Positions 1 through 64,000 of a stretch of 64,000 nucleotides of DNA are shown piece after piece. Position 1 is the stretch's first letter; each line of letters starts with the position of its first letter. Source of the DNA: Candidatus Latescibacterota bacterium (GTDB lineage Bacteria > Latescibacterota > UBA2968 > UBA8231); contig OZ241867.1 in the NCBI GenBank assembly GCA_965203175.1, positions 5,600,001 through 5,664,000 on the forward strand, given 5' to 3'. The position numbers and the translations under genes are program-made. A model generated the notes under the pieces. That model was not told where the DNA came from and made no database searches. It saw only the letters and a program-made list of their open reading frames with translations.

Positions 1-732
1 CTTACTCTCCACGCTCGGACACCAGAATTTTTCGATAAACTCGACCACCAAGCCCGTGCCCTCGTCGTGGCTGACGTAGGGCGGCATGGCTGGATTGTAC
101 ATTGCGTCAGTCAAGTCGCGGATCAGCGCCACATCCACCCCCCAGCGCACCATCTGCTTAATTGCAAAAGTCCGGTGCAAAACGCACATATTGGTATGAA
201 CGCCCATAATCAGCAGATGGGCAATCCCTTGGTGCTGCAAGCAACTATACACCTCCGTCCCCTCATCCGAAATAATATCCCGCTCTTGATCGATCCCAAT
301 CCCCGGATGCTGCCGATTCCAAGCCTTGTAGGTCTCGGTCTCGCCCGTGTCCGCCCCGTGGTCAGAGGCATCCACCGGCAGCGGCGGATCTGGGCGCTCG
401 GCGGCGGGCGGCGGCTCAACTTGGGCGGCCGCGAGCGCGCGCTGACGAGCCGGTGCATCGGCGTAAAAATCCATGGTATTCGAAGGCGCGTGGACGATCA
501 AGCCGCCGGCCGCGCGCACCACTCGGACCACCGCGTCCATCCGCTCGATCATAGCGTCGAGGCGCTCGACCGCACCGCGGCACCAGTGGCCGTTCCACAC
601 GTCGCAGAGCAAGAGCGCGGTTTGGTCCGCTGCCCAGTCTTGGGTGTTGGTCTGCACCTGCCAGATAGCGTGGCCGCCCTCGTCTTGTGCAAGGCGCTGG
701 GAACGCAAATTGAGTCGCAAAACGTTGCTCAT
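1..732 (-). CDS. Isochorismatase-family cysteine hydrolase (runs off the left edge)
   Basis: Not in the ORF track. Hand translation from ATG at 732 (SD AGAGGA): MSNVLRLNLRSQ...ALLLCDVWNGHWC...LLIMGVHTNMCVLHR...LIRDLTDAMYNP, with the Asp and Cys motifs of isochorismatase-like hydrolases. Confidence 0.85.
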   Translation of the reverse strand, partial: MSNVLRLNLRSQRLAQDEGGHAIWQVQTNTQDWAADQTALLLCDVWNGHWCRGAVERLDAMIERMDAVVRVVRAAGGLIVHAPSNTMDFYADAPARQRALAAAQVEPPPAAERPDPPLPVDASDHGADTGETETYKAWNRQHPGIGIDQERDIISDEGTEVYSCLQHQGIAHLLIMGVHTNMCVLHRTFAIKQMVRWGVDVALIRDLTDAMYNPAMPPYVSHDEGTGLVVEFIEKFWCPSVESK

Positions 733-741
733 GTTGTCCTC

Positions 742-1812
742 TTAATCAGTTTCGCCCGACCAGTAATCCACCGCGTCAGCGCGGCGGAAAATGCGCTGTC
801 GGTCTAAGGAACGGATGTTAATTTTGTCGGAATCGGGATATTGGGCTAAATCGTGCGGCAGGACATTGCTCAAGGCCAAGAGTACGCAAGGTTGCTGTCC
901 TTGATTGGTGAACTTGTGAGCGCTGCGGGGACCGGGTGGGAACGCGATAAAATCACCCTGTTCTACCGCCACTGGACCTCGGGGACTGATCAGCGTACAG
1001 GCCCCTTCGAGGATGTAGAACATTTCCTCTTCAAAGTGGTGAAAGTGCTGCGGACAGATCGACTGGCCAGCGGACAGGCGGAAGAGGCAGTAGCCCAGAT
1101 GCTGGCCACCGATGAGCGGGTCGATATCCTTGATCTCCCAGCGGTAGCCCGCAGGTCCACCCCCCGACGTCCAAGGGATATCCTCTACATTGATCTTATT
1201 GATGTAAATGTCGGTCCGTTCTTCCAAGCATTCGAGCAACAGTCGGCGGGCGTCGTGCATAACGGAGTGCCCGTCGCCCATCAACAGAGTGTCAAAATCG
1301 AGTTGCAATAATTTGCGCAGACCCAAGGCCGCTTGAGGCGGATCGGCGAGCTTGGCGTCCGGCAACAAAGTAATGCGGCCCAGTGGCGCACCGACGACCA
1401 GATCGCCCGCTAAGACCAGCTTGAGGGTCGGCCAGTACAGAGCAATCTCACCCGGACTCTTACCGTGTGCCAAATGCACCACCTGGAGCCCAGGGACAAT
1501 CTCCTCGCCGTCGTCCAGTCGGCGATCCGGGGGCTGGTCAAACAAGTCGGCATCGGCGCGGTGGGCGGCGATGCGAGCACCGGTGCGGTCCTGAAAAAAG
1601 GCAGCTTCGCGCTCGTGGTCGCGGTTGGTCAGCACGATCCAAGCAGCTCCGCCCAGTTGATCGAACTGCTCCAAATCAGCCGCTGCCATGGGCACCGGAT
1701 CGATCAGGACATTGCCTTCTTCACGCACCCACAGATGACCGTTGAAGTCGATTTGGCGTTCTTGGCTGAAGATGGACCAAGAATAGAAGTTTGTAATGGC
1801 TATTTCTTTCAC
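742..1812 (-). CDS. MBL-fold hydrolase-like domain fused to a C-terminal cupin
   Basis: N-terminus has LIDP...LTNRDH...HGKSPG...LAGD (degenerate MBL motifs). C-terminus has HFHHFEEEMFY...GDFIAFPPG...AHKFTN (cupin). Confidence 0.8.
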   Translation of the reverse strand: MKEIAITNFYSWSIFSQERQIDFNGHLWVREEGNVLIDPVPMAAADLEQFDQLGGAAWIVLTNRDHEREAAFFQDRTGARIAAHRADADLFDQPPDRRLDDGEEIVPGLQVVHLAHGKSPGEIALYWPTLKLVLAGDLVVGAPLGRITLLPDAKLADPPQAALGLRKLLQLDFDTLLMGDGHSVMHDARRLLLECLEERTDIYINKINVEDIPWTSGGGPAGYRWEIKDIDPLIGGQHLGYCLFRLSAGQSICPQHFHHFEEEMFYILEGACTLISPRGPVAVEQGDFIAFPPGPRSAHKFTNQGQQPCVLLALSNVLPHDLAQYPDSDKINIRSLDRQRIFRRADAVDYWSGETD

Positions 1813-1836
1813 AGTGTATGTTCGTCGATTTAGGAA

Positions 1837-2112
1837 TTACCGTAACCTGAGTTCCAAACGGCGACCAAGTGCGTCTGACACTTTCCTCAGTGTGGAAAGT
1901 TTGATGTCATCGGCATGGTTCTCTAGTCGGGAAATAGCCGTCTTTTTAGTACCAATCCGATCCGCAAGCTGCTCCTGCGTAAGACCTGCCGCTTCGCGGG
2001 CTTGTCTGAGCAGAACACCTATTTCAAAATCGATATAGCCCGTCTCAAAACCCTCCGCGAATTCGGAATCTGCCTGTTTCCTATCAGAGATATATTTCTC
2101 AACATCGCTCAT
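1837..2112 (-). CDS. XRE/HTH antitoxin (HigA-like)
   Basis: LRQAREAAGLTQEQLADRIGTKKTAISRLEN HTH. Start codon overlaps the toxin stop (ATGA). Confidence 0.9.
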   Translation of the reverse strand: MSDVEKYISDRKQADSEFAEGFETGYIDFEIGVLLRQAREAAGLTQEQLADRIGTKKTAISRLENHADDIKLSTLRKVSDALGRRLELRLR

Positions 2113-2293
2113 AACGAGGCTCCTTTCTTCCGTGCTAAATAGTCCTGCTGATATCGTTCAGCTCGACGAATTTGCTGCATGTCCGTCTTGCTGGTCTTCT
2201 TCAAGTATCCATGGGTAACGATTAGATTGCCTTCTTCAACGAAGAAAGAAAAGAAGCGATAGGCTCTGAGCGGCCCCCAAAGCTTGGATCACT

Positions 2294-3157
2294 TTAGATG
2301 TGAGTTGGCCGGGTCTCGGCGGGCTGATAGTTTAGGGCTTGGGCAAATTCATCGGGTGTTTTATATCCGAGGCTACTATGGGGTCGTTGCTGGTTGTACA
2401 GGCACCGATAGTCCTCCACGACGACGCGGGCTTCGGCGATCGAAAAGAAGATTTCTGGCGTAAGACACTCGGCTCGAAAACGGCTATGAAAACTTTCGAT
2501 GAGGCCATTTTGCCACGGGCTACCCGGCTCGATATACAGCGTCTGGATGTCGGCGGCAGCGCACCAATCCTGAATGAGTCGGGCGATAAATTCCGAGCCA
2601 TTATCCGAGCGCATAAACGCCGGTGCGCCCCACGCTTCGACCAGCGCTTGAAGCGTATCCAACACGTGGTCACTGGGGATCGAACGCGCCGGGTGAATGA
2701 CCAAACACTGCCGGGTATATTCATCTACGACCGTCAGCATCTTCACCGGCCGACCGTCGGTGGTTCGATCCAAAATGAAATCCCATGACCAGACATGGCC
2801 GGGATAGGCCGCCTGCACCGGAGTGCGCCGCGCCGACCGGGGGCACCGTTTCCGGCGCTCCACCGGTGGTACGCCTAACCCGGCTTGCCGCCGCACCCGC
2901 TGGACGCGTTTGCGATTGACCGTCCAACCCTCGCGGCATAAGAGCTGATGAATAAGCCGATAGCCCCAGCGCGGATGCTGTTTCGACAAGGTGATAATGC
3001 GCTGCTCCAGCCGCTGCCGCCGGTCGGTGGGGCCTTGCGGCCGATGATAATAACTCGAGGGCGCCAGCCCGACCACAAGGCAGGCCCGCCGCGTCGAGCA
3101 CATCCCCTGTTCGGCGACATAGTGGACGGCTCGTTTTTTATGCGACGGGCTTACCAT
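2294..3157 (-). CDS. IS3 transposase OrfB (rve/DDE)
   Basis: WSWDF...RSDNGSEF...PGSPWQNGLIESFHSRFR DDE motifs. Confidence 0.95.
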   Translation of the reverse strand: MVSPSHKKRAVHYVAEQGMCSTRRACLVVGLAPSSYYHRPQGPTDRRQRLEQRIITLSKQHPRWGYRLIHQLLCREGWTVNRKRVQRVRRQAGLGVPPVERRKRCPRSARRTPVQAAYPGHVWSWDFILDRTTDGRPVKMLTVVDEYTRQCLVIHPARSIPSDHVLDTLQALVEAWGAPAFMRSDNGSEFIARLIQDWCAAADIQTLYIEPGSPWQNGLIESFHSRFRAECLTPEIFFSIAEARVVVEDYRCLYNQQRPHSSLGYKTPDEFAQALNYQPAETRPTHI

Positions 3158-3426
3158 TTTTTTGCGTTGATCGCTTGCAACACCCGATTATCCAGCATCG
3201 CTTCGGCCAGCATCTTTTTCAACTCGGCGTTTTCTTTTTCTAACGCTTTCAAGCGCTTGGCATCGGCTACATCCATACCGCCGTATTGCTTTTTCCAGCG
3301 ATAGAAGGTGCCTTCGGCGATGTTATGCACGCGACAGAGTTCGGCCACCGTTTGGCCGCCATCCGCCTGCCGCAAAATGCGGATAATTTGCTCGACAGTA
3401 CGAGATTTGCTCCCTTTGCGCTTCAT
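3151..3426 (-). CDS. IS3 transposase OrfA (HTH)
   Basis: ELCRVHNIAEGTFYRWKKQYGG. An A7 slippery run (GCAAAAAAATGGTAA) at the orfA/orfB overlap is consistent with a -1 frameshift. Confidence 0.93.
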   Translation of the reverse strand: MKRKGSKSRTVEQIIRILRQADGGQTVAELCRVHNIAEGTFYRWKKQYGGMDVADAKRLKALEKENAELKKMLAEAMLDNRVLQAINAKKW

Positions 3427-3713
3427 GAGTATGCTCCTCGTTAAGAAACAAGAAAATACTCACATCCAAACCTGTCCAGGTTTAAGGGGGCAGGCCAGCT
3501 CCCCCTGTTGTCCTCACCCGACATTCCCAAATGCCATTGGTGCCGGAGAGCTTCTTTAGATACGGCTTGGGAACGTGATCGATCCGTTCGATCAGACGGA
3601 ACACCCATAAGATCTTCTGGGCATCCCTACCGTCTATGCGATCAAGAAATTCGATGACCGGGCATTTCCCGTCTTTCGTACGATAGAATTCAATGGTCCT
3701 ACTCATACATAAA

Positions 3714-3742
3714 ATGATAACATGTATGTTAACTCGCAGCAA
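3714..3742 (-). promoter_or_regulatory. Toxin-antitoxin promoter with palindromic operator
   Basis: -35 TTGCTG, 17-bp spacer, extended -10 TGnTATCAT located 7 nt before the toxin ATG (probably leaderless). Palindrome TAACAT-GT-ATGTTA at 3718-3731 overlaps the spacer. Confidence 0.7.
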
Positions 3743-3755
3743 TAAGGCACATGTC

Positions 3756-3810
3756 ACCTAACGTTGTGGATTTTCGAAGCGAGATGTACCCATCGCTCGC
3801 ATCATTGGGC
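3756..3810 (-). other. Possible degenerate integron attC site
   Basis: Directly after the EVE gene stop: GCCCAAT (~RYYYAAC), an imperfect hairpin, then GTTAGGT (GTTRRRY). 55 bp in total. Confidence 0.35.
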
Positions 3811-3813
3811 TGC

Positions 3814-4287
3814 TCAGGCTTCCTCTGAGTACTCCTCAAGCACTGCGTCCGACAAGTAGGATAGGTGTTGTTCGTCAGATAATTCTCTCACGCTATCGTA
3901 AGAGATAAAGGAACATATCTCCGAAAGCGGGGCACGATCGAGTAATGAAAAGACCGGAGTGAATGAGAGAGCTTCCCAGACATGGTCCTCATGGATTGGG
4001 ACAGCCTTCTCCTTGGACAGCCAAATCTGCGGTTCTACACGAAATCGGATCACAAAGGGGTCATCCTCAAGATAGAAGAGAGGCGTACTATCCTCAAAGA
4101 ATTCGCTTGTCACCTTCAGGATACCTATCCAGCGGGAAATCTTGGTTACGTAGCAAACAAGCTTGTCCCCAGGTTTGATCTGGCTTGCGGCGTTCTTCTG
4201 GCGTACTCTAAATCCAGAGATGCTCTGATTTGATTGGGTAAAAACTTCGTATGTCTCAGGTGAAAAAAGATCTGTGTAATAAGCCAT
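3814..4287 (-). CDS. EVE-domain protein, probably internally deleted
   Basis: MAYYTDLFSPETY...IKPGDKLVCYVTKISRWIGIL EVE/PUA-like domain. Lower GC than the flanks. Confidence 0.75.
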   Translation of the reverse strand: MAYYTDLFSPETYEVFTQSNQSISGFRVRQKNAASQIKPGDKLVCYVTKISRWIGILKVTSEFFEDSTPLFYLEDDPFVIRFRVEPQIWLSKEKAVPIHEDHVWEALSFTPVFSLLDRAPLSEICSFISYDSVRELSDEQHLSYLSDAVLEEYSEEA

Positions 4288-4341
4288 GTTGATTCTCGTA
4301 TAATGGTTTCAGAGCTGTTGTATCATTACTTGGGCTAAGAT

Positions 4342-5127
4342 TTACAAACAGGCCCGCACAACATCGCGTGCATTCAATAGGTCATCGCGACTTCTATGGT
4401 ACTCAAAGACGAAATAGGGTACCTGTGCCCACTCCTGTAACGCGCCGATATAGGTCGGATAGTCCAAGTACCCCGACCCCGCCGGCCCGTAGTCGACCAC
4501 CTCGCCGTTTTCGGCAAAGCGCGCATCCTTGCCGTGGGCGATTGCGATATCGGGGCCGAGCATCCGCACCGCGCGCACCAGGGGAGTGCGGTCTGGCGCG
4601 AAGTTCGCCGCGTCCATGCAGACTTTGAGTGCTTTGGATCTCACTCGGTCCTGCAATCGCAAAAAGCGCTCCACCCCATCGACGCTCCCCGCCCGCGTCA
4701 TTTCCACCGCGATGACAATGCCAAACCGCTCCGCCGCCGCGCAGGCCGTCATCAGCCCTGTGCATAGCCCCTCGAACACCGCTTGGTCGTCAACCCCCTC
4801 CTCTGGATATCCCGACGGATGCCACACCAGTACCGGTCGCACATTGTCGCCGAAACGTCCGTCGAGTGCTGCGGTTTTCTCCACGCAGCGCATCAACCTT
4901 GTGACATCCTCTCGAACCGTCCCCTTTGGCCCGACCAGATCGACGTGCAAAGTCATCGCCGCCAGCGCGATATCGGCCGCCTGGAGTACTTCGTCGATAC
5001 TCTCTACGGATGGGTCCCGCGCATCCCCATCTGCTCCCCCGCCGAAAAACATCTGCACCGCCTCGAATCCCTCAGGCCGCATCTCTGCCGCCGATAGCTG
5101 ACGGCCTGGCATCAACGCAAGTTTCAC
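4342..5127 (-). CDS. Sugar phosphate isomerase/epimerase (TIM barrel)
   Basis: IAVEM...VCMDAAN...IAHGKD...G.G.LDY...FEY motifs. Confidence 0.85.
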   Translation of the reverse strand: MKLALMPGRQLSAAEMRPEGFEAVQMFFGGGADGDARDPSVESIDEVLQAADIALAAMTLHVDLVGPKGTVREDVTRLMRCVEKTAALDGRFGDNVRPVLVWHPSGYPEEGVDDQAVFEGLCTGLMTACAAAERFGIVIAVEMTRAGSVDGVERFLRLQDRVRSKALKVCMDAANFAPDRTPLVRAVRMLGPDIAIAHGKDARFAENGEVVDYGPAGSGYLDYPTYIGALQEWAQVPYFVFEYHRSRDDLLNARDVVRACL

Positions 5128-5198
5128 GGTTCCCTCCTTCCAAAATTCGAGCCAGCGGCGAGTAAAACTCCCTACCGCTTCTTGTTGTGATTAAAACA

Positions 5199-6350
5199 TT
5201 AAAACGTCCCCTGCACGTCCATCACCTGTCCGCCCTCCTCCTTCACCTTGGAGGTAGCCACCCGCTTTTGCAGCTCTTCATAGTACAAATCCTCATCCAC
5301 CGGGATGTGTACCCAATCGTCCGTCCACGTCGAAAGCAACATCGCATTGGCCAACTCCACGCCGTTGATCCCCTCGGTCCCCGCAGCCAACAGCGGTACC
5401 CCCGTGCGGATAGCCTGCACCCAGTTCTGGGTAATCCCCTTGTGCTCCTCGCCGCCGCCGCCCGGGATCTCGCACTTCCAAACCTCCGGGCTGCCAAACC
5501 CATGCGGCCACTCCTCGAGGAACTTGCTCGCCGACTCCGTCGTGCGCCAAAAGGTGATCTTGCCGCCTTCCAACACCACCTTGCCGCGGTCCGCTGAAAT
5601 CTCCAGCCGATTGGTCCCCGGAGCCTCGCCCGTAGAGGTAATAAAAACGCCCGTAGCTCCGTTCTCGTATTCTACATAGGCCGTTACATCGTCTTCAACC
5701 TCAATGTCGTGGTATTGCCCAAAGCGACAAAAGGCCCGCACCCGCTGCGGCATTCCGCAGATCCACTGCCACAGGTCGAGATTGTGCGGACACTGGTTGG
5801 CCAACACGCCACCCCCCTCGCCGGCCCAAGTCGCCCGCCAGCCGCCCGAATCGTAGTAGCTCTGGGCGCGGAACCAGTTGTTGATGATGTAAATCGTGCG
5901 CTGAATCGGCCCCAGTTCGCCGGATTCGACGAGCGACTTCAGCTTTTGGTGCTCGTCGCGTGCACGCTGGTTGAACATCATGCCAAAGACCCGGTCGCTT
6001 TTGGCCGCAGCTTCGTTCATCTCGCGGACTTGGCGCGTATAGACCCCGGCCGGCTTCTCACTCATTGCATGCAGGCCATTTTCGAACGCCTGGATCACCA
6101 GCGGGGGGTGGAAGTAGTGGGGAGTGGCGACGATTACAGCGTCCACGCATTGGGCCGCAAACAGGGCGTCGGCTCCAGCGAACGTTTGCACATTAGCGCC
6201 GTATTTGGCTTGCACGTCCGCGAGCCGGGCTGGATCGACATCAGCTACGGCCGCGAGCTCCGCACCGGCGATTTGGCCTTGAGAAAGATAGGTGGCGTGG
6301 TTGCTACCCATGCCGCCAAGGCCGATAATACCAATTCGCACCTTGTCCAT
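5199..6350 (-). CDS. Gfo/Idh/MocA oxidoreductase
   Basis: GIIGLGGMG, ATPHYFH, SEKP, GGGVLANQCPHNLD. Confidence 0.95.
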   Translation of the reverse strand: MDKVRIGIIGLGGMGSNHATYLSQGQIAGAELAAVADVDPARLADVQAKYGANVQTFAGADALFAAQCVDAVIVATPHYFHPPLVIQAFENGLHAMSEKPAGVYTRQVREMNEAAAKSDRVFGMMFNQRARDEHQKLKSLVESGELGPIQRTIYIINNWFRAQSYYDSGGWRATWAGEGGGVLANQCPHNLDLWQWICGMPQRVRAFCRFGQYHDIEVEDDVTAYVEYENGATGVFITSTGEAPGTNRLEISADRGKVVLEGGKITFWRTTESASKFLEEWPHGFGSPEVWKCEIPGGGGEEHKGITQNWVQAIRTGVPLLAAGTEGINGVELANAMLLSTWTDDWVHIPVDEDLYYEELQKRVATSKVKEEGGQVMDVQGTF

Positions 6351-6567
6351 ATTGTACTCCTTGTCGTTATCTAGCGATGATACAAATACAACTTTGTGGG
6401 ACTCAAAAAAGGAAGTGAGTCGCCGGACATGCCAACGGAAATATGGCCCGCAATATACCTCAAAATCCGCCGAACGGTCAATCTCGCACGATTCTTGAGT
6501 TGATCGATCATGACGGCGACCTGTCCCTTTCGAATCGGTCCTTGCGCCCTCTTAACTCACTAAAAAA

Positions 6568-8091
6568 ATGAACAAGCCGAACATACTGATCTTCATGACC
6601 GACCAGCAACGGGCGTGCTCCGTACTACCTGGCGACGCGTACAAAGCGAAGACACCCGTGCTTGACGAGTTCCGCGAGGAGAGCGTCACCTTCAGTCGCG
6701 CCTTCTGCCCGTCACCGCACTGCTGCCCGTCGCGCGCGTCATTTATGACCGGCCTGATGCCGACCCAGCACGGCGTCTGGCACAACGTGAACGTCGCCAA
6801 TGCCATCACCCGCGGCTTGAAAGATCACATCCGCCCCTGGAGCATGGATATGCGGGAAGCGGGTTATCGCATGCTCTTTTCGGGTAAGTGGCATGTCAGC
6901 AACTATCAACAGCCGCACGACTATGGTTGGGAGCACGTCGTGCCGGTAGGCGCGCGCCACAGTAGACGATTGAGCCGCGACGAGCAAGACGCTGCAGCCC
7001 GCGAACGCGAACTGCGCAATTTGCAACAGCATGCTAGGGACAATAATGGTCGCGGGCGTGCCCCCGGCGAGATCAGGCGCGCGGGGATGCGTCCGTACAT
7101 CCACTATGGCGACAATAGCCATCCCTTCTTGGCGCAGTATTTCCGCGACGGGGAAGAGGACAACCCATTCGGCGACCGCACGGTGGTCGAAGCTGCGCTG
7201 GCGAAAATGGATGCGCTAGACGGGAACGAGCCGTGGTGCCTGTATGTTGGGACCCTCGGTCCACACGATCCGTATGTCGCGCCCAAGCGTTTCCTCGATT
7301 TGTATGAAGGCGTGGAATTCCCACTACCGGACACCTTCGACGATCCGCTGGACGACAAACCAGCCCTCTACCGCCGCACTCGCGACCGCTTTGCTCAGTT
7401 GACGCACAAGGAACACCAGGACGCGATCAAGCACTACTTGGCGTTCTGCACCTATGAGGACTGGCTCTTCGGGCAGTTGATCGACAAGCTCAAAGAGCGC
7501 GGAGAGTATGAAGACGCGATCATTTTCTACCTCTCCGACCACGGCGACTACTTGGGCGATCACGGCCTGTGGTGTAAGGGCCTGCCGTCGTTTTTGAGCT
7601 GCTACCACGTGCCGGCAATCGCAAAGATGCCGGGTGGACAGCAAGGCGTGGTGCGCGACGAGTTCGTGTCTCTCTGTGACTTCGCGCCGACGCTGCTCGA
7701 GATGGGCGCAGTGGAGAGCCCGGTGGAGTTTGCCGGTGCCAGCCTGATTCCGTTGCTCAAAGGCGAAACACCGGCCGACTGGCGCGATGCGCTCTTCTTC
7801 CAGACGAATGGGAACGAGACCTATGGCATCCAACGTTCCGCCATCACCGACCAGTGGCGATTCGTCTACAATGGATTTGACTACGACGAACTATACGATT
7901 TGGCGAGCGATCCCGGACAGATGCAGAACCTCGCCCCTGATCCGCAATACCAGCCAGTCATTGAGGAAATGTATCGCCGAATCTGGATGTTCGGCCTTGC
8001 GCACGAAGAGCACTTGCTCAATCAGTACATTATGACCGCGATGGCGGATTACGGGCCGGGGGTGGCACAAGACTTGGGCCAGACGCGGTAA
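6568..8091 (+). CDS. Sulfatase (formylglycine-dependent, Cys type)
   Basis: PNILIFMTDQQ, CCPSRAS (CxPxR), GKWH, SDHGD, ELYDL..DP. Confidence 0.95.
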   Translation: MNKPNILIFMTDQQRACSVLPGDAYKAKTPVLDEFREESVTFSRAFCPSPHCCPSRASFMTGLMPTQHGVWHNVNVANAITRGLKDHIRPWSMDMREAGYRMLFSGKWHVSNYQQPHDYGWEHVVPVGARHSRRLSRDEQDAAARERELRNLQQHARDNNGRGRAPGEIRRAGMRPYIHYGDNSHPFLAQYFRDGEEDNPFGDRTVVEAALAKMDALDGNEPWCLYVGTLGPHDPYVAPKRFLDLYEGVEFPLPDTFDDPLDDKPALYRRTRDRFAQLTHKEHQDAIKHYLAFCTYEDWLFGQLIDKLKERGEYEDAIIFYLSDHGDYLGDHGLWCKGLPSFLSCYHVPAIAKMPGGQQGVVRDEFVSLCDFAPTLLEMGAVESPVEFAGASLIPLLKGETPADWRDALFFQTNGNETYGIQRSAITDQWRFVYNGFDYDELYDLASDPGQMQNLAPDPQYQPVIEEMYRRIWMFGLAHEEHLLNQYIMTAMADYGPGVAQDLGQTR

Positions 8092-8138
8092 GTGATGTGG
8101 TACACGCCAACGATATCCCCATGACATAGGAGAAACCC

Positions 8139-8966
8139 ATGTACAATCTCAACGGCAAAGTCGCCCTCGTCACTGGCGCGGGCGGCGAACACGGCATTGG
8201 CCGTGCCATCTGCCAGCGTCTAGCGCGCGAAGGCTGCGACCTCGTAGTTAATGACTTGCACACCCAGCCCTATAGCGACTCTGGTTGGGGCGGTCTGCCC
8301 GCCCTCGTCGCCGAAATCGAAGCCGTCGGCCAGCAGGCCCTTGCAGTGGAAGCCGACGTATCCAACGCCGACCAAGTCGAGAGCATGGTACAAGACGCGC
8401 TCGCCCACTTTGGCCGCATCGACCTGCTAGTCAACAACGCTGGCTCGCGCCCCGGACCAGATCGCGTCCCAGTCGTCGATTTGAGTGAAGCCGCCTGGGA
8501 CCAAGTGCAAACCGTCAACGTCAAGGGTACCTTTCTCTGCTCGCGCACTGTGGCCCGGCACCTGATCGATCGCGGCGACGGCGGTAAAATCATCAACATG
8601 TCCTCTACGGCCGGACGCCAAGGATATCCGCGCTACGCCGCGTACTGCACGTCCAAATTCGCCATCATCGGCTTTACCCAATCCCTCGCCTGGGAGCTTG
8701 CTCCCCACCGGATCAACGTCAACGCCGTCTGCCCGGGCAACACCCTCACCGAGCGCACCCACTACATCGCTGCGGGCCTCGCCCAGCGCGACGAGCCAGA
8801 CGCCGACACCACGGCCGCCCTAGTCCACGACCTTGAGGAGCAAACCCCCCTAGGCCGCATTGGCACGCCCGAAGACGTGGCCCGCACCGTGGCCTTTCTC
8901 GCCTCGGACGAAGCCGAGTACCTCACCGGCGTATCGATGTTGGTCGCTGGCGGCTTTCAGATGTGA
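8139..8966 (+). CDS. SDR-family oxidoreductase
   Basis: VALVTGAGGEHGIG, NNAG, YCTSK (YxxxK). SD AGGAG. Confidence 0.95.
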   Translation: MYNLNGKVALVTGAGGEHGIGRAICQRLAREGCDLVVNDLHTQPYSDSGWGGLPALVAEIEAVGQQALAVEADVSNADQVESMVQDALAHFGRIDLLVNNAGSRPGPDRVPVVDLSEAAWDQVQTVNVKGTFLCSRTVARHLIDRGDGGKIINMSSTAGRQGYPRYAAYCTSKFAIIGFTQSLAWELAPHRINVNAVCPGNTLTERTHYIAAGLAQRDEPDADTTAALVHDLEEQTPLGRIGTPEDVARTVAFLASDEAEYLTGVSMLVAGGFQM

Positions 8967-9005
8967 GGACAGTGGTTAAGGTCTGATGGCATCTTGGACA
9001 CCCAC

Positions 9006-9032
9006 GTAGGGGCGACCGGCCGGTCGCCCTAC
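9006..9032 (+). repeat. GTAG-type REP-like palindrome
   Basis: GTAG followed by the perfect 20-bp palindrome GGGCGACCGGCCGGTCGCCC, between convergent genes. Confidence 0.65.
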
Positions 9033-9907
9033 TCCTTGACGCTCCCCAGCATGATCCCGCGCACGAAGTACTTCTGCACGAACGGATAGACCAAAAGCAT
9101 CGGCAGGATGGTAACGACCACGGTCGCTGCCTTAATCGTCTCGGGCGTGAACTCGGTGATGTTCGGATCGACCAACCCCTGTTCGATCAGCTCGATGCTG
9201 TTCTCGATGACAATCCGCTGCAAAAAGGTCTGCAAGACCTGGTTCTCGTCCGACGCAATATAGAGCATGGCGTCGAACCAGTGGTTCCAGTGCGCCACGG
9301 CCGTCCACAGCCCAATCGTCGCCAGCACCGGCTTGGAGAGAGGCACGTATATCCTAAAGAGAATATTGAACTCGCTGGCCCCGTCGATTTTGGCCGACTC
9401 GGCCAGGCTTTCGGGAATGGCCTGAAAGAAATTCTTGACTACGATGATGTTGAAGGCCGTTAGCATCTGCGGCAGCACCAGCGCCCATATTGAGTCGATC
9501 AGCCCCAGGTTCTTGACCAACAAGTAGTTGGGCACAATGCCGCCGCTAAAGAGCATGGTGAAAAGCACCAAGAACAGCAGCGGACTGCGGTGGGGCATTT
9601 CGCGTCGGGCCAGCGGATAGGCCGTCAGACAAGTAAAAAAGAGCGTCAGCGCCGTGCCCAAGACCGTGCGCAGGATCGAGTTGGTGAACCCCGTGACGAT
9701 CTCGGGATTGGACAGCACCATGCGGTACGAGGTCAGCGAAATATCCCGTGGGTAGAGATGTAGGCTCGCCCGCATGGCCTCGGCGGCACTGCTCAACGAC
9801 ATCGAGATCGTGTACACGAACGGATAGAGCGCCATTAGCCCGACCAAGCCCAACACCGTCAGGTTAAAGACGTTGAATACCTTCTCGCCTCGCGTGCGGC
9901 TTACCAT
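9029..9907 (-). CDS. Carbohydrate ABC transporter permease (LplC-like)
   Basis: EAA loop SLAESAKIDGAS, multiple TM helices, C-terminus YPFVQKYFVRGIMLGSVKE. Confidence 0.95.
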   Translation of the reverse strand: MVSRTRGEKVFNVFNLTVLGLVGLMALYPFVYTISMSLSSAAEAMRASLHLYPRDISLTSYRMVLSNPEIVTGFTNSILRTVLGTALTLFFTCLTAYPLARREMPHRSPLLFLVLFTMLFSGGIVPNYLLVKNLGLIDSIWALVLPQMLTAFNIIVVKNFFQAIPESLAESAKIDGASEFNILFRIYVPLSKPVLATIGLWTAVAHWNHWFDAMLYIASDENQVLQTFLQRIVIENSIELIEQGLVDPNITEFTPETIKAATVVVTILPMLLVYPFVQKYFVRGIMLGSVKE

Positions 9908-10806
9908 ATGCCCTGCTCCCCTCCGCTGAGCCGCCGGGCCAGTGAGTTAGCCAGCACCACCATCAACAAGCCGACCACCGACTTGAAAAGTCCGGCCCCA
10001 GTAGCCAGCCCAAAATCCATTAGCACGATTCGCCGCAAAACATAGGTATCGATAATGTCGGCCGCGTCGTACACCATGGGATTGTACATGTTGTAAATCT
10101 GGTCGAAGCCCGCGTTGAGCACGTGGCCGAGATTGAGGATGAAAAGCGTGATAATCGTCGGCACCAAACCCGGGATGGTGATGTGCAAGGTTTGCTTCCA
10201 GCGCCCGGCTCCATCGACGACAGCCGCCTCGTACAGGTCGGGGGAAATTCCAGCCAGTGCCGCCAAGTAGATCACCGCCCCATAGCCAGCCGCCTGCCAG
10301 ATCCCCGTGGCGATGACCACGACGATAAACCAGAAGTCATTGGTGAGGAACTCTATCGGGGAGACGCCGAAGAGCTGGGAAATCTGGTTAGCCGGGCCAC
10401 TCTGCGAGAAAATCATCAGGAAGATACCGCCCAAAATCACCCACGAGAGGAAATAGGGGATATAGGTCACCGTCTGCACGGTGCGCTTGTACCAGGAAAC
10501 GCGGATCTCGTTGAGCATCAGCGCCAGCGCGATCGGCGCGAAAAAGCCGAACAGCAAGCGCAATAAACTGATGGTGACCGTGTTGCGCAGGGCATTGGGA
10601 AAGTCCGCCCCGCCGAAGAGGCGAGAAAAATTCTCCAGCCCGCTCCACGCGCTGCCCAAGATACCAGCGCTCAGGCGAAATTCCTTAAAGGCGAGCACCA
10701 GCCCGAACATGGGTAGGTAATTGAAGAGGAGGAGAAAAGCCAGTCCCGGTGTCACCAACAGCAACAGGCCCTTGTGCCTGCGGTACTGCGTCAGTACTTC
10801 GCTCAT
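9901..10806 (-). CDS. Carbohydrate ABC transporter permease (LplB-like)
   Basis: LYEAAVVDGAGRW, IPYFLSWVI, DIIDTYV. Start set to ATG 10806 (SD GAGG). Confidence 0.95.
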   Translation of the reverse strand: MSEVLTQYRRHKGLLLLVTPGLAFLLLFNYLPMFGLVLAFKEFRLSAGILGSAWSGLENFSRLFGGADFPNALRNTVTISLLRLLFGFFAPIALALMLNEIRVSWYKRTVQTVTYIPYFLSWVILGGIFLMIFSQSGPANQISQLFGVSPIEFLTNDFWFIVVVIATGIWQAAGYGAVIYLAALAGISPDLYEAAVVDGAGRWKQTLHITIPGLVPTIITLFILNLGHVLNAGFDQIYNMYNPMVYDAADIIDTYVLRRIVLMDFGLATGAGLFKSVVGLLMVVLANSLARRLSGGEQGIW

Positions 10807-10870
10807 AGTATCCTCATTGACCAAGCAGTGCTTGACATCCTAGGCCCCTTTTTTTAGCTACACCTGCGCC

Positions 10871-11758
10871 ATGCAGCGCGCTTCCATCGAAAATTCAACC
10901 GCCTCGGCCCTACTCTGCGGCCCAGCCGTACTCCTCTACCTAGCCTTTTTCGCCCTGCCAACTCTGCTCGGGTTTGCCTACGGCCTGACCGACTGGTCTG
11001 GCTGGACCAAAGACCCCCGCTTTATCGGCTTGGACAACTTCCGCGAGCTGCTCGACGACGATCGCTTCTTCGCCGCTTTGCGCTTCACGCTCTTTGAGAC
11101 AGCCATGATCGTCGTCGGCTACACCTCGCTGTCGCTGGTCTTGGCCGTGCTCCTAGATCGCATGAAGGTCATGCGCGGCCTAGTGCGCGGCCTGTTTTTC
11201 TACCCGTTTATCCTCAGCATCCTCGTCAGCGCCCTACTCTTCCAATATCTGGCCAATTACCGCACTGGTGCCATAAACACCCTGCTGCGCGTCTTCGGGT
11301 TCGACGCGCTGGCCCAAGACTGGATGGGCGATCCAGCGCTGGTGCCCTATTTCATCCTCGCCTTGGTTCTCTGGCACGGCCTCGGCTTCTACACCACCAT
11401 CTTCCTCGCTGGGCTACAAACCATCCCCAACGAACTCTACGAGGCGGCGCAGATCGACGGAGCGGGCCCCTTGGCCACCTTCTACCGCGTCCAAATCCCA
11501 GTGCTCATGCCGATGATCAAGACCAACTCGGTCATCGCCCTGATCACCGGCATCAACCTCTTCCCGCAGATCTTGGTCACCACCCAAGGCGGCCCCGGCT
11601 ACCGCACGTTTACCGCTGGCTACTACATCTACTGGCTCGGCACGGAAAACGACCGCCAGGGCTATGCTTCGGCCATCGCCTTTGTCGTCTTCGCCTTCCT
11701 AGTCTTGGTCGCCGCCCTGCAAGTCGCCTTTTTCCAGCGCCGCGAGACCGACCTATGA
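10871..11758 (+). CDS. Sugar ABC transporter permease
   Basis: FIGLDNF, LYEAAQIDGAG. Confidence 0.95.
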   Translation: MQRASIENSTASALLCGPAVLLYLAFFALPTLLGFAYGLTDWSGWTKDPRFIGLDNFRELLDDDRFFAALRFTLFETAMIVVGYTSLSLVLAVLLDRMKVMRGLVRGLFFYPFILSILVSALLFQYLANYRTGAINTLLRVFGFDALAQDWMGDPALVPYFILALVLWHGLGFYTTIFLAGLQTIPNELYEAAQIDGAGPLATFYRVQIPVLMPMIKTNSVIALITGINLFPQILVTTQGGPGYRTFTAGYYIYWLGTENDRQGYASAIAFVVFAFLVLVAALQVAFFQRRETDL

Positions 11759-12573
11759 GACGCCGCCTGCCCCTATTCGAGATCGGCATGCTGCTCTTAG
11801 GGCTACTCTACGTGTCGCCCTGTTTTCTGGCGCTGCTCAACTCGTTCAAGACCCTGCCGGAAATCATCCGCTCGCCCGTGGCACCTCCCGAGGCACCGAC
11901 CCTCGAAAACTACCACTACATCTTCACCGGCATCAAGCTAGCCGCGCCGATGTTCAACAGCCTGCTGATGTGCGTTGCCGTCATCACCACCCTCATCGTC
12001 GTCGCCTCCATGGCTGCGTACTCCCTCACCCGCCGCCGCATGCGCACCGGCCATTTCTGGAGCATCTTCTTCCTCGCCGGCATCACCGTGCCGTTCCAAA
12101 TCCTCATGTTGCCGCTCTTGCGCCAATTCAACTACCTCGGCATCGGCTATACGTACTTTGCCCTCTGGCTGCACTACGTATCCTACGGCTTGCCCCTATG
12201 CCTGTTCATCTACAGCGGCTTCATGCGCTCCATCCCCCGCGACCTCGAAGAAGCGGCGCTGATCGACGGCTGCACGCCCTTTGGTACCTTCTGGCGCGTG
12301 ATCTTTCCGCTACTGACTCCCTGCACGGTGACGATCATCATCTTTTGGGGACTCTTTACCTGGAATGACTTTCCCCACGCATTCATCCTCATGGGCACCA
12401 ACAAGGGCGAACTGGCCTTTGTGCAGTTATGGCGCTTTCTCTCGGACAAGTACGTCAAGAACTGGAACTACATCTTTGCCGGCGTCGTGGTCTTGTCGCT
12501 GCCCGTCACTATACTCTATCTTGCCATGCAGCGCCGCTTTGTCAAAGGCCTAACTGCTGGTTCCATTCGCTGA
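11755..12573 (+). CDS. Sugar ABC transporter permease
   Basis: LEEAALIDGC, QRRFVKGLTAG. ATGA overlap with the upstream gene. Confidence 0.95.
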   Translation: MRRRLPLFEIGMLLLGLLYVSPCFLALLNSFKTLPEIIRSPVAPPEAPTLENYHYIFTGIKLAAPMFNSLLMCVAVITTLIVVASMAAYSLTRRRMRTGHFWSIFFLAGITVPFQILMLPLLRQFNYLGIGYTYFALWLHYVSYGLPLCLFIYSGFMRSIPRDLEEAALIDGCTPFGTFWRVIFPLLTPCTVTIIIFWGLFTWNDFPHAFILMGTNKGELAFVQLWRFLSDKYVKNWNYIFAGVVVLSLPVTILYLAMQRRFVKGLTAGSIR

Positions 12574-12585
12574 GGACTCCACCCC

Positions 12586-13887
12586 ATGCCCCTTGCCAAA
12601 TTCGCAACCTTTGCCCTCGCCGCTCTCCTCGCTTTCGGGGCCTGCGCCAGCGAGGAAGACGCCCGCGTCGTGCGCGTCACCCGCAATATCGGCGGCCGAC
12701 CCGGCTTCCAGGTCCACTGGGACATCTGGAAGGCCACCTTCGAGCGCCAAAATCCCGGCTGGACGGTGGAGTTGATCGACTTGGGCAACGAAGACGCCGG
12801 CGCGTACTACCGCCGCGCCATTGCCACCGGCGACTTGCCCCACGTGGTAATGACCCTCGACTACACCAAATTCCTAGCCAATGGCAACCACCTGCTCCCC
12901 ATTCCCCGCGCGCTCTACGACCGAGTGGGGCAAAACTTGCCGCCGTTGCACAACGGCCAGTACTACACGGCCCAAGTTGGCCGCCAGATCACTGGCATCG
13001 CCGTCAACAAGCGCATCTGGGCCGAAGCTGGCATTACCGAGCCGCCGCAGACTTGGGACACCTTTATCGCTGCCTTGCACGAGATAAAAGCCGCCGGGTA
13101 CAAACCCCTCGTCTATGGAGGCCGCGAGTGGTCGGCTGGGGTGCCTCTCTCCTACGCGATCCAAACCAACCTCTACGACCCAACCCGCCCAGCCGACGAG
13201 CCTTCCTGGACCGTGCGCCGAGACCGCGGCGAAATCACCTTCGCTACCGACCCGCTGATGCGTCCCATCATGGCAAACATGATCGCGCTGCTCGACAACT
13301 TCGTCGAGAAAGGCTCGCTGAGCGATGGGTACAACGAGGAGCAGCGCGACTTCTTCAACGAGCATGCCGCCACCTGGATGATGGGCTGCTGGATGAGCGG
13401 CGATGTAGAGCCGCTGCAGGTCGACTTTGAAATCGAGTACTGGCCCATTCCCTCCATGACCGGCCACCCGCCCCTCTTCATCAACACCTCCAACCAGCAG
13501 CGAGGCTGGTCTATGACCTCCAGCGCCCAAGGCATGTACTACGACAAAGCCCTCGCCGTGCTCGAGGCCTACTATCACCCAGCGGTCTATCAGGCGTATC
13601 TCAACGCCGAGGGCATGCTGCTCAACGCCACCCAAATCGAAGGCGTCGATGGCCCCAAAAGCACCTGGGGACCGACCCAGCGTCTCTTCGAGCGCATGCG
13701 CACCAACCTCGACCACTGGGGCTGGACGCCCGGCTACTTCATCTCGATTGAGGACTACCCTCCCACCGGCTTCGTCCACTCCTTAGCCCGTATCATGCAG
13801 GAAATCCAAGCCGGTAACCGCGACATGGACGCACTGCTCAAAATGCTCGACGACGACTGGGAGGCCGGGCGCAAGGGAAGCAAGTGA
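12586..13887 (+). CDS. ABC solute-binding lipoprotein
   Basis: Lipobox-like FGAC, PPQTWDTF, FFNEHAATWMMGCW. Confidence 0.9.
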   Translation: MPLAKFATFALAALLAFGACASEEDARVVRVTRNIGGRPGFQVHWDIWKATFERQNPGWTVELIDLGNEDAGAYYRRAIATGDLPHVVMTLDYTKFLANGNHLLPIPRALYDRVGQNLPPLHNGQYYTAQVGRQITGIAVNKRIWAEAGITEPPQTWDTFIAALHEIKAAGYKPLVYGGREWSAGVPLSYAIQTNLYDPTRPADEPSWTVRRDRGEITFATDPLMRPIMANMIALLDNFVEKGSLSDGYNEEQRDFFNEHAATWMMGCWMSGDVEPLQVDFEIEYWPIPSMTGHPPLFINTSNQQRGWSMTSSAQGMYYDKALAVLEAYYHPAVYQAYLNAEGMLLNATQIEGVDGPKSTWGPTQRLFERMRTNLDHWGWTPGYFISIEDYPPTGFVHSLARIMQEIQAGNRDMDALLKMLDDDWEAGRKGSK

Positions 13888-15782
13888 TGCGCTCTGCCCT
13901 CGAATGGACGCTGGCCATGGCGCTGTGCGTCGGCCACAACTTCATCGGGGTGCGCAGCTACATACTGCTCGACCACTACTCGGGCTACGCCGACCACTTC
14001 AACACCGTCGGTGTCATCTTCGCCCTGTTCTGGGTCGCGCTTACCGCTCTCCTGCTCGCGCTGATTCGTCCCTTCCTGCGGCTACCGACTTCGACTTTTG
14101 CCCTCATCTACGCCGCGCTGATGGTGGCCACAGTCATGCCAACCATGGGCTTTGGCGGCTATTTTATTCCCCTGCTCGCCGGCGTCTTCTACTACGCCAC
14201 CCCGGAAAACAACTGGCGCGAACTGCTCTGGGACCACATCCCCGACTGGGCTGCCCCACGCGACCTAGAGATGATTCGCAACCTCTTCGAGGGTGCCCCA
14301 GAAGGTGCGCCGCTGCCGTGGGACGCCTGGCTCGGCCCTTGTATCTTTTGGGGCCTCTTCATGGTCGCCTTCTTCTTGGTCAGCTTCTCGCTCATCGCCC
14401 TGCTGCACCATCAATGGGCGCGCGGCGAGCGCTTGGTCTATCCCTTGGCCGTAGTACCGACGGCCATGGTCGAAAGCGTGGAAAACCCGGCCAAGAGCCT
14501 TTTTAGGAACCCGCTGTTCTGGATCGGTTTTTTCATCGCCTGGATCATCCCGACTGTCAACATGCTCGACCAAGTGTTCGACTTTGAGACCATTCACAAC
14601 TTCGGCATTCCCTCCACGCGCATCTTTTTGCGCCGCATCGGCATCTCCTATGGGATCAACGTCAACTTCCTCGTCGTCGGCCTAGGCTACCTGCTCAACC
14701 TCAATGTCCTCTTGAGCGTCTGGCTCTTCCACATCCTCGTCTATCTCGAACACGGCCTGTTGGGCTTTTTCGGGGTTGGCGTCAACCTCCCTGCCCAGCC
14801 GCACCAGCAGGTCTCAGTGCTGATGTCGCACCAGCAGATGGGGGCGCTCATCTTCCTGATCGTCTCGTCGCTGTGGATGTCGCGCGACTTCCTCAAAGAC
14901 CAATGGCGCGCTATCGCCAGCGGCGCAAGAGGTCCGAACACCCACCTGCCCTCGCCGCGCACCTCAGCGCTGATGGGAGTCGTCGGCTTGGTCTATATGG
15001 CGTACTTCCTCCACGCTACCGGCCTTTCCCTCGGCTGGAGCTTGGCCTTTCTGCTGGTCGCGCTGTTGGTCTTTTTGGGCACTGCGCGCTTGTTGGTGCA
15101 GACCGGCTTGGGACGGCTGCGCGCGCCTCACTCTATCCCGCCGCTTTTTACCAACATCTTCGGCACAGCCTATTTCGGCGATAAGGGTCTCACCGCTATG
15201 GGGCTCAACATGGTCTGGGCCGCGGACGTGCAATTGTTCTTCATGGGCACTATGGCCCACGCCTTCAAGGTCTGCGAGGAGGTCAAGGAAAAGATCAGCG
15301 CCCGCAAGCTGCTGTTCTTCCTCGCCTCCGCCCTCGTCGTCAGCGCAGTCACCACCGTCGTGGTCTATATATGGCTGGGCTATCAGCACGGCATGATGCA
15401 CGGCTTCGGCTGGTACTACATCAACTCGCCGCTGAGCAAGTGGGGCTGGGTCGCCAAAACGGTCAACAATCCGCATCCGCCCCAACACCTGACTACCCTG
15501 TTCACCGGCATCGGCGCTGGACTCGCTGGACTGCTCTCCCTTGCCCAGCACCGCCTCGCCGGCTGGCCACTGCACCCGGTAGGGCTGGCCGTAGCCTTGA
15601 CCAATACTGTGCGCGGTGACTGGTTTGGAATGTTCCTCGCCTGGCTCGTTAAGTCGATTCTAATTAGCTACGGAGGGGTCATTCTCTACAGGAAAGTACG
15701 ACCGCTCTTTTTGGGGTTTATCATGGGGGCCTGCGTCGGCGTGGGCGGGTCGTCTTTGGTCTATTCGTTCTACTACTTCTAA
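13884..15782 (+). CDS. Polytopic membrane protein, DUF6785/DUF6784-like
   Basis: Many TM helices, YYATPENNW, QWARGERLVYPL, WPLHPVG. Paralogous to 57651-59591. Confidence 0.8.
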   Translation: MMRSALEWTLAMALCVGHNFIGVRSYILLDHYSGYADHFNTVGVIFALFWVALTALLLALIRPFLRLPTSTFALIYAALMVATVMPTMGFGGYFIPLLAGVFYYATPENNWRELLWDHIPDWAAPRDLEMIRNLFEGAPEGAPLPWDAWLGPCIFWGLFMVAFFLVSFSLIALLHHQWARGERLVYPLAVVPTAMVESVENPAKSLFRNPLFWIGFFIAWIIPTVNMLDQVFDFETIHNFGIPSTRIFLRRIGISYGINVNFLVVGLGYLLNLNVLLSVWLFHILVYLEHGLLGFFGVGVNLPAQPHQQVSVLMSHQQMGALIFLIVSSLWMSRDFLKDQWRAIASGARGPNTHLPSPRTSALMGVVGLVYMAYFLHATGLSLGWSLAFLLVALLVFLGTARLLVQTGLGRLRAPHSIPPLFTNIFGTAYFGDKGLTAMGLNMVWAADVQLFFMGTMAHAFKVCEEVKEKISARKLLFFLASALVVSAVTTVVVYIWLGYQHGMMHGFGWYYINSPLSKWGWVAKTVNNPHPPQHLTTLFTGIGAGLAGLLSLAQHRLAGWPLHPVGLAVALTNTVRGDWFGMFLAWLVKSILISYGGVILYRKVRPLFLGFIMGACVGVGGSSLVYSFYYF

Positions 15783-15973
15783 CCGCTCACCTGCTTGACT
15801 CGGCCGATTTCGCCGGTCTCCAAGCGCACCTTAATCCCGTGCGGGTGCGTCGCCGACTTGGTCAGAATATCCCGCACCACGCCCTCGGTCAGCCGACCCG
15901 TGCGCTGGTCCTGCTTTTGCACGATGGCAACGCGCATCCCACGCTCTACATCGGCCCGTCTCGTTCCGTTCAT
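15779..15973 (-). CDS. ywbE: YwbE/DUF2196-family small protein
   Basis: KQDQRTGRLTEGVVRDILTKSATHPHGIKVRLETGEIGRV. ATG at 15973 overlaps the upstream TGA. Confidence 0.85.
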   Translation of the reverse strand: MNGTRRADVERGMRVAIVQKQDQRTGRLTEGVVRDILTKSATHPHGIKVRLETGEIGRVKQVSG

Positions 15974-17787
15974 CCCCGATCCAACCACACTGGACTCAAC
16001 CACGCCCGGTGCCCATCCTGTTGTCGCAGCCGCAGATAGTAATAAGCCCACGCGCCCTCCGGCGCTGGCAATTCGGCCTCATCGATTTCCACGTCCCAAG
16101 CGTTGGGCGTGTCCTGCCATACGCACTGTCCGTTGGCAATGATCTCCACCCGCTCAATCGGCGCGGTCCCGTGCAGACTGGCGGAAAAATGCACCTGCTC
16201 GCCTGCCGCCAACGCGCCCTCCGCGCCTGAACGCACGCCGTTGACCGTATAGTCGCAGACAATCGGCACGCCCGAAGTCGCGTAGGTCCAGCGCTCGTCC
16301 ATCGCCTGCCACACGGCCTCGCGGGTCAACTCCGTCGCCCGGAAACAGGTCATGCCCACGTAGCCTCCCGGATTTTGCGTCGGATGTCCCTGATGGTTGT
16401 CGGTCCCAGCCACGAAACCCAAGCGCCAGCCTTGGGCGAAAGCATCCTGCACCGAAGCACCCAATTCCCCCATGCGAATACCCCAGTACTCGTCGAGCGC
16501 GTCGGCTTCAAAATTGCCCCGCCCTTGGACGATTTCCACCAACCTAGCTCGCTTGTTAGGGAATTCCCAGTGGTATTGAGACCAGTAAAACGTCTTGCCC
16601 ATGACCTCGCGGTGCTTGCCGTACTCGATGGGCTGTCCGCAGTTGGGATGGTGCGGCACCATGACCACATCATCGTCCCAAGTCACTTCCGAGGGACAAA
16701 GCTCCGGTTTCCAGTGCCAGGTACCGCCATCGACCTCCGGCGTGCGCAGATAGAGATTGGCGTGCCCGTACGCATTGGAGCTTTCCCACGCGGGAATCGT
16801 CACAAAGCGGCCCGGTTCGTAAAACTCCTCATTGACCGCCAAGCACTCGGCCCATCCGGGGCCAATTGGCGCGTGGTCCGTCATCGCGATCACGTCGAGA
16901 TTGAGAAAGTCGCGGGCATAGGCGTATGCCGCGCGCGGCTCCCGGTCGCCGTCCACTGAAAGCCGCGTGTGGAAGTGGATGCCGCCGAAGTAGTGGCCGC
17001 GCTCGCCGACTGCTTGCGTCGGACCGCTCTGAGCTTCTAAACCGCGCTCGACATCGCGCACCGTGATGCGGACCGGACCGTCGGCCTGCACTTTAACGCC
17101 CTCAACCACACCCCTCCCATCGGCACCAACTCCTACCTCATCGGGTAACCCGACAACCGCGCCATCGGCCTGCAAAGTCACCGTCCCCCGGTAGCTAGAT
17201 ATTGGATTAAGATGATCGTCCGTCGTGAAAACCACAGCCCTGCGCTTTCCCTCCGCATCCGCCGTAGCGGCGATCCTCCCTTCCAGCCGCGTCAAGGGAC
17301 CAGGGGCATTACTCAGCGGAATGGGAGCCCCCACCTTCTCGAAAACCTCAGCGTCGGGTCGCCGCACCCGCACCTGCAGAGCACCGCTTATATCCGCGTG
17401 CGGCGACGGCATCACGCCCAGAGGAAAGACCAGCCGCGCTCCCGCACTCAGCGATTTGGTAACTTGGATGGTACACAAATAGAGTTCGTTGAGCGGCCTT
17501 CCCACCAACCCACCGCCAGCCGGCCCGTCGCCACCCCGCGTCATATCGGTCCAGTCGCACGCCAACCCGTGCCCGATCACCACCACGCCCTCACCCCCTT
17601 CGACAAAAGGATCTTCAAGCGTCCACTTGCGGGAATAGGAATGGAACGTGCTGATCGAAACCCGCACATCGGCACCGGCTTCCAAGCCCGCCGGACAAGT
17701 AACGAACAGCCGCAAAGGCTTGACCTGCTGGTCTGTAGCGACGAATTCCGTCTGCCCTTCGTAGTGTATTTCTAATTGCTCGTACAT
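15970..17787 (-). CDS. PHP-like metallohydrolase (DUF3604-like)
   Basis: GIHFHTRLSVDG, MTDH, PHHP, GFVAGTDNH, ELTREAVWQAM, AWLSPVW. Confidence 0.8.
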   Translation of the reverse strand: MYEQLEIHYEGQTEFVATDQQVKPLRLFVTCPAGLEAGADVRVSISTFHSYSRKWTLEDPFVEGGEGVVVIGHGLACDWTDMTRGGDGPAGGGLVGRPLNELYLCTIQVTKSLSAGARLVFPLGVMPSPHADISGALQVRVRRPDAEVFEKVGAPIPLSNAPGPLTRLEGRIAATADAEGKRRAVVFTTDDHLNPISSYRGTVTLQADGAVVGLPDEVGVGADGRGVVEGVKVQADGPVRITVRDVERGLEAQSGPTQAVGERGHYFGGIHFHTRLSVDGDREPRAAYAYARDFLNLDVIAMTDHAPIGPGWAECLAVNEEFYEPGRFVTIPAWESSNAYGHANLYLRTPEVDGGTWHWKPELCPSEVTWDDDVVMVPHHPNCGQPIEYGKHREVMGKTFYWSQYHWEFPNKRARLVEIVQGRGNFEADALDEYWGIRMGELGASVQDAFAQGWRLGFVAGTDNHQGHPTQNPGGYVGMTCFRATELTREAVWQAMDERWTYATSGVPIVCDYTVNGVRSGAEGALAAGEQVHFSASLHGTAPIERVEIIANGQCVWQDTPNAWDVEIDEAELPAPEGAWAYYYLRLRQQDGHRAWLSPVWLDRG

Positions 17788-17807
17788 AGTTCAGTTCAAT
17801 TCCTCTC

Positions 17808-19004
17808 TTACCTCGTCGTGAGTTGGGCGATGGAACCTTCTTGGGTCAACGCATAGACCACTATATTGGTAGCGAGCATCAACTCAAAGTCGTTGCCTCG
17901 CCGCCAAGCACGACTCTCAATAGGGTCTATGCCGAACATCCGGCCCTGTATGAAGTAACCTACTAGGCCGTTAACTGTAGTCACGTTGGGTGGTCCTCCA
18001 GAGGGATTCATGCTAAGCAAGGTCCGGGACCGCAGACCTCCTTCTAGCTTAAAAAAGGCTCGATAGACGGGATGGTCGTCTGGCAATACCTCAGACCAGA
18101 AATCTTCCCCCTGTACCAAGCCACCGTGATGTTCTAAGCCACGAAAGATAACCTCTTGGCGCACCCCTCCCAAAAGGAATCCCCCTTCCATGAGGTATCG
18201 AACTACATTTTGCAATTCTTCCTCGCTTAGATTGCGGTATATCGGCTTGGCAATTAAGGAGAGTTCGAGGAGGCGATCATCGCCAAACGTGAGTTGATCG
18301 CCAACTTCCACTCGTAGGCTCGTGTATTCATTGAGTGCATCCGCCAACGCATCGACCGTCCGATTATTTGCAAAACCGGCTGGCTCCCAACCTAAATCAT
18401 TGCTTGAACATACACTGGCTAGCTTGACAACACTCTTGATCTCCTGCTGGGCGGCGACGCTAGGCTGATGCTGTCTGGGCTCTATACTGTGTACATCCGG
18501 CATCTCCAAGGAGAAATCTACTGGCGTCTCATATCTATCGGTTAGGTCGGTTGGATCTTCGATAGCTGATAGGCTCGGAGCTAAACCCATCCCTGTACGT
18601 ATCGCACTAGGAGGAACACGGGGAAGGAAAGATAGACTGCCTGCTACAGGTAGTTCCGACTGTTCAACGCCTTGGGTACGAGTATTAGCGCTATGCGAGC
18701 CGACACTGACCGGACTCGGCGGTGGTTCAGATGCCATCGATTGAGAAGAAGGCTCTTGCTCAAGGACAGGAGCTTGCTCGGCCACGACGGGTGTCTGGAC
18801 AAGCTTGATGGCTGGAGGACGGGGGGCTTGCTCGGCCGTCGGTCTAAATGGATCGAGCAGCACCAACCCGATCAGGAAGCCTACCGACAATCCAAAGCAA
18901 CGCCAGAAGCCACTGCGCAGGCCCCGCAACTTCACATCCATATCGAGGCCGATGGAAAAAGAGGAAAAACGGGGCGAATGGTTATTGAATTTCATCGGAG
19001 ACAA
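17808..19004 (-). CDS. DUF4159-domain protein with N-terminal TM anchor (start uncertain)
   Basis: YLMEGGFL, LPDDHPVYRAFF, TNIVVYALTQEGSIA. Homologous to 35444-36667. Confidence 0.75.
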   Translation of the reverse strand: MSPMKFNNHSPRFSSFSIGLDMDVKLRGLRSGFWRCFGLSVGFLIGLVLLDPFRPTAEQAPRPPAIKLVQTPVVAEQAPVLEQEPSSQSMASEPPPSPVSVGSHSANTRTQGVEQSELPVAGSLSFLPRVPPSAIRTGMGLAPSLSAIEDPTDLTDRYETPVDFSLEMPDVHSIEPRQHQPSVAAQQEIKSVVKLASVCSSNDLGWEPAGFANNRTVDALADALNEYTSLRVEVGDQLTFGDDRLLELSLIAKPIYRNLSEEELQNVVRYLMEGGFLLGGVRQEVIFRGLEHHGGLVQGEDFWSEVLPDDHPVYRAFFKLEGGLRSRTLLSMNPSGGPPNVTTVNGLVGYFIQGRMFGIDPIESRAWRRGNDFELMLATNIVVYALTQEGSIAQLTTR

Positions 19005-19009
19005 ACCTC

Positions 19010-20449
19010 TCAGGCGTAATTAGCCTCGTTCCACGCTCCCACCAAAAACGCCGTGCGATACTGCCGCGTCGAGATCAGCCAGTGGCACAGAAGTTTCTCG
19101 CACTGCTCGACAATCTCTTGATACGTCTGCTCGCCGTACAAATTGCGGGCCTCGTGCGGATCGGCCTCCAAGTCGTAGAGCTCGCCGCAGTCGCCTCCGA
19201 AATCCTCCGGCTGATAGTGCACGTAGCGCCACTTGCCCCAGCGCAACGCCTTACTGTGCCGATGCTCAGTGACCGCCACCTCATGCACGGGATCGGTTCC
19301 ACCCCGCAAAAGCTCGCTGATGTCCACCCCGTCCATGCCCTCCATCGCCGGCAACCCGCAGAGGCTCATAAACGTCGGGGCCAAATCAACATTTTCCACC
19401 AACGCGTCGCAAATCCTGCCCGCGGCCGCAACGCCCGGCACCCGCCAGAGCATCGGCACCCGACACACCGCTTCCGAGCATATCCCAGGGGCCTTTTCCT
19501 GAATGCCAAAAGCAGTGCTGTACGCGCCGTGATCGGAGTTATAGACGACAATCGTATCTCCAGCCAAGCCGCGTTCGTCGAGGTAGTCCAGAAGGCGGCC
19601 AATGCAGTAGTCAACCTGCGTCACGCAGCCCAGATAGCCGCGCCAGATGTTGCGCGCTCCCTCCTCCGGTGACCATTCCTCCCCTTCCCAAGCCCGCTGA
19701 AACCGCGCGTGCATATCGCGGAAATGCGGAGGGCGTCCCGACGGGTCTTGGTAATAAGTCTCCGGCAGCGCGATGCCGTCTGCATACATATCCCAAAACT
19801 TTCGATCCGGCGTATAAGGCGCGTGCGGTCGCGGCAACGAGACCTGCATACAGAAGGGATCTCCCTCACACCTCTCCATAAATTCAATCGCCCGGTCCAC
19901 GCACCAAGTCTCGACATTGTACTCCAGCGGCAGCTCCGATGGCCGGGCGCGGAACTGGTTCTGAGGCAAACCAACAGGATGGAGGGCTGGGTAGCCAGTG
20001 ATGCGAAAGTTGTCGTTTTGCTCCAAGAGACCGGCACCAGCCAAAAACGTTTGATACGGCGACAGACCGCCCGCGCCCGGCACTGGCGTCGAGGTGCCAG
20101 ACATCCAGTAGTCAACGTGATCCAACAGCCAGTCGCGCGGTTGGTTGGGCACATGCGTCTTGCCGATCACCGCCGTCTTGTACCCATGCTGTTTAAAATG
20201 GCCAAGGAAACTCTGCATTCCCTCCGGACGCGGCCCACCCAGACCGAAAAAACCGTGGTTGTGACAGTACTGGCCCGTATACATGCTCATGCGGCTAGGC
20301 GTGCAGATCGGATTCTGGGTGTACGCCGCTGAAAATCGCATGCCCTCACTGGCCAGCCGATCCATATTGGGCGTCAGCGCCTGCGCGTGGCCCTCGCAGC
20401 CCATGCAGGCCGCTTGGTGCTGATCAGAGAGGATGTGCAGTACATTCAT
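19010..20449 (-). CDS. Sulfatase (Cys type)
   Basis: MNVLHILSDQH, ICTPSR, SDHG, ELYDLEADP. ATG 20449 with SD GAGG. Confidence 0.93.
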   Translation of the reverse strand: MNVLHILSDQHQAACMGCEGHAQALTPNMDRLASEGMRFSAAYTQNPICTPSRMSMYTGQYCHNHGFFGLGGPRPEGMQSFLGHFKQHGYKTAVIGKTHVPNQPRDWLLDHVDYWMSGTSTPVPGAGGLSPYQTFLAGAGLLEQNDNFRITGYPALHPVGLPQNQFRARPSELPLEYNVETWCVDRAIEFMERCEGDPFCMQVSLPRPHAPYTPDRKFWDMYADGIALPETYYQDPSGRPPHFRDMHARFQRAWEGEEWSPEEGARNIWRGYLGCVTQVDYCIGRLLDYLDERGLAGDTIVVYNSDHGAYSTAFGIQEKAPGICSEAVCRVPMLWRVPGVAAAGRICDALVENVDLAPTFMSLCGLPAMEGMDGVDISELLRGGTDPVHEVAVTEHRHSKALRWGKWRYVHYQPEDFGGDCGELYDLEADPHEARNLYGEQTYQEIVEQCEKLLCHWLISTRQYRTAFLVGAWNEANYA

Positions 20450-20473
20450 TTGACACCTCAATTGGCTCTCTAG

Positions 20474-20537
20474 TCGTCCTCATCCTCGCCGACGACATTG
20501 GGCTATTCCGACCTCGGCTACTACAGCTCCGAAATCC
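20474..20537 (+). repeat. Degenerate copy of the arylsulfatase 5' coding segment (22745-22807)
   Basis: 64 vs 63 bp, with 3 substitutions and 1 inserted T. Confidence 0.9.
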
Positions 20538-20874
20538 TAATGTCGTCTTCTGTCAATGTCCGTTCCAATGCGCGGTCCCAGTCCATGCTGTCTTTCTCAA
20601 GCGTTGTTTGTACGCATCCGGGCAATTGCTGTCCACAGATGTACATCTCAGGGGTGCCCCAGTGCTCCGTGCCTTCGGGAATCCTTGGTCTGTTCCCGGT
20701 ATGCTGAATTGTCGCTTTCATGTAATGCACGATATAGGCCCGCCGAAACCGATCTGATCTGTTGGGAGTGCTGCGGTGCAATAGCGCATTGTTGAAAAAC
20801 ACCAATGCGCCCTTCGGCACTTCTACTGGCATGGCCTGTTCTTCCATCTCGTCTGACACAGCCACTCTTTTTAG

Positions 20875-22034
20875 GGCGTTGTTGCATGAATCATATCTGG
20901 GGCATCATTGTCGAATGTTGTTTTTTGTTCAGTTGATTTTTTCTACTCGATACGACTGGGGTTTGCCCACATGGATCATTCGATTGAGGAGGGCACAGCC
21001 GAGGCGACTTTCGACCTGTTGGTTGATCCAGCTACGCGCCTTCAGCTTGTCGCCGATGAGGTGCTTATAGCGATAGATTTGCGTTTCGGCCAACGAGCGT
21101 CGATGATAGCCACTGGCCTGTTTCCACTCCTTGCGTCCCTTTCGTCGTATGGCCCGCAGGATTTCATCGCGCGCCAACGGGGGGACCTTACAATTACCAT
21201 GCTGATGGATTGTAGCGTCTTTGCGCAGTGCGATGATCGGCCGAATCGAGGGATCACTCCGCGTGGCCAAGGCGTCGAACACCTTCTGTTTGTCATAGGC
21301 CCCATCGCCGCCTACCGCCTCCACCGCCTCGTCGACTTGGGTCAACAGAGGGGCCACCTGCGAGGCATCATCGATCCGATGGGACGTCAACGTCTGCGCG
21401 ACCACCTCGCCGGTGGCCTCGTTGACCCCCACATGCAGTTTGCGCCACGTGCGCCGTTTGGTCCAGCCGTGTTGACGGACTTTCCTCTCGCCCTCGCCAT
21501 AGACTTTCAAACCCGTCGAATCCACTACCAAGTGCATCGGGCTAGCCGGGCTATCGGGCTGCTTTTTCGGCAACTCCACCGCCAAGGCCCCTTGGCGACG
21601 CGACAAGGTCGAGTAGTCCGGCACGGCCAAGGCCAACCCCATCAAGTCCAACAGCGATTGGATAAACCCCTGCGTCTGGCGCAACGGCAACCCAAGCAAC
21701 ACCCGCATCGTCAACATCCATTCAATCGCTGGATCCGAATAGACAAACTGAGCACCCCGTTGCGATGGCCCCTGAGCATACCATTGCTTCCACAGACCAT
21801 CGTCCAGCCACACCGTCAGGCTACCACGAGCCACCAACGCCCGATTATACGACGACCAATTCTTAACCCGATACACCGGTTGCGACTTGACCGAGGGCGA
21901 ACTGCCAGATACTTTGCTCATCACAGGCTCTTTGGGAAGAAAGGAACGTGTTTCTTGCTGGAAACCACGAACCAATCTAACCGAAGAGCCTGACTCATTT
22001 CAAGACCCGAACACAGCTTTCATGCAACAACGCC
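20875..22034 (-). mobile_element. IS5-family element (IS903-like group), 1160 bp
   Basis: Perfect 16-bp IR GGCGTTGTTGCATGAA. 8-bp flanking repeat CTTTTTAG/CTTTTTTG (1 mismatch). Confidence 0.92.
20929..21921 (-). CDS. IS5-family DDE transposase
   Basis: NWSSYNRALVARGSL, VVDSTGLKVYGEGE, WRKLH, GDGAYD, GYHRRSLAET. Confidence 0.95.
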   Translation of the reverse strand: MSKVSGSSPSVKSQPVYRVKNWSSYNRALVARGSLTVWLDDGLWKQWYAQGPSQRGAQFVYSDPAIEWMLTMRVLLGLPLRQTQGFIQSLLDLMGLALAVPDYSTLSRRQGALAVELPKKQPDSPASPMHLVVDSTGLKVYGEGERKVRQHGWTKRRTWRKLHVGVNEATGEVVAQTLTSHRIDDASQVAPLLTQVDEAVEAVGGDGAYDKQKVFDALATRSDPSIRPIIALRKDATIHQHGNCKVPPLARDEILRAIRRKGRKEWKQASGYHRRSLAETQIYRYKHLIGDKLKARSWINQQVESRLGCALLNRMIHVGKPQSYRVEKIN

Positions 22035-22670
22035 CTTTTTTGCAATAAATAATCATCGCTCTCGACCTGGCTGTGATCTATCACGCCCAGGCGGTGGCTA
22101 CCGGGGATCACCCACAAGCATCCGTTTTCTTCGTCTGCATCATCCAGTGCCAGCCAGGTTCCAATCGTCGATTGGTCTATAGCGTCCCCCACGCTGCTGA
22201 TATACGTGTTGCGGAAATACCACGAGTCCTGATGCCACGCAATAGGTCGCCCGGTGCCCGGAGGTTTAAAAAAATATAGATCGTTTGGACAGAACAGATC
22301 TCGCCCCACGATCTCTGCGACCGCATCCAGCCGCCTTGGGTCGCGAATGTGGGATCGCACCAATGCACTGAACCTGTGAAGTCGCGTTATACCGTTTAAC
22401 GATGCAGGTCCAGAAGTCGCATCAGTTCCGGCATTGCGTTTCAGAATTGCTTGCTTCTCTTTCTCTGTCAACACGTCAGAGGTTTCGATGAGTTCTACGA
22501 GATCTTCGATTCTGTCGCTCAGTGCATCAATCTCATAAATGTCGAAGGCATCTAGGCGAATAAAGAACCCATCTTTTGCATACTTTTCGCGCTCTTCTGC
22601 AATCAATCCATGCGTTATAGAGTCAACTGTAGCCATAAAACATCTCCTTTCCTTTTGAGAATTATTAATT

Positions 22671-22698
22671 TAATTCGTAATTCCTAATTCCTAATTTG
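22671..22698 (+). repeat. Heptamer tandem repeat (TAATTCS) x4
   Basis: TAATTCG TAATTCC TAATTCC TAATTTG in a divergent intergenic region. Confidence 0.8.
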
Positions 22699-22716
22699 CG
22701 CAGAAGGAGTCCTTCC

Positions 22717-24348
22717 ATGCCCACCACCTCCCAGCGCCCCAACATCGTCCTCATCCTCGCCGACGACATGGGCTATTCCGACCTCGGCTGCTACGGCTCT
22801 GAAATCCGCACCCCCAACCTAGATGGCCTCGCCGCCGAGGGCCTGCGCTTCTCGCAGATGTACAATTTCGCCCGCTGCTGCCCCTCGCGCGCGGCCTTGC
22901 TGACCGGTCTCTATCCACACCAAGCCGGCATCGGCCACATGGCTGGCGGCATCCCCAACGCTCCTGGCTATGGCGGCTATCTGCGCCACTCGTCCGTCAC
23001 CATTGCCCAAGTACTCAAGGAACGCGGCTATCGCACCCTAATGTCGGGCAAGTGGCACTGCGGCAAAAGACCCGACAGCGCCGACACGCCCCCCGAGATG
23101 CAGCACGGTTTCGACCGCCTCTTTGGCCTCGGTAGAAACAGCGGCTACTTCGGCGGGCGCACCTGCGCCCTCGACGGCGAACCTATCGCCGCCAATCCCA
23201 CCGACTTCTACCTCACCGACGCCATCTCCAATCACGCCGTTGACTTCATCTCTGAAAGCGCCGACCAGCCCTTTTTCATGTACGTCGCGTACACAGCACC
23301 GCACTGGCCGCTCCAAGCCTTTGAGAAGGACATCGCCCGCTATCAGGGCCAGTACCGCAAAGGCGGCTGGGACGCAGCGCGCACCGCCCGCCACGAAGCG
23401 CTCAAAGACATGGAAATCGTCAGCTCGCACTGGGACATATCGCCCCGCGACGAGGACGCACCTCCTTGGAATGAAGTGGCCGACCCAGATTGGGAAGACC
23501 GGCGCATGGCCGTGTACGCCGCTCAGGTCGATCGCATGGACCAAGGCATCGGCCGCATCCTCGCCAAACTCCGCGAACTCGACCTAGAAGACAATACATT
23601 GATCATTTTTCTCTCGGACAACGGCGGCTGTGCTGAATTCTTGTGCGAGGACGGCAATCGCATCGATTGGGTCTTTTTACAAGGCCTGACAACCCACGAC
23701 GGGCGGCCCGTGCAAATGGGCAACATCCCCGGTCTGATGCCCGGGGCTGAGGACACGTACATGAGCTACGACGTGCCCTGGGCCAATGTCAGCACCACCC
23801 CCTTCCGCCGCTATAAGCGCTGGGTCCACGAAGGCGGCATCGCCACCCCCTGCATCGTCCGCTGGCCTGCCACCATCAAACAACCCGACCTCGCGCACGC
23901 CCCCGCCCAGATCATCGACATCACCGCCACCCTCATCGACGCAGCCGGCGCTTCCTACCCCGCCGAATACGACGGCCACGCCATTACCCCCCTCGAAGGC
24001 GAGAGCTTCCTCTCACTCCTTGAAGGCCGCGAGTGGTCGCGCGAAAAGCCTATGTACTGGGAGCACGAGGGCAATGCCGCCATCCGCATCGGGCCGTGGA
24101 AACTAGTCTGCGAAACCAGCGGCCAAGGCGGCTGGGAACTCTACAACATGGACGAAGATCGCACCGAACTCAACGATCTAGCGGAGCGAGAAAAAGCCCG
24201 AGTTGGGGAAATGGCAAAGCGTTACCGCGAATGGGCGGACCGCGCCGATGTCCTGCCCTGGCCCATCAGCCCCGGCGCGTGGAAATTCGCCGGTATGAAC
24301 CGGGAGGGCACCTTCTACATGCGAGGACGGCACGGCCACATGGTCTAG
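22717..24348 (+). CDS. Arylsulfatase (Cys type)
   Basis: PNIVLILADDMGYSDLG, CCPSRA, SGKWH, APHWP, SDNGG. ATG 22717 with SD AAGGAG. Confidence 0.95.
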   Translation: MPTTSQRPNIVLILADDMGYSDLGCYGSEIRTPNLDGLAAEGLRFSQMYNFARCCPSRAALLTGLYPHQAGIGHMAGGIPNAPGYGGYLRHSSVTIAQVLKERGYRTLMSGKWHCGKRPDSADTPPEMQHGFDRLFGLGRNSGYFGGRTCALDGEPIAANPTDFYLTDAISNHAVDFISESADQPFFMYVAYTAPHWPLQAFEKDIARYQGQYRKGGWDAARTARHEALKDMEIVSSHWDISPRDEDAPPWNEVADPDWEDRRMAVYAAQVDRMDQGIGRILAKLRELDLEDNTLIIFLSDNGGCAEFLCEDGNRIDWVFLQGLTTHDGRPVQMGNIPGLMPGAEDTYMSYDVPWANVSTTPFRRYKRWVHEGGIATPCIVRWPATIKQPDLAHAPAQIIDITATLIDAAGASYPAEYDGHAITPLEGESFLSLLEGREWSREKPMYWEHEGNAAIRIGPWKLVCETSGQGGWELYNMDEDRTELNDLAEREKARVGEMAKRYREWADRADVLPWPISPGAWKFAGMNREGTFYMRGRHGHMV

Positions 24349-25997
24349 CGCACCCCTACCTTCCTGTAAATCTCCTCGCGCACCTTGTAGATTTCCCGCG
24401 CCTCTTGGGTCATCTCCGCCCCACCCCGTTCCGTCCATTCGGCCACGAAATCGTCGAAATAGTCGAGGTCGCGCTCGCCGCGTACGATTTCGGCGTAAAC
24501 CGTCATCTGCAAATTGCGCAAATCGCGCAAGTGCTTGATCGACGAGGGCACCACGTCCGGCTTGCCAAACAGGCCGGCCTGCGCCCACTCGGTGCGCTGA
24601 TAGCGCTCGCGGTGTTGCAGCATCGCCATCGGCAAGTACTTGTCGGCAATAGCGGGCCGGACCCCGCAGGGTGCAAAAAAGCCGCCCGGGCCATCGACGT
24701 TCAACACGGTCAGATGCTTGCTGGCAACGTTGCGGTCGTCGTAGGGCGGCAGATGGTACAGGCCGCGCTCAGCGTCGAACTCCCAATGCACGCCCCGCTG
24801 GCCCATCCGCACCTCCACAAAGAGCTTTTCCTCAACCGCTAGCGCCTCAAAAATTTTGAGCATCCGCACCACCTTCTCAGGCACTGCCGCCACCTGCTTG
24901 CCAAAGACAAAGACATGGGCAGCCGTGCTCCACACCCGTGCCCCGCGGATGCCTGCTGGACCAGCCGGAAACGGCCCGACCACCACTTCGGCACTCGGCT
25001 GTAACTCGGCAATGACCGATACCAACGAAGCCTTGTTGTACTTGTCAAAGCTATTATAGCCGCCCTGGCTAAAGAGATATCCCGTCCTACCGCTGACGAA
25101 TTTCTGGTAGGGTATTGGGCTGCTCTTGATTTGGCCAATCGCAAAGTCGGGGTCAATCAGCCCGTCGGCGTACCACTTGCGCAAAAGGCCCAAGATCTCC
25201 TTGACCTCGGGCCGAGTCCCGCCCCACACGACCGCGCCGTCGCGCAGCATCCAGCCGTGCGGCACGATCCCGTAGGCCCCAAAGATCGCGCCGAAGACAT
25301 TGAACCAAGCCTGCGCGTTGGGACACATGCCGTAGGTGTCTTGTATCCCATTGCCATCCGGATCCTCGTGGCGAAACTTCCACAGCGCCGTGTACATCTC
25401 GTCGAGGTTTTCCGGCACCTTGTCGATGCCGACGTTGCGCAGCCAGTCCATCCTCCAGATCCCCGGCACAGGATAGCCGAGACTGCTACCCCAAGTGGGG
25501 ATGCCGTAGTTGGCCCCCTTCCAGTAGGCGTAGAGCCACGCCGAGGGCGCGTACTCGTTGAGATAGCGCACGTAGTTGGGCGCGTGTTTTTGGATGACCT
25601 CGTAGGGAATGGGCAGCGCATAGCCGTGGTGGGCGTCCTTTTGCACCACGACCGGATCGCCGGCGTAGAACAAATCGGGCACATTGCCGCCGGCAAAGAC
25701 CAGCGGCCGGCGCCGCATATAGGCAAAATGACTAGTAAACAGCGGCTTGAAATCGACGTTGAACCGCGCTTCGAGCCGCTTTTCGATCCAAGTGCCCTCG
25801 CGCGCAGTGGGAAAGCGCGGGATGCTCATCCAAGAGATCTCGAGCCGCTCCTCCGGATCATCAACGACCGAATCCCAGTCGATACTCAGCTCCGCCTCTG
25901 TCGCCTGCATCCTCCGCGCCTGTCGCTCGGCGAGAGCATACACAGCGCTAACGCAGGCAAAAAACGCCAACAGTAAAAGAAGTTTTCTCCACGTCAT
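24345..25997 (-). CDS. Extracellular solute-binding protein (LplA-like)
   Basis: N-terminal hydrophobic anchor, RMDWLRNVGIDKVPENLDE, DPDGNGIQDTYG, YADGLIDPDF. Confidence 0.9.
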   Translation of the reverse strand: MTWRKLLLLLAFFACVSAVYALAERQARRMQATEAELSIDWDSVVDDPEERLEISWMSIPRFPTAREGTWIEKRLEARFNVDFKPLFTSHFAYMRRRPLVFAGGNVPDLFYAGDPVVVQKDAHHGYALPIPYEVIQKHAPNYVRYLNEYAPSAWLYAYWKGANYGIPTWGSSLGYPVPGIWRMDWLRNVGIDKVPENLDEMYTALWKFRHEDPDGNGIQDTYGMCPNAQAWFNVFGAIFGAYGIVPHGWMLRDGAVVWGGTRPEVKEILGLLRKWYADGLIDPDFAIGQIKSSPIPYQKFVSGRTGYLFSQGGYNSFDKYNKASLVSVIAELQPSAEVVVGPFPAGPAGIRGARVWSTAAHVFVFGKQVAAVPEKVVRMLKIFEALAVEEKLFVEVRMGQRGVHWEFDAERGLYHLPPYDDRNVASKHLTVLNVDGPGGFFAPCGVRPAIADKYLPMAMLQHRERYQRTEWAQAGLFGKPDVVPSSIKHLRDLRNLQMTVYAEIVRGERDLDYFDDFVAEWTERGGAEMTQEAREIYKVREEIYRKVGVR

Positions 25998-26006
25998 AAG
26001 TGCCCT

Positions 26007-26044
26007 AAAAAATAAAGGAGGCAGATCGCAGTTGATCTACCTCC
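26007..26044 (-). terminator. Intrinsic terminator
   Basis: GGAGGTAGATC-loop-GATCTGCCTCC followed by TTTATTTTTT, downstream of 26075-27019. Confidence 0.8.
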
Positions 26045-26074
26045 CTAAGTCAAACCCGCAAACTACCGGGACTG

Positions 26075-27019
26075 CTACTGCATGTACGAAGCCTTAATGT
26101 GGCCCCAGCTATCGTTCTCGACAGCGGTTGGCAAAAGCTCCATCTGCGCCGGTAGCAAGATGAAGTCGGTGATGCACTTGCCGTCGCCGTTGCCGCAACG
26201 CGCGCCGCCCATGCGCCAAGCAGCGAAACGGCGGTCGGTGTCCCTGTCGGTGCCCACATCGTTGTCGATAATCGAGATGCCCAAACCGATGATATCGTTT
26301 TCGCTGAAGGCGTGCTGGACGCTATTTTCGGGCGACGCGTGGTCGAAGTCGTCCCAGCCCACGGTCCACCACTCGGCCTGGAAGGTCGCCTCAGTAGCGT
26401 GCGCACCGTTGAGGTTGAAGGAACTGCCGCAGCACGAATAGGGCTCGACGTCGTGCCAAGTAGCGCTCGAGGCCCAAAGCCAGTTCCAGCCAATCGGCTC
26501 CATCGGTGGCCAGCGGTAGTGGCTCATCTGGTTGAGGCGTCCGCGGTTGCGCAGCACTTCTTCCTCAGAGTCAAAGTCGTCGGCACCAAACCACGAGACA
26601 TCGCCGCCGTGATTGGCGTCGAGGTTGATCTCAAAGCTGTCGTCGCCGCCAGCGCCACCGATGCCGCCGGCATCGCGATCCCACAGATCGTCGAAGCGGT
26701 CATAGACGAAGTAGAGGCGGTCCAGCTCGTCGTTCCAGCCCGAGGTCCAGCGGAAGTTCAGATCCGCAGTATTGACCTCGGCTCCAACCTCGCCAGCCAC
26801 TACTACGTGCAGGAGCTCGCCGTTGAATTCGCTGAACGGCGTGAGCCACAAGTTGTCGGGCACTACGTCCCACTCGGAAATATCGCCGTCCATCACCGGC
26901 AGATGCGACGTGGGCCACTGCCAGACGCCCAAGATCAGCCCCTCGGGCACGTGCGCAAAAGAAGGCGAGCTCAGCCCCAAAAGCGATACGGCCACACTCA
27001 GCGTCAATAGTTTCCTCAT
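26075..27019 (-). CDS. Exported protein, CBM9/DOMON-like, with C-terminal TAVExxSWGxIK tail
   Basis: Signal peptide (SFA|H), PVMDGDISEW...GWNDELDRLYF...DDSFEINLD. Ends PTAVENDSWGHIKASYMQ. Confidence 0.75.
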   Translation of the reverse strand: MRKLLTLSVAVSLLGLSSPSFAHVPEGLILGVWQWPTSHLPVMDGDISEWDVVPDNLWLTPFSEFNGELLHVVVAGEVGAEVNTADLNFRWTSGWNDELDRLYFVYDRFDDLWDRDAGGIGGAGGDDSFEINLDANHGGDVSWFGADDFDSEEEVLRNRGRLNQMSHYRWPPMEPIGWNWLWASSATWHDVEPYSCCGSSFNLNGAHATEATFQAEWWTVGWDDFDHASPENSVQHAFSENDIIGLGISIIDNDVGTDRDTDRRFAAWRMGGARCGNGDGKCITDFILLPAQMELLPTAVENDSWGHIKASYMQ

Positions 27020-27115
27020 AACTTGTCTCCCTCTCCTAAGAAATGGGGTTGCCTCGATAAAAAATTTTCGCGCCGATATACTCGGAGCGCGTTTTGAATC
27101 GCATTGAGGCTGTTA

Positions 27116-27144
27116 GTCATAACAAATGGCTCTTATGTTGTCAA
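27116..27144 (-). promoter_or_regulatory. Putative sigma70 promoter
   Basis: TTGACA, 17 bp, TATGAC with a TG extension. Confidence 0.45.
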
Positions 27145-27200
27145 TGTCTTTTTAGATATAGTAGCGCGTCCTAAGAAGGCGCGTTGACATCCTCAAAATC

Positions 27201-29366
27201 ATGCTAGCGATCGTCCTCATCCTCTTCACGCTTTACCCAGCGGCTTCCCAAGCCCAGCCATCCGCTTCCGAGCGCATGGTCGCCCGCCTGCAACAAATCG
27301 CCAGCGAAGTCCGCGCCCAAGTCCCCACCAACCTCAACACCCTGAACATGAACGCCGCCAGCGCCGCTTACTTGCGCGAGCAGCTAGCCAAAGCGCAAAG
27401 CCGCCAGCGCAAACAGGCGCTGCGCCTCGAATTGGCCATCCAGCTTCTGCGCGCCGGCCAGACGCGCGAGGCCATCGCCGAACTGCATATCCTACAAGCG
27501 CAAGACCTGCCTTCCGACCTCCATGTACGAGTCCGCGACCGGCTGAGCATCGCCTACTTGCGCCTCGGCGAACAGGAAAACTGCCTGCTCCACCACACCA
27601 TCGCCTCCTGTCTGTTGCCCATCCAAGGCGAGGGAATCCACACCCTGCAAGAAGGCTCACAGACCGCCATCGAACAGTACACAGCGGCCCTGCACGAGAA
27701 TCCGGACGACCTGAGCGCCCGCTGGTTGCTCAATATCGCCTATATGACCCTCGGCCAGTACCCCCACGCCGTCCCGCCCGAGTGGCTCGTACCCCCGGAT
27801 TGCTTCGCCGACTCCTCCACTATCGGGAGCTTTGCGGACCGAGCACCGGGCCTAGGCTTGGATGTAGTCGCTCTATCCGGCGGCAGCATCGTCGATGATT
27901 TCGACAACGACGGCTATCTCGACGTCGTCGCCTCTTCTTGGGGCCTAGACGACCAGCTTCGCTACTTCCGCAACCAAGGTGACGGCACCTTTGCCGAGCG
28001 CACCGAGCAAGCCGGACTCACCGGCCAAGTCGGCGGCCTCAACATCTGCCAAGCCGACTACGACAACGACGGCAACCGCGACCTCCTCGTGCTGCGCGGG
28101 GCTTGGCTCGCCGACTTGGGCCACCACCCCAACTCCCTGCTGCGCAACAGCGGCGGCACCTTCGCCGATGCGACCGAAGCGGCCGGCCTCCTCGCCTTTC
28201 ATCCCACCCACTCGGCGGCCTGGAGCGACTACGACAACGACGGCGACCTCGACCTCTACGTCGGCAACGAGTCCGATGCCTGGGAGCCGCACCCCTGCCA
28301 ACTCTACCAGAACCAAGGCGACGGCACCTTCGCCGATGTCGCACCCGAACTGAGCATCGACAATATCGGCTTTGTCAAAGGCGTAACTTGGGGCGACTAC
28401 GACGACGACGGCGATCCCGACCTCTATCTCTCCCGCCTCGACCAAGACAACGTCCTCTATCGCAACGAAGGACCACGGGAACCGTTTGCCGACGCGACCG
28501 CAGCGGCTGGCGTCGCCGAGCCGCAGGGATCGTTCCCCACTTGGTTTTGGGACTACGACAACGACGGCGACCTCGACCTCTTCGCCGCCGGCTACCACAG
28601 CGAAAACCCCGATGACATCGCCGCGGTCTATCTAGGTCAGCCCTCGTCCGCAGCAAGGCCCCGCTTCTACCAGAACCGGGGCGATGGCACCTTCGCCGAT
28701 ATAACGGCACAGGTCGGCATGGACGGAATTATCCTAGCCATGGGGGCCAATTTCGGCGACCTCGACAACGACGGCTTCCTCGACTGCTATATCGGCACCG
28801 GCAACCCCGACCTGCGCTCATTGCTCCCCAACCGCATGATGCGCAACGTCGGCGGACAGCGCTTTGCGGAGGCGACCTTCTCCGGCGGCTTCGGCCACAT
28901 CCAAAAAGGCCACGGGGTCTCCTTTGCCGACATCGACAACGACGGCGACCAAGACATCTACATCGTCTTAGGCGGAGCCTATGACGGCGACTTCTACCAG
29001 AATGTCCTGTTTGAAAATCCCGGCCACGGCCATCGCTGGCTCACCCTCCGCCTCGAAGGCGTCCAATCCAACAGAGACGCCTTGGGCACCCGCATCCAAG
29101 CGCGCATCCGCGAAAATGGCCTCATCCGCGACATCTACGCCACCGTCGGCTCGGGCGGCAGCTTCGGCGCGTCGAGCCTGCAACAAGAGATCGGTTTAGG
29201 CCGCGCCGATACGCTTCTTTTTGTCGAAGTTACCTGGCCGACAACGGGCCAAAAACAGCGCTTCTCCAACCTCGCCATGGACCAGATCGTCCATATCCGC
29301 GAAGGGGACGCCGCGCCCATCCCAATCCACCTCAACCGCTTCTCTTTCTCCTCCTCCGCCCATTAA
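27201..29366 (+). CDS. CRTAC1-like FG-GAP/VCBS repeat protein with ASPIC/UnbV C-terminus
   Basis: Signal peptide, helical N-terminal region, repeated DYDNDGDLDL, C-terminal WLTLRLEG..SNRDALG...IGLG...VTWP. Confidence 0.9.
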   Translation: MLAIVLILFTLYPAASQAQPSASERMVARLQQIASEVRAQVPTNLNTLNMNAASAAYLREQLAKAQSRQRKQALRLELAIQLLRAGQTREAIAELHILQAQDLPSDLHVRVRDRLSIAYLRLGEQENCLLHHTIASCLLPIQGEGIHTLQEGSQTAIEQYTAALHENPDDLSARWLLNIAYMTLGQYPHAVPPEWLVPPDCFADSSTIGSFADRAPGLGLDVVALSGGSIVDDFDNDGYLDVVASSWGLDDQLRYFRNQGDGTFAERTEQAGLTGQVGGLNICQADYDNDGNRDLLVLRGAWLADLGHHPNSLLRNSGGTFADATEAAGLLAFHPTHSAAWSDYDNDGDLDLYVGNESDAWEPHPCQLYQNQGDGTFADVAPELSIDNIGFVKGVTWGDYDDDGDPDLYLSRLDQDNVLYRNEGPREPFADATAAAGVAEPQGSFPTWFWDYDNDGDLDLFAAGYHSENPDDIAAVYLGQPSSAARPRFYQNRGDGTFADITAQVGMDGIILAMGANFGDLDNDGFLDCYIGTGNPDLRSLLPNRMMRNVGGQRFAEATFSGGFGHIQKGHGVSFADIDNDGDQDIYIVLGGAYDGDFYQNVLFENPGHGHRWLTLRLEGVQSNRDALGTRIQARIRENGLIRDIYATVGSGGSFGASSLQQEIGLGRADTLLFVEVTWPTTGQKQRFSNLAMDQIVHIREGDAAPIPIHLNRFSFSSSAH

Positions 29367-29370
29367 GGTC

Positions 29371-31146
29371 TTAATGCCCCTCGATGGACCGAATCGCCGC
29401 TTCCACCGTCCGCCTTCCCTCGCTCCGCACCCCAACCTCGGCATACGCAGCGCGCGCCTGCTGCAGCGCCTCTAGCGCCCGTGCCCGCTCGTCCTTCTTG
29501 CGGTACACCAACCCGATATTGCCCAAGCTCTGTGCCTCCCCCTGCCGGTGCCCGATCAACTGAAAAACGTGCAGGGCATCGCCAAATGCCTTGAGCGCCT
29601 CGTCCAAGCGTCCCTGCTCAAAGTAGATGTTGCCGATATTGCTCAGTTGCGCGGCCTCGCCTTGGCGGTTGCCCGCCTGCGTGAAGACGTGCAGGGCGTT
29701 CTCAAAGGAGGCGAGCGCCTCGTCGATTTTGCTCTGGCGGAAGTAGAGGTGACCGATGTAGTCAAGTTGGGTCGCGCCCTCGGCATAGAGATCGAATTCG
29801 CGGTACAGCGATAGCGCCACACGATGAGCTTTTATCGCCTCGTCCAGACGACCCTGCTTTTGCAGCACTTGACCGATCTTACTCGACTGGACGGCCCGAC
29901 CGCGCGGATGGCCATGGGCGACGTAGATCTCCAGCGACGCTTCAAAGGCGGACAGCGCCAAATCCAAGCGACCCTGATACAGATGCACATCACCGATGTG
30001 GTCCAATGCCTGCGCCCGCTTGCCCGGGTGGCTATCGTAGCGCCGGTAGAGCGCAAGCCCCGACTGGTACGCGGACAGCGCCGAATCCAAACGGCCCTGC
30101 TGGAAAAAAATGCGCGCCATGTGGTCGCGCGTCTCGGCTTGGCTATCTACTTTTCCTTGCGCCTGATGTATAGAAAGCGCCTCGCGGTAGGCGACCAACG
30201 CCGCCTCTAGATCGTCCTGCTGCTGGTAGATTTGTCCGATTCGCACTAGCTGAGTTGCGCGAGCCGCATCGTCGGCTAGGCGCTCGAGGACGGCCAGTCC
30301 TGCGGAAAAGTAAAAATGCGCCGAATCGGGCCTGTCCTCGTCTAAGTGGATATTGCCGATATTCGTCAGGCTGCCAGCTTGCCCGCGCAAATACCCCTCG
30401 TTCCGGTAGAGTACGAGCGCCTCTGTGAAGGTTGTCAGTGCCGAATCCGCCGCGCCCTGGACGAAGTAAACCGTGCCGATGCGGTCGAGATCCCGCGCCA
30501 GCCCGAGGTGGTCGCCGATCCGCCGATGTCCATCCCGCGCCTGTTTTAGAAAACCTAGCGCCTGCTCTGGATCGCCCTGCATGAAATAGGCCGCGCCTAA
30601 ATCGCCTAGCGCTTGGGCCTCGCCAGCGGCAAAGCCGTTCTGCCGGTGCAGCGCCACCGCACCTTGGTAGGACACCAGCGCCGAGTCGAGACGCCCTAGG
30701 CGCTGATGAGCTTGGCCCAGATTGCCCAGCAAAGCGGCTCGGACCTCTGTAGTCGCCTTAGAAAGTTCCAGTCCCTTTGCCAACGCCTCCCCAGCCTTTT
30801 CATACTCGCCATCGCACAGCAGCGCAACCCCCGCATTGAGCCAGACTGCCGGAGACGGTCGCCGCGCTGCGGCCTGTAAATAGCTCGCAGCCGCAGCACC
30901 GCAGCGACCCGCGCTGAGGTGGTCTTCACCCGCGTCAAATTGCGCCCGTGCCGCAACCGCCCCTTTATCCTCTTCCGCAAAATCAACCCGCGCCGCCTTC
31001 AGCACCACCAATCCATGCGGGCTCTCGTAGAGAACGAGCGGCGCTTCTTGGGCGGATTCGCAGGACGCGAACAACGCAAATAGCAGTAGAACGCGATAGA
31101 TAACTGTAGCAGTAGTTCGTCGGGAATCCCGATTTGATGAAGACAC
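29371..31146 (-). CDS. TPR-repeat (lipo)protein
   Basis: FASC lipobox-like motif and ~40-aa repeats A..L..IG.IY..QG.LD.AL. Confidence 0.9.
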   Translation of the reverse strand: MSSSNRDSRRTTATVIYRVLLLFALFASCESAQEAPLVLYESPHGLVVLKAARVDFAEEDKGAVAARAQFDAGEDHLSAGRCGAAAASYLQAAARRPSPAVWLNAGVALLCDGEYEKAGEALAKGLELSKATTEVRAALLGNLGQAHQRLGRLDSALVSYQGAVALHRQNGFAAGEAQALGDLGAAYFMQGDPEQALGFLKQARDGHRRIGDHLGLARDLDRIGTVYFVQGAADSALTTFTEALVLYRNEGYLRGQAGSLTNIGNIHLDEDRPDSAHFYFSAGLAVLERLADDAARATQLVRIGQIYQQQDDLEAALVAYREALSIHQAQGKVDSQAETRDHMARIFFQQGRLDSALSAYQSGLALYRRYDSHPGKRAQALDHIGDVHLYQGRLDLALSAFEASLEIYVAHGHPRGRAVQSSKIGQVLQKQGRLDEAIKAHRVALSLYREFDLYAEGATQLDYIGHLYFRQSKIDEALASFENALHVFTQAGNRQGEAAQLSNIGNIYFEQGRLDEALKAFGDALHVFQLIGHRQGEAQSLGNIGLVYRKKDERARALEALQQARAAYAEVGVRSEGRRTVEAAIRSIEGH

Positions 31147-31162
31147 GGCTAGCCGCGTCTTC

Positions 31163-31909
31163 CTACTCGGCTTCGTCTTGCAGACTCAATACCGGCCGGC
31201 GGTCGAAATGCACCACCCCAAAGCGCTCGGGCGCGTGGAATTGCGGCTTGGGCGTCAGGGTATTAGACCAAGTAATGTACTGTAGATTGACCACGCCACC
31301 CGTGCGGTACAGGTTGAGACGCCACACATCGCCGGCGGTCGGGGGCAGGTGGGGGGCGTATGGGGCGAAGACGGCAAAGGGAAGGGCGATTTCAGTGGTC
31401 CAGAGCGTATCCTTATCCGTCTCTTGGTTGAGTGTGCCTTGGATGTCGATGGCCACCTGCACGCCCTCGCCGTTCCATGACGACGAACGCTCGGCGTGCG
31501 GCGAGCGGTCCAGAATCGTGCCCAAGGCGTTGAATTCAAAATTGAAATAACTGGTGACTTGGCTGGTGTCTGGGGCGATAAATACCTCGACGCAATCGTC
31601 GCGCGACACCGGGCTATCGCGCTCGGTCAGGGTAGCCGAAATGTGCGGGTCGTGCGCGGTGAAGGCGACGTACAGATGCACGTCGTCCCACAGCAAGCGG
31701 GCCTCGGTGCGATCCTTGGCCCCTTCCGTCCACCAAGGAAAGACGAACTGATCAATGACTTGGGCAGCCTCCCAAGAAGGCTCGTCGAGGTGGCCGTCCA
31801 CGGCGATAGGCCCGGCGGCGCGGAGGATGGTGTGGTGCGGCAGGGCATCCTCCGCGGGAGCGGCGGCGGAGGTTAGGACTAGCCAGAAAGTGGCGATGAA
31901 ATAGCGCAT
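31163..31909 (-). CDS. CBM9-like carbohydrate-binding exported protein
   Basis: Signal peptide, VDGHLDEPSW, LLWDD..LYVAF, DDCVEVFI, WRLNLYR, FHAPERFG. Confidence 0.88.
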   Translation of the reverse strand: MRYFIATFWLVLTSAAAPAEDALPHHTILRAAGPIAVDGHLDEPSWEAAQVIDQFVFPWWTEGAKDRTEARLLWDDVHLYVAFTAHDPHISATLTERDSPVSRDDCVEVFIAPDTSQVTSYFNFEFNALGTILDRSPHAERSSSWNGEGVQVAIDIQGTLNQETDKDTLWTTEIALPFAVFAPYAPHLPPTAGDVWRLNLYRTGGVVNLQYITWSNTLTPKPQFHAPERFGVVHFDRRPVLSLQDEAE

Positions 31910-32007
31910 GAGAGTTTCCTATCAATCACTTCAAAAGCTGCTCAGATTTCCTTCTCCTCTTCGATTTTGTGCGGCTCGTTGGACTCGAATAGGACGCGCA
32001 GGGCCGT

Positions 32008-32036
32008 AATATACCTTACCGCTAGCAACATGCCAA
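32008..32036 (-). promoter_or_regulatory. Putative sigma70 promoter of the CBM9-TPR unit
   Basis: TTGGCA, 17 bp, TATATT. Confidence 0.55.
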
Positions 32037-32104
32037 AGAAACATCTACTCCGTTCCGCTGCTGCTGGCGTAAAAAGCCCGTTCTCAAACCGCATGGAGAA
32101 ATAC

Positions 32105-32133
32105 TTGCAACCGCATTTGCCTTTTCTTACCGT
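32105..32133 (+). promoter_or_regulatory. Putative sigma70 promoter of the large operon
   Basis: TTGCAA, 17 bp, TACCGT. Confidence 0.4.
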
Positions 32134-32190
32134 TTGGACTAATCCGCAAAATTTGGTGTGTTGGCTTGATCTTTCTCGTTGAGAGGTACT

Positions 32191-35100
32191 ATGACACCTC
32201 TGCTCATCGTAGGGACTTTGCTGGGGCTAGTAGTAGGCTCGTACTTTGTACCGACCCCGGACGAAATACAAGCTTCTTTCAAGCAGGCGCAGAAATTCTA
32301 CGCCGCCGAGGACTACGAGCAAGCCATCGCAACCTACGAGCGCATCAATGCCATTGAAAGCCCGCTGCTCTACACGGCGGAGATTGAGGTCGCGGTCGGC
32401 GAGGTTACGGCCCCAATCAAAGAAATCGCCCTCTACCAAACGGGTAATAGCTACTTCAAGCGCGCCCAAGAATCCCAGCGCCGCGCCGCCTGGGAGCGCG
32501 ACCCCGAACGCCAGCGCCAACTCGCCGAACGGACCGCTACCGACTTCGTAGAAGCGGCCGCCTACTTCCGCAAGACCGAAGCCCAGACTACCTCCCCGCA
32601 GATGCGGGAACTGGCCCGCAACCGGCTGATCAACTGCCTCTATGAAAGCGGCGATTACCAGCGCACCATAGAAGAAGGCCGAGCTTTTCTGCAGAAATAT
32701 CCCGCCAGCCAATACCTCGACAACGCCCTCTACAATATCGGCTGGGCCCATTTTGAATTGGGCCAGTACGGGGAAAGCATCACCACCTTTGAAGAATTGG
32801 TACAGCACGCTCCCAAAGGGTACCGCGCAGACCGGGCGCTTTTCCAAATCGGCGAAGCCTACTTTCTGCAGCAGCACTACGATCAGGCCACTTCCTGGTA
32901 CCAAGAGGTAGTAACCCGCCAAGACATCGACCACCTCAGCGAGCGCGACCTACTGAAGATGCGGCGCGAAAAAATAGCCGGCCTAGTGGACGAGACCGCG
33001 CTAGAACTGGCGGCCAAAGCCCAGATCAAAGTAGGCGATTGTCGCGCCCAAAGTGGGGATTTTGCCGCTGCCGCTGCCGCCTATAGCAAGGTTATAACCG
33101 CCTTCGCCCAGGAACAAAAACTGGTGGCCGAAGCCTACATCCGCCTAGCCGATATGTACACCCAAGGCGGCGATGACCAAGCAGCAGTGCGCACCTACCG
33201 CGAGGCCATCGACGGTAGCCGCAACCGCATTTTTCAGGCCAGCATGCAATCCCTGCTGGCCGAACACTATTACGGCATTGGCAACTATCAGCACGCCATC
33301 GCCGAATACCAACTCTACCTAGATGCGTACGGGGATGTAGCCAAAGCCGCTGGTCTGGCACCGCCCTGGGCCCTTTATAAGATCGGACGAGCCCATTACG
33401 AGCGGGCCGAGGTTCAGCGCCAAGCTGCGAACGACGATGCCCGCTTGACCTACGCACAGGCGATCGCCGCTTACGAACGCATTGCCGCCGACTACCCCAG
33501 CAGCGAACTAGTCCTAGCGGCTACCCCGTTTAATATCGCCCTGTGCAACCAGATGATTGGTGCCTTGGGCAGTGCCGAGCACACGGCCCAGGCACTGGAG
33601 CTCTACCAAGAGATCGTCGCCGCCGACCAAGACCCAGACTACGTGCGCAGCGCTCTTTTCCAACTGGGCCGCATCCACTACCAGCAAGAAGACTTCAAGC
33701 AGGCCATCGCCGCTTACGAGTCCATTCTGCAAGAATACTCCGAGGCTCCGCAGCGCCACGGGGCCCGTTTTGAACTAGCTCTGTGCTACCGAGATCTGGG
33801 CCAGCCCGGCAAGGCAGTAGAGCTATTCCGACAGCTTGATCGCACTTCAAACTTGTTCCCCAAGGCCATGCTCGAAGCGAGCAACCTGCTGGCTGCGGCG
33901 GGCGATTTCTCGGGGGCGCTAGAGGCGCTAGCGGCGGGCTTAGAGGCCAGTACAGATAAAAACGAACAGGCCCGTCTCCACTACATGAAAGGGCGCACCC
34001 TGATCGAAACGGAGACATTTGCCGCCGCAGTGGAGGCATTGGGACGCACCATTGAACTAGCCGACGACGACGAGGTGCGCCTAGGTGCCCTCTACGGCCG
34101 CGGCGTAAGCCTGCTCAAATTAAAACGCTACCAAGAGGCAACAGCCGACCTGAAGATGCTGCTGCACAGCGACAACGAGGAGTTGGCAAGGGCGGCCCAG
34201 CGCATGCTTGGTCTGGCCCATCTCGAATTAGGTCATCAGGAAGAAGCCATCGAGGACTACCAAGCCCTAGTAGCGGCAGCAACCGATTCACTCGAACGCG
34301 CCGAACACCTAGTGGTGCTGGCCGAACTTCACTACAACCTAGAGGAATTCGATCAAGTCGAGGCCCTATGCCAGCGGATTCTCTCCTTGGACTTGCCCGC
34401 CGTGCGCGGAGAGCAACCCTATTCCCTCCAAGAGAAAGCCTACTTCCTAATGGGCGACGCCCACGGCTCACGGGGCGACACCCAAGCGCTAATCAACACC
34501 TACCAAAAGGCACTGTCCCACTACCCAGATTCCTATTATTCGGCCGATATGCGCTTTGCTGTAGGACAAACCCTATTCGAGCGGGAAGATCTCGCGGGAA
34601 CCGTGCGAGTGCTCGAAACTTATCTGCAGAAGACGCCTAATCATCGCAACCGCCCCTATGCCCTCTACTATCTGGGATACGCCTATTTTAACCAGACTCA
34701 GTTCGAGCAGGCCGCGGCTGCCTTTGCCGACCTAGCCAGCGCCTATCCCCAAAGCGAACTGGCACCCGATGCACTGTTCCGGGCCGGAGAAGCCCATTAC
34801 AACTTGGGCCAATTCGAGACGGCGCAAGGGCACTACCAGCAATTGCTCGAAATGCACCCGCGATCGGATCTGGCCGACGATGCCCTCTACAATCTGGCCT
34901 GGTCCCATCTCAATATGGAACGGACGTCCCAAGCCATCGCCGCCTTCCAAAGCGTGGTTTCCGACTACCCCGGCAGCGCTCTGGCGGCCAATGCCCAGTT
35001 CACCATCGGCGACTTTTACTACAACGAGAAGGAATACGACAACGCCCTGCAGGCCTACCAAGAAGTCATCCGCCGCTTTCCCAGCAGTCCGGTGGCGCAA

Positions 35101-35436
35101 AAGGTTCCCGAATTAATAGATGACTTGCGCGAAGTAGTGGCCTACCTGCGCTACGCCGAAGTCGAGGAGATCTTTGCCCAAGCCCTTGAAGAGCAAGACC
35201 CGGCCCAATTCCGCCGGGCGGCAGCCGGCTTTGCGGAAATCGCGCGCGACTATCCCGGCACCGAAAGCGAGATCGGAGCACTGAGCAACATGGGGGTCTG
35301 CTACGAGTCATTGGGGCAGTGGAAGGACGCAGTGCAGGTTTACGATCAGGTTCTTGAGCGCCTAGCCGACGAACAGGCCGAAGCCCATCGCTTTGCCCGC
35401 ATGCACAAAGAGTGGATCGAAGCCAACCGCTTATAG
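32191..35436 (+). CDS. Giant TPR protein (CpoB/BamD-like repeats), N-terminally anchored
   Basis: Hydrophobic N-terminus and many repeats of type YP.S..A..AL...G..Y. ATG 32191 with SD GAGAGG. Confidence 0.92.
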   Translation: MTPLLIVGTLLGLVVGSYFVPTPDEIQASFKQAQKFYAAEDYEQAIATYERINAIESPLLYTAEIEVAVGEVTAPIKEIALYQTGNSYFKRAQESQRRAAWERDPERQRQLAERTATDFVEAAAYFRKTEAQTTSPQMRELARNRLINCLYESGDYQRTIEEGRAFLQKYPASQYLDNALYNIGWAHFELGQYGESITTFEELVQHAPKGYRADRALFQIGEAYFLQQHYDQATSWYQEVVTRQDIDHLSERDLLKMRREKIAGLVDETALELAAKAQIKVGDCRAQSGDFAAAAAAYSKVITAFAQEQKLVAEAYIRLADMYTQGGDDQAAVRTYREAIDGSRNRIFQASMQSLLAEHYYGIGNYQHAIAEYQLYLDAYGDVAKAAGLAPPWALYKIGRAHYERAEVQRQAANDDARLTYAQAIAAYERIAADYPSSELVLAATPFNIALCNQMIGALGSAEHTAQALELYQEIVAADQDPDYVRSALFQLGRIHYQQEDFKQAIAAYESILQEYSEAPQRHGARFELALCYRDLGQPGKAVELFRQLDRTSNLFPKAMLEASNLLAAAGDFSGALEALAAGLEASTDKNEQARLHYMKGRTLIETETFAAAVEALGRTIELADDDEVRLGALYGRGVSLLKLKRYQEATADLKMLLHSDNEELARAAQRMLGLAHLELGHQEEAIEDYQALVAAATDSLERAEHLVVLAELHYNLEEFDQVEALCQRILSLDLPAVRGEQPYSLQEKAYFLMGDAHGSRGDTQALINTYQKALSHYPDSYYSADMRFAVGQTLFEREDLAGTVRVLETYLQKTPNHRNRPYALYYLGYAYFNQTQFEQAAAAFADLASAYPQSELAPDALFRAGEAHYNLGQFETAQGHYQQLLEMHPRSDLADDALYNLAWSHLNMERTSQAIAAFQSVVSDYPGSALAANAQFTIGDFYYNEKEYDNALQAYQEVIRRFPSSPVAQKVPELIDDLREVVAYLRYAEVEEIFAQALEEQDPAQFRRAAAGFAEIARDYPGTESEIGALSNMGVCYESLGQWKDAVQVYDQVLERLADEQAEAHRFARMHKEWIEANRL

Positions 35437-35443
35437 GAATACC

Positions 35444-36667
35444 ATGGCCACTCAAATCGATGCCAAACGCTTCGCCACACCGACGGACGCACTCCGTTTG
35501 GAGGAATTACTGCGCCGACAGCGCGGAGTGCTCTACCGGGCGCTAGCAGTGGCTATTGTTTTGTTGGCCATACCCGCAATTTACCTAGCGACTAGGGAAG
35601 AAGAAAAAAAAGCGCCCAAACCTCCACTGATGCACCTCGTGGTGCGCAAACCGCGCCTAACCAAAGCCTTTGAGTTTGAGAAACAGCAAATCCCCAAGCG
35701 GCAAATGACCCGCCAAGTGCGGGCGGCCAAGCCGCAAATCACCCGCAAACCCCAGATTCGCCTCCCCGACCTAGTCGGCAAGATCAAGACTTTCCGTTTC
35801 GGCGTTGCCAGCGGTGCTGATCTAGGTTTGGAAGTGGTCCAGCCCGAAGTACAGCGCGTAGCCATCAAAAGCCCCAAAGAGCCGGAGAAGCGCATCAGTA
35901 TGCAGGAAGAATTCCTCGACTTGGAAGCGCTGGATATCGGCCGCTATAAGGGATTGGTGGTCCAGGATCCGGCCGACAAACAGAACATCACAGGCTTCGT
36001 TTACCTAGCCCTAGCCTGGGGCAACGACTTCAAACCATCAACCCAGCGGGCCATCTTCGAGCTGGTTGAAGCAATTAATGGATTTACCCAGATTCGGGCC
36101 GAAGTGGACGACCATCTCTTCCTCGATTCGCGCGCCATCTTCCGGGCACCCTTTGTGTACATTTCCGTCGATCAAGCCTTTGAACCCACCCAGCAGGAGA
36201 TCGCCAATCTAGGCGACTATTTGCGGCAGGGCGGCTTTGTCATGGTCGAAGCCATGGGCGAGTTGGGGCGGGATGCCGCCACTGAGTACACCCCGGCCGA
36301 AGCCTCGCTGCGGGAAATGCTCAAGGCTTCTCTAGGGCGGGATGCGCGCTTCAAGGTCATCCCCAACGATCACCCCATATACTACAGCTTTTACGATTTC
36401 GACGATGGTCCGCCGCCAAAGCGGACTCATGAAAGGCTTGTGCACAGCCGCGACTTTCATCCCGAAGTGCCCTTCTTAGAAGGCATTTTTCTGGGCGAGC
36501 GGCTGGTGGCGATCTTCACGACCAAGGAATATGGACGCGCCTGGGAAAAGGAATTCCGCAACGAGCCACAGCTACAAATGGGCGTCAACCTAGTGGTGTT
36601 CGCCCTGACTCAGCAAGGCTCCATTGCCCAGCAACAGATCGATTTCTACACGGAGCAGAACCGATGA
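35444..36667 (+). CDS. DUF4159-domain protein with TM anchor and Lys/Pro-rich linker
   Basis: TM helix, KKAPKPP..RKPRLTK linker, APFVYI, YLRQGGF, IPNDHPIYYSFYDF, GVNLVVFALTQ. Confidence 0.85.
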   Translation: MATQIDAKRFATPTDALRLEELLRRQRGVLYRALAVAIVLLAIPAIYLATREEEKKAPKPPLMHLVVRKPRLTKAFEFEKQQIPKRQMTRQVRAAKPQITRKPQIRLPDLVGKIKTFRFGVASGADLGLEVVQPEVQRVAIKSPKEPEKRISMQEEFLDLEALDIGRYKGLVVQDPADKQNITGFVYLALAWGNDFKPSTQRAIFELVEAINGFTQIRAEVDDHLFLDSRAIFRAPFVYISVDQAFEPTQQEIANLGDYLRQGGFVMVEAMGELGRDAATEYTPAEASLREMLKASLGRDARFKVIPNDHPIYYSFYDFDDGPPPKRTHERLVHSRDFHPEVPFLEGIFLGERLVAIFTTKEYGRAWEKEFRNEPQLQMGVNLVVFALTQQGSIAQQQIDFYTEQNR

Positions 36668-37905
36668 GTAAAGAGGATAATAGCGCGATGGGACGCGGCC
36701 GATTGATCTGGATTATTGCTCTGTGCGGCCTACTATCAGGCTGTTTTCTCTTTCCCACGGCCGTCAAGCGCGAGACCCTGCTGTTGCCGGTCATCGAGTC
36801 CGCGGAAACGGAAGAGATCTATAGTCTGCAAGAGAATGGCGCGACCTCTTGGGAACTAGCCGGTCTGCGCCTCGAGGTAGAGCACATGACCGACGCCAAG
36901 CTCAATGCCCTCTTTCCCGACGAATCCGGGCGCGGCAAGTACTCGACCAATCCCTATACCTACGGCAACTGGACCGATACACGCCTAGGTTATACGCCCA
37001 ACCGCTTCACCGTTTTCAAAGTCACTATTTTCAACCGCACTCAGCCCAAAGTCATGCTCGACCCATTGGCAGCCGTATTAGAGACCGACCAAGGTCAGTT
37101 CCTGCGCGCCTACGGCATCACTTCGTCGTCGCCCTATGGCAATTTCGAAAACTACTACCGCTCGCAGCGGGGCCAGAGCGGCAACGAATTCTATCGCTTC
37201 GAACTGCGCATGGGCATGGTGCGCAGTTATAACTACGAGGAGGACCAGCCCATATTTAAGGGCGAAAATTACGGCGGTTTTATCGTCTTCGATCCGGTTT
37301 ATCCCGAAACCGAGGAAGTAGTGCTGATTCTGAAGGACTTCGTCTTGCGTTTCGGGGCTTTTGACAAACCCGTGGAAAAGCGGGATCTGCGCTTTGTCTT
37401 TAAACACAAAGTGGAAAACCTCGTCGTGCAAAAGGGATCAACCAGCGGCAAAACCGCTGAAACCCTGATGATTTCCGAGAATGGCCCCAGCCAGATCATG
37501 GGCAACCTGCCCGGCGAGCGCACCCGCAGCCTGAGTGCCATTCGGGCCGTGGTGCGGCAGCGCTTGTCGGGTCTCAACCGCTGCTTCGTCGAAGCATTCG
37601 ACAAAGGCGAAGCCACCGAAGGTGCCGTGACCATGCGCTTCACCATTGAGGTGGGCGGAGCCGTTTCCGAAGCCAAGGCCACCAACTCGAGCGTGGGCAG
37701 CCAAGCCGTGGACCAGTGCATGCAGCAAGAAATTATGCGGTGGGCTTTCCGACCCATTGATATAGGGGCACTACAAACGCCAGCGACTAGTGCCACGAGT
37801 GGAGAGAATGGACCGGCGAGTGGTCCTGGAGCGCGGGCCACAGCACCTCGGTTGACGCCACTGCCTGTATTGGTGACGTATCCCTTCACTTTCAAGGTGG
37901 AATAG
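36664..37905 (+). CDS. Lipoprotein with C-terminal TonB-C/AgmX-PglI-like domain
   Basis: Lipobox LSGC. C-terminus IRAVVRQRLSGLNRCF...GAVTMRFTI..GAV...VDQCM...RWAF...VTYPFTF. Confidence 0.8.
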   Translation: MSKEDNSAMGRGRLIWIIALCGLLSGCFLFPTAVKRETLLLPVIESAETEEIYSLQENGATSWELAGLRLEVEHMTDAKLNALFPDESGRGKYSTNPYTYGNWTDTRLGYTPNRFTVFKVTIFNRTQPKVMLDPLAAVLETDQGQFLRAYGITSSSPYGNFENYYRSQRGQSGNEFYRFELRMGMVRSYNYEEDQPIFKGENYGGFIVFDPVYPETEEVVLILKDFVLRFGAFDKPVEKRDLRFVFKHKVENLVVQKGSTSGKTAETLMISENGPSQIMGNLPGERTRSLSAIRAVVRQRLSGLNRCFVEAFDKGEATEGAVTMRFTIEVGGAVSEAKATNSSVGSQAVDQCMQQEIMRWAFRPIDIGALQTPATSATSGENGPASGPGARATAPRLTPLPVLVTYPFTFKVE

Positions 37906-38372
37906 TGCGATTCAGCATACTCTTTGCAATTTTCTTTTTTCTCGCCGCTTGCGGCCGGGAAGAAGTGCCGCTGCTTGCGGTGCATCAGATATTGAACAAA
38001 ACCGGAGTAGCCCTAAAGGAGCGCCTGGGCGAACCGGATTTCGACTTTGCGCGCTCCGCGGAAGTAACCACTCTACAGTGGAGAGATGCGGATGGAGATA
38101 GCACCTGGGTTTACGTGGATTTGCTACACGACAACGCGTCTTATGTGACCTATACGTTCAAAAAAATGGACCCCTTTGATACGGCGGAAGCCCTGCGGCG
38201 CATTGGCCTGTCCGTGCCGGAACAAGAGCCGGAACAAGTATGGGAAAACGGCTCAAAGCGCTGGAAGCCCTTCGGCCAATACCACCGTCTGGTGGTCAAT
38301 CCAGTTACCAAACTCGTCACTGTAAGCCTCGACATCGAGTCGGAAGCACAACGAGAAATAGCTGAAAAATGA
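37905..38372 (+). CDS. Small lipoprotein, unknown function
   Basis: Lipobox LAAC. Overlaps both neighbouring genes. Confidence 0.8.
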   Translation: MRFSILFAIFFFLAACGREEVPLLAVHQILNKTGVALKERLGEPDFDFARSAEVTTLQWRDADGDSTWVYVDLLHDNASYVTYTFKKMDPFDTAEALRRIGLSVPEQEPEQVWENGSKRWKPFGQYHRLVVNPVTKLVTVSLDIESEAQREIAEK

Positions 38373-40420
38373 AAGTCAGGCCATCGGTAGTGGGTTTTGT
38401 CCTAGCGATGCTCTCGCCTGCGGCTGCGGCCGAGTGGCAGATAGCGCAGTGGGACCAGACCGTCCACTACCGGCTTACCTTCAATGCGGCTGAAGCCACA
38501 CAGGCCGCGCTGCGTCTGACCGCGGTCAATGAATACGAAGTTTTCCTCAACGGAGACTCAGTGGGCAGCGATGGCGACTGGACAACCGTCGAGGAACTGG
38601 CGGTCGACCTGCAAAGCGGTGACAACCATCTAGCCGTGCGCGCGGAAAACTGGGGACAGGGCAACGGCAGTGGTCTGATCGTCGAAGTGGTCGCCGGCGA
38701 CCAAGTGTGGCTGAGTACTACCAGCGGCCTGCAGGAGGTCTGGCGCTGGAGCGGCGATCCCCAGCAAGGCACCGACTGGCTGACGGCAGATATGAGCGAG
38801 GTAGCAGGGTGGACAACGGTACAGCGCGGTTGGCTGGAGCGCCCCAGGCTTTCCGGTTGGGACGACACCCTCGGAGCGGAAGTAATTGCCGGCTACCCGG
38901 GAGGCGTTGACGTGGGCGGCGACGGGCTGAGTTTGCGCACAGTCGAGGGCGAAAACCTCGCACTTAGTCAGTCGGCCAATCGACCGGAAGTATTCGACGG
39001 CCAAGCTGAAAGCGTCTGGACGATCGAACCCGACGAACTCAATAGCTTTGCCCGCGTCGATCTCGGTATCCAGCGCCTGCTCGGCGAAGTGCGGGTCTTT
39101 ACGGCCGGAGAGAATGCCGAAGATTTTGCCGCCAACACGCTGCAGGGATATGCCGTCGAGGTCAGCAACGACGGTTTTCAATGGCGCGAAGTCGGTGCCA
39201 TCCGCGGCATTGCCGATTTTGCGCAAACCGCCGTCGCCTTTGAGCCGATCTTCGGCCGCTTTTTGCGCGTGGTCGCCACCGAACTCGATCCACTGCGGCG
39301 GGCCCGCATCGCCGATATTCAGGTGACCGGTCAGGGAGTAGCCCCTGCGGGTACGTTCACTTCGGCACCACTAGCTCTAGGTTTGCCCGACCAGCGCAAG
39401 ATCTACGACCGCTTCCGCTGGACCGGACAGCGGCCCGCAGGCACCGCCCTGAGCATGCAGTTTCGCACTTCGAACGACGGCGTCTCCTGGAGCGACTGGA
39501 GCCCTGAAACCAATGCTTCAGAAGCCGATCTGCAGGTACCCGAACCGAGGGACTTGCTACAGTATCGAGTCAATTTCTCCACCGATTTCGAAGACGTCGG
39601 TCCGCGCTTGGATAGTCTAATCATTGCTTTCGCCGAGCAAACGCCCACCTCGGCCGCTCGCGTCCGGGTGGAACCGAACAAGGGAGTAGTAGGACGCGAG
39701 ACCGAATTCGTCTACCACCTCGCAGTCGAATTCGACGAAGGCGATTTAGGCGTGGAGCGCATCCGCATCGACATGCCGAGCCTAGCCGAGGTAACAGAAA
39801 TTGTGCCTCCCCCAGGGATGGAAGTCGCCCGCACCACCGTTTCGGGAGACGCCCTGGAGTTGGTATGGGCCGATCTCTGGCGTCAGTCCGGCCAGTTGCA
39901 ACTGCGTTTCAGGGCGCGGTTGCTGACCAACCAGTTCGCCTTTTCCACGCGCCTTTTCAGCCCAGAGGCAGCTATCTCACTCGATGCCGAGGAGGATGAC
40001 GCCTCTGATCCCGAAACCGGTGCCCCTTACTCCTGGAGTGTGCGAGCATTCGACGCGATTGGGCCGATATTGGACCAAGTGCGGACAAACCCGCCCGTTT
40101 TCACCCCCAACGGCGACAACATCAACGACCATACCATAGTTGAATTCGTTCTCTCTCGGATCAGTGTGCCCCAGGAAATAGACGTGGACATTTTCGACCT
40201 AGGAGGCCGCTTGGTGCGCCAGCTAGACACCGGCGCGCTGCGCGGCGGCCAATACGTGCGCCCTCCAGCCGGAAGCGACCCTGTGCGCAGCCCGGGTTTT
40301 TGGGACGGCCGCGACGACGATGGCACTTTGGTGGTGCCGGGTTTGTACCTAGTGCGAGTGCGGGCCCAATTGGACCAGGGCGACAAAACCGCCCTGTGCT
40401 CCGTAGCGGTGGTGTACTGA
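38369..40420 (+). CDS. Exported multi-beta-sandwich protein (discoidin-like) with type-B-CTD/FlgD-Ig-like tail, paralog 1
   Basis: Signal peptide, GENLA...discoidin-like segment, PVFTPNGDNIND...IFDLGGRLVR...WDGRDDDG..V.PGLY. Confidence 0.85.
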   Translation: MKVRPSVVGFVLAMLSPAAAAEWQIAQWDQTVHYRLTFNAAEATQAALRLTAVNEYEVFLNGDSVGSDGDWTTVEELAVDLQSGDNHLAVRAENWGQGNGSGLIVEVVAGDQVWLSTTSGLQEVWRWSGDPQQGTDWLTADMSEVAGWTTVQRGWLERPRLSGWDDTLGAEVIAGYPGGVDVGGDGLSLRTVEGENLALSQSANRPEVFDGQAESVWTIEPDELNSFARVDLGIQRLLGEVRVFTAGENAEDFAANTLQGYAVEVSNDGFQWREVGAIRGIADFAQTAVAFEPIFGRFLRVVATELDPLRRARIADIQVTGQGVAPAGTFTSAPLALGLPDQRKIYDRFRWTGQRPAGTALSMQFRTSNDGVSWSDWSPETNASEADLQVPEPRDLLQYRVNFSTDFEDVGPRLDSLIIAFAEQTPTSAARVRVEPNKGVVGRETEFVYHLAVEFDEGDLGVERIRIDMPSLAEVTEIVPPPGMEVARTTVSGDALELVWADLWRQSGQLQLRFRARLLTNQFAFSTRLFSPEAAISLDAEEDDASDPETGAPYSWSVRAFDAIGPILDQVRTNPPVFTPNGDNINDHTIVEFVLSRISVPQEIDVDIFDLGGRLVRQLDTGALRGGQYVRPPAGSDPVRSPGFWDGRDDDGTLVVPGLYLVRVRAQLDQGDKTALCSVAVVY

Positions 40421-40421
40421 G

Positions 40422-43139
40422 ATGCGCTGCTTTAAAACAACCTGCCTGCTTTTGCTGATGCTGACCGGCTTTTTTGACCGGTCCCACGGCCAGTACCTCA
40501 ACCGCGAATACTATCCTCTGTGGGCCAACGAGGATTATGAGAACTACGCTCATTTTTCTTACCGCGATATCCGTCTGCGACGCTTAGCGGGCGGCTTCTT
40601 CCTCGACGAGGAGACGCGCGTTTACGACCCCTTCGGCTTCACCTTGCTCAACGGTGCCGATCTCTACCGCACCCAGGAATTCCGCACCATTTCGCCCTTC
40701 GGCGGCAGCATCATTTTCAAAGACGACGACTACCGAGACCTTTTTCAGAATCTGGTCGTCGCCAGTGATTCCTATCAGGACTGGGGTTCGTCGGTCATCC
40801 TCGGCCGGGCCGTGGAGGCTCGCTTCAAACCCATGATGCTATCGATTAACCGCATGAATGGCATCCGCTGGGACTCCAACTCGCAGCGCAACCGCTTCAC
40901 CATCCTGGGCTCGCGCATTTCCGAACCCCTGCGCAATTTCGCCTCTGCGCGGCCGCTCGACTTTGTGACCTATCTCTTCGGCGGACACTGGAAAACCCAG
41001 ATCGGCAGTGTCTTGCAATTTGGTGCCTCGTACGTCAACACCCATATCACCGACACCTTGCTGGGACGCCGGGAGGGATCTTTCCGCAAAGGCGCTTTCC
41101 CCACCAACTTGGTCACACCCAGCGAAGTCTTTCTCGCCATCAGCGATGATTCGCCCGCAGATGGTGTTGGTGCCCAAGTCCACGATGTACAAATGATCGT
41201 CAACGGCCAGCCCAGCCAGACAGCGCCGGAAGTGCGCCGAATCGCCGGCCTCGTAGCCCTAGGCAAAGAGCGGCGCATGATTCCCGAACGCCTGCGTTTG
41301 GAAGACGTACCACATCTGCGCCGCCGTCAGGCCTGGCTACCGCACACCGTTGGTTACGGCAGTCTTTTCGGTTCGCGCGGCGGCCTGTTTAACAATGCCG
41401 AATCAGTGGAGCTAGACGGCGAAAATGTCCTCCAAGCCGACGGCGACGACGTGTTGCTGTTCCGCTTTGAAGTGCCGCCCGAGGCCGAACATATCTCCTT
41501 TAGGGTCCTAGCGGCCAACGACTACGCCATCGATCTAGGTGCCCCCATCGGCCGAAGCGGCGTGGTCGGCTCAGTGTGGGAAGACTGGCGCAATGTGGTG
41601 CGGGCCGCAGGTAACGTCCGCAACGGTTCGAATATGGGATGGGTTGAGTTCGACTACGGCTTTCCCTCGGGTCTGGAACTCTACGGAGCCAATCTCGAAC
41701 TGGATTTGCTCGGCTTCGAAGTGCGCGGCGACCTCAATACCAGCACCCAGCACCTCATCTTTCCCGTCCAAGAAGGCCGACGGCACAAGCGGCCTGTAAG
41801 TGCTTATTCGCTACAGGGCAAGCGCCTGTTCGCGAACTTCGCCGTGGGCTGGGAGCTGTTCCGGGTCCCACCCCAATACCGCACCTCTTTCACTTATCTC
41901 GACGAATTCATACCCGCCCTGAAAGAATTCGAACTAGTTGACGACAACGACGATTTGGACCCCTGGCCCGATTCCTGGGAACACGACGATCCCCTAGAAC
42001 TGCGCTTCCAGAACGACATCACCGAGGCGGCCATTGAAGTCAAAGAAAACCTCTTTCCCGGCTCCCTACGCGACGTCGGCTTCGGGGTATTTCCCGGTCT
42101 AGACGACAACGGCGACGGCATCTTCGACACCAATGTCAACAACAATCTTCTGCCCGATTATCAAGAGCCTTTCCTCATGTACTTCGTCGAGTCCGAGGAC
42201 TTCGTGTACGGCGACGATTTCAATAACAACGGCGTAGTTGACTCGCGCGAAAACGACAACAAACCCGACTACCCGTACGAGCGCGACAGCAAAGGTCAGC
42301 ATGTATTCTTTACCTTCAACCCCACTTCCCAGCTCGAGTTGCGGCTGGGCGGACACGCTACCGACCAGATTGCCGGGGGCGGTCGCAATCGCGCCTTGTA
42401 CACCAAACTCGAGTACAGCCGACCCCTGTTTCACAATATCCACCTAAAGCTGCGCCACCGCAGCAAACGCGTACAGGACGATATTCCCGATCCGCTCTAT
42501 CAATACGTATCCAATCCGCTGCTGCGGGGCCGCTACGAAATCGGCTTGCGCGACGATCCCTTGCGGTATCGCAACAGTCATGCCCATCTGAGCTATGTAA
42601 AATTTAACTACACCGGCGTCGACCACCTGACGCTCAACAATACCTGGCGCTGCGAACTCAACCACCGCTTTGCCGATACCTTTGACGATGGTCAGACACA
42701 AAATTCGGGCAATGACTGGTCTTTGTCCCTAGTAAATCGGGCCGACTACGTCTGGCAACCGCGCCAGAAATTGACGCTGACCCCCATGCTCAAATGGACC
42801 TATCATCGCTCTGACTCAGCACTGTTGGGCGACCTAGCCGACGAGACCAACCTAGCGCCAATCGTGCGGCTCGATTTTTTCTTGACCGAACGCACCACCA
42901 TAAAGGCGGGCATCCAGGGCTTCCCCCTCCTGAAGCACCGCTTTCGCGATGCCGTGGCACCCTCCAACGATTTCAATGCCTGGCACTATATCATCGGCTT
43001 GCAAAACAACAGCAGCTACACCGGCTACCGGATCAGCATGAATCTAGGACTGCGAAAATCCTTTACCGACTTTGTCCACTCCAGCACGACGGGCACAGTA
43101 GAGACTTCGGAATTTTTCCTGCAGGTGAGGACGAATTGA
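40422..43139 (+). CDS. Large exported protein, predicted outer-membrane beta-barrel with Asp/Asn-rich loops, paralog 1
   Basis: Signal peptide, alternating amphipathic strands, FPGLDDNGDGIFDTN...DFNNNGVVDSRENDNKPDYPY. Confidence 0.7.
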   Translation: MRCFKTTCLLLLMLTGFFDRSHGQYLNREYYPLWANEDYENYAHFSYRDIRLRRLAGGFFLDEETRVYDPFGFTLLNGADLYRTQEFRTISPFGGSIIFKDDDYRDLFQNLVVASDSYQDWGSSVILGRAVEARFKPMMLSINRMNGIRWDSNSQRNRFTILGSRISEPLRNFASARPLDFVTYLFGGHWKTQIGSVLQFGASYVNTHITDTLLGRREGSFRKGAFPTNLVTPSEVFLAISDDSPADGVGAQVHDVQMIVNGQPSQTAPEVRRIAGLVALGKERRMIPERLRLEDVPHLRRRQAWLPHTVGYGSLFGSRGGLFNNAESVELDGENVLQADGDDVLLFRFEVPPEAEHISFRVLAANDYAIDLGAPIGRSGVVGSVWEDWRNVVRAAGNVRNGSNMGWVEFDYGFPSGLELYGANLELDLLGFEVRGDLNTSTQHLIFPVQEGRRHKRPVSAYSLQGKRLFANFAVGWELFRVPPQYRTSFTYLDEFIPALKEFELVDDNDDLDPWPDSWEHDDPLELRFQNDITEAAIEVKENLFPGSLRDVGFGVFPGLDDNGDGIFDTNVNNNLLPDYQEPFLMYFVESEDFVYGDDFNNNGVVDSRENDNKPDYPYERDSKGQHVFFTFNPTSQLELRLGGHATDQIAGGGRNRALYTKLEYSRPLFHNIHLKLRHRSKRVQDDIPDPLYQYVSNPLLRGRYEIGLRDDPLRYRNSHAHLSYVKFNYTGVDHLTLNNTWRCELNHRFADTFDDGQTQNSGNDWSLSLVNRADYVWQPRQKLTLTPMLKWTYHRSDSALLGDLADETNLAPIVRLDFFLTERTTIKAGIQGFPLLKHRFRDAVAPSNDFNAWHYIIGLQNNSSYTGYRISMNLGLRKSFTDFVHSSTTGTVETSEFFLQVRTN

Positions 43140-43143
43140 GTCC

Positions 43144-45870
43144 ATGTTAAAAGCGATCTCAACAGGCGCGCTTATAGCGGCCCTAGCAACGACGGTGTGT
43201 GGCGAAGGCGACCCCAGACTTATCGAGCCCCATACCACCGGTGCCCGCCTAATGCTCTACCGTCCCGGCCTGCTCACCTACGACAACTACGGCCTAGAGG
43301 GCTACCGGACCTGGCCTCGCAATGTCATCACGCGCACGGCCAACCCCGTGTACGACGAGTTCGGCGACTTTCTGGTAAACGGCGTCGAGGTGTACCATCT
43401 GCGGGAGAACCGCCGCTTCGACGATCCAGCCCAAGTGTTCAGCGGCAGCACCATTGCCAAGCCGAACAATTACGAGGGGTTTCTCAACCGCCTGATGGTA
43501 GCCGACGACAGCTATAATAACTGGCAGACGCGGCTGATCATCGGCGACCGCATCCGCACCCATTTCTCGCCGTTGATCCTAGATCTGGCAGCCTTCAATG
43601 GCATCCGCTGGGACCTGGCCAACGAAAGGCACAACTTCTCGGTCCTAGCCTCGCGCATGGACAAGCCCGTACTTTCCCGGGAGGACGCCACCGCCTTGAG
43701 CACCGCGGCCTTCGCTGCGTACCTGTTGGGCGGCCACTGGCAATGGAACTGGCGCACCATCGACCTGAGTACCTCTTATGTGAACCTCTTCCGCATTGAC
43801 ACTCGCTCGCCGCCTGACTGGAACGGCATGAAGGGTCAGTTGCCCAATCGGGTCCAGGTAATCGATTACTTGGTGGTCCGCATTGAAGACACCTCGCCCT
43901 TGGACGGCAACGGAGCCCGGATCTTCGATGTCAATATCCTGCTCAACGGCGAGCGACGAGACGACATTGAATCTTTTGTCACGCGCCACAACACAGAGGA
44001 TTTCAATCCGAACTTTCCCAACAAGGACTTCTTCTTCAAACGGCCAATTCCGCCCTACGTGGAAGTGTTAAAGGGCCACCGCTTGGGCACCTATCCACTG
44101 CAGACACCCGAACCCGATGGATCCTTCCGCGCCGATGGCAAGGACTATGTCCTGTTCTGGTTCCCGCTGCCCGAGGACGAGGAAGTGGTGTCGGCCTCCT
44201 TCGAGGCGCTGCTGAGCGGCAATTATCGCGTCAGTGTGTCGGAGATCTACGCCGTCGATCCGCGCGAATCCCGCAATGAACCGGCGCAGCGCAACCGCGC
44301 AACTTTTTACAAAAGTTTGGCCGGCTCCAAAGGACGTGGAGCCGCCGGCGCCGATGTCGAGCAGATCCGCTTTGACTACGGCCGCCAGACCGGTCTCACC
44401 TTGGCTGGCCTAGGTCTGAGCACGGACGTAAAGGGCTTCCGCTTCAAGGGCGAGTGGGCCCACAGCTTCAACTTCCTCCAATACCCTGTCCACCATCACC
44501 GCGGCCAACGCCACGATAGTAGAGGCCACGCCTATTTGCTCAATATCGAGCGGGAATTCACCCCGAAAATTGCCGTTGGCGGGGAACTGTTCCACCTCGG
44601 CCCCGAGTACCGCACCCAGCTTTCGGTGACCGACCTGACGCTAGGAGCGTACGCTGCCTCTGGCACCGGGCCTTTCGCCGGCGAGCTGGGGTCGACCGAC
44701 GAGAGCCTGAACAATACCCTCGACCTAAACACAGTTGACGACAACGACGACAAAGATCCTTTTCCAGACGATTTCTTCATACCCAGTTTCGAGGACCACA
44801 ACGGGATTTTCCCCGGTCTAGACAAGGACCAAGACGGCACCCCCGACACCAACCGCAATCGCAACCAAGTACCTGATTATTTCGAACCCTTTTTGCTCTA
44901 CGACGTCAACCCGGACGATTTCGACTACGGCGACGACCTGAATAACAATGGCGTCATTGACGTGCGCGAAAACGACAACAAGCCGGACTACCCGTATGAC
45001 CTCAACCGCAAGGGCTACCATCTCTTTGTGCGCTTTCAGCCCCAGCGGGCGCTGGAACTGACCCTCGGGCGCTACGATATGGAGGCCATCTGGGGTGGCC
45101 AGCGGGCGGATGTGTGGTACGCCAAAGCCGAGTACCAGCGGCGCTTCGGCAGTTGGGGCGAAGTGCGGGCAGTGGACTTCTTAAAGCGAGTGCGGGACGA
45201 TATCCCCGACGGCGTATTCCGCTTTGGCGACGTGGCCAATTTCGACATCTTTAATCCGCGTGCCACCATTGAGACCTTTGTCGAAGACGAATTGTTAATG
45301 CGGGACAGCGCCGTCAACACTGCCTTCGTCGACTTCGCTTTCCGGGGAGTGCGCAACCTCTTTGTCGGTGCCAATCTCAAGTTCGAAGCCAACCAACAGC
45401 TCAATGCCAAGAGCCGCGACAATGCGATTCAACTTTGGACTTCGGTGCTGCGAGCAGATTACCGCTGGCGTCTGGGCGGGCTAGAAGTATCGCCGCGCTA
45501 CAAGCTCATGCTGCGCCGCCGCACTGACGACGGGGGACGCATTCAGCCAGTGTCCGAGGTCTTCGGCTTCCCCATGCTAGTGGCCGACTTCAAATTCACC
45601 GAACGCACCTTCCTGCGCGGCGGTGTCCAAGGGCTATCCGCGCTGCCTAGCATCTACCGCAATGGCCAAAATGAGGACCAAGACTACAACACCCGCGATG
45701 CGCTTTTCATGCTGGTCAATCGCTTTGAATACGCTGGTTTCGATATGGCGCTTACAGCCGGCTACGAGATCAGCCGACGCCGCATGAAGGACCGCACCCG
45801 AAAATTCGAGGATATCAATTTCGAACAGTTTTTTATCCGCATGGTCGTGGGACTGGAGCCGGTACAATGA
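43144..45870 (+). CDS. Large exported protein, predicted outer-membrane barrel, paralog 2
   Basis: Same motif series: YDEFGD.L.NG, DSYNNW, NGIRWD, FPGLDKDQDGTPDTN, ENDNKPDYPY. Confidence 0.7.
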   Translation: MLKAISTGALIAALATTVCGEGDPRLIEPHTTGARLMLYRPGLLTYDNYGLEGYRTWPRNVITRTANPVYDEFGDFLVNGVEVYHLRENRRFDDPAQVFSGSTIAKPNNYEGFLNRLMVADDSYNNWQTRLIIGDRIRTHFSPLILDLAAFNGIRWDLANERHNFSVLASRMDKPVLSREDATALSTAAFAAYLLGGHWQWNWRTIDLSTSYVNLFRIDTRSPPDWNGMKGQLPNRVQVIDYLVVRIEDTSPLDGNGARIFDVNILLNGERRDDIESFVTRHNTEDFNPNFPNKDFFFKRPIPPYVEVLKGHRLGTYPLQTPEPDGSFRADGKDYVLFWFPLPEDEEVVSASFEALLSGNYRVSVSEIYAVDPRESRNEPAQRNRATFYKSLAGSKGRGAAGADVEQIRFDYGRQTGLTLAGLGLSTDVKGFRFKGEWAHSFNFLQYPVHHHRGQRHDSRGHAYLLNIEREFTPKIAVGGELFHLGPEYRTQLSVTDLTLGAYAASGTGPFAGELGSTDESLNNTLDLNTVDDNDDKDPFPDDFFIPSFEDHNGIFPGLDKDQDGTPDTNRNRNQVPDYFEPFLLYDVNPDDFDYGDDLNNNGVIDVRENDNKPDYPYDLNRKGYHLFVRFQPQRALELTLGRYDMEAIWGGQRADVWYAKAEYQRRFGSWGEVRAVDFLKRVRDDIPDGVFRFGDVANFDIFNPRATIETFVEDELLMRDSAVNTAFVDFAFRGVRNLFVGANLKFEANQQLNAKSRDNAIQLWTSVLRADYRWRLGGLEVSPRYKLMLRRRTDDGGRIQPVSEVFGFPMLVADFKFTERTFLRGGVQGLSALPSIYRNGQNEDQDYNTRDALFMLVNRFEYAGFDMALTAGYEISRRRMKDRTRKFEDINFEQFFIRMVVGLEPVQ

Positions 45871-47951
45871 TGTGGACGAGCACAGGCCAAACGGGTAAAT
45901 CGCCGCCTTGGCAGTTGCGCCCATTGCTATTGGCCGCGGCCTTGCTGGTGGGCACCACAGGTCATGCGGAAGAATGGACCGTTGATCAGTGGGAGCAGAC
46001 CGTGTACTACCGACATACCCTCAATGCACCCGAGGCGGGATCTGCCCTGCTGCGCCTGACTGCAGCAGACGAATACGAGGTTTTCCTCAACGGCGAAACC
46101 ATCGGCAGCGACGACAATTGGACCACCATGGAAGAATACCCGGTCGAGCTCAAGCGGCGCAAAAACGAACTGGCCGTGCGCGTCGTCAATCGCGGCCGGG
46201 GCAACAGCAGCGGCCTAGTTGTGGAGGTGAGCGCCGCAGAGCAGTCATGGGTCAGCACCTTTGGTGCGTTGCAGAATTTTTGGTACTGGAGCGGAGAACC
46301 CCAAGAAGACGCGGGCTGGCAGACAAAGGATGTGAGCCGACTGGACACTTGGCAGCAAGTGCAGCGCGGCCAGCTAGACAGGACGGGTGTATCCGGCTGG
46401 TCCGATACACTGAAGGCCGATGTAATCGCTGGCTTTCCCGGTGGCATCGACATAGGTCAGCCAGCCGGCGGCCTGAGCCTGCGTTCAGTGGAGGGAGAAA
46501 ACCTAGCGTTCAGGCTGCCCTCCAACCGCCCAGAAGTATTCGACGGCCGCTTCAATACCGGCTGGACCGTAGATCCGACCGAGTTGAACGCCATTGCCCA
46601 GGTGGATCTGTTGAACCGGCGTCTAATCAGCGAGGTGCGGGTCCTGACTCAGGGTAGAAACGCCGACGAGTTTGTCCAGAATACCCTGCGCGGCTACGCC
46701 ATCCAAGTAAGCAACGACCAGTTTGGCTGGAGCGAGGTGGGCGTGCTGCACAGCATTGATCAACCCGAACGCACAGCCATCGCCTTTGCCCCAGTCTTTG
46801 CCCGTTACCTACAAGTGATCATCGCCGAGGTCGATGCGGTGCAGCGCGCCAAAGTAGCCGAGATTCAGGTGCTGGGCAGTGGTATTGCCCCTGCGGGCAA
46901 CTTTGTCTCGCCGCCCCTAGACCTAGGACGGCCCGGAGAGCGCAAGAATTTCACCTCTGTGCGCTGGGGCGGCCAAGTGCCGGACGGTACCGCGCTCGGG
47001 TTGCAATTCCGCAGCTCAAACGACGGCAGCACTTGGAGCGATTGGAGCGCGCCTATACACACCAGTCCGGCTCTGCTACAGGTGCCCGAACCGCGCACTT
47101 TCCTGCAGTACCGGGTCAATATGGAGACTCAAGTCGAAGATGCGGGCCCGCGCTTGGACAGTCTGATTGTCGATTTCACCGACCAGATTCCCGCCTCGCT
47201 GGTCCGCGGCTGGGTCGAACCCAATCGGGCCGTGCTGGGTCGAGACACCCTTTTCACGTATCGCCTAGAGTTGGATTTCAGTGATGATGATCTAGGAGTA
47301 GAGCGGGTGCGTGTTGCCCTACCCAGTCAGATCGAGCTAGAAGAAATTGTGCCTCCACCTGGGATGGAAATCGCCACAACCACAGCATCGAGCACCGAGC
47401 TAGATATAGTACTGGCCGAGCCCTGGCGCCAAACGGGGACCCTAGAAATGCGCTTCCGCGGACGGCTACTGAGCAATGTCTTCCAGTTCCGCGCCCAAGT
47501 CTCTGGTCCAGACGGAGGCGCGACGCTGGATGCCGAAGAGAACATTGAACCCGACCCAGACAGCGGTCAGCCGCGCTCATGGGAGGTATCTGCCAGCGGT
47601 GTCGAAGGGACCCTATTGAGTCAAGTGCGCCCGGTACCACAAGCATTTAGCCCCAACGGCGACGGCATCAACGACGAAACAGCGATCGAATTTACCCTAG
47701 CGCGGATAAGCGAGCCCCAAGTAGTAGAAGTGGACATATTCGATGTCCAAGGCCGGCCTGTGCGCGCCCTATATGCAGCCACCCTGAGCGCGGGCGAATA
47801 CGTGTCCGCGTCGCCCTCGGTGCCGGGCCTATGGGACGGCAGGAACGATGCCGGTGAACTCGTGGCACCAGGACTCTACCTAGCGCGCGTGCGGCTCCTT
47901 CTCGAGCGCAAAGAAGAAAGCCGCCTGCGCGCTGTAGCCGTGGTGTACTGA
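45867..47951 (+). CDS. Exported discoidin/FlgD-Ig-tail protein, paralog 2
   Basis: Collinear homolog of 38369-40420. AFSPNGDGIND...WDGRNDAG..VAPGLY...VAVVY. Confidence 0.85.
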   Translation: MMWTSTGQTGKSPPWQLRPLLLAAALLVGTTGHAEEWTVDQWEQTVYYRHTLNAPEAGSALLRLTAADEYEVFLNGETIGSDDNWTTMEEYPVELKRRKNELAVRVVNRGRGNSSGLVVEVSAAEQSWVSTFGALQNFWYWSGEPQEDAGWQTKDVSRLDTWQQVQRGQLDRTGVSGWSDTLKADVIAGFPGGIDIGQPAGGLSLRSVEGENLAFRLPSNRPEVFDGRFNTGWTVDPTELNAIAQVDLLNRRLISEVRVLTQGRNADEFVQNTLRGYAIQVSNDQFGWSEVGVLHSIDQPERTAIAFAPVFARYLQVIIAEVDAVQRAKVAEIQVLGSGIAPAGNFVSPPLDLGRPGERKNFTSVRWGGQVPDGTALGLQFRSSNDGSTWSDWSAPIHTSPALLQVPEPRTFLQYRVNMETQVEDAGPRLDSLIVDFTDQIPASLVRGWVEPNRAVLGRDTLFTYRLELDFSDDDLGVERVRVALPSQIELEEIVPPPGMEIATTTASSTELDIVLAEPWRQTGTLEMRFRGRLLSNVFQFRAQVSGPDGGATLDAEENIEPDPDSGQPRSWEVSASGVEGTLLSQVRPVPQAFSPNGDGINDETAIEFTLARISEPQVVEVDIFDVQGRPVRALYAATLSAGEYVSASPSVPGLWDGRNDAGELVAPGLYLARVRLLLERKEESRLRAVAVVY

Positions 47952-47967
47952 TGGAAGTAGGCAGATC

Positions 47968-50904
47968 GTGAAAAAACCGACAATACACATCTGCTGTGTG
48001 CTCCTAGTCTTGCTGTGGGCAATAGTCCCGAGCTTGGCGGAAACGCCGCGTCTGGGCATTCCCGAGATTCTGCCTTCCCAAGACTTTCTCTGGCGGCAGT
48101 TGCCCCAGTACAATAACTACGCCTTTCAGGGCTATTCCAACTACCCGGACCACACCTTCCCCTACGCCGACCGACCTCGGGCCTTCTACGATTCCTTCGG
48201 CGATCCCCTCATTACTGGTTACGACTTGTACGACTGGACCGAGCGCCGCACGCTCGGTCAGGAATACGGCAGCAGCATCTTCAAGGATCGCAACCAGTGG
48301 AGCACGGTTTTCGATTTTCTAGTGGTGGGCCGCGACAGCTATAACGACTGGGGATACAGCGCCATTGTCGGCGATGGTCTGATCGCCCGCTTCACTCCGC
48401 TGACCCTGTCGCAAGTTGACTTTAATGGTGCCCGCTTCGACTTGGCCACTCCTTATGCCCGCTTCACCTTCCTAGGATCGCGCATCGAACGTCCTCATTT
48501 TTACATCGAATCCGTTTCCCCCTGGGCCATCGAAAATACGCACTTTGCCGACGATTCGACCATTCTGCTGGGGACGCGGCTGGAAACGGATATCGGGGCC
48601 CTGCGGCTGGGCCTAAACGGCGTGAACACGCACGTGTATCAAAGCACTCAAGACAACAACAGCCTCAAAGGATCCCTGAGACCCAAGCTGCCGTCCATGG
48701 ACCAGATTGTGGTGCGCTTTACCGATGACTCGCCCCACGACGGCCGCGGCGGTGCCTTGGTGCAGGAAGCGCAACTCATACTCAACGGCGAAGCCCGGCC
48801 CGATATCGTGCCAACAGTGATTCGCCACTTCGAAGGTGTAGATACGCAGGTGGGCACTATCTCCCGGCTGACGGGCCAATTCAACCCGACCATTTACACT
48901 AACCCTCGGGGCTATTACCAGATAGCCACGCTCTACTACCGAGGCAGAAACGATATGCCGCTCTTTGCCGATTACCTTTATCGCGCCGACCACGAGGCCG
49001 GCATTGATGTGAGTAAGAATACCAACCTCGAAGGGCTGCTGGCCACGTTCAAACTCGAATCGCCCGAGGAGATCCTCCAAGCCGACGGCAACGAGCACTT
49101 GGTGTTCGTCTTCGATCTGTCGCAGGAGCCCTACGTGGAATCGGTGGCTGTGGAAGCGGCGCTGGCCAATGACTACCGAGTAGAAGTGGCTACCCTCAAT
49201 CTCAACAATCCGCGGGGACGCGGCTATCCCAATCAGTACGTGAGCACATTCTACCGGACCGTCCTGCGCGCCGAGGGCAATGTGCAGGACGGCTCCAATC
49301 TGGCCAGAAGGCGGATCAATGTGGGCGAAAACACGTCGCTTTTCACCTACAGCGCCGATATGCACCTTGCCCTAGCCGGCCTAGAAGTCAACGGCGAATA
49401 CGCCCGTTCAGCGCGCTACTCCCGCTTTCCGGCGCGCATGGACGAGACCACACTGTACGACCGAGGACCGCGCTTCTCCGAGAAAGGATCGGCCTGGTAC
49501 ATCAATGCCGTGCGCTGGTTCAAGGGAGGCCGTCTAGGGGCCGAAGCCTTTGCCATGAATCCAGACTTCCACACGGGAATGCGCACCTTTGTGCCATTCG
49601 AAATCGGTTTGACAGAAACTACGCTGGCCGGCCTGGCCAACAACACCATCTTCTGGGATCTAGTGCAGGACAACGAGGACGGCGACCGCTATCCAGACAA
49701 GCGCGTGGGCAATCTACAGGGGCAACCCAACGACCGCGAAGACGAGGACATCGACGGAGTGTTCCCCGGCCAGGACGACGACAACGACGGCCTGCCCGAC
49801 ACCAACCGCAACTTCAACGATGTGCCCGACTACGTCGAGCCCTTCCTCATGTACTACGTCGAATCCAACGACTTCTTCTACGGCCTCGACCGCAACAACA
49901 ACGACGATCCCGATGTGCGCGAGGACGATCTAGACCCCGATTACCCTTACGACGCCGACCAGCGCGGCATCCATCTATTCGGTCAGCTAGATCTGACGTC
50001 TCAGTGGTCTTTGGGGGCGGGGCGCTACGACATCGAACAAATCGCTGGCGGCGGGCGCAACAAATCGACCTACGCGCTGGTGAACTACCGGCGCGAAGAG
50101 TTGGGACGGCTGCAGCGGCTGTTTTTCGAAAACCACCTGCGCCGCGTCAAAGACGATATCGCCGACGAATTCTCCGTGCTGGTCGAACGGCCGAAGCGCA
50201 TAGATACAGATTTTCGCGGCCTAGTCGCCGGCAACAAGCCCTCTTTCACCAACAATTTCCGCGCCGACCCGCTGCTGTATCGCAACAGCTATGTCAATGA
50301 CACCTATCTGGAGAGCTGGCTCAATCCCTGGTCCACCCTCCAGATGGTCCACAAAGTCCGCCTGCGCTTCAACTGGCAACAAGCTGGCCCCTTGCCCGGC
50401 GGCCTAGTCCAGCGCGACAAACGGCTCGATTTCTTCACTTGGGTCAGCCGTGCCGACTACACTTGGCATTGGCACCGGCTGCAGATCCAACCCCAGTTCA
50501 AGGTCCTGCTGCTGCGTCTAGTGGACCAAGCCGCCGACCGCCAACTCGACGGCCGCTACACCCACCGCACCGTGCGCTCGGAACTCAGTGTCATTCCCAT
50601 CCTGCGCTGTACCCTGCCGCTAATGCAGCGCAGCCAGCTACAACTGGGCATCCAAGGCTTGGGGCCGTTACCCTACCGGGTCGAGGACCGGGTCAATGCA
50701 CGCAATAGTTTTGACCAGCACACATTGTATCTCAACGTGAACAATCGCTCGAAGTACTTCGGCTACGATCTGCGCACGATCGTGGGATTACAGCGAGAGG
50801 TCAAGACATTCGACGAGGCATCGCGGGCGAGCGACGCTTTTGATGCGCTGACTTTTTTCGCCCGCGTCCTCATTGGCTTTACCGAATATGGACGGCTCCT
50901 ATAA
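47968..50904 (+). CDS. Large exported protein, predicted outer-membrane barrel, paralog 3
   Basis: Signal peptide, YDSFGD, DSYNDW, NGARFD, FPGQDDDNDGLPDTN, DPDYPY. Confidence 0.7.
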   Translation: MKKPTIHICCVLLVLLWAIVPSLAETPRLGIPEILPSQDFLWRQLPQYNNYAFQGYSNYPDHTFPYADRPRAFYDSFGDPLITGYDLYDWTERRTLGQEYGSSIFKDRNQWSTVFDFLVVGRDSYNDWGYSAIVGDGLIARFTPLTLSQVDFNGARFDLATPYARFTFLGSRIERPHFYIESVSPWAIENTHFADDSTILLGTRLETDIGALRLGLNGVNTHVYQSTQDNNSLKGSLRPKLPSMDQIVVRFTDDSPHDGRGGALVQEAQLILNGEARPDIVPTVIRHFEGVDTQVGTISRLTGQFNPTIYTNPRGYYQIATLYYRGRNDMPLFADYLYRADHEAGIDVSKNTNLEGLLATFKLESPEEILQADGNEHLVFVFDLSQEPYVESVAVEAALANDYRVEVATLNLNNPRGRGYPNQYVSTFYRTVLRAEGNVQDGSNLARRRINVGENTSLFTYSADMHLALAGLEVNGEYARSARYSRFPARMDETTLYDRGPRFSEKGSAWYINAVRWFKGGRLGAEAFAMNPDFHTGMRTFVPFEIGLTETTLAGLANNTIFWDLVQDNEDGDRYPDKRVGNLQGQPNDREDEDIDGVFPGQDDDNDGLPDTNRNFNDVPDYVEPFLMYYVESNDFFYGLDRNNNDDPDVREDDLDPDYPYDADQRGIHLFGQLDLTSQWSLGAGRYDIEQIAGGGRNKSTYALVNYRREELGRLQRLFFENHLRRVKDDIADEFSVLVERPKRIDTDFRGLVAGNKPSFTNNFRADPLLYRNSYVNDTYLESWLNPWSTLQMVHKVRLRFNWQQAGPLPGGLVQRDKRLDFFTWVSRADYTWHWHRLQIQPQFKVLLLRLVDQAADRQLDGRYTHRTVRSELSVIPILRCTLPLMQRSQLQLGIQGLGPLPYRVEDRVNARNSFDQHTLYLNVNNRSKYFGYDLRTIVGLQREVKTFDEASRASDAFDALTFFARVLIGFTEYGRLL

Positions 50905-50942
50905 CTGGCACCCAAGCCGCATTTTTCGCAAAGGACAACACC

Positions 50943-52493
50943 GTGATTTCTCCCATCCGCAACCAGCGCCCGCCCTACAAATTGCCGTCGAATATTATCT
51001 ACTTTCACGACTGGCGCTACGTCCATCACGGCAGTCATTCGACCGGCTGGCGCAACGCCGAAGGGCAATGGCTGCGCATCTGGACCAACGACGAGAGACC
51101 ACCCCTGATACACGAGCCGAATTACATGCCCACCGGCATCCGCCTGCGCGCCAAACCAGCGACTAAGAGCGAGCCTTTCCTACTGCCAGCCGCGGACGAA
51201 GGCTTCATCTGGCCCGGCACCGTAATCCGCGAAGAGGGGCGCTACCGACTCTGGTACGAATTGTTCGCGGGCGAACATGTCGGCCACGAAAAATATCCCA
51301 TCGGCGCAGCCGACTACATCTGCTACGCCGAATCAGACGACGGTGAAAACTGGCGCTTTCCCGCGCAGGGCCGCATCGATCGCAAGGGTTCCAAGGACAA
51401 CAATATTGTTTATGGGCTGCCCCAGGTCGAAGAGACCGGTTTGCACGGTGCCACCGTGTTCAAGGATGAGTCGGCCTCTTCAGAAGAGCGCTACAAAATG
51501 ATCTACGTGGGCCATCTAAGTCCGGCGCAAAAGGAGCGCTACCTGCAACAGAGGCCCGATGAGGTCGGAGCGCTCAATCTGGAGGCAGAAAAGTGGGACG
51601 GCCTGTTCGGCGCCATCTCGCCCGACGGCTTTAACTGGACGCCCATCCCCGATCCGCTCGTCGCGCAAATCAGCGACACCCTCAATGTTTGCGAGTACGA
51701 TCCAGTGCTGGGACAGTACGTGGCCTATTGCCGCAGCCATTTCTTCAACCGCCGCAGCATCGGTCGCACTGCTTCTGCAGATTTCCGTCGCCTGCCCCTG
51801 TCCGAGGAAGTCTTCTGGCCCAACGCCGCGGCTGAACCCTACGATTTGTGGTACGCCAATTCCAAAACAAAAATGCCGGGCACCACCGACTACCACCTCA
51901 TGTTCCCGCTGCGCTGGCGCTTGATAGACGATTCCTTCAGCTTTGTGCTGGCCGCCAGCCCGGACAATGTGGTGTGGAACTTCGTGCCCGGCGGGCCAGT
52001 GTGCGAACCCGGCGATGGGGGCACCTGGGTCGAGGGGGCCGTGTCAGCCGGCGTCGGCCTAGTGCCTTTGCCCGGCGAGCGCATGGGCATCACCATATGC
52101 GGCTCGCCAGAACCGCACAAGCACCTGCGCCAGCCGCCGCACGGGCACATTGCTTGGGCCTGGTGGCCCAAGGGACGGCTCGCTGCTCTGGAAGCACCGG
52201 TAGAGGGGCGCTTCAGAACCTTTCAGCTAGCAATTGAACAGCGCCGCGTCCACCTCAACTTCAAGACCGTGCCCGGAGGCAGCGTAAAGGTGCAGGTCAT
52301 GGATCGCAAGTACCAGCCCCTGCCCGGCCGCTCATTCGAGGACTGCGACTGGCTAGTCGGCGACCACCTAGATCGCGAAGTGACCTGGCAAGGCGAAGCC
52401 GACCTGGGCCACCAAGGCGAAGGGCCGATCTCGCTGGGCTTTCAGATACGCTGCGGCGAACTCTACAGCGTCGAATTCAAAAATCCCGCCTGA
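50943..52493 (+). CDS. Hypothetical glycosidase-like beta-propeller protein
   Basis: GRYRLWY, YAESDDGENW, ERYKM, SPDGFNW, plus a C-terminal beta-sandwich. Paralog of 62189-63706. Confidence 0.7.
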   Translation: MISPIRNQRPPYKLPSNIIYFHDWRYVHHGSHSTGWRNAEGQWLRIWTNDERPPLIHEPNYMPTGIRLRAKPATKSEPFLLPAADEGFIWPGTVIREEGRYRLWYELFAGEHVGHEKYPIGAADYICYAESDDGENWRFPAQGRIDRKGSKDNNIVYGLPQVEETGLHGATVFKDESASSEERYKMIYVGHLSPAQKERYLQQRPDEVGALNLEAEKWDGLFGAISPDGFNWTPIPDPLVAQISDTLNVCEYDPVLGQYVAYCRSHFFNRRSIGRTASADFRRLPLSEEVFWPNAAAEPYDLWYANSKTKMPGTTDYHLMFPLRWRLIDDSFSFVLAASPDNVVWNFVPGGPVCEPGDGGTWVEGAVSAGVGLVPLPGERMGITICGSPEPHKHLRQPPHGHIAWAWWPKGRLAALEAPVEGRFRTFQLAIEQRRVHLNFKTVPGGSVKVQVMDRKYQPLPGRSFEDCDWLVGDHLDREVTWQGEADLGHQGEGPISLGFQIRCGELYSVEFKNPA

Positions 52494-52536
52494 TGTCCAT
52501 GAGTAAAAATCAGGCGCAAGAACCTCTTAAAAATGC

Positions 52537-52565
52537 TTGACAGACTCGGCTAAAAGTCATATTCC
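52537..52565 (+). promoter_or_regulatory. Putative sigma70 promoter
   Basis: TTGACA, 17 bp, weak TATTCC, in an AT-rich gap. Confidence 0.35.
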
Positions 52566-52667
52566 TAGAAATACGGCTACTTTTAAGTATTCAACTTGTT
52601 TATTTTTACTGAGTTATTGATTTTGCAGCAGGTAGTCATTCACTTTTTCTCAAACCAAGGAGGCACC

Positions 52668-54539
52668 ATGCGTAAATTGCGCATTTTGGCCATTAGCTGG
52701 TCAATAGCAGCACTCGCCGTCGGGGCGACGTGGGCACAGGACCCGACCTACCCCTCAGGCCCTGACTATGGAGATGCATTTGAACTACCTGACGTCTCCG
52801 GTGAGTTCAATCCAATGGCCGTTTCCACTCAGGATGTGGCCTACGACGGCAACGGTAGCGTGGACATTCCCTTTACCATCAACCAGCGCGCCACAGTCTG
52901 GGTAGTGATCTACCGCAAAGGTAGCGGCGAAACCGGAGAGCGGGGGCCAGCCGGCGCTTGGCTGCGCTTAGAGCCCCAAGATCTGTACATCGCCACCACG
53001 CCAGGTCAAGTCGCCGAATCCGGCGATGGCACCGTCACTTGGGACGGCAACGACTGGGAGGGCAATGCCGCGGGAGCCGGCGACTACGAATTCGACGTGG
53101 TCGCGGTCAACAACCTCGACAGGCCGGTCCTAGCCGGTCCTGGGGCGGGTCCCACGGGGTTCACCGCCCCCAATATTGACACCTCGCAGGATCCGCCCGA
53201 AATCTGGGTCCAAGAATACGAGCGCGAAGTGCCCGACCGGGGCCACACGGCCGGCGACATGGTCCGCGGCACCTTGGGCACGGACTATCTGGCCAACCCC
53301 AACGCTTGGGAGCGCTGGAAATTCGACTTCGGCTTTGAGGGTGCCCGCACCTTTGGCGGCATGCGCATAGACGATCAGGATCCAGAGATCTTTTGGACCT
53401 CCCATCGCCGCGAAGAGAACGGCGGGCTCTACAAAATCCGCATTAACCGCGCCGCTCAATCTTGGGATCGAGTCACCGAATTCGGCACCAACGGCCAGTC
53501 GCCCAATGCCAACGGCGACCGCATCGTCGAATTTCAGCCCAAAGGCGATGTGGTGTTCAACGCCCTGTGGGGCAGGCAAGAGGTTCCCTTCAACGCCGTT
53601 GAAGTGCGCGACAAAACCACCGGCGAAATCACCCAAGCATTCGATGTAACCGAGTTCTACAACGTGATCAGAGTCGATGATGACGGCAACGAGACCGTCT
53701 CCGGTGCCGGCCCCGCTCAGATCTCGGTGACCGACGACGGCATCTGGGTCTCTTCGTGGGCCCACCCGAACATTCTGCGCCTGGACCACGACGGCAATGT
53801 GATGTGGGCCAACCGCAACGGCGATTTGTGCGGCGACGCTATTTCCAATGAAGAAGCCGCCGCCATCGGCGCCTTGGGCGGATCCAGAATAAACAACTTG
53901 GGCGTCACCGCCGACAAAACCAGCAACATCGTCTTTATCAATGCCGGCAGCCGGGCGGCGACCATAAGCGCACTAGGACGCGACGGTGCCTGCGCCTTTG
54001 AAATCGAATTCCCCGCTAGCTGGGGCCAGATGCGGCCGGGAGGTACCCGTTTCCTCCTATTGCAAGAGGGCGGTCCCTACGACGGTCTCTATACGAGAAA
54101 CGGCATGCGCTTAGAGACCTTTTCCTACGGCTACGGGGACGACGAGACCTCTATCCCCTACGGCCCCCATCTGCTGCTCTATACGCCTACGGCCTTGGCC
54201 TCGGGCAAGTTGGGTGACGTCGCCACTGCTATAGCAGAGGTGGCCGCCAGCACTCCCGACGCATATAGTCTGGGCAATGCCACTCCCAACCCCTTCAACC
54301 CGAGCACCGTCATCGAGTTTACCATACCCGATGCCGAAGCACACGTGAAGTTGCAGGTCTTTAATGCCGCCGGTCAGTTGGTGGCCACCTTGGCCGACCA
54401 GACCATGACCGGGGGCAAATACCGGGCCGATTGGGATGCGCGCAATACCAGCGGCGAGTTGGTTTCCAGCGGTGTTTATTACTACCGCATGGAGGCGGGC
54501 TCGTTCGTTGAATCGCGGGCAATGACCTTCCTGAAGTAA
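52668..54539 (+). CDS. Exported protein with T9SS type-A-like/FlgD C-terminal sorting domain
   Basis: SD AAGGAGG, ATG 52668, signal peptide, C-terminus TAI...NATPNPFNPSTVIEF...WDARN..G..VSSGVYYYRM...MTFLK. Confidence 0.88.
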   Translation: MRKLRILAISWSIAALAVGATWAQDPTYPSGPDYGDAFELPDVSGEFNPMAVSTQDVAYDGNGSVDIPFTINQRATVWVVIYRKGSGETGERGPAGAWLRLEPQDLYIATTPGQVAESGDGTVTWDGNDWEGNAAGAGDYEFDVVAVNNLDRPVLAGPGAGPTGFTAPNIDTSQDPPEIWVQEYEREVPDRGHTAGDMVRGTLGTDYLANPNAWERWKFDFGFEGARTFGGMRIDDQDPEIFWTSHRREENGGLYKIRINRAAQSWDRVTEFGTNGQSPNANGDRIVEFQPKGDVVFNALWGRQEVPFNAVEVRDKTTGEITQAFDVTEFYNVIRVDDDGNETVSGAGPAQISVTDDGIWVSSWAHPNILRLDHDGNVMWANRNGDLCGDAISNEEAAAIGALGGSRINNLGVTADKTSNIVFINAGSRAATISALGRDGACAFEIEFPASWGQMRPGGTRFLLLQEGGPYDGLYTRNGMRLETFSYGYGDDETSIPYGPHLLLYTPTALASGKLGDVATAIAEVAASTPDAYSLGNATPNPFNPSTVIEFTIPDAEAHVKLQVFNAAGQLVATLADQTMTGGKYRADWDARNTSGELVSSGVYYYRMEAGSFVESRAMTFLK

Positions 54540-54589
54540 AGGCTCTGTACCGCCAGCAAAACCGCAGGGGCTTCGCTCCTGCAGCCTCA

Positions 54590-54626
54590 AAGAAGCCGTC
54601 TTGGGTCTTTTCCAAGACGGCTTCTT
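54590..54626 (+). terminator. Strong hairpin, probable terminator
   Basis: 15-bp perfect stem AAGAAGCCGTCTTGG/CCAAGACGGCTTCTT, preceded by a smaller hairpin at 54564-54582. Confidence 0.75.
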
Positions 54627-54650
54627 ACTTAGCCGAGGGAGGTAAGGGCA

Positions 54651-56369
54651 CTGGTACCAACAATTAATTTTCTGCTCCTAGCCGCCCTCCTCAGCGCTGC
54701 TATCTGCAATGCCCAACCCCGCTTCGCCGATGCAACCCGGGAGGCGGGGCTGGCCTTCCGCAATTGGTACGGCAACAACAACGCCCTTACGATCCTAGAG
54801 ACGACCGGGTCGGGTGCCGCCTTTTTCGACTACGACGGCGACGACCAACTCGACCTGTACATCGTCAATGGCGGACTGGGCTTTACGGGCCCGCGCTATG
54901 CCGATCTCCCGCGCGATGTGCAGCCTCCGGCCAATGGCGCAATCCCGCGCAACGCCCTGTTCCGCAATCGGGGCGACGGCACCTTCGCCAATGTCAGCCA
55001 ACAGACCGGTACCGATGCTAGCGGCTGGGGTTCCGGCTGTGTGGCCGGGGACTACGACAACGACGGCAACGCCGATCTGTACATCACCTACTACGGCCCC
55101 AATCTCCTCTTTGCCAACCAAGGCAACGACACCTTTGCCGAGATCGGTACACTAGCCGGAGTAGACGACGATGGCTACGGCACGGCCTGCGCTTTCGGGG
55201 ACTACGACAACGACGGCGATCTAGACCTTTTTGCGGGCAATTACGTGGTCTTCGATCCAGAGACCACCCTACTGCCCGGCGAGCAGCGCGACGGCTTCTT
55301 CGGCGGCCAGCGCGGAGTAGCCAGCGTAGCCTCGCCCGAAGCGTTTGCCGGCCAGCCCGATGTGCTGTATCGCAACGACGGCAACGGCGCATTTGCCGAC
55401 GTCAGCACTAGTGCCGGACTCAACACCGTCCTAGGCAAGACACTCGGAGCCACCTTTCTAGACTGGAATGACGACGGCGATCTGGATCTCTACGTGGCCA
55501 ACGACGCCACCCCCAACTTTCTCTACACCAACCGAGGCGACGGCACTTTTGCCGAAGAGGCCCTAGCCTTGGGCGTGGCCTACGACGCCGATGGTCGGCC
55601 CGAGGGCAGCATGGGTCTGGCCGCTGGCGACTGGGACAACGATGGCGACCTGGACCTAGCGGTGAGCAATTACGAAGGACAGACCGCCACCCTCCACCGC
55701 AACGACGGCCGCGCCTTCGCCAATATCTCCTTTGCCGCTGGCGTCGCCCGCACTACGCTCATGCCGCTGCAGTGGGGTACGGCTTTCTTCGACTGGGACC
55801 GCGATGGCGATCTGGATATCTTCATTGCCAACGGCCACGTCACTGCTGCCCTAGAGGATTATTTTCCGCAGTCGAGCTACGCCCAGAAGAATAACCTCTT
55901 CCGCAACGATGGTGCTGCCTTTGTCGATCTGAGCGCGCAAGCTGGCCCAGGTCTGCAGATCGTCAAGTCGAGCCGGGGCACTGCGGTCGGCGATTACGAC
56001 GGCGACGGCGACGAGGATCTTTTCGTGGTCAACAAAAACGACGTGCCTACCTTGCTACGCAACGACACCGCTAGCGACAATCACTGGCTAACCGTCCGCA
56101 CCTTGGGCCGCAACAGCAACCGCGACGGCATCGGCACCAGAGTGCGCCTAGTCGCCGGCGGCCAGCAACAGCTCAGAGAGGTGGCCGCCGGCTCGAGCTA
56201 CCTATCGCACAACAGTCTGTGGCTCACTTTTGGACTAGGGCCGAGCGCCGCAGTGGATACCCTAGAAATTCGCTGGCCCAGCGGTTTAATCGACCAATAC
56301 ACCCAAGTGGCGGGAGATCGTTTTGTGGTAGTAGAAGAAGGGCGAGGCATTGACGCTGTAGAGCACTGA
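54651..56369 (+). CDS. CRTAC1-like FG-GAP/ASPIC-UnbV protein with probable CTG start
   Basis: Frame is open from the TAG at 54630. GGAGGT lies 7 nt before CTG. The extension encodes a signal peptide and ETTGSGAAFFDYDGD. Confidence 0.88.
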   Translation: MVPTINFLLLAALLSAAICNAQPRFADATREAGLAFRNWYGNNNALTILETTGSGAAFFDYDGDDQLDLYIVNGGLGFTGPRYADLPRDVQPPANGAIPRNALFRNRGDGTFANVSQQTGTDASGWGSGCVAGDYDNDGNADLYITYYGPNLLFANQGNDTFAEIGTLAGVDDDGYGTACAFGDYDNDGDLDLFAGNYVVFDPETTLLPGEQRDGFFGGQRGVASVASPEAFAGQPDVLYRNDGNGAFADVSTSAGLNTVLGKTLGATFLDWNDDGDLDLYVANDATPNFLYTNRGDGTFAEEALALGVAYDADGRPEGSMGLAAGDWDNDGDLDLAVSNYEGQTATLHRNDGRAFANISFAAGVARTTLMPLQWGTAFFDWDRDGDLDIFIANGHVTAALEDYFPQSSYAQKNNLFRNDGAAFVDLSAQAGPGLQIVKSSRGTAVGDYDGDGDEDLFVVNKNDVPTLLRNDTASDNHWLTVRTLGRNSNRDGIGTRVRLVAGGQQQLREVAAGSSYLSHNSLWLTFGLGPSAAVDTLEIRWPSGLIDQYTQVAGDRFVVVEEGRGIDAVEH

Positions 56370-56371
56370 AC

Positions 56372-57523
56372 CTACGGTTTTTCCCCCATAGCGCGGAGGA
56401 TTTGTTGCGCCATGCGCTGCAAGTGCTCATCGTTGCCAACATCGATAATGGCACGGTACTGCTGGATGGCGGCGGCCTCATTGCCCTGCTCCTGCAGGAT
56501 AGTCGCCAGCCCAAAGCGCGGGCCGGCAAAGTCGGGCTTGAGGCGAATGGCCTGCTGGTAGACCTGGACTGCAGCAACCCTATCGCCGCGGGCGTAGAGC
56601 GCAGCACCTAGGTGGTTGTAAGCGCGGACATGGCCCGGACGCAGGCGCAGAGCAGCGCCGAACGATTGCACTGCCTCGTCGATCCGTCCCTGCTTTTTGT
56701 AGGCCAGACCCAAATTGAAGTAGGCTTGGGCGTAGTCGGGGTTTAGTTCGAGAGCGCGCTGCAAGAGTGCTATAGCACCGATGACATCACCGTGGCTATA
56801 GAGGAGGTGACCTAGATTGTTGTGGGCGCGGCTGTGCTTGGGGTCTAGGGAGATGATCTGACGATACTGGGCGATAGCCTCTGCTACATTGCCCCGCTCA
56901 TAGAGCAGCAGGGCCAAACTATAGTGTGCTGGAACGTAAGTAGAATCGGCCTGAATGGCGCGGCGCAAAGATTGGGCCGCTTGCTCCGAATCGCCTTTTT
57001 TTTTGTAGGCCAAGCCTAGATTGTAGAGCGCTTGTACGTGGTCGCGCTCGAGCTCAATGGCCCGGCTGCACGCGGCAATGGCCCCCTCCATATCGCCCAG
57101 TCCGTAGAGGATGGCCCCTAGGTCGCTGTGGGCCTGAGCCAACGCGGGGTCGAGTTCAATGGCGCGGCGATAGGACCACACCGCGCCCTCGACATCCCGG
57201 CGGCTGTACAGCACATTGCCTAGGTAGCTATGCGCTAACGCGTGTTCGGGATCGAGACGCAAGACCGTGCGGAATGCTGCCAGCGCACCGTCCACATCGC
57301 CAAGTTGAAAGAGGGCGACACCCAGTTCAAGGTGGGCGGCGAGGCGCTGAGGGTCGAGTTCAATAGCGCGGCGATAGAACGGCACCGCGCCCTCCAAGTC
57401 GCCTTTCTCAAAGAGCACCTTGGCGCTGTGCTGGGCAATAGCGGCCGCCTCAGAAGCGTCCTTAGCTTGGGCGTGGGCACTAGTGGGGGCAGCAAGAAGA
57501 AAAAAAAGAAACAAGCGGGCCAT
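56372..57523 (-). CDS. Exported TPR protein
   Basis: Signal peptide (AHA|Q) and ~10 canonical 34-aa TPRs. Confidence 0.92.
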   Translation of the reverse strand: MARLFLFFLLAAPTSAHAQAKDASEAAAIAQHSAKVLFEKGDLEGAVPFYRRAIELDPQRLAAHLELGVALFQLGDVDGALAAFRTVLRLDPEHALAHSYLGNVLYSRRDVEGAVWSYRRAIELDPALAQAHSDLGAILYGLGDMEGAIAACSRAIELERDHVQALYNLGLAYKKKGDSEQAAQSLRRAIQADSTYVPAHYSLALLLYERGNVAEAIAQYRQIISLDPKHSRAHNNLGHLLYSHGDVIGAIALLQRALELNPDYAQAYFNLGLAYKKQGRIDEAVQSFGAALRLRPGHVRAYNHLGAALYARGDRVAAVQVYQQAIRLKPDFAGPRFGLATILQEQGNEAAAIQQYRAIIDVGNDEHLQRMAQQILRAMGEKP

Positions 57524-57650
57524 ATTCTATGCGATTCGGGAAGCAGCAATACAGCAGTTGACCATAAAATAGGTTCTTTCTTCCCATAATACAGGTTTTA
57601 TACCAATTTGAAGGACTGATGTCCTACTATTTTCAACAGCTCTGTAGCCC

Positions 57651-59591
57651 ATGAACGGTCCGCCACAGATCACCGTGCGCGCTATTGTCCTAGGTGCCCT
57701 GACCATAGCCGCCAACTTCTACTACATCGTCAACGTTGGCGAGCGCCTAGACATAGGCAGCTACGTCCACTCGCAATTCCCCATGGCCACGTTCATGCCC
57801 TTTGTGCTGTGGCTCTTTATCAATATGGCGCTCAGGGCACTCTGGCCACGCGTGGCGCTCAGCCGCGGCGAATTGCTGACCCTGTTCTCCATGCTCTGGG
57901 TGGTGGGTACGATTCCGCAGTTGGGCTGGATGACCTACTGGACCTCAATTGTGGGGGCACCAAGTTACTTCGCCACAGCCGAGAACCAGTGGGAGGAGCT
58001 CTTCTTCGACTACCTTCCCTGGCACGTCTTTGCCAATGCCTCTCCCCGGGTAGTCGATCCGTTTTGGTTTGGCCTGTCCGAAGGGGCCTCCATTCCCTGG
58101 GACGGGTGGATCGGTGCCATCGGCCAGTGGCTCGGCGTTTCTATGGCCATGGTAGTCTTCGGCTTCTGCCTGATCGCCCTTTTCCACAAACAGTGGGTCG
58201 AAGCCGAGAAGCTGACCTTTCCACTGGCGCAAATGCCCCTAGATCTGACCCAAGGCTTTGAGGGCAAGCGATGGCCCGAGCTATTTTGCAAGCCCGTCTT
58301 CTGGATCGGCTTCGCCTTGGTTTTCCTGCCCATACTCTACAATATCGCCACCTACTTCGCCCTGGGCCTGCCACCCATCGAATTCTACTGGAAATTCTAC
58401 GACCTCAACTTGACGCCGGACTTTTTTCTCACCGTGCGCATTCTGCCGCTGATCATGGCCGTGACCTATTTGTGTCCAGTGGATATCCTCGGCAGCATGA
58501 TCTTCTTCCACTTGCTGGCCGCGCTCAAGATAGCCCTAATGAAGCGGACCGGCTTTTCCATCGGTGGCTTTGCCGTGGGTGCCGCTGGCCAGCAACCCGA
58601 GGCGCAAAACATCATCTACATGGAGAGCTACGGTGCCCTAGTCTTCATCGGCCTGTGGTCCATCTGGTTGGCCCGACGCCATTTGCGTGAGGTATGGCAC
58701 CAAGTGCGCAGCGGCCAAGGCGAGCCACGCCAAGTCGCACTCTACCGGCTGGCCTTGGCTGGCCTAATTCTGTCGGCACTCAGCGTCATCGGCTGGGGAG
58801 TGCAACTGGGCATGAGCTTGCCCGTGGCTATTGGCGGTTTCCTGCTGATGACGCTGACCTACTTCGTCATAGCCAAACTCGTCGCTGCCACTGGCTTTGC
58901 CTATCTCTTGCCCAACAAGCCCCATATCAAGGGCGATTCCTTCCTCATCGAGCTAGTCGGTTCGGCCTTCCAGTCGCCGCGCAGCCTAGTGGCGTTTAAG
59001 GTATTCACCAGCAATGCCTTCTTCGGCACCTTCCGCATTCCGGCCTGGCCAGCGCTGCCCCACTGCTTCCGCCTGTTCTCCCTAGAGCGGCAGCCCGGGC
59101 GGCTGACGGCGATGGTCCTGATCGCCTTTCCCATCGGATTCGTCGTCTTGGCCGTCGAGACAATCAGCTTGGCCTATGAAGGGAGCGGCCTGATTTTCCT
59201 CGGCGGCAAGGCCAACTGGATCTTCGAAGATATGGTCTATCTGCTCAACAACCCCATGCTGCCCGACCTGAACAAGTGGGCGGTGTGGCTCTTTGGCTTT
59301 GGCGAAGCCGCGCTCATCGCCCTGCTACGCGGCTATTTCCACTGGTTCCCCCTCCATCCCATCGGTCTGGCCTTCCAGCACACGTTCGGGCTCCGCCTCT
59401 ACTGGTTCAGTCTGTTCATCGTGTGGATTGTCAAAATAATCCTGCTGCGCTACGGCGGGTCCAAGGCCTACATCGCCGGCAAACCCCTGTTCTACGGTCT
59501 GGCCATCGGTTATGTGGTCGGAGTAATTTTTTCTATGATAGTGGATCTGATCTGGTTCCCGGCGGAGGGACACGGCATGCACGGATGGTAA
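57651..59591 (+). CDS. Polytopic membrane protein, DUF6785/DUF6784-like
   Basis: YFATAENQW, QWVEAEKLTFPL, WFPLHPIG, LRYGG. Confidence 0.8.
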   Translation: MNGPPQITVRAIVLGALTIAANFYYIVNVGERLDIGSYVHSQFPMATFMPFVLWLFINMALRALWPRVALSRGELLTLFSMLWVVGTIPQLGWMTYWTSIVGAPSYFATAENQWEELFFDYLPWHVFANASPRVVDPFWFGLSEGASIPWDGWIGAIGQWLGVSMAMVVFGFCLIALFHKQWVEAEKLTFPLAQMPLDLTQGFEGKRWPELFCKPVFWIGFALVFLPILYNIATYFALGLPPIEFYWKFYDLNLTPDFFLTVRILPLIMAVTYLCPVDILGSMIFFHLLAALKIALMKRTGFSIGGFAVGAAGQQPEAQNIIYMESYGALVFIGLWSIWLARRHLREVWHQVRSGQGEPRQVALYRLALAGLILSALSVIGWGVQLGMSLPVAIGGFLLMTLTYFVIAKLVAATGFAYLLPNKPHIKGDSFLIELVGSAFQSPRSLVAFKVFTSNAFFGTFRIPAWPALPHCFRLFSLERQPGRLTAMVLIAFPIGFVVLAVETISLAYEGSGLIFLGGKANWIFEDMVYLLNNPMLPDLNKWAVWLFGFGEAALIALLRGYFHWFPLHPIGLAFQHTFGLRLYWFSLFIVWIVKIILLRYGGSKAYIAGKPLFYGLAIGYVVGVIFSMIVDLIWFPAEGHGMHGW

Positions 59592-59631
59592 TAGCGAACC
59601 ACCGCAAACCAACTTGAGAAAAGAGGCCCCC

Positions 59632-60510
59632 ATGCAACTAAATATCTCCATCAGCCTGTGGAATTACATTCACTATTTCCCCTTGCGCAAAGGCGGCACC
59701 AGCTTTTCCCTAGACGGCGGCTTGGACAGTCTGGCAAAAGTCGTCGACGAAGTGGCTGCCGCTGGCTACGGCGTTGAGTTGTGGCCCAAATGGGCTAGCT
59801 GGGAGTGGACGAGCCCCGCCCGGGAAGCTCTGGTGTCCCAACAATTCGACCTCTACGCCGAGGAGCACCGGCCTCGGCTGGCGCAAATCCTGCGCGGCGT
59901 GCGCTCGAGTTGGCACACGGGCGGCGACAATACCATTGAGAGCTACCACCGCCAAATCGACACGGTGGCGCAGGTAGGCAGTCACGTCCTAGTAGTACAC
60001 GCGGCCAATCTCTCTCTCGACGGCCCCGATCCCAATTTCGATTTTGCCGCCCAAGTGCTAGAGTACGCGCGCCAGCACAACGTCAAAATCGCGCTGGAAA
60101 ACGCATCCGAAGGCGAACAAGAAGAAGATCCTGAGCTGTGGAACCTGTCCATTTTGCAGCGGGCGCTGGCGCGCTTTGCCGACCTTGGAATCTGCCTCGA
60201 CACGACCCACATACAAAAATTCAAACGCTTTCCCCTCAAAGAGTACGTCGATCGGCTGCAAGACCGCATTTGTCACCTGCACATCAGCGATGCCCTAGGC
60301 GATGACGTGGGCATCGGCCGCCTGCACACCATGCCAGGCACCGGCAAAATACCCGCAGCGGATTGGCGCTACCTGCTCAACGCCCTAGAGGAAGTCGATT
60401 TCCAGGGGGATGCAGTACTCGAAATCAAACCTCTAACCCCAGTGCGCATCGCACAGCAAACCGACGAATTCTTCGCCACCGTCGCCCAATCGGCCGGCGT
60501 GATGGGCTAA
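59632..60510 (+). CDS. Sugar phosphate isomerase/epimerase (TIM barrel)
   Basis: IALEN, ICLDTTH, HLHISD, H.MPGTG.I, VLEI. Confidence 0.88.
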   Translation: MQLNISISLWNYIHYFPLRKGGTSFSLDGGLDSLAKVVDEVAAAGYGVELWPKWASWEWTSPAREALVSQQFDLYAEEHRPRLAQILRGVRSSWHTGGDNTIESYHRQIDTVAQVGSHVLVVHAANLSLDGPDPNFDFAAQVLEYARQHNVKIALENASEGEQEEDPELWNLSILQRALARFADLGICLDTTHIQKFKRFPLKEYVDRLQDRICHLHISDALGDDVGIGRLHTMPGTGKIPAADWRYLLNALEEVDFQGDAVLEIKPLTPVRIAQQTDEFFATVAQSAGVMG

Positions 60511-60529
60511 CATTTATTGAGGAGAGAAA

Positions 60530-61108
60530 GTGATAAAAAACAACTTCGACAAAGGCCCAGAAGGCTGGTGTTCGTACGACTACCACGCCAGCATGGTGGC
60601 CGACGGTAGCAATATCTTCATCCTAGCCACTTGGGCCGCGCAGGGCGGTGTGGACAATGGGAGCTTTATCTGGACCGATCACCGGCGCTGGAGCGCCGAT
60701 ACCCCAGAGCGCCCCCTGTCCATCCTGCCGCTGCTGTGCTACCGCAGTTGGGTCGGCGCTGACCCGCTCGATATGCGCCAGTCCGCAGTTGCGGTCCACC
60801 TGAGGGCCGATCGGCTGCGTTTGGACGGTGCCCAGTGTTTCTTCTGGGTACACGCCGCTAGCACGCGCTGGCACTACACAGCCCATCCTCTCGCTCTAGC
60901 AGAGGGCGTTTGGACGGCCAATCGCCTTGCACTTACAGCAGACGAAAACCAATGGCACCGCAGTTGGTCTGCCGACCCGGACCATCCCGTCGCCCTCGAA
61001 CAGGTGTTGAGCCGGGCCGAGAGTTACGGTTTCTCCTTCGTCGGATTTTCCAGCGAAGTTACCGGCAGATTGTCAATAAGCCAATTTTCTATCACCGCTG
61101 GGACGTAG
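60530..61108 (+). CDS. Hypothetical protein
   Basis: SD GAGGAG, GTG start, Trp-rich beta-type sequence. Confidence 0.75.
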   Translation: MIKNNFDKGPEGWCSYDYHASMVADGSNIFILATWAAQGGVDNGSFIWTDHRRWSADTPERPLSILPLLCYRSWVGADPLDMRQSAVAVHLRADRLRLDGAQCFFWVHAASTRWHYTAHPLALAEGVWTANRLALTADENQWHRSWSADPDHPVALEQVLSRAESYGFSFVGFSSEVTGRLSISQFSITAGT

Positions 61109-61127
61109 ATGGTTCGACCATGCCCTT

Positions 61128-61156
61128 AGAGCCAGTCGCGCATCCCGACTGGCTCT
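61128..61156 (+). terminator. Hairpin, probable terminator
   Basis: 11-bp stem AGAGCCAGTCG/CGACTGGCTCT, 20 nt after the stop codon. Confidence 0.55.
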
Positions 61157-61159
61157 TTC

Positions 61160-61267
61160 GATTATGAGGTTTTAACTTGCAATAGCGAAGCCTTTATACA
61201 CATCGTCATGATCCATCTGTTGCTCAAGCGACAAACCGGAGCAGAAGGGTTTTAAAAAATGCTTCTC
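61160..61267 (+). mobile_element. Remnant of an IS5-family (IS1031-like) transposase 3' end
   Basis: Translates DYEVLTCNSEAFIHIVMIHLLLKR, resembling the DYExLxxxSEAxIxIAMIxLxLxR tail. Followed by an IR-like TTTTAAAAAATGCTTCTC. Confidence 0.6.
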
Positions 61268-61382
61268 ACAGCAGGAGGGCCGGCGCTTTTTAGTTACTCC
61301 AGACCGGTAGGGGGGACCGCCGAGCAGGCCAAGTTCTATCTGTCCCTAGTCTAGTAAGGTAGCAGATCGGAAAATCAATCTC

Positions 61383-61922
61383 CTAATGAAACCGAGATTT
61401 GATTGCTCCCCAGCTTTTGGCCTCTACGACGGTTGACTTTTCTTCCTCCTTTTCTTCCTCCTTTTCTTCTTCCTTTTCTTCACCAGCTACGGTCCATGTA
61501 TTCGTGCTGGCATACTTGTGTAGAGTACCGTCCACGGAAATCTCTACGACCCAGCGATATTCTCCTGGCCCTGGAGCATCTAAAGAACAAAACTGAGTGC
61601 CATCCTGCTCAGTACCATCCACATCAACCCAGCTTGATGATTCTTTCTTCTGCCACTTGGATAGCTTGACTACGAATTGCTTGCCTTCAACAACCAGATT
61701 TGCCGGGATCGGAAGGCAGCCGGCACCTATTCCATAGGTAACCTCATCTATCGTAGCCTTAATACCGAAAACGACTGTCTCGATATTCTTTAGCGTTACC
61801 TCGACGCCTCCACCTTCCAGTACTCGTATCCAGCTAACACTTGTATAAGCGTTTGCCTGAGTTGGAACGGCAAAGCAGAGTACGATCGCAGATGCAACTA
61901 ATAACGGCCTATAATACGACAT
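61383..61922 (-). CDS. Exported hypothetical protein with C-terminal TVVEAKSWGAIK tail
   Basis: SD AAGGAGG, ATG 61922, signal peptide, acidic linker, tail motif. Lower GC. Confidence 0.8.
   Translation of the reverse strand: MSYYRPLLVASAIVLCFAVPTQANAYTSVSWIRVLEGGGVEVTLKNIETVVFGIKATIDEVTYGIGAGCLPIPANLVVEGKQFVVKLSKWQKKESSSWVDVDGTEQDGTQFCSLDAPGPGEYRWVVEISVDGTLHKYASTNTWTVAGEEKEEEKEEEKEEEKSTVVEAKSWGAIKSRFH
61437..61484 (-). repeat. 12-bp tandem repeat x4 encoding an (E/G)EEK linker
   Basis: CTTTTCTTCCTC-type units on the + strand. Confidence 0.9.
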
Positions 61923-62188
61923 AAAACCCCTCCTTGGATTTGATTTCGCAACTCGGTGCGCCGGCGTGCGCATCGAGTTGCGCGCTGTTCGCTTGCGAAC
62001 TAGACCACCAAGTCCAAAAGACGGCTTGGCGTTCTGGCTCAATGGCATGGCAACGCGCTCCATCCCTGCACCCTTCCCCACCGCGATTGTCCGCTTGGCA
62101 ACCGAAAGAAGGTATGTGAGATCGGGAAACGACTCGACTCTCAAAGAAGCACCGTAAGATATAGAGAAAAGGTACTAAGAATGCCAAT

Positions 62189-63706
62189 TTAGATAGCCAT
62201 GGAAAACACCTTGGCCCGCGCTAGGTACAGGCGCACGGCCACCTGCTTTCCCTTTAGCGCCGCTAGATCGCTCTCGCCCTTCCACGTAACGACTTGGTCC
62301 AACTCGTCTCCCACCAAGACATCGGCCTCGTCTGCACTGAAACCCTCTAAGGGCTCAATCGACTCTACAGGCTCAATCGGCGGCGTCACAATTTCCACCT
62401 TGATCCAGCCGGCTCGCTTGGTCTGGAAGTTGAGGCGCAATTCTCCGCCCTGGCAAATGCGCGGAATGGTGGTGGCCCGTCCTTCCAGCGGTGCTTCCAG
62501 GGCCACCAGCCGATGGCGTTTCCATATAGCCCAGCGAAACTCGCCTTCGGGCAACTCGGCCGGTCCGTGGTCGTGCCGACTGTAGCGGCCGTCGTACGGC
62601 AGGCCCCACTCTTCCTCATTGAGCGGCACTAGGTTAGGAGCGGCGCGGATGCAACCATACTGCCCCTCGTCGCTTTCGAGGGTGATGATGGGCTTGCGCT
62701 CGGGCCGCACCCAATTCCACCCATCCCGACTCACCGCTAGCTGGACATCTTGCTCTGAGTCGAGCCGGTGGTACACCGAAGGAAACATCAGATGCAAGCC
62801 GGGCACTCCCGGATAGTGGCAGTAGCACGGCGTGTATATATCGTCGGAAACGTGGTCCTGCGGGTCGGCCACTAGGACGTAGCGCGGTGGGGCCCAAGCG
62901 CCGAACTTTTTCCCTCCGGTCTTGCGCACGGCCCGGCGACCGGTATAGCCGAATTTGTTCTCGTTGTGGAACATGCCGCGCAAATAGGCAACGTATTCTC
63001 CGGTTTCCGGGTCGTAGGCAGCGACATTCTGAGTGTCGAGCACGCTATTGCCGACGTTCACTAAGGGGGTGTCGAGTACAGTCCAGTGCAACCCGTCGCT
63101 AGAGACAGCACCCTGTACCACATTGTCCCGGCGGACGCCGAACTGTTCTTCCACAACCTGCATGGTATTGATGGTAGGATCGTCCCGCGTACCGGTATCG
63201 GCACCCAACTGGCGAAACTGCACCCAATCCATTTCCGCATCCACTTCCCCGTTGCGGTAAAACACGGTCTTCGGGCCAATGGCCTTGTAGCGCTCCTCGG
63301 GATCGGCATGGGGATCGATGAATACCGAGTTGATCTCAAAATCGCTGTGACGCGAAAGCAGATTATTGGCCCTAGTACCGCCGTACTCCACTAACCCCAA
63401 GTTCGGCCGTTCCCATTCGAAACCGTCCCGGCTCTCCGCATAGCCGTTGAAACGCACCCCGCCTTCTTCCGCTCCCGAAGTCCAAAACCACATCCGGTAG
63501 AGCCCGTCGTCCAAAAGGACGTACGGATACGCCATTCGAGCCTGTTCCCAAGGCTGTTCCGCACGAAAGAATACCGGAGACCTGCGCGCCGGTTGCACTG
63601 CTAACCGCACACCCAACGGCGGGTCCTTTATCCAGGACTCGCCGTTTTCGTTGGCACAGGCCTGTCCCGCCCAGATATCGTACCAGTCCAGAAATGGTTG
63701 ATGCAT
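62189..63706 (-). CDS. Hypothetical glycosidase-like beta-propeller protein
   Basis: GLYRMW, YAESRDGFEWERPNLG, ERYK, SSDGLHW, SRDGWNW. Confidence 0.72.
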   Translation of the reverse strand: MHQPFLDWYDIWAGQACANENGESWIKDPPLGVRLAVQPARRSPVFFRAEQPWEQARMAYPYVLLDDGLYRMWFWTSGAEEGGVRFNGYAESRDGFEWERPNLGLVEYGGTRANNLLSRHSDFEINSVFIDPHADPEERYKAIGPKTVFYRNGEVDAEMDWVQFRQLGADTGTRDDPTINTMQVVEEQFGVRRDNVVQGAVSSDGLHWTVLDTPLVNVGNSVLDTQNVAAYDPETGEYVAYLRGMFHNENKFGYTGRRAVRKTGGKKFGAWAPPRYVLVADPQDHVSDDIYTPCYCHYPGVPGLHLMFPSVYHRLDSEQDVQLAVSRDGWNWVRPERKPIITLESDEGQYGCIRAAPNLVPLNEEEWGLPYDGRYSRHDHGPAELPEGEFRWAIWKRHRLVALEAPLEGRATTIPRICQGGELRLNFQTKRAGWIKVEIVTPPIEPVESIEPLEGFSADEADVLVGDELDQVVTWKGESDLAALKGKQVAVRLYLARAKVFSMAI

Positions 63707-63733
63707 CAGTTTTTCCTCTCGTACGCCAGCAGC

Positions 63734-64000
63734 CTAGCCAGCTACTTCTCTGAAAACGCGAATAAAATTGCCGCCCATAATCCCGGCGATCGCCTCGGCC
63801 TGATGCCCGCGCTGCTGCAAGCCCTCGACGATATTTTGGCTCGCGCCAATATCTTCCAACCCGATCGGCCGAGCGTTGAGCTGGTCAAGCAGATCCGTAC
63901 CAAAGCCGACGTGGGCAGATCCAACCAGCGCAACTATATAATCAATGTGATCCAGCAACATCTCCAGACTGGCTGTTTCACCCCCGGGACCCAGTGGCAT
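63734..64000 (-). CDS. Membrane dipeptidase (peptidase M19) C-terminus, partial
   Basis: DHIDYIVALVGSAHVGFGTD...GIMGGNFIRVF. Confidence 0.85.
   Translation of the reverse strand: MPLGPGGETASLEMLLDHIDYIVALVGSAHVGFGTDLLDQLNARPIGLEDIGASQNIVEGLQQRGHQAEAIAGIMGGNFIRVFREVAG

Follow-up and report, generated by a model that had tools for sequence, protein, structure and literature searches.

Nine genes in the window, the 64,000-nucleotide stretch of a Latescibacterota genome analysed here, form an operon that is one copy of a widespread, undescribed envelope system. This system teams giant barrels and sugar-binding proteins with a proton-driven motor, and it probably captures or moves material across the outer membrane. 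No description of it was found among the publications listed on DUF4159, on T9SS in these phyla or together with ExbB, PorP and Fibrobacter, or on Latescibacter in connection with TonB and sulfatases; for DUF4159, only the Pfam database paper was found. The genes of the operon and the features that flank it are as follows.

31964..32044, minus strand: exbB remnant, comprising the first 27 codons of exbB and then stop codons
32179..35436, plus strand: g1, TPR protein of 1085 aa (1081 aa from an alternative ATG at 32191), with an N-terminal signal anchor and Pfam TPR families
35444..36667, plus strand: g2, bitopic DUF4159 protein (DUF4159 at 6.7e-29); the ORF opens at 35393
36664..37905, plus strand: g3, lipoprotein (lipobox LSGC) with an N-domain (residues ~13-250) and an AgmX/PglI (TonB_C-like) domain (291-366)
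37905..38372, plus strand: g4, lipoprotein of 155 aa (lipobox LAAC), without known family
38369..40420, plus strand: A1, Sec-exported five-domain all-beta protein with an F5/8 type C domain and a FlgD_ig/CHU_C tail
40422..43139, plus strand: B1, predicted giant outer-membrane beta-barrel of 905 aa (AlphaFold2 and Foldseek)
43144..45870, plus strand: B2, B1 paralogue of 908 aa, 31% identical to B1
45867..47951, plus strand: A2, A1 paralogue of 694 aa, 54% identical to A1
47968..50904, plus strand: B3, B1 paralogue of 978 aa, 33% identical to B1
50943..52493, plus strand: g10, 516 aa, without signal sequence or known family
52668..54539, plus strand: g11, secreted protein with a T9SS type A-like tail (FlgD_ig at 1.1e-16; TIGR04183 at 26.2 bits, over the cut-off of 23)

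The initial annotation had described nine co-oriented genes with overlaps or gaps of at most 16 nt, each encoding a signal peptide, lipobox or TM anchor and none showing an enzyme motif. ORF analysis confirms nine tightly packed plus-strand genes, separated from g1 to B3 by 7, -4, -1, -4, 1, 4, -4 and 16 nt. All nine proteins begin with a hydrophobic segment that represents an export or anchor signal, and searches of Pfam and NCBIfam assign none of them to an enzyme family. Promoter and terminator scans gave counts not above those of shuffles (4 versus 7.1 and 20 versus 21.9 in the first stretch, 0 versus 2.6 and 6 versus 7.6 in the second). RNA-library contigs from three studies, which may include carried-over DNA, cover the whole operon of close relatives; its expression there is possible, and contigs of this kind cannot give transcription or operon structure with certainty. 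The window also codes for sulfatases and sugar ABC transporter components.

Is this gene order more than a chance arrangement? Of the 70 related loci that were fetched, 38 combine A, B and g1, and 20 of these 38 have both ExbB and ExbD as well. Because the same gene set recurs in this way, the operon is not a chance cluster. A, B, a TPR protein of ~1,050-1,090 aa, a DUF4159 protein and the N-domain of g3 are found as a set in Latescibacterota, Zixibacteria, KSB1, Zhuqueibacterota and Neomarinimicrobiota, where the modules usually also include exbB/exbD and a PorP/SprF-like barrel. Loci from four other phyla (L024, L025, L027 and L057) share the order A, PorP-like, B, TPR, ExbB, ExbD, DUF4159, g3 N-domain. 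The proposal of a lineage-specific complex for export, adhesion or uptake is therefore upheld in one part and corrected in another: the trans-envelope complex is undescribed and its parts are conserved as a set, but it belongs to several FCB phyla and not to one lineage.

Within the genome, ~5 master modules, of which the window operon is one, stand beside ~40 satellite A/B cassettes. The genome encodes 62 B proteins, ~153 A-like proteins, 18 copies of the g3 N-domain, six g1 proteins and six ExbB proteins; with 62 B genes to six TPR/ExbB sets, few energisers are available for many barrels. In a FastTree phylogeny, the module-linked B proteins of this genome cluster with those of other phyla (support 100), and the 51 satellite B proteins branch apart as an expansion of their own. 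Among 121 genomes of the phylum, B is present in 71 and the g3 N-domain in 69, with the same family-by-family distribution. In 20 satellite loci examined, no glycoside hydrolase, regulator or inner-membrane transporter adjoins the A and B genes. The same 20 loci contain no PorP-like gene, so B is the sole barrel beside A. For 21 of 40 B loci, an FG-GAP/ASPIC gene is located at a distance of at most 10 kb, compared with 7.0 expected.

How far does the unit extend downstream? The membership of g10 is doubtful: it has no match in Pfam, NCBIfam or the PDB, lacks a hydrophobic N-terminal segment, has 19 paralogues in the genome, and lies inside the locus only in near-identical relatives. By contrast, the gene order g4-g11-A-B-B-B-TPR is found in L012-L018, L035, L040 and L049. 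Since g11 sits within the module in these relatives, the unit probably extends as far as this gene, for which a search of PDB sequences gave no useful match.

The motor genes have a different history. Among the 41 window ORFs scanned with Pfam, none matches MotA_ExbB, and the seven MotA_ExbB places of the genome all lie outside the window. The earlier observation that the window has no MotA/ExbB-type motor gene thus stands, with the addition of the 27-codon exbB stub on the minus strand upstream of g1. The stub is 92.6% identical to residues 1-27 of ExbB from the sister strain L001 (tblastn), and synteny with L001 and L003 ends at ~31964 in both translation and DNA alignment. Four sister strains (L001, L002, L003 and L008) carry a full divergent exbB-exbD pair just upstream of g1. 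The absence of the motor from the window is thus a local loss by rearrangement and not a matter of design. An operon module without exbBD must be served in trans by another cassette or else be idle. The window copy of the system may not be energised, because its exbBD genes are lost and the g2 proteins of its clade lack the TM His. A comparison of the sister strains that have adjacent motor genes with the genome that lacks them can show whether energisers are shared in trans between modules.

Which protein might couple such a motor to the outer membrane? The better candidate for a TonB-like transducer is the DUF4159 protein g2 and not g3. g2 consists of a cytoplasmic N-terminus, one TM helix, a basic and proline-rich linker, and a DUF4159 head in the place of a C-terminal TonB_C domain (PF03544/TIGR01352). 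It matches PDB entry 4i66, an uncharacterised Haliangium protein, at 1.5e-4. A TM His is found in 15 of 33 g2 orthologues and in seven of the nine that have ExbB within 3 kb. In loci of other phyla, the DUF4159 gene occupies the slot after exbD.

The TonB-C/AgmX-like domain originally noted in g3 is present in one sense: g3 scores 61.8 bits against NF033768, the AgmX/PglI C-terminal domain (cut-off 40). Its TonB_C score of 20.6 bits falls under the cut-off of 27.1, however, and modules of other phyla do not have the domain. The N-domain of g3 is 42-44% identical in modules of Zixibacteria, KSB1 and Zhuqueibacterota, all of which lack the TonB_C-like part. The AgmX-like domain is thus an addition of this clade, and the N-terminal lipoprotein domain is what is conserved between phyla. 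The protein has a lipobox but no TM anchor. Searches of PDB sequences with g3 gave nothing under E 0.19, and in the ESM Atlas the N-domain fell only into unnamed clusters, with a lead to DUF4352 that scored 0.75. The small lipoprotein g4 has no Pfam or NCBIfam match; its orthologues are 19 ORFs of related loci, located at the head of master modules. In sum, no described family was matched by B, the g3 N-domain or g4 in Pfam, NCBIfam and the PDB (the last for B and g3 only).

The large TPR protein g1 is a putative periplasmic scaffold. Its 43 full-length orthologues, some of them from other phyla, are 27-96% identical to it at a coverage of at least 97%; they range from 1037 to 1283 aa, and only one lies outside 1037-1104 aa. 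Its C-terminal TPRs score 271 bits on tol_pal_ybgF (TIGR02795) and 190 on BamD, the YbgF score being a sum over eight repeated TPR stretches in a protein ~9 times the length of the model. Against the PorW/SprE model g1 reaches 127.9 bits (cut-off 250), and gliding-family models are absent from its 21 NCBIfam matches at E <= 0.01.

A large TPR protein, barrels, a lipoprotein, a TolQR/ExbBD-type motor and a surface adhesin are also, in kind, the parts of the myxobacterial Agl-Glt/Nfs machinery. The operon could accordingly encode a relative or analogue of that machinery, a force transducer in which the motor moves periplasmic TPR proteins and barrels and so drives surface adhesins, for gliding or surface transport. 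The AgmX/PglI domain of g3 fits this proposal. Luciano et al. (2011, PMC3169522) report that a core set of Glt genes (aglRQS with gltC, D, E and G), of unknown function there, also exists outside the myxobacteria, one Fibrobacteres member included. Beyond the AgmX/PglI domain, which is itself missing in the modules of other phyla, no orthology was found: g3 scores 32 against full-length GltG (cut-off 650) and 18.7 against GltJ (cut-off 450), and no Glt TPR model appeared among the NCBIfam matches of g1 at E <= 0.01. In contrast to GltG, a bitopic FHA-TM protein, g3 is a lipoprotein. The A/B expansion has no counterpart in Agl-Glt, and a single motility apparatus is ill-fitted to 62 barrels and ~153 lectin genes. 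We therefore regard a Glt-like machine as highly improbable. The earlier statement that none of the operon genes is a canonical component of a known system agrees with the searches, in which the operon proteins stayed below the cut-offs of the full-length GltG and GltJ models and of the canonical T9SS component models.

What kind of protein is B? The initial annotation had called these proteins barrel-like, and AlphaFold2 and Foldseek agree for B1, of which B2 and B3 are paralogues. On the model (pLDDT 78.7, pTM 0.75), B1 is predicted to be a very large outer-membrane beta-barrel of a new family. DSSP gives ~32-34 strands; this count and the single-barrel topology rest on the DSSP string and on Foldseek matches of low TM-score (0.13-0.25). 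An insert occupies residues 212-357 of the protein and an acidic, Ca-loop-like region residues 505-622, while the N-terminus (17-64) is disordered yet conserved. Conservation is highest in this N-terminus and in the acidic loop region, which would be expected of contacts with conserved partners. VIA-align returned only generic porin-like matches (Z 11-14, ~230 aligned residues). Neither B1 nor B2 has a Pfam match at E <= 0.01, a B profile found nothing better than E 0.2 among PDB sequences, and the ESM Atlas holds only unnamed clusters for B. One Atlas lead, DUF6029 (0.89), was rejected since it matches another ORF of the genome, of 532 aa, and not B. In the FastTree phylogeny, the B2 clade (support 100) includes three copies from this genome along with members from L006, L012, L014 and L035, and B3 falls in a third orthologous group, also with support 100. 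B1, B2 and B3 therefore represent three distinct orthologous groups, which always co-occur.

The best Foldseek match of B1 is SlpA (1.5e-10), followed by MtrB and LptD, with TonB-dependent receptors also among the matches. Could the operon then be a structural envelope system, with B proteins as SlpA/OmpM-like anchors, A proteins as a surface layer, and the TPR and ExbBD proteins in a Tol-Pal-like role in envelope integrity? B3 has a weak match to the SlpA_C beta-barrel (5.3e-5), the three B groups always found together may fit a trimer, and one master module (L099) includes a TolB-like PD40 protein. Tol-Pal with CpoB/YbgF likewise combines a bitopic transducer with a motor of this class, and its TPR protein resembles g1 in the YbgF/BamD-like repeats described above. 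However, the TM-score of the SlpA match is only 0.2, and the SlpA_C score of B3 is 22.2 bits against a cut-off of 35. Deinococcus SlpA, MtrB and LptD resemble B1 in fold class and size range, but sequence identity to them is ~10%, and B lacks an SLH or coiled-coil region as well as an MtrA- or LptE-like partner gene. Pfam and NCBIfam searches of all parts gave no SLH, OmpA_C or Pal-like peptidoglycan-binding domain and, for the nine genes, neither a TolB nor a Pal domain. The operon also lacks TolA; g1 is ~4 times longer than CpoB, its YbgF score is the product of repetition, and the barrels and lectins have no counterpart in Tol-Pal. A structural layer would be unusual in having ~40 diversified loci. 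A structural role of this kind is, in our judgement, improbable.

The A proteins have been described as discoidin proteins with a FlgD-like tail, and Pfam finds F5/8 type C and FlgD_ig/CHU_C domains in both A1 and A2 (F5/8 type C at 1e-8 in A1, above the Pfam cut-off, and at 7.5e-11 in A2). The AlphaFold2 model of A1 (pLDDT 87.1) comprises a lectin-like domain D1, a discoidin domain D2, a pair of beta-sandwich domains and, at 577-683, a CTD-like tail; Foldseek gave only generic matches to multi-beta-sandwich and discoidin proteins. Profile matches of A proteins include lectins, rhamnosidase N-domains, CBM32/discoidin, and the Fn domains of FlgD and C5a-peptidase. Of the 44 A-like proteins scanned, 16 have an F5/8 type C domain; the searches with A proteins detected no catalytic domain. 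From their domains, these proteins look like glycan binders. The tail resembles CHU_C, the type B CTD, to which A2 scores 25.2 bits (1.8e-5) and A1 18.6 bits, both under the cut-off of 27. Among the 44 A-like proteins, CHU_C is matched at E <= 1e-3 in 35, 20 of which pass the Pfam cut-off. TIGR04131 is matched at E <= 1e-3 in 11, none of which reaches its cut-off of 35, and no protein of the 44 is over the cut-off of TIGR04183.

A type B-like tail followed directly by a barrel gene recalls T9SS. Type B cargo in Flavobacterium and Porphyromonas requires a cognate PorP/SprF-like protein, and SprB/SprF and PG1035/PorP are type B cargoes with their cognate barrels. A close rival of our preferred explanation is thus a T9SS-linked display, in which A would be type-B-like cargo exported via SprA, B a cognate giant functional analogue of PorP/SprF, and the TPR, ExbBD, DUF4159 and lipoprotein components a source of energy or a scaffold. 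The output would be a diversified lectin coat and not import. The genome does encode SprA (490 bits, or 618 with in-frame neighbours; cut-off 200) and the PorU sortase (632 bits, cut-off 420). In loci of KSB1, Zhuqueibacterota, Zixibacteria and Neomarinimicrobiota, A and B are separated by a PorP/SprF-like gene (PF11751 in three of six aligned members, best 8.2e-9). The CHU_C matches and the place of B as sole barrel beside A in satellite loci count for display, as does the finding that, for 18 of 21 A genes next to B, the best match is another A gene in that position. A PMF motor pair is found in the same operon in both systems. GldL, GldM, GldN and GldK were not over their cut-offs in the genome, which also fits; these negatives are weak, since GldL, GldM (TIGR03517) and GldN matched nothing in the control genomes and the GldM_1st and GldK controls gave none over cut-off.

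Several differences speak against display by T9SS. None of the 44 A-like proteins reaches the cut-off of a curated CTD model, be it type A or type B, the motor is ExbB/ExbD in place of PorL/PorM, and no ExbBD/TonB-like energiser is known to act in T9SS anchoring. B is ~3 times the size of PorP/SprF (PF11751, ~300 aa), which has no match in B and no PorP-like counterpart in the window, and hhalign of the B profile with the PorP-like profile gave a probability of 0.3%, with no detectable homology. Since B is present wherever the PorP-like gene is, it is not simply a PorP replacement. Moreover, in the phylum sample SprA occurs without either B or the g3 N-domain in 49 genomes (families f2, f3, f4 and f8), so the A/B set is not a general T9SS part. 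On the same grounds, a general replacement for the PorKLMN core of T9SS was rejected. We consider T9SS-linked display possible, if on balance unlikely.

Our preferred explanation, to which we give a nearly even chance, is that the operon is a master module of a modular, PMF-driven, envelope-spanning system in which ExbBD acts, via the TonB-like DUF4159 protein, on lectin-bearing barrels for the capture and uptake of glycans. Proton flow through ExbB/ExbD would move g2, whose layout of TM helix, basic and proline-rich linker and globular head copies that of TonB/TolA. g1 and the g3 lipoprotein would reach across the periplasm to those conserved parts of B that face it, and B would hold the A proteins at the surface. 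Glycans bound by the lectin and discoidin domains of A could then pass inward through the energised barrel. The working principle would be like that of SusC/SusD with TonB, but built from unrelated parts.

The likeness to TonB-ExbB-ExbD with SusC/SusD in Bacteroidota lies in three points: ExbB and ExbD encoded together with a bitopic protein of TM helix, proline/basic linker and globular head; few energiser sets beside dozens of diversified barrels; and genes for non-catalytic, glycan-binding surface proteins adjoining each barrel. The differences are equally clear. The head of the transducer is DUF4159 and not TonB_C, the surface partner is a multi-domain lectin of Sec/CTD type and not a SusD lipoprotein, and the enzymes and regulators of Sus loci are missing from the A/B loci examined. 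TonB-dependent transporters have 22 strands, a number that B far exceeds, and neither Plug (PF07715) nor TonB_dep_Rec was found in B1-B3, whereas a search of the genome with this Plug model gives 32 other ORFs, 31 of them over the cut-off.

The gene set and the ratio of its parts are observed, whereas the mechanism and its inward direction are inferred, and several observations speak against import. B has neither a Plug domain nor a recognisable TonB box, and the genome already has canonical TonB-dependent receptors in those 31 ORFs. The 20 satellite loci, in which the enzyme, regulator and transporter genes named above are missing, are unlike true PULs. The T9SS-like tail of A and the PorP/SprF-like gene that follows it in other phyla would fit secretion or anchoring better.

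Polysaccharides of marine and sponge-associated origin are degraded by Latescibacterota and their allies, which are abundant and uncultured, and the system bears on how these bacteria may take large substrates across the outer membrane. More tentatively, ExbB/ExbD with a DUF4159 transducer may represent a further undescribed motor-coupled class that drives barrels of more than 30 strands in at least five FCB phyla, with ~40 substrate-specific cassettes per Latescibacterota genome and a PUL-like import independent of SusC/SusD. By rough arithmetic from gene lengths, A and B genes make up ~7% of the 6.6-Mb genome, a scale which suggests that they are a main interface between the cell and what surrounds it. 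If ExbBD does energise the system via the DUF4159 protein, the few envelope machines with 5:2 motors would gain a new client class and a new transducer, DUF4159 would gain a function, and several new protein families (B, the g3 N-domain and g4) would be defined.

The nine plus-strand genes of the operon were proposed in the initial annotation, and ORF calls bear out their positions. Successive genes are separated by 7, -4, -1, -4, 1, 4, -4, and 16 nt, and all nine reading frames are intact. Each product begins with a hydrophobic N-terminal segment (9/9), as expected from the earlier claim that all are exported or anchored, and lipoboxes are found in g3 (LSGC) and g4 (LAAC). Scans against Pfam and NCBIfam gave the following assignments.

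Family matches of the nine operon products
g1: TPR families
g2: DUF4159 (6.7e-29)
g3: AgmX/PglI C-terminal domain, 61.8 bits against a cut-off of 40
g3: TonB_C, 20.6 bits against a cut-off of 27.1
g4: no family match
A1 and A2: F5/8 type C, with FlgD_ig/CHU_C-like tails
B1 and B2: no family match
B3: SlpA_C barrel match, sub-threshold

Enzyme families are absent from all nine genes in these scans, as had been noticed from the sequence. The description of g3 as carrying a TonB-C/AgmX-like domain stands for AgmX/PglI; TonB_C stays under its cut-off. The source genome is a single 6.58-Mb contig (completeness 93%, contamination 6.5%), of which the window covers positions 5,600,001-5,664,000. Six related loci, L001-L005 and L008, are near-identical to the operon (protein identity 88-98%); their MAGs are of Candidatus Latescibacterota, although some bear the label Gemmatimonadetes. 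RNA-library contigs from three studies span the entire operon of close relatives, and one of 6,989 nt extends from the end of g1 into B1; these contigs may include carried-over DNA.

Is the gene set confined to one lineage? It had been thought lineage-specific, but the same parts are found in Zixibacteria, KSB1, Zhuqueibacterota, and Neomarinimicrobiota. A, B, TPR, DUF4159, and g3N (the N-domain of g3) recur together in these four other phyla. In L024 (Zixibacteria), L025 (KSB1), L027 (Zhuqueibacterota), and L057 (Neomarinimicrobiota) the order is A, a barrel of ~320 aa, B, TPR, ExbB, ExbD, DUF4159 (one or two copies), and g3N, with MotA_ExbB and ExbD scores of about 1e-28 to 1e-31. The ~320-aa barrel is PorP/SprF-like; PF11751 is matched by three of six aligned members. 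The set has a recurrent composition and is linked to exbBD. Among the 70 related loci fetched, B is present in 66, A in 62, g1 and g3 in 44 each, g2 in 31, ExbB in 27, ExbD in 26, and the PorP-like gene in 24; A, B, and g1 occur together in 38, and 20 of these 38 also have ExbB and ExbD.

The window itself contains no MotA/ExbB gene, an earlier observation that is upheld by Pfam scans of its ORFs and by the genome-wide places of MotA_ExbB. Does the motor then belong to the system? Four sister strains (L001, L002, L003, and L008) have sequence reaching far enough upstream, and in each a divergent exbB-exbD pair lies directly upstream of g1. Synteny with the sister strains ends at ~31,964 in the window, and a stub of exbB is found between a CBM9-like gene and g1.

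31163-31909 (-), CBM9-like gene
31964-32044 (-), exbB 5' stub: the first 27 codons, 92.6% identical to the ExbB of L001, followed by stop codons

The remainder of the sister exbB-exbD cassette has no nucleotide match in the window's genome. The motor is thus part of the system and was lost from this locus recently; the break in exbB marks a recent rearrangement. The best ExbB remaining in the genome is 53-56% identical (tblastn) and belongs to a 1,612-bp exbB-exbD-exbD cassette, present in two copies at 99.6% identity (coordinates on the genome contig, G000:C1).

G000:C1:5537807-5539418, copy 1, standing alone ~94 kb upstream of g1
G000:C1:6172138-6173749, copy 2, beside the paralogous module at 6.15-6.17 Mb

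Which protein would receive energy from the motor? The g2 protein starts with a short cytoplasmic stretch, crosses the membrane in a single TM helix, and continues through a basic proline-rich segment (alignment consensus KPLxVKFxxRxPRLxKPLEL) into DUF4159, the same layout as TonB and TolA; its nearest solved protein is the uncharacterised 4i66 of Haliangium. A histidine in the TM helix has a role in TonB and TolA. This residue is present in seven of the nine g2 orthologues with an adjacent ExbB, and the g2 clade of the window is without it. Since g2 occupies the TonB gene position, has the TonB layout, and carries this histidine in 7/9 cases, ExbBD would act on g2. With its exbBD lost and no such histidine in its clade of g2, the window module may be idle or served in trans.

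A second DUF4159 protein in the window (17808-19004, -; Pfam 2e-7) is 23% identical to g2 (tblastn); its gene is flanked by a DUF3604-like gene (15970-17787) and a sulfatase (19010-20461), with no A or B gene near.

The g1 protein represents a genuine orthologous family rather than a generic TPR protein. There are 43 full-length orthologues, other phyla included, of 1,037-1,283 aa, all but one within 1,037-1,104 aa. In g3, the part conserved across phyla is g3N, a lipoprotein domain (residues ~13-250) with 42-44% identity in Zixibacteria, KSB1, and Zhuqueibacterota, to which the window's clade has added the AgmX/TonB_C-like domain. Some g3N-like matches, at G000:C1:2795498-2796271 and in several relatives' loci, contain one in-frame stop (TGA, TAG, or TAA); such copies may be in decay, or the match may read through into adjacent frames.

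The B proteins have a barrel fold. The AlphaFold2 model of B1 (pLDDT 78.7, pTM 0.75; 34-row alignment) is nearly all beta, with ~32-34 predicted strands (DSSP) forming one barrel or two, and a modelled alpha/beta insert at 212-357. Residues 505-622 form an acidic segment with many DxDxD motifs, and residues 17-64 at the N-terminus are conserved in sequence yet modelled with low confidence. The top Foldseek match is SlpA (1.5e-10), followed by MtrB, LptD, TonB-dependent receptors, and SprA, with low TM-scores of 0.13-0.25; VIA-align returned generic porin-like matches. The model and Foldseek place B1 among the largest outer-membrane barrels, as its barrel-like description had anticipated. A structural, SlpA- or Tol-like role for the system fits fewer facts and is improbable.

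By sequence, B has no relatives in Pfam, NCBIfam, or the PDB, and its 93 word-index homologues have no Pfam domains and are all named 'hypothetical'. A B profile retrieved 1,174 cluster representatives among 1.84 billion, 402 of them at E <= 1e-30. In a FastTree phylogeny of 85 B proteins (SH-like support), the 11 from this genome that are linked to modules cluster with those of other phyla (support 100), and the 51 satellite B proteins, from A/B cassettes outside the modules, make up a clade of their own (support 100). B1, B2, and B3 each define an orthologous group (support 100 in every case), and the three groups occur together. The B of L026, a MAG contig labelled 'uncultured Cytophagia', is almost identical to that of L027 (branches 0.06-0.07), and the contig is probably mislabelled as Bacteroidota; the related loci include no secure carrier from that phylum.

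The A proteins are lectin-like and non-catalytic. In the A1 model (pLDDT 87.1) five beta domains follow one another, of which D1 resembles lectins and rhamnosidase N-domains, D2 has a discoidin/CBM32 fold, and the tail resembles FlgD and the Fn domains of C5a peptidase. The genome has ~153 A-like genes (tblastn). A scan of 44 A-like proteins found a tail of CHU_C and/or FlgD_ig type in 39, with CHU_C at E <= 1e-3 in 35 and over the Pfam cut-off in 20; F5/8 type C is found in 16, a catalytic domain in none, and the cut-offs of the curated NCBI type B and type A CTD models are each passed by 0/44. Of 21 A genes adjacent to B, 18 have as their best match another A that neighbours a B gene.

The genome has 62 full-length B paralogues (HMM search), alongside 18 copies of g3N, 12 of DUF4159, 6 of g1, 6 of ExbB, and 8 of ExbD (tblastn). 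Energiser genes are few, whereas barrels are many. Together, the A and B genes make up 44 clusters of more than 4 kb. The TPR protein is joined by other core parts at five loci (the window, 6.15-6.17 Mb, 6.50-6.53 Mb, 2.79-2.81 Mb, and 3.054-3.062 Mb), the last of which has neither A nor B. A typical satellite locus encodes a g3N lipoprotein, two to four A proteins, and one or two B proteins, sometimes with TPR proteins or a SurA-like PPIase. Of the 20 satellite loci scanned, 13 contain a ~300-aa protein of one family with weak CBM9 matches.

The same 20 satellite loci have no enzymes, regulators, or inner-membrane transporters. This absence, the CTD-like tails of A, and the PorP-like gene in the modules of other phyla favour a close rival, T9SS-linked display, with B as the cognate partner of type-B-like cargo for secretion and anchoring; we regard it as somewhat unlikely.

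The genome has 59 FG-GAP/ASPIC (UnbV) genes, and 21 of 40 B loci have at least one within 10 kb (7.0 expected; maximum 16 in 2,000 shuffles). Other features around the operon are listed here.

2294-3157 (-), IS-type integrase (rve, rve_3, HTH_21)
6568-8091, 19010-20461, and 22696-24348, sulfatases, in a window also rich in sugar ABC transporter genes
13884-15782 (+), large DUF6785/DUF6784 protein, directly 3' of ABC permease and solute-binding genes
27201-29366 (+), FG-GAP/ASPIC
50943-52493 (+) and 62189-63706 (-), copies of the g10 family
54918-56369 (+), FG-GAP/ASPIC
57651-59591 (+), large DUF6785/DUF6784 protein

The DUF6785/DUF6784 family recurs beside the A/B loci L061, L070, and L081. 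The g10 family has 19 paralogues in the genome (~500 aa each), several clustered just downstream of the window; it lacks a signal sequence and has no Pfam, NCBIfam, or PDB matches.

How does the system relate to the T9SS and to TBDTs? In a phylum sample of 121 genomes, B is found in 71, g3N in 69, and SprA in 116 (115 over the cut-off). B and g3N are co-inherited, showing the same family-by-family pattern: both are present in 40/40 genomes of the window's family and absent from four others (0/29, 0/13, 0/2, and 0/5), and the 49 B-less genomes of those four families have SprA. The window's genome encodes SprA and the PorU sortase, both over their cut-offs, and 31 ORFs with a Plug domain over the Pfam cut-off are canonical TonB-dependent receptors. 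GldK, GldL, GldM, and GldN stay below their cut-offs in this genome, weak negatives because no control genome was detected with GldL, GldM (TIGR03517), or GldN and none exceeded the cut-off with GldM_1st or GldK. GldL passed its cut-off in 0/121 genomes.

At G000:C1:2958744-2963106 the PorU gene is directly followed by a 378-aa barrel ORF (PorP-like profile 1.6e-24), a possible PorV or PorP partner in this genome. PorK and GldK use the FGE-sulfatase fold. Proteins of this fold occur inside or beside some modules (L063:16912-18276, +; G000:C1:6504842-6505525), none at the GldK cut-off; a maturase role is equally likely, since the genome is rich in sulfatases.

No description of the system was found in the literature searched, and the initial view of an undescribed machine stands. 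The defining tests of known systems failed: B has no Plug domain (TBDT) and no homology to PorP/SprF, no bitopic protein has TonB_C over the cut-off, PorW is under its cut-off, and the full-length GltG and GltJ tests failed, as did those of Tol-Pal and SlpA. In the available text of a survey of Latescibacteria from 2015, the only mentions are of porins and of B12 and iron import that depends on TonB (PMC4454575). In the accessible portion of their paper, Luciano et al. report that a Glt core complex also exists outside myxobacteria, including in Fibrobacter, where its function is unknown (PMC3169522); force transduction of a Glt-like kind fits fewer of the present facts and is very improbable. 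For Fibrobacter, the part available of Raut et al. reports a cellulose-induced ExbB/ExbD/ExbD/TonB cluster and TPR proteins in the cell envelope (PMC6851124).

In function the nearest parallels are TonB/ExbBD working with TBDT or SusCD, and the type B cargo of the T9SS with its PorP/SprF partners. A logic that joins motor, transducer, barrel, and surface binder is already known; what is new is the barrel family, the g3 lipoprotein domain, DUF4159 as the putative transducer, and the scale of the expansion. In B, the conserved N-terminal and acidic segments would be the contact sites of g1 and g3N, and the variable parts would pair with A proteins at the surface. We tentatively favour, at a little under an even chance, energised glycan capture and import that would work like SusC/SusD with TonB. 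The system is an addition to the T9SS and TBDTs of these bacteria, and a general replacement of neither.
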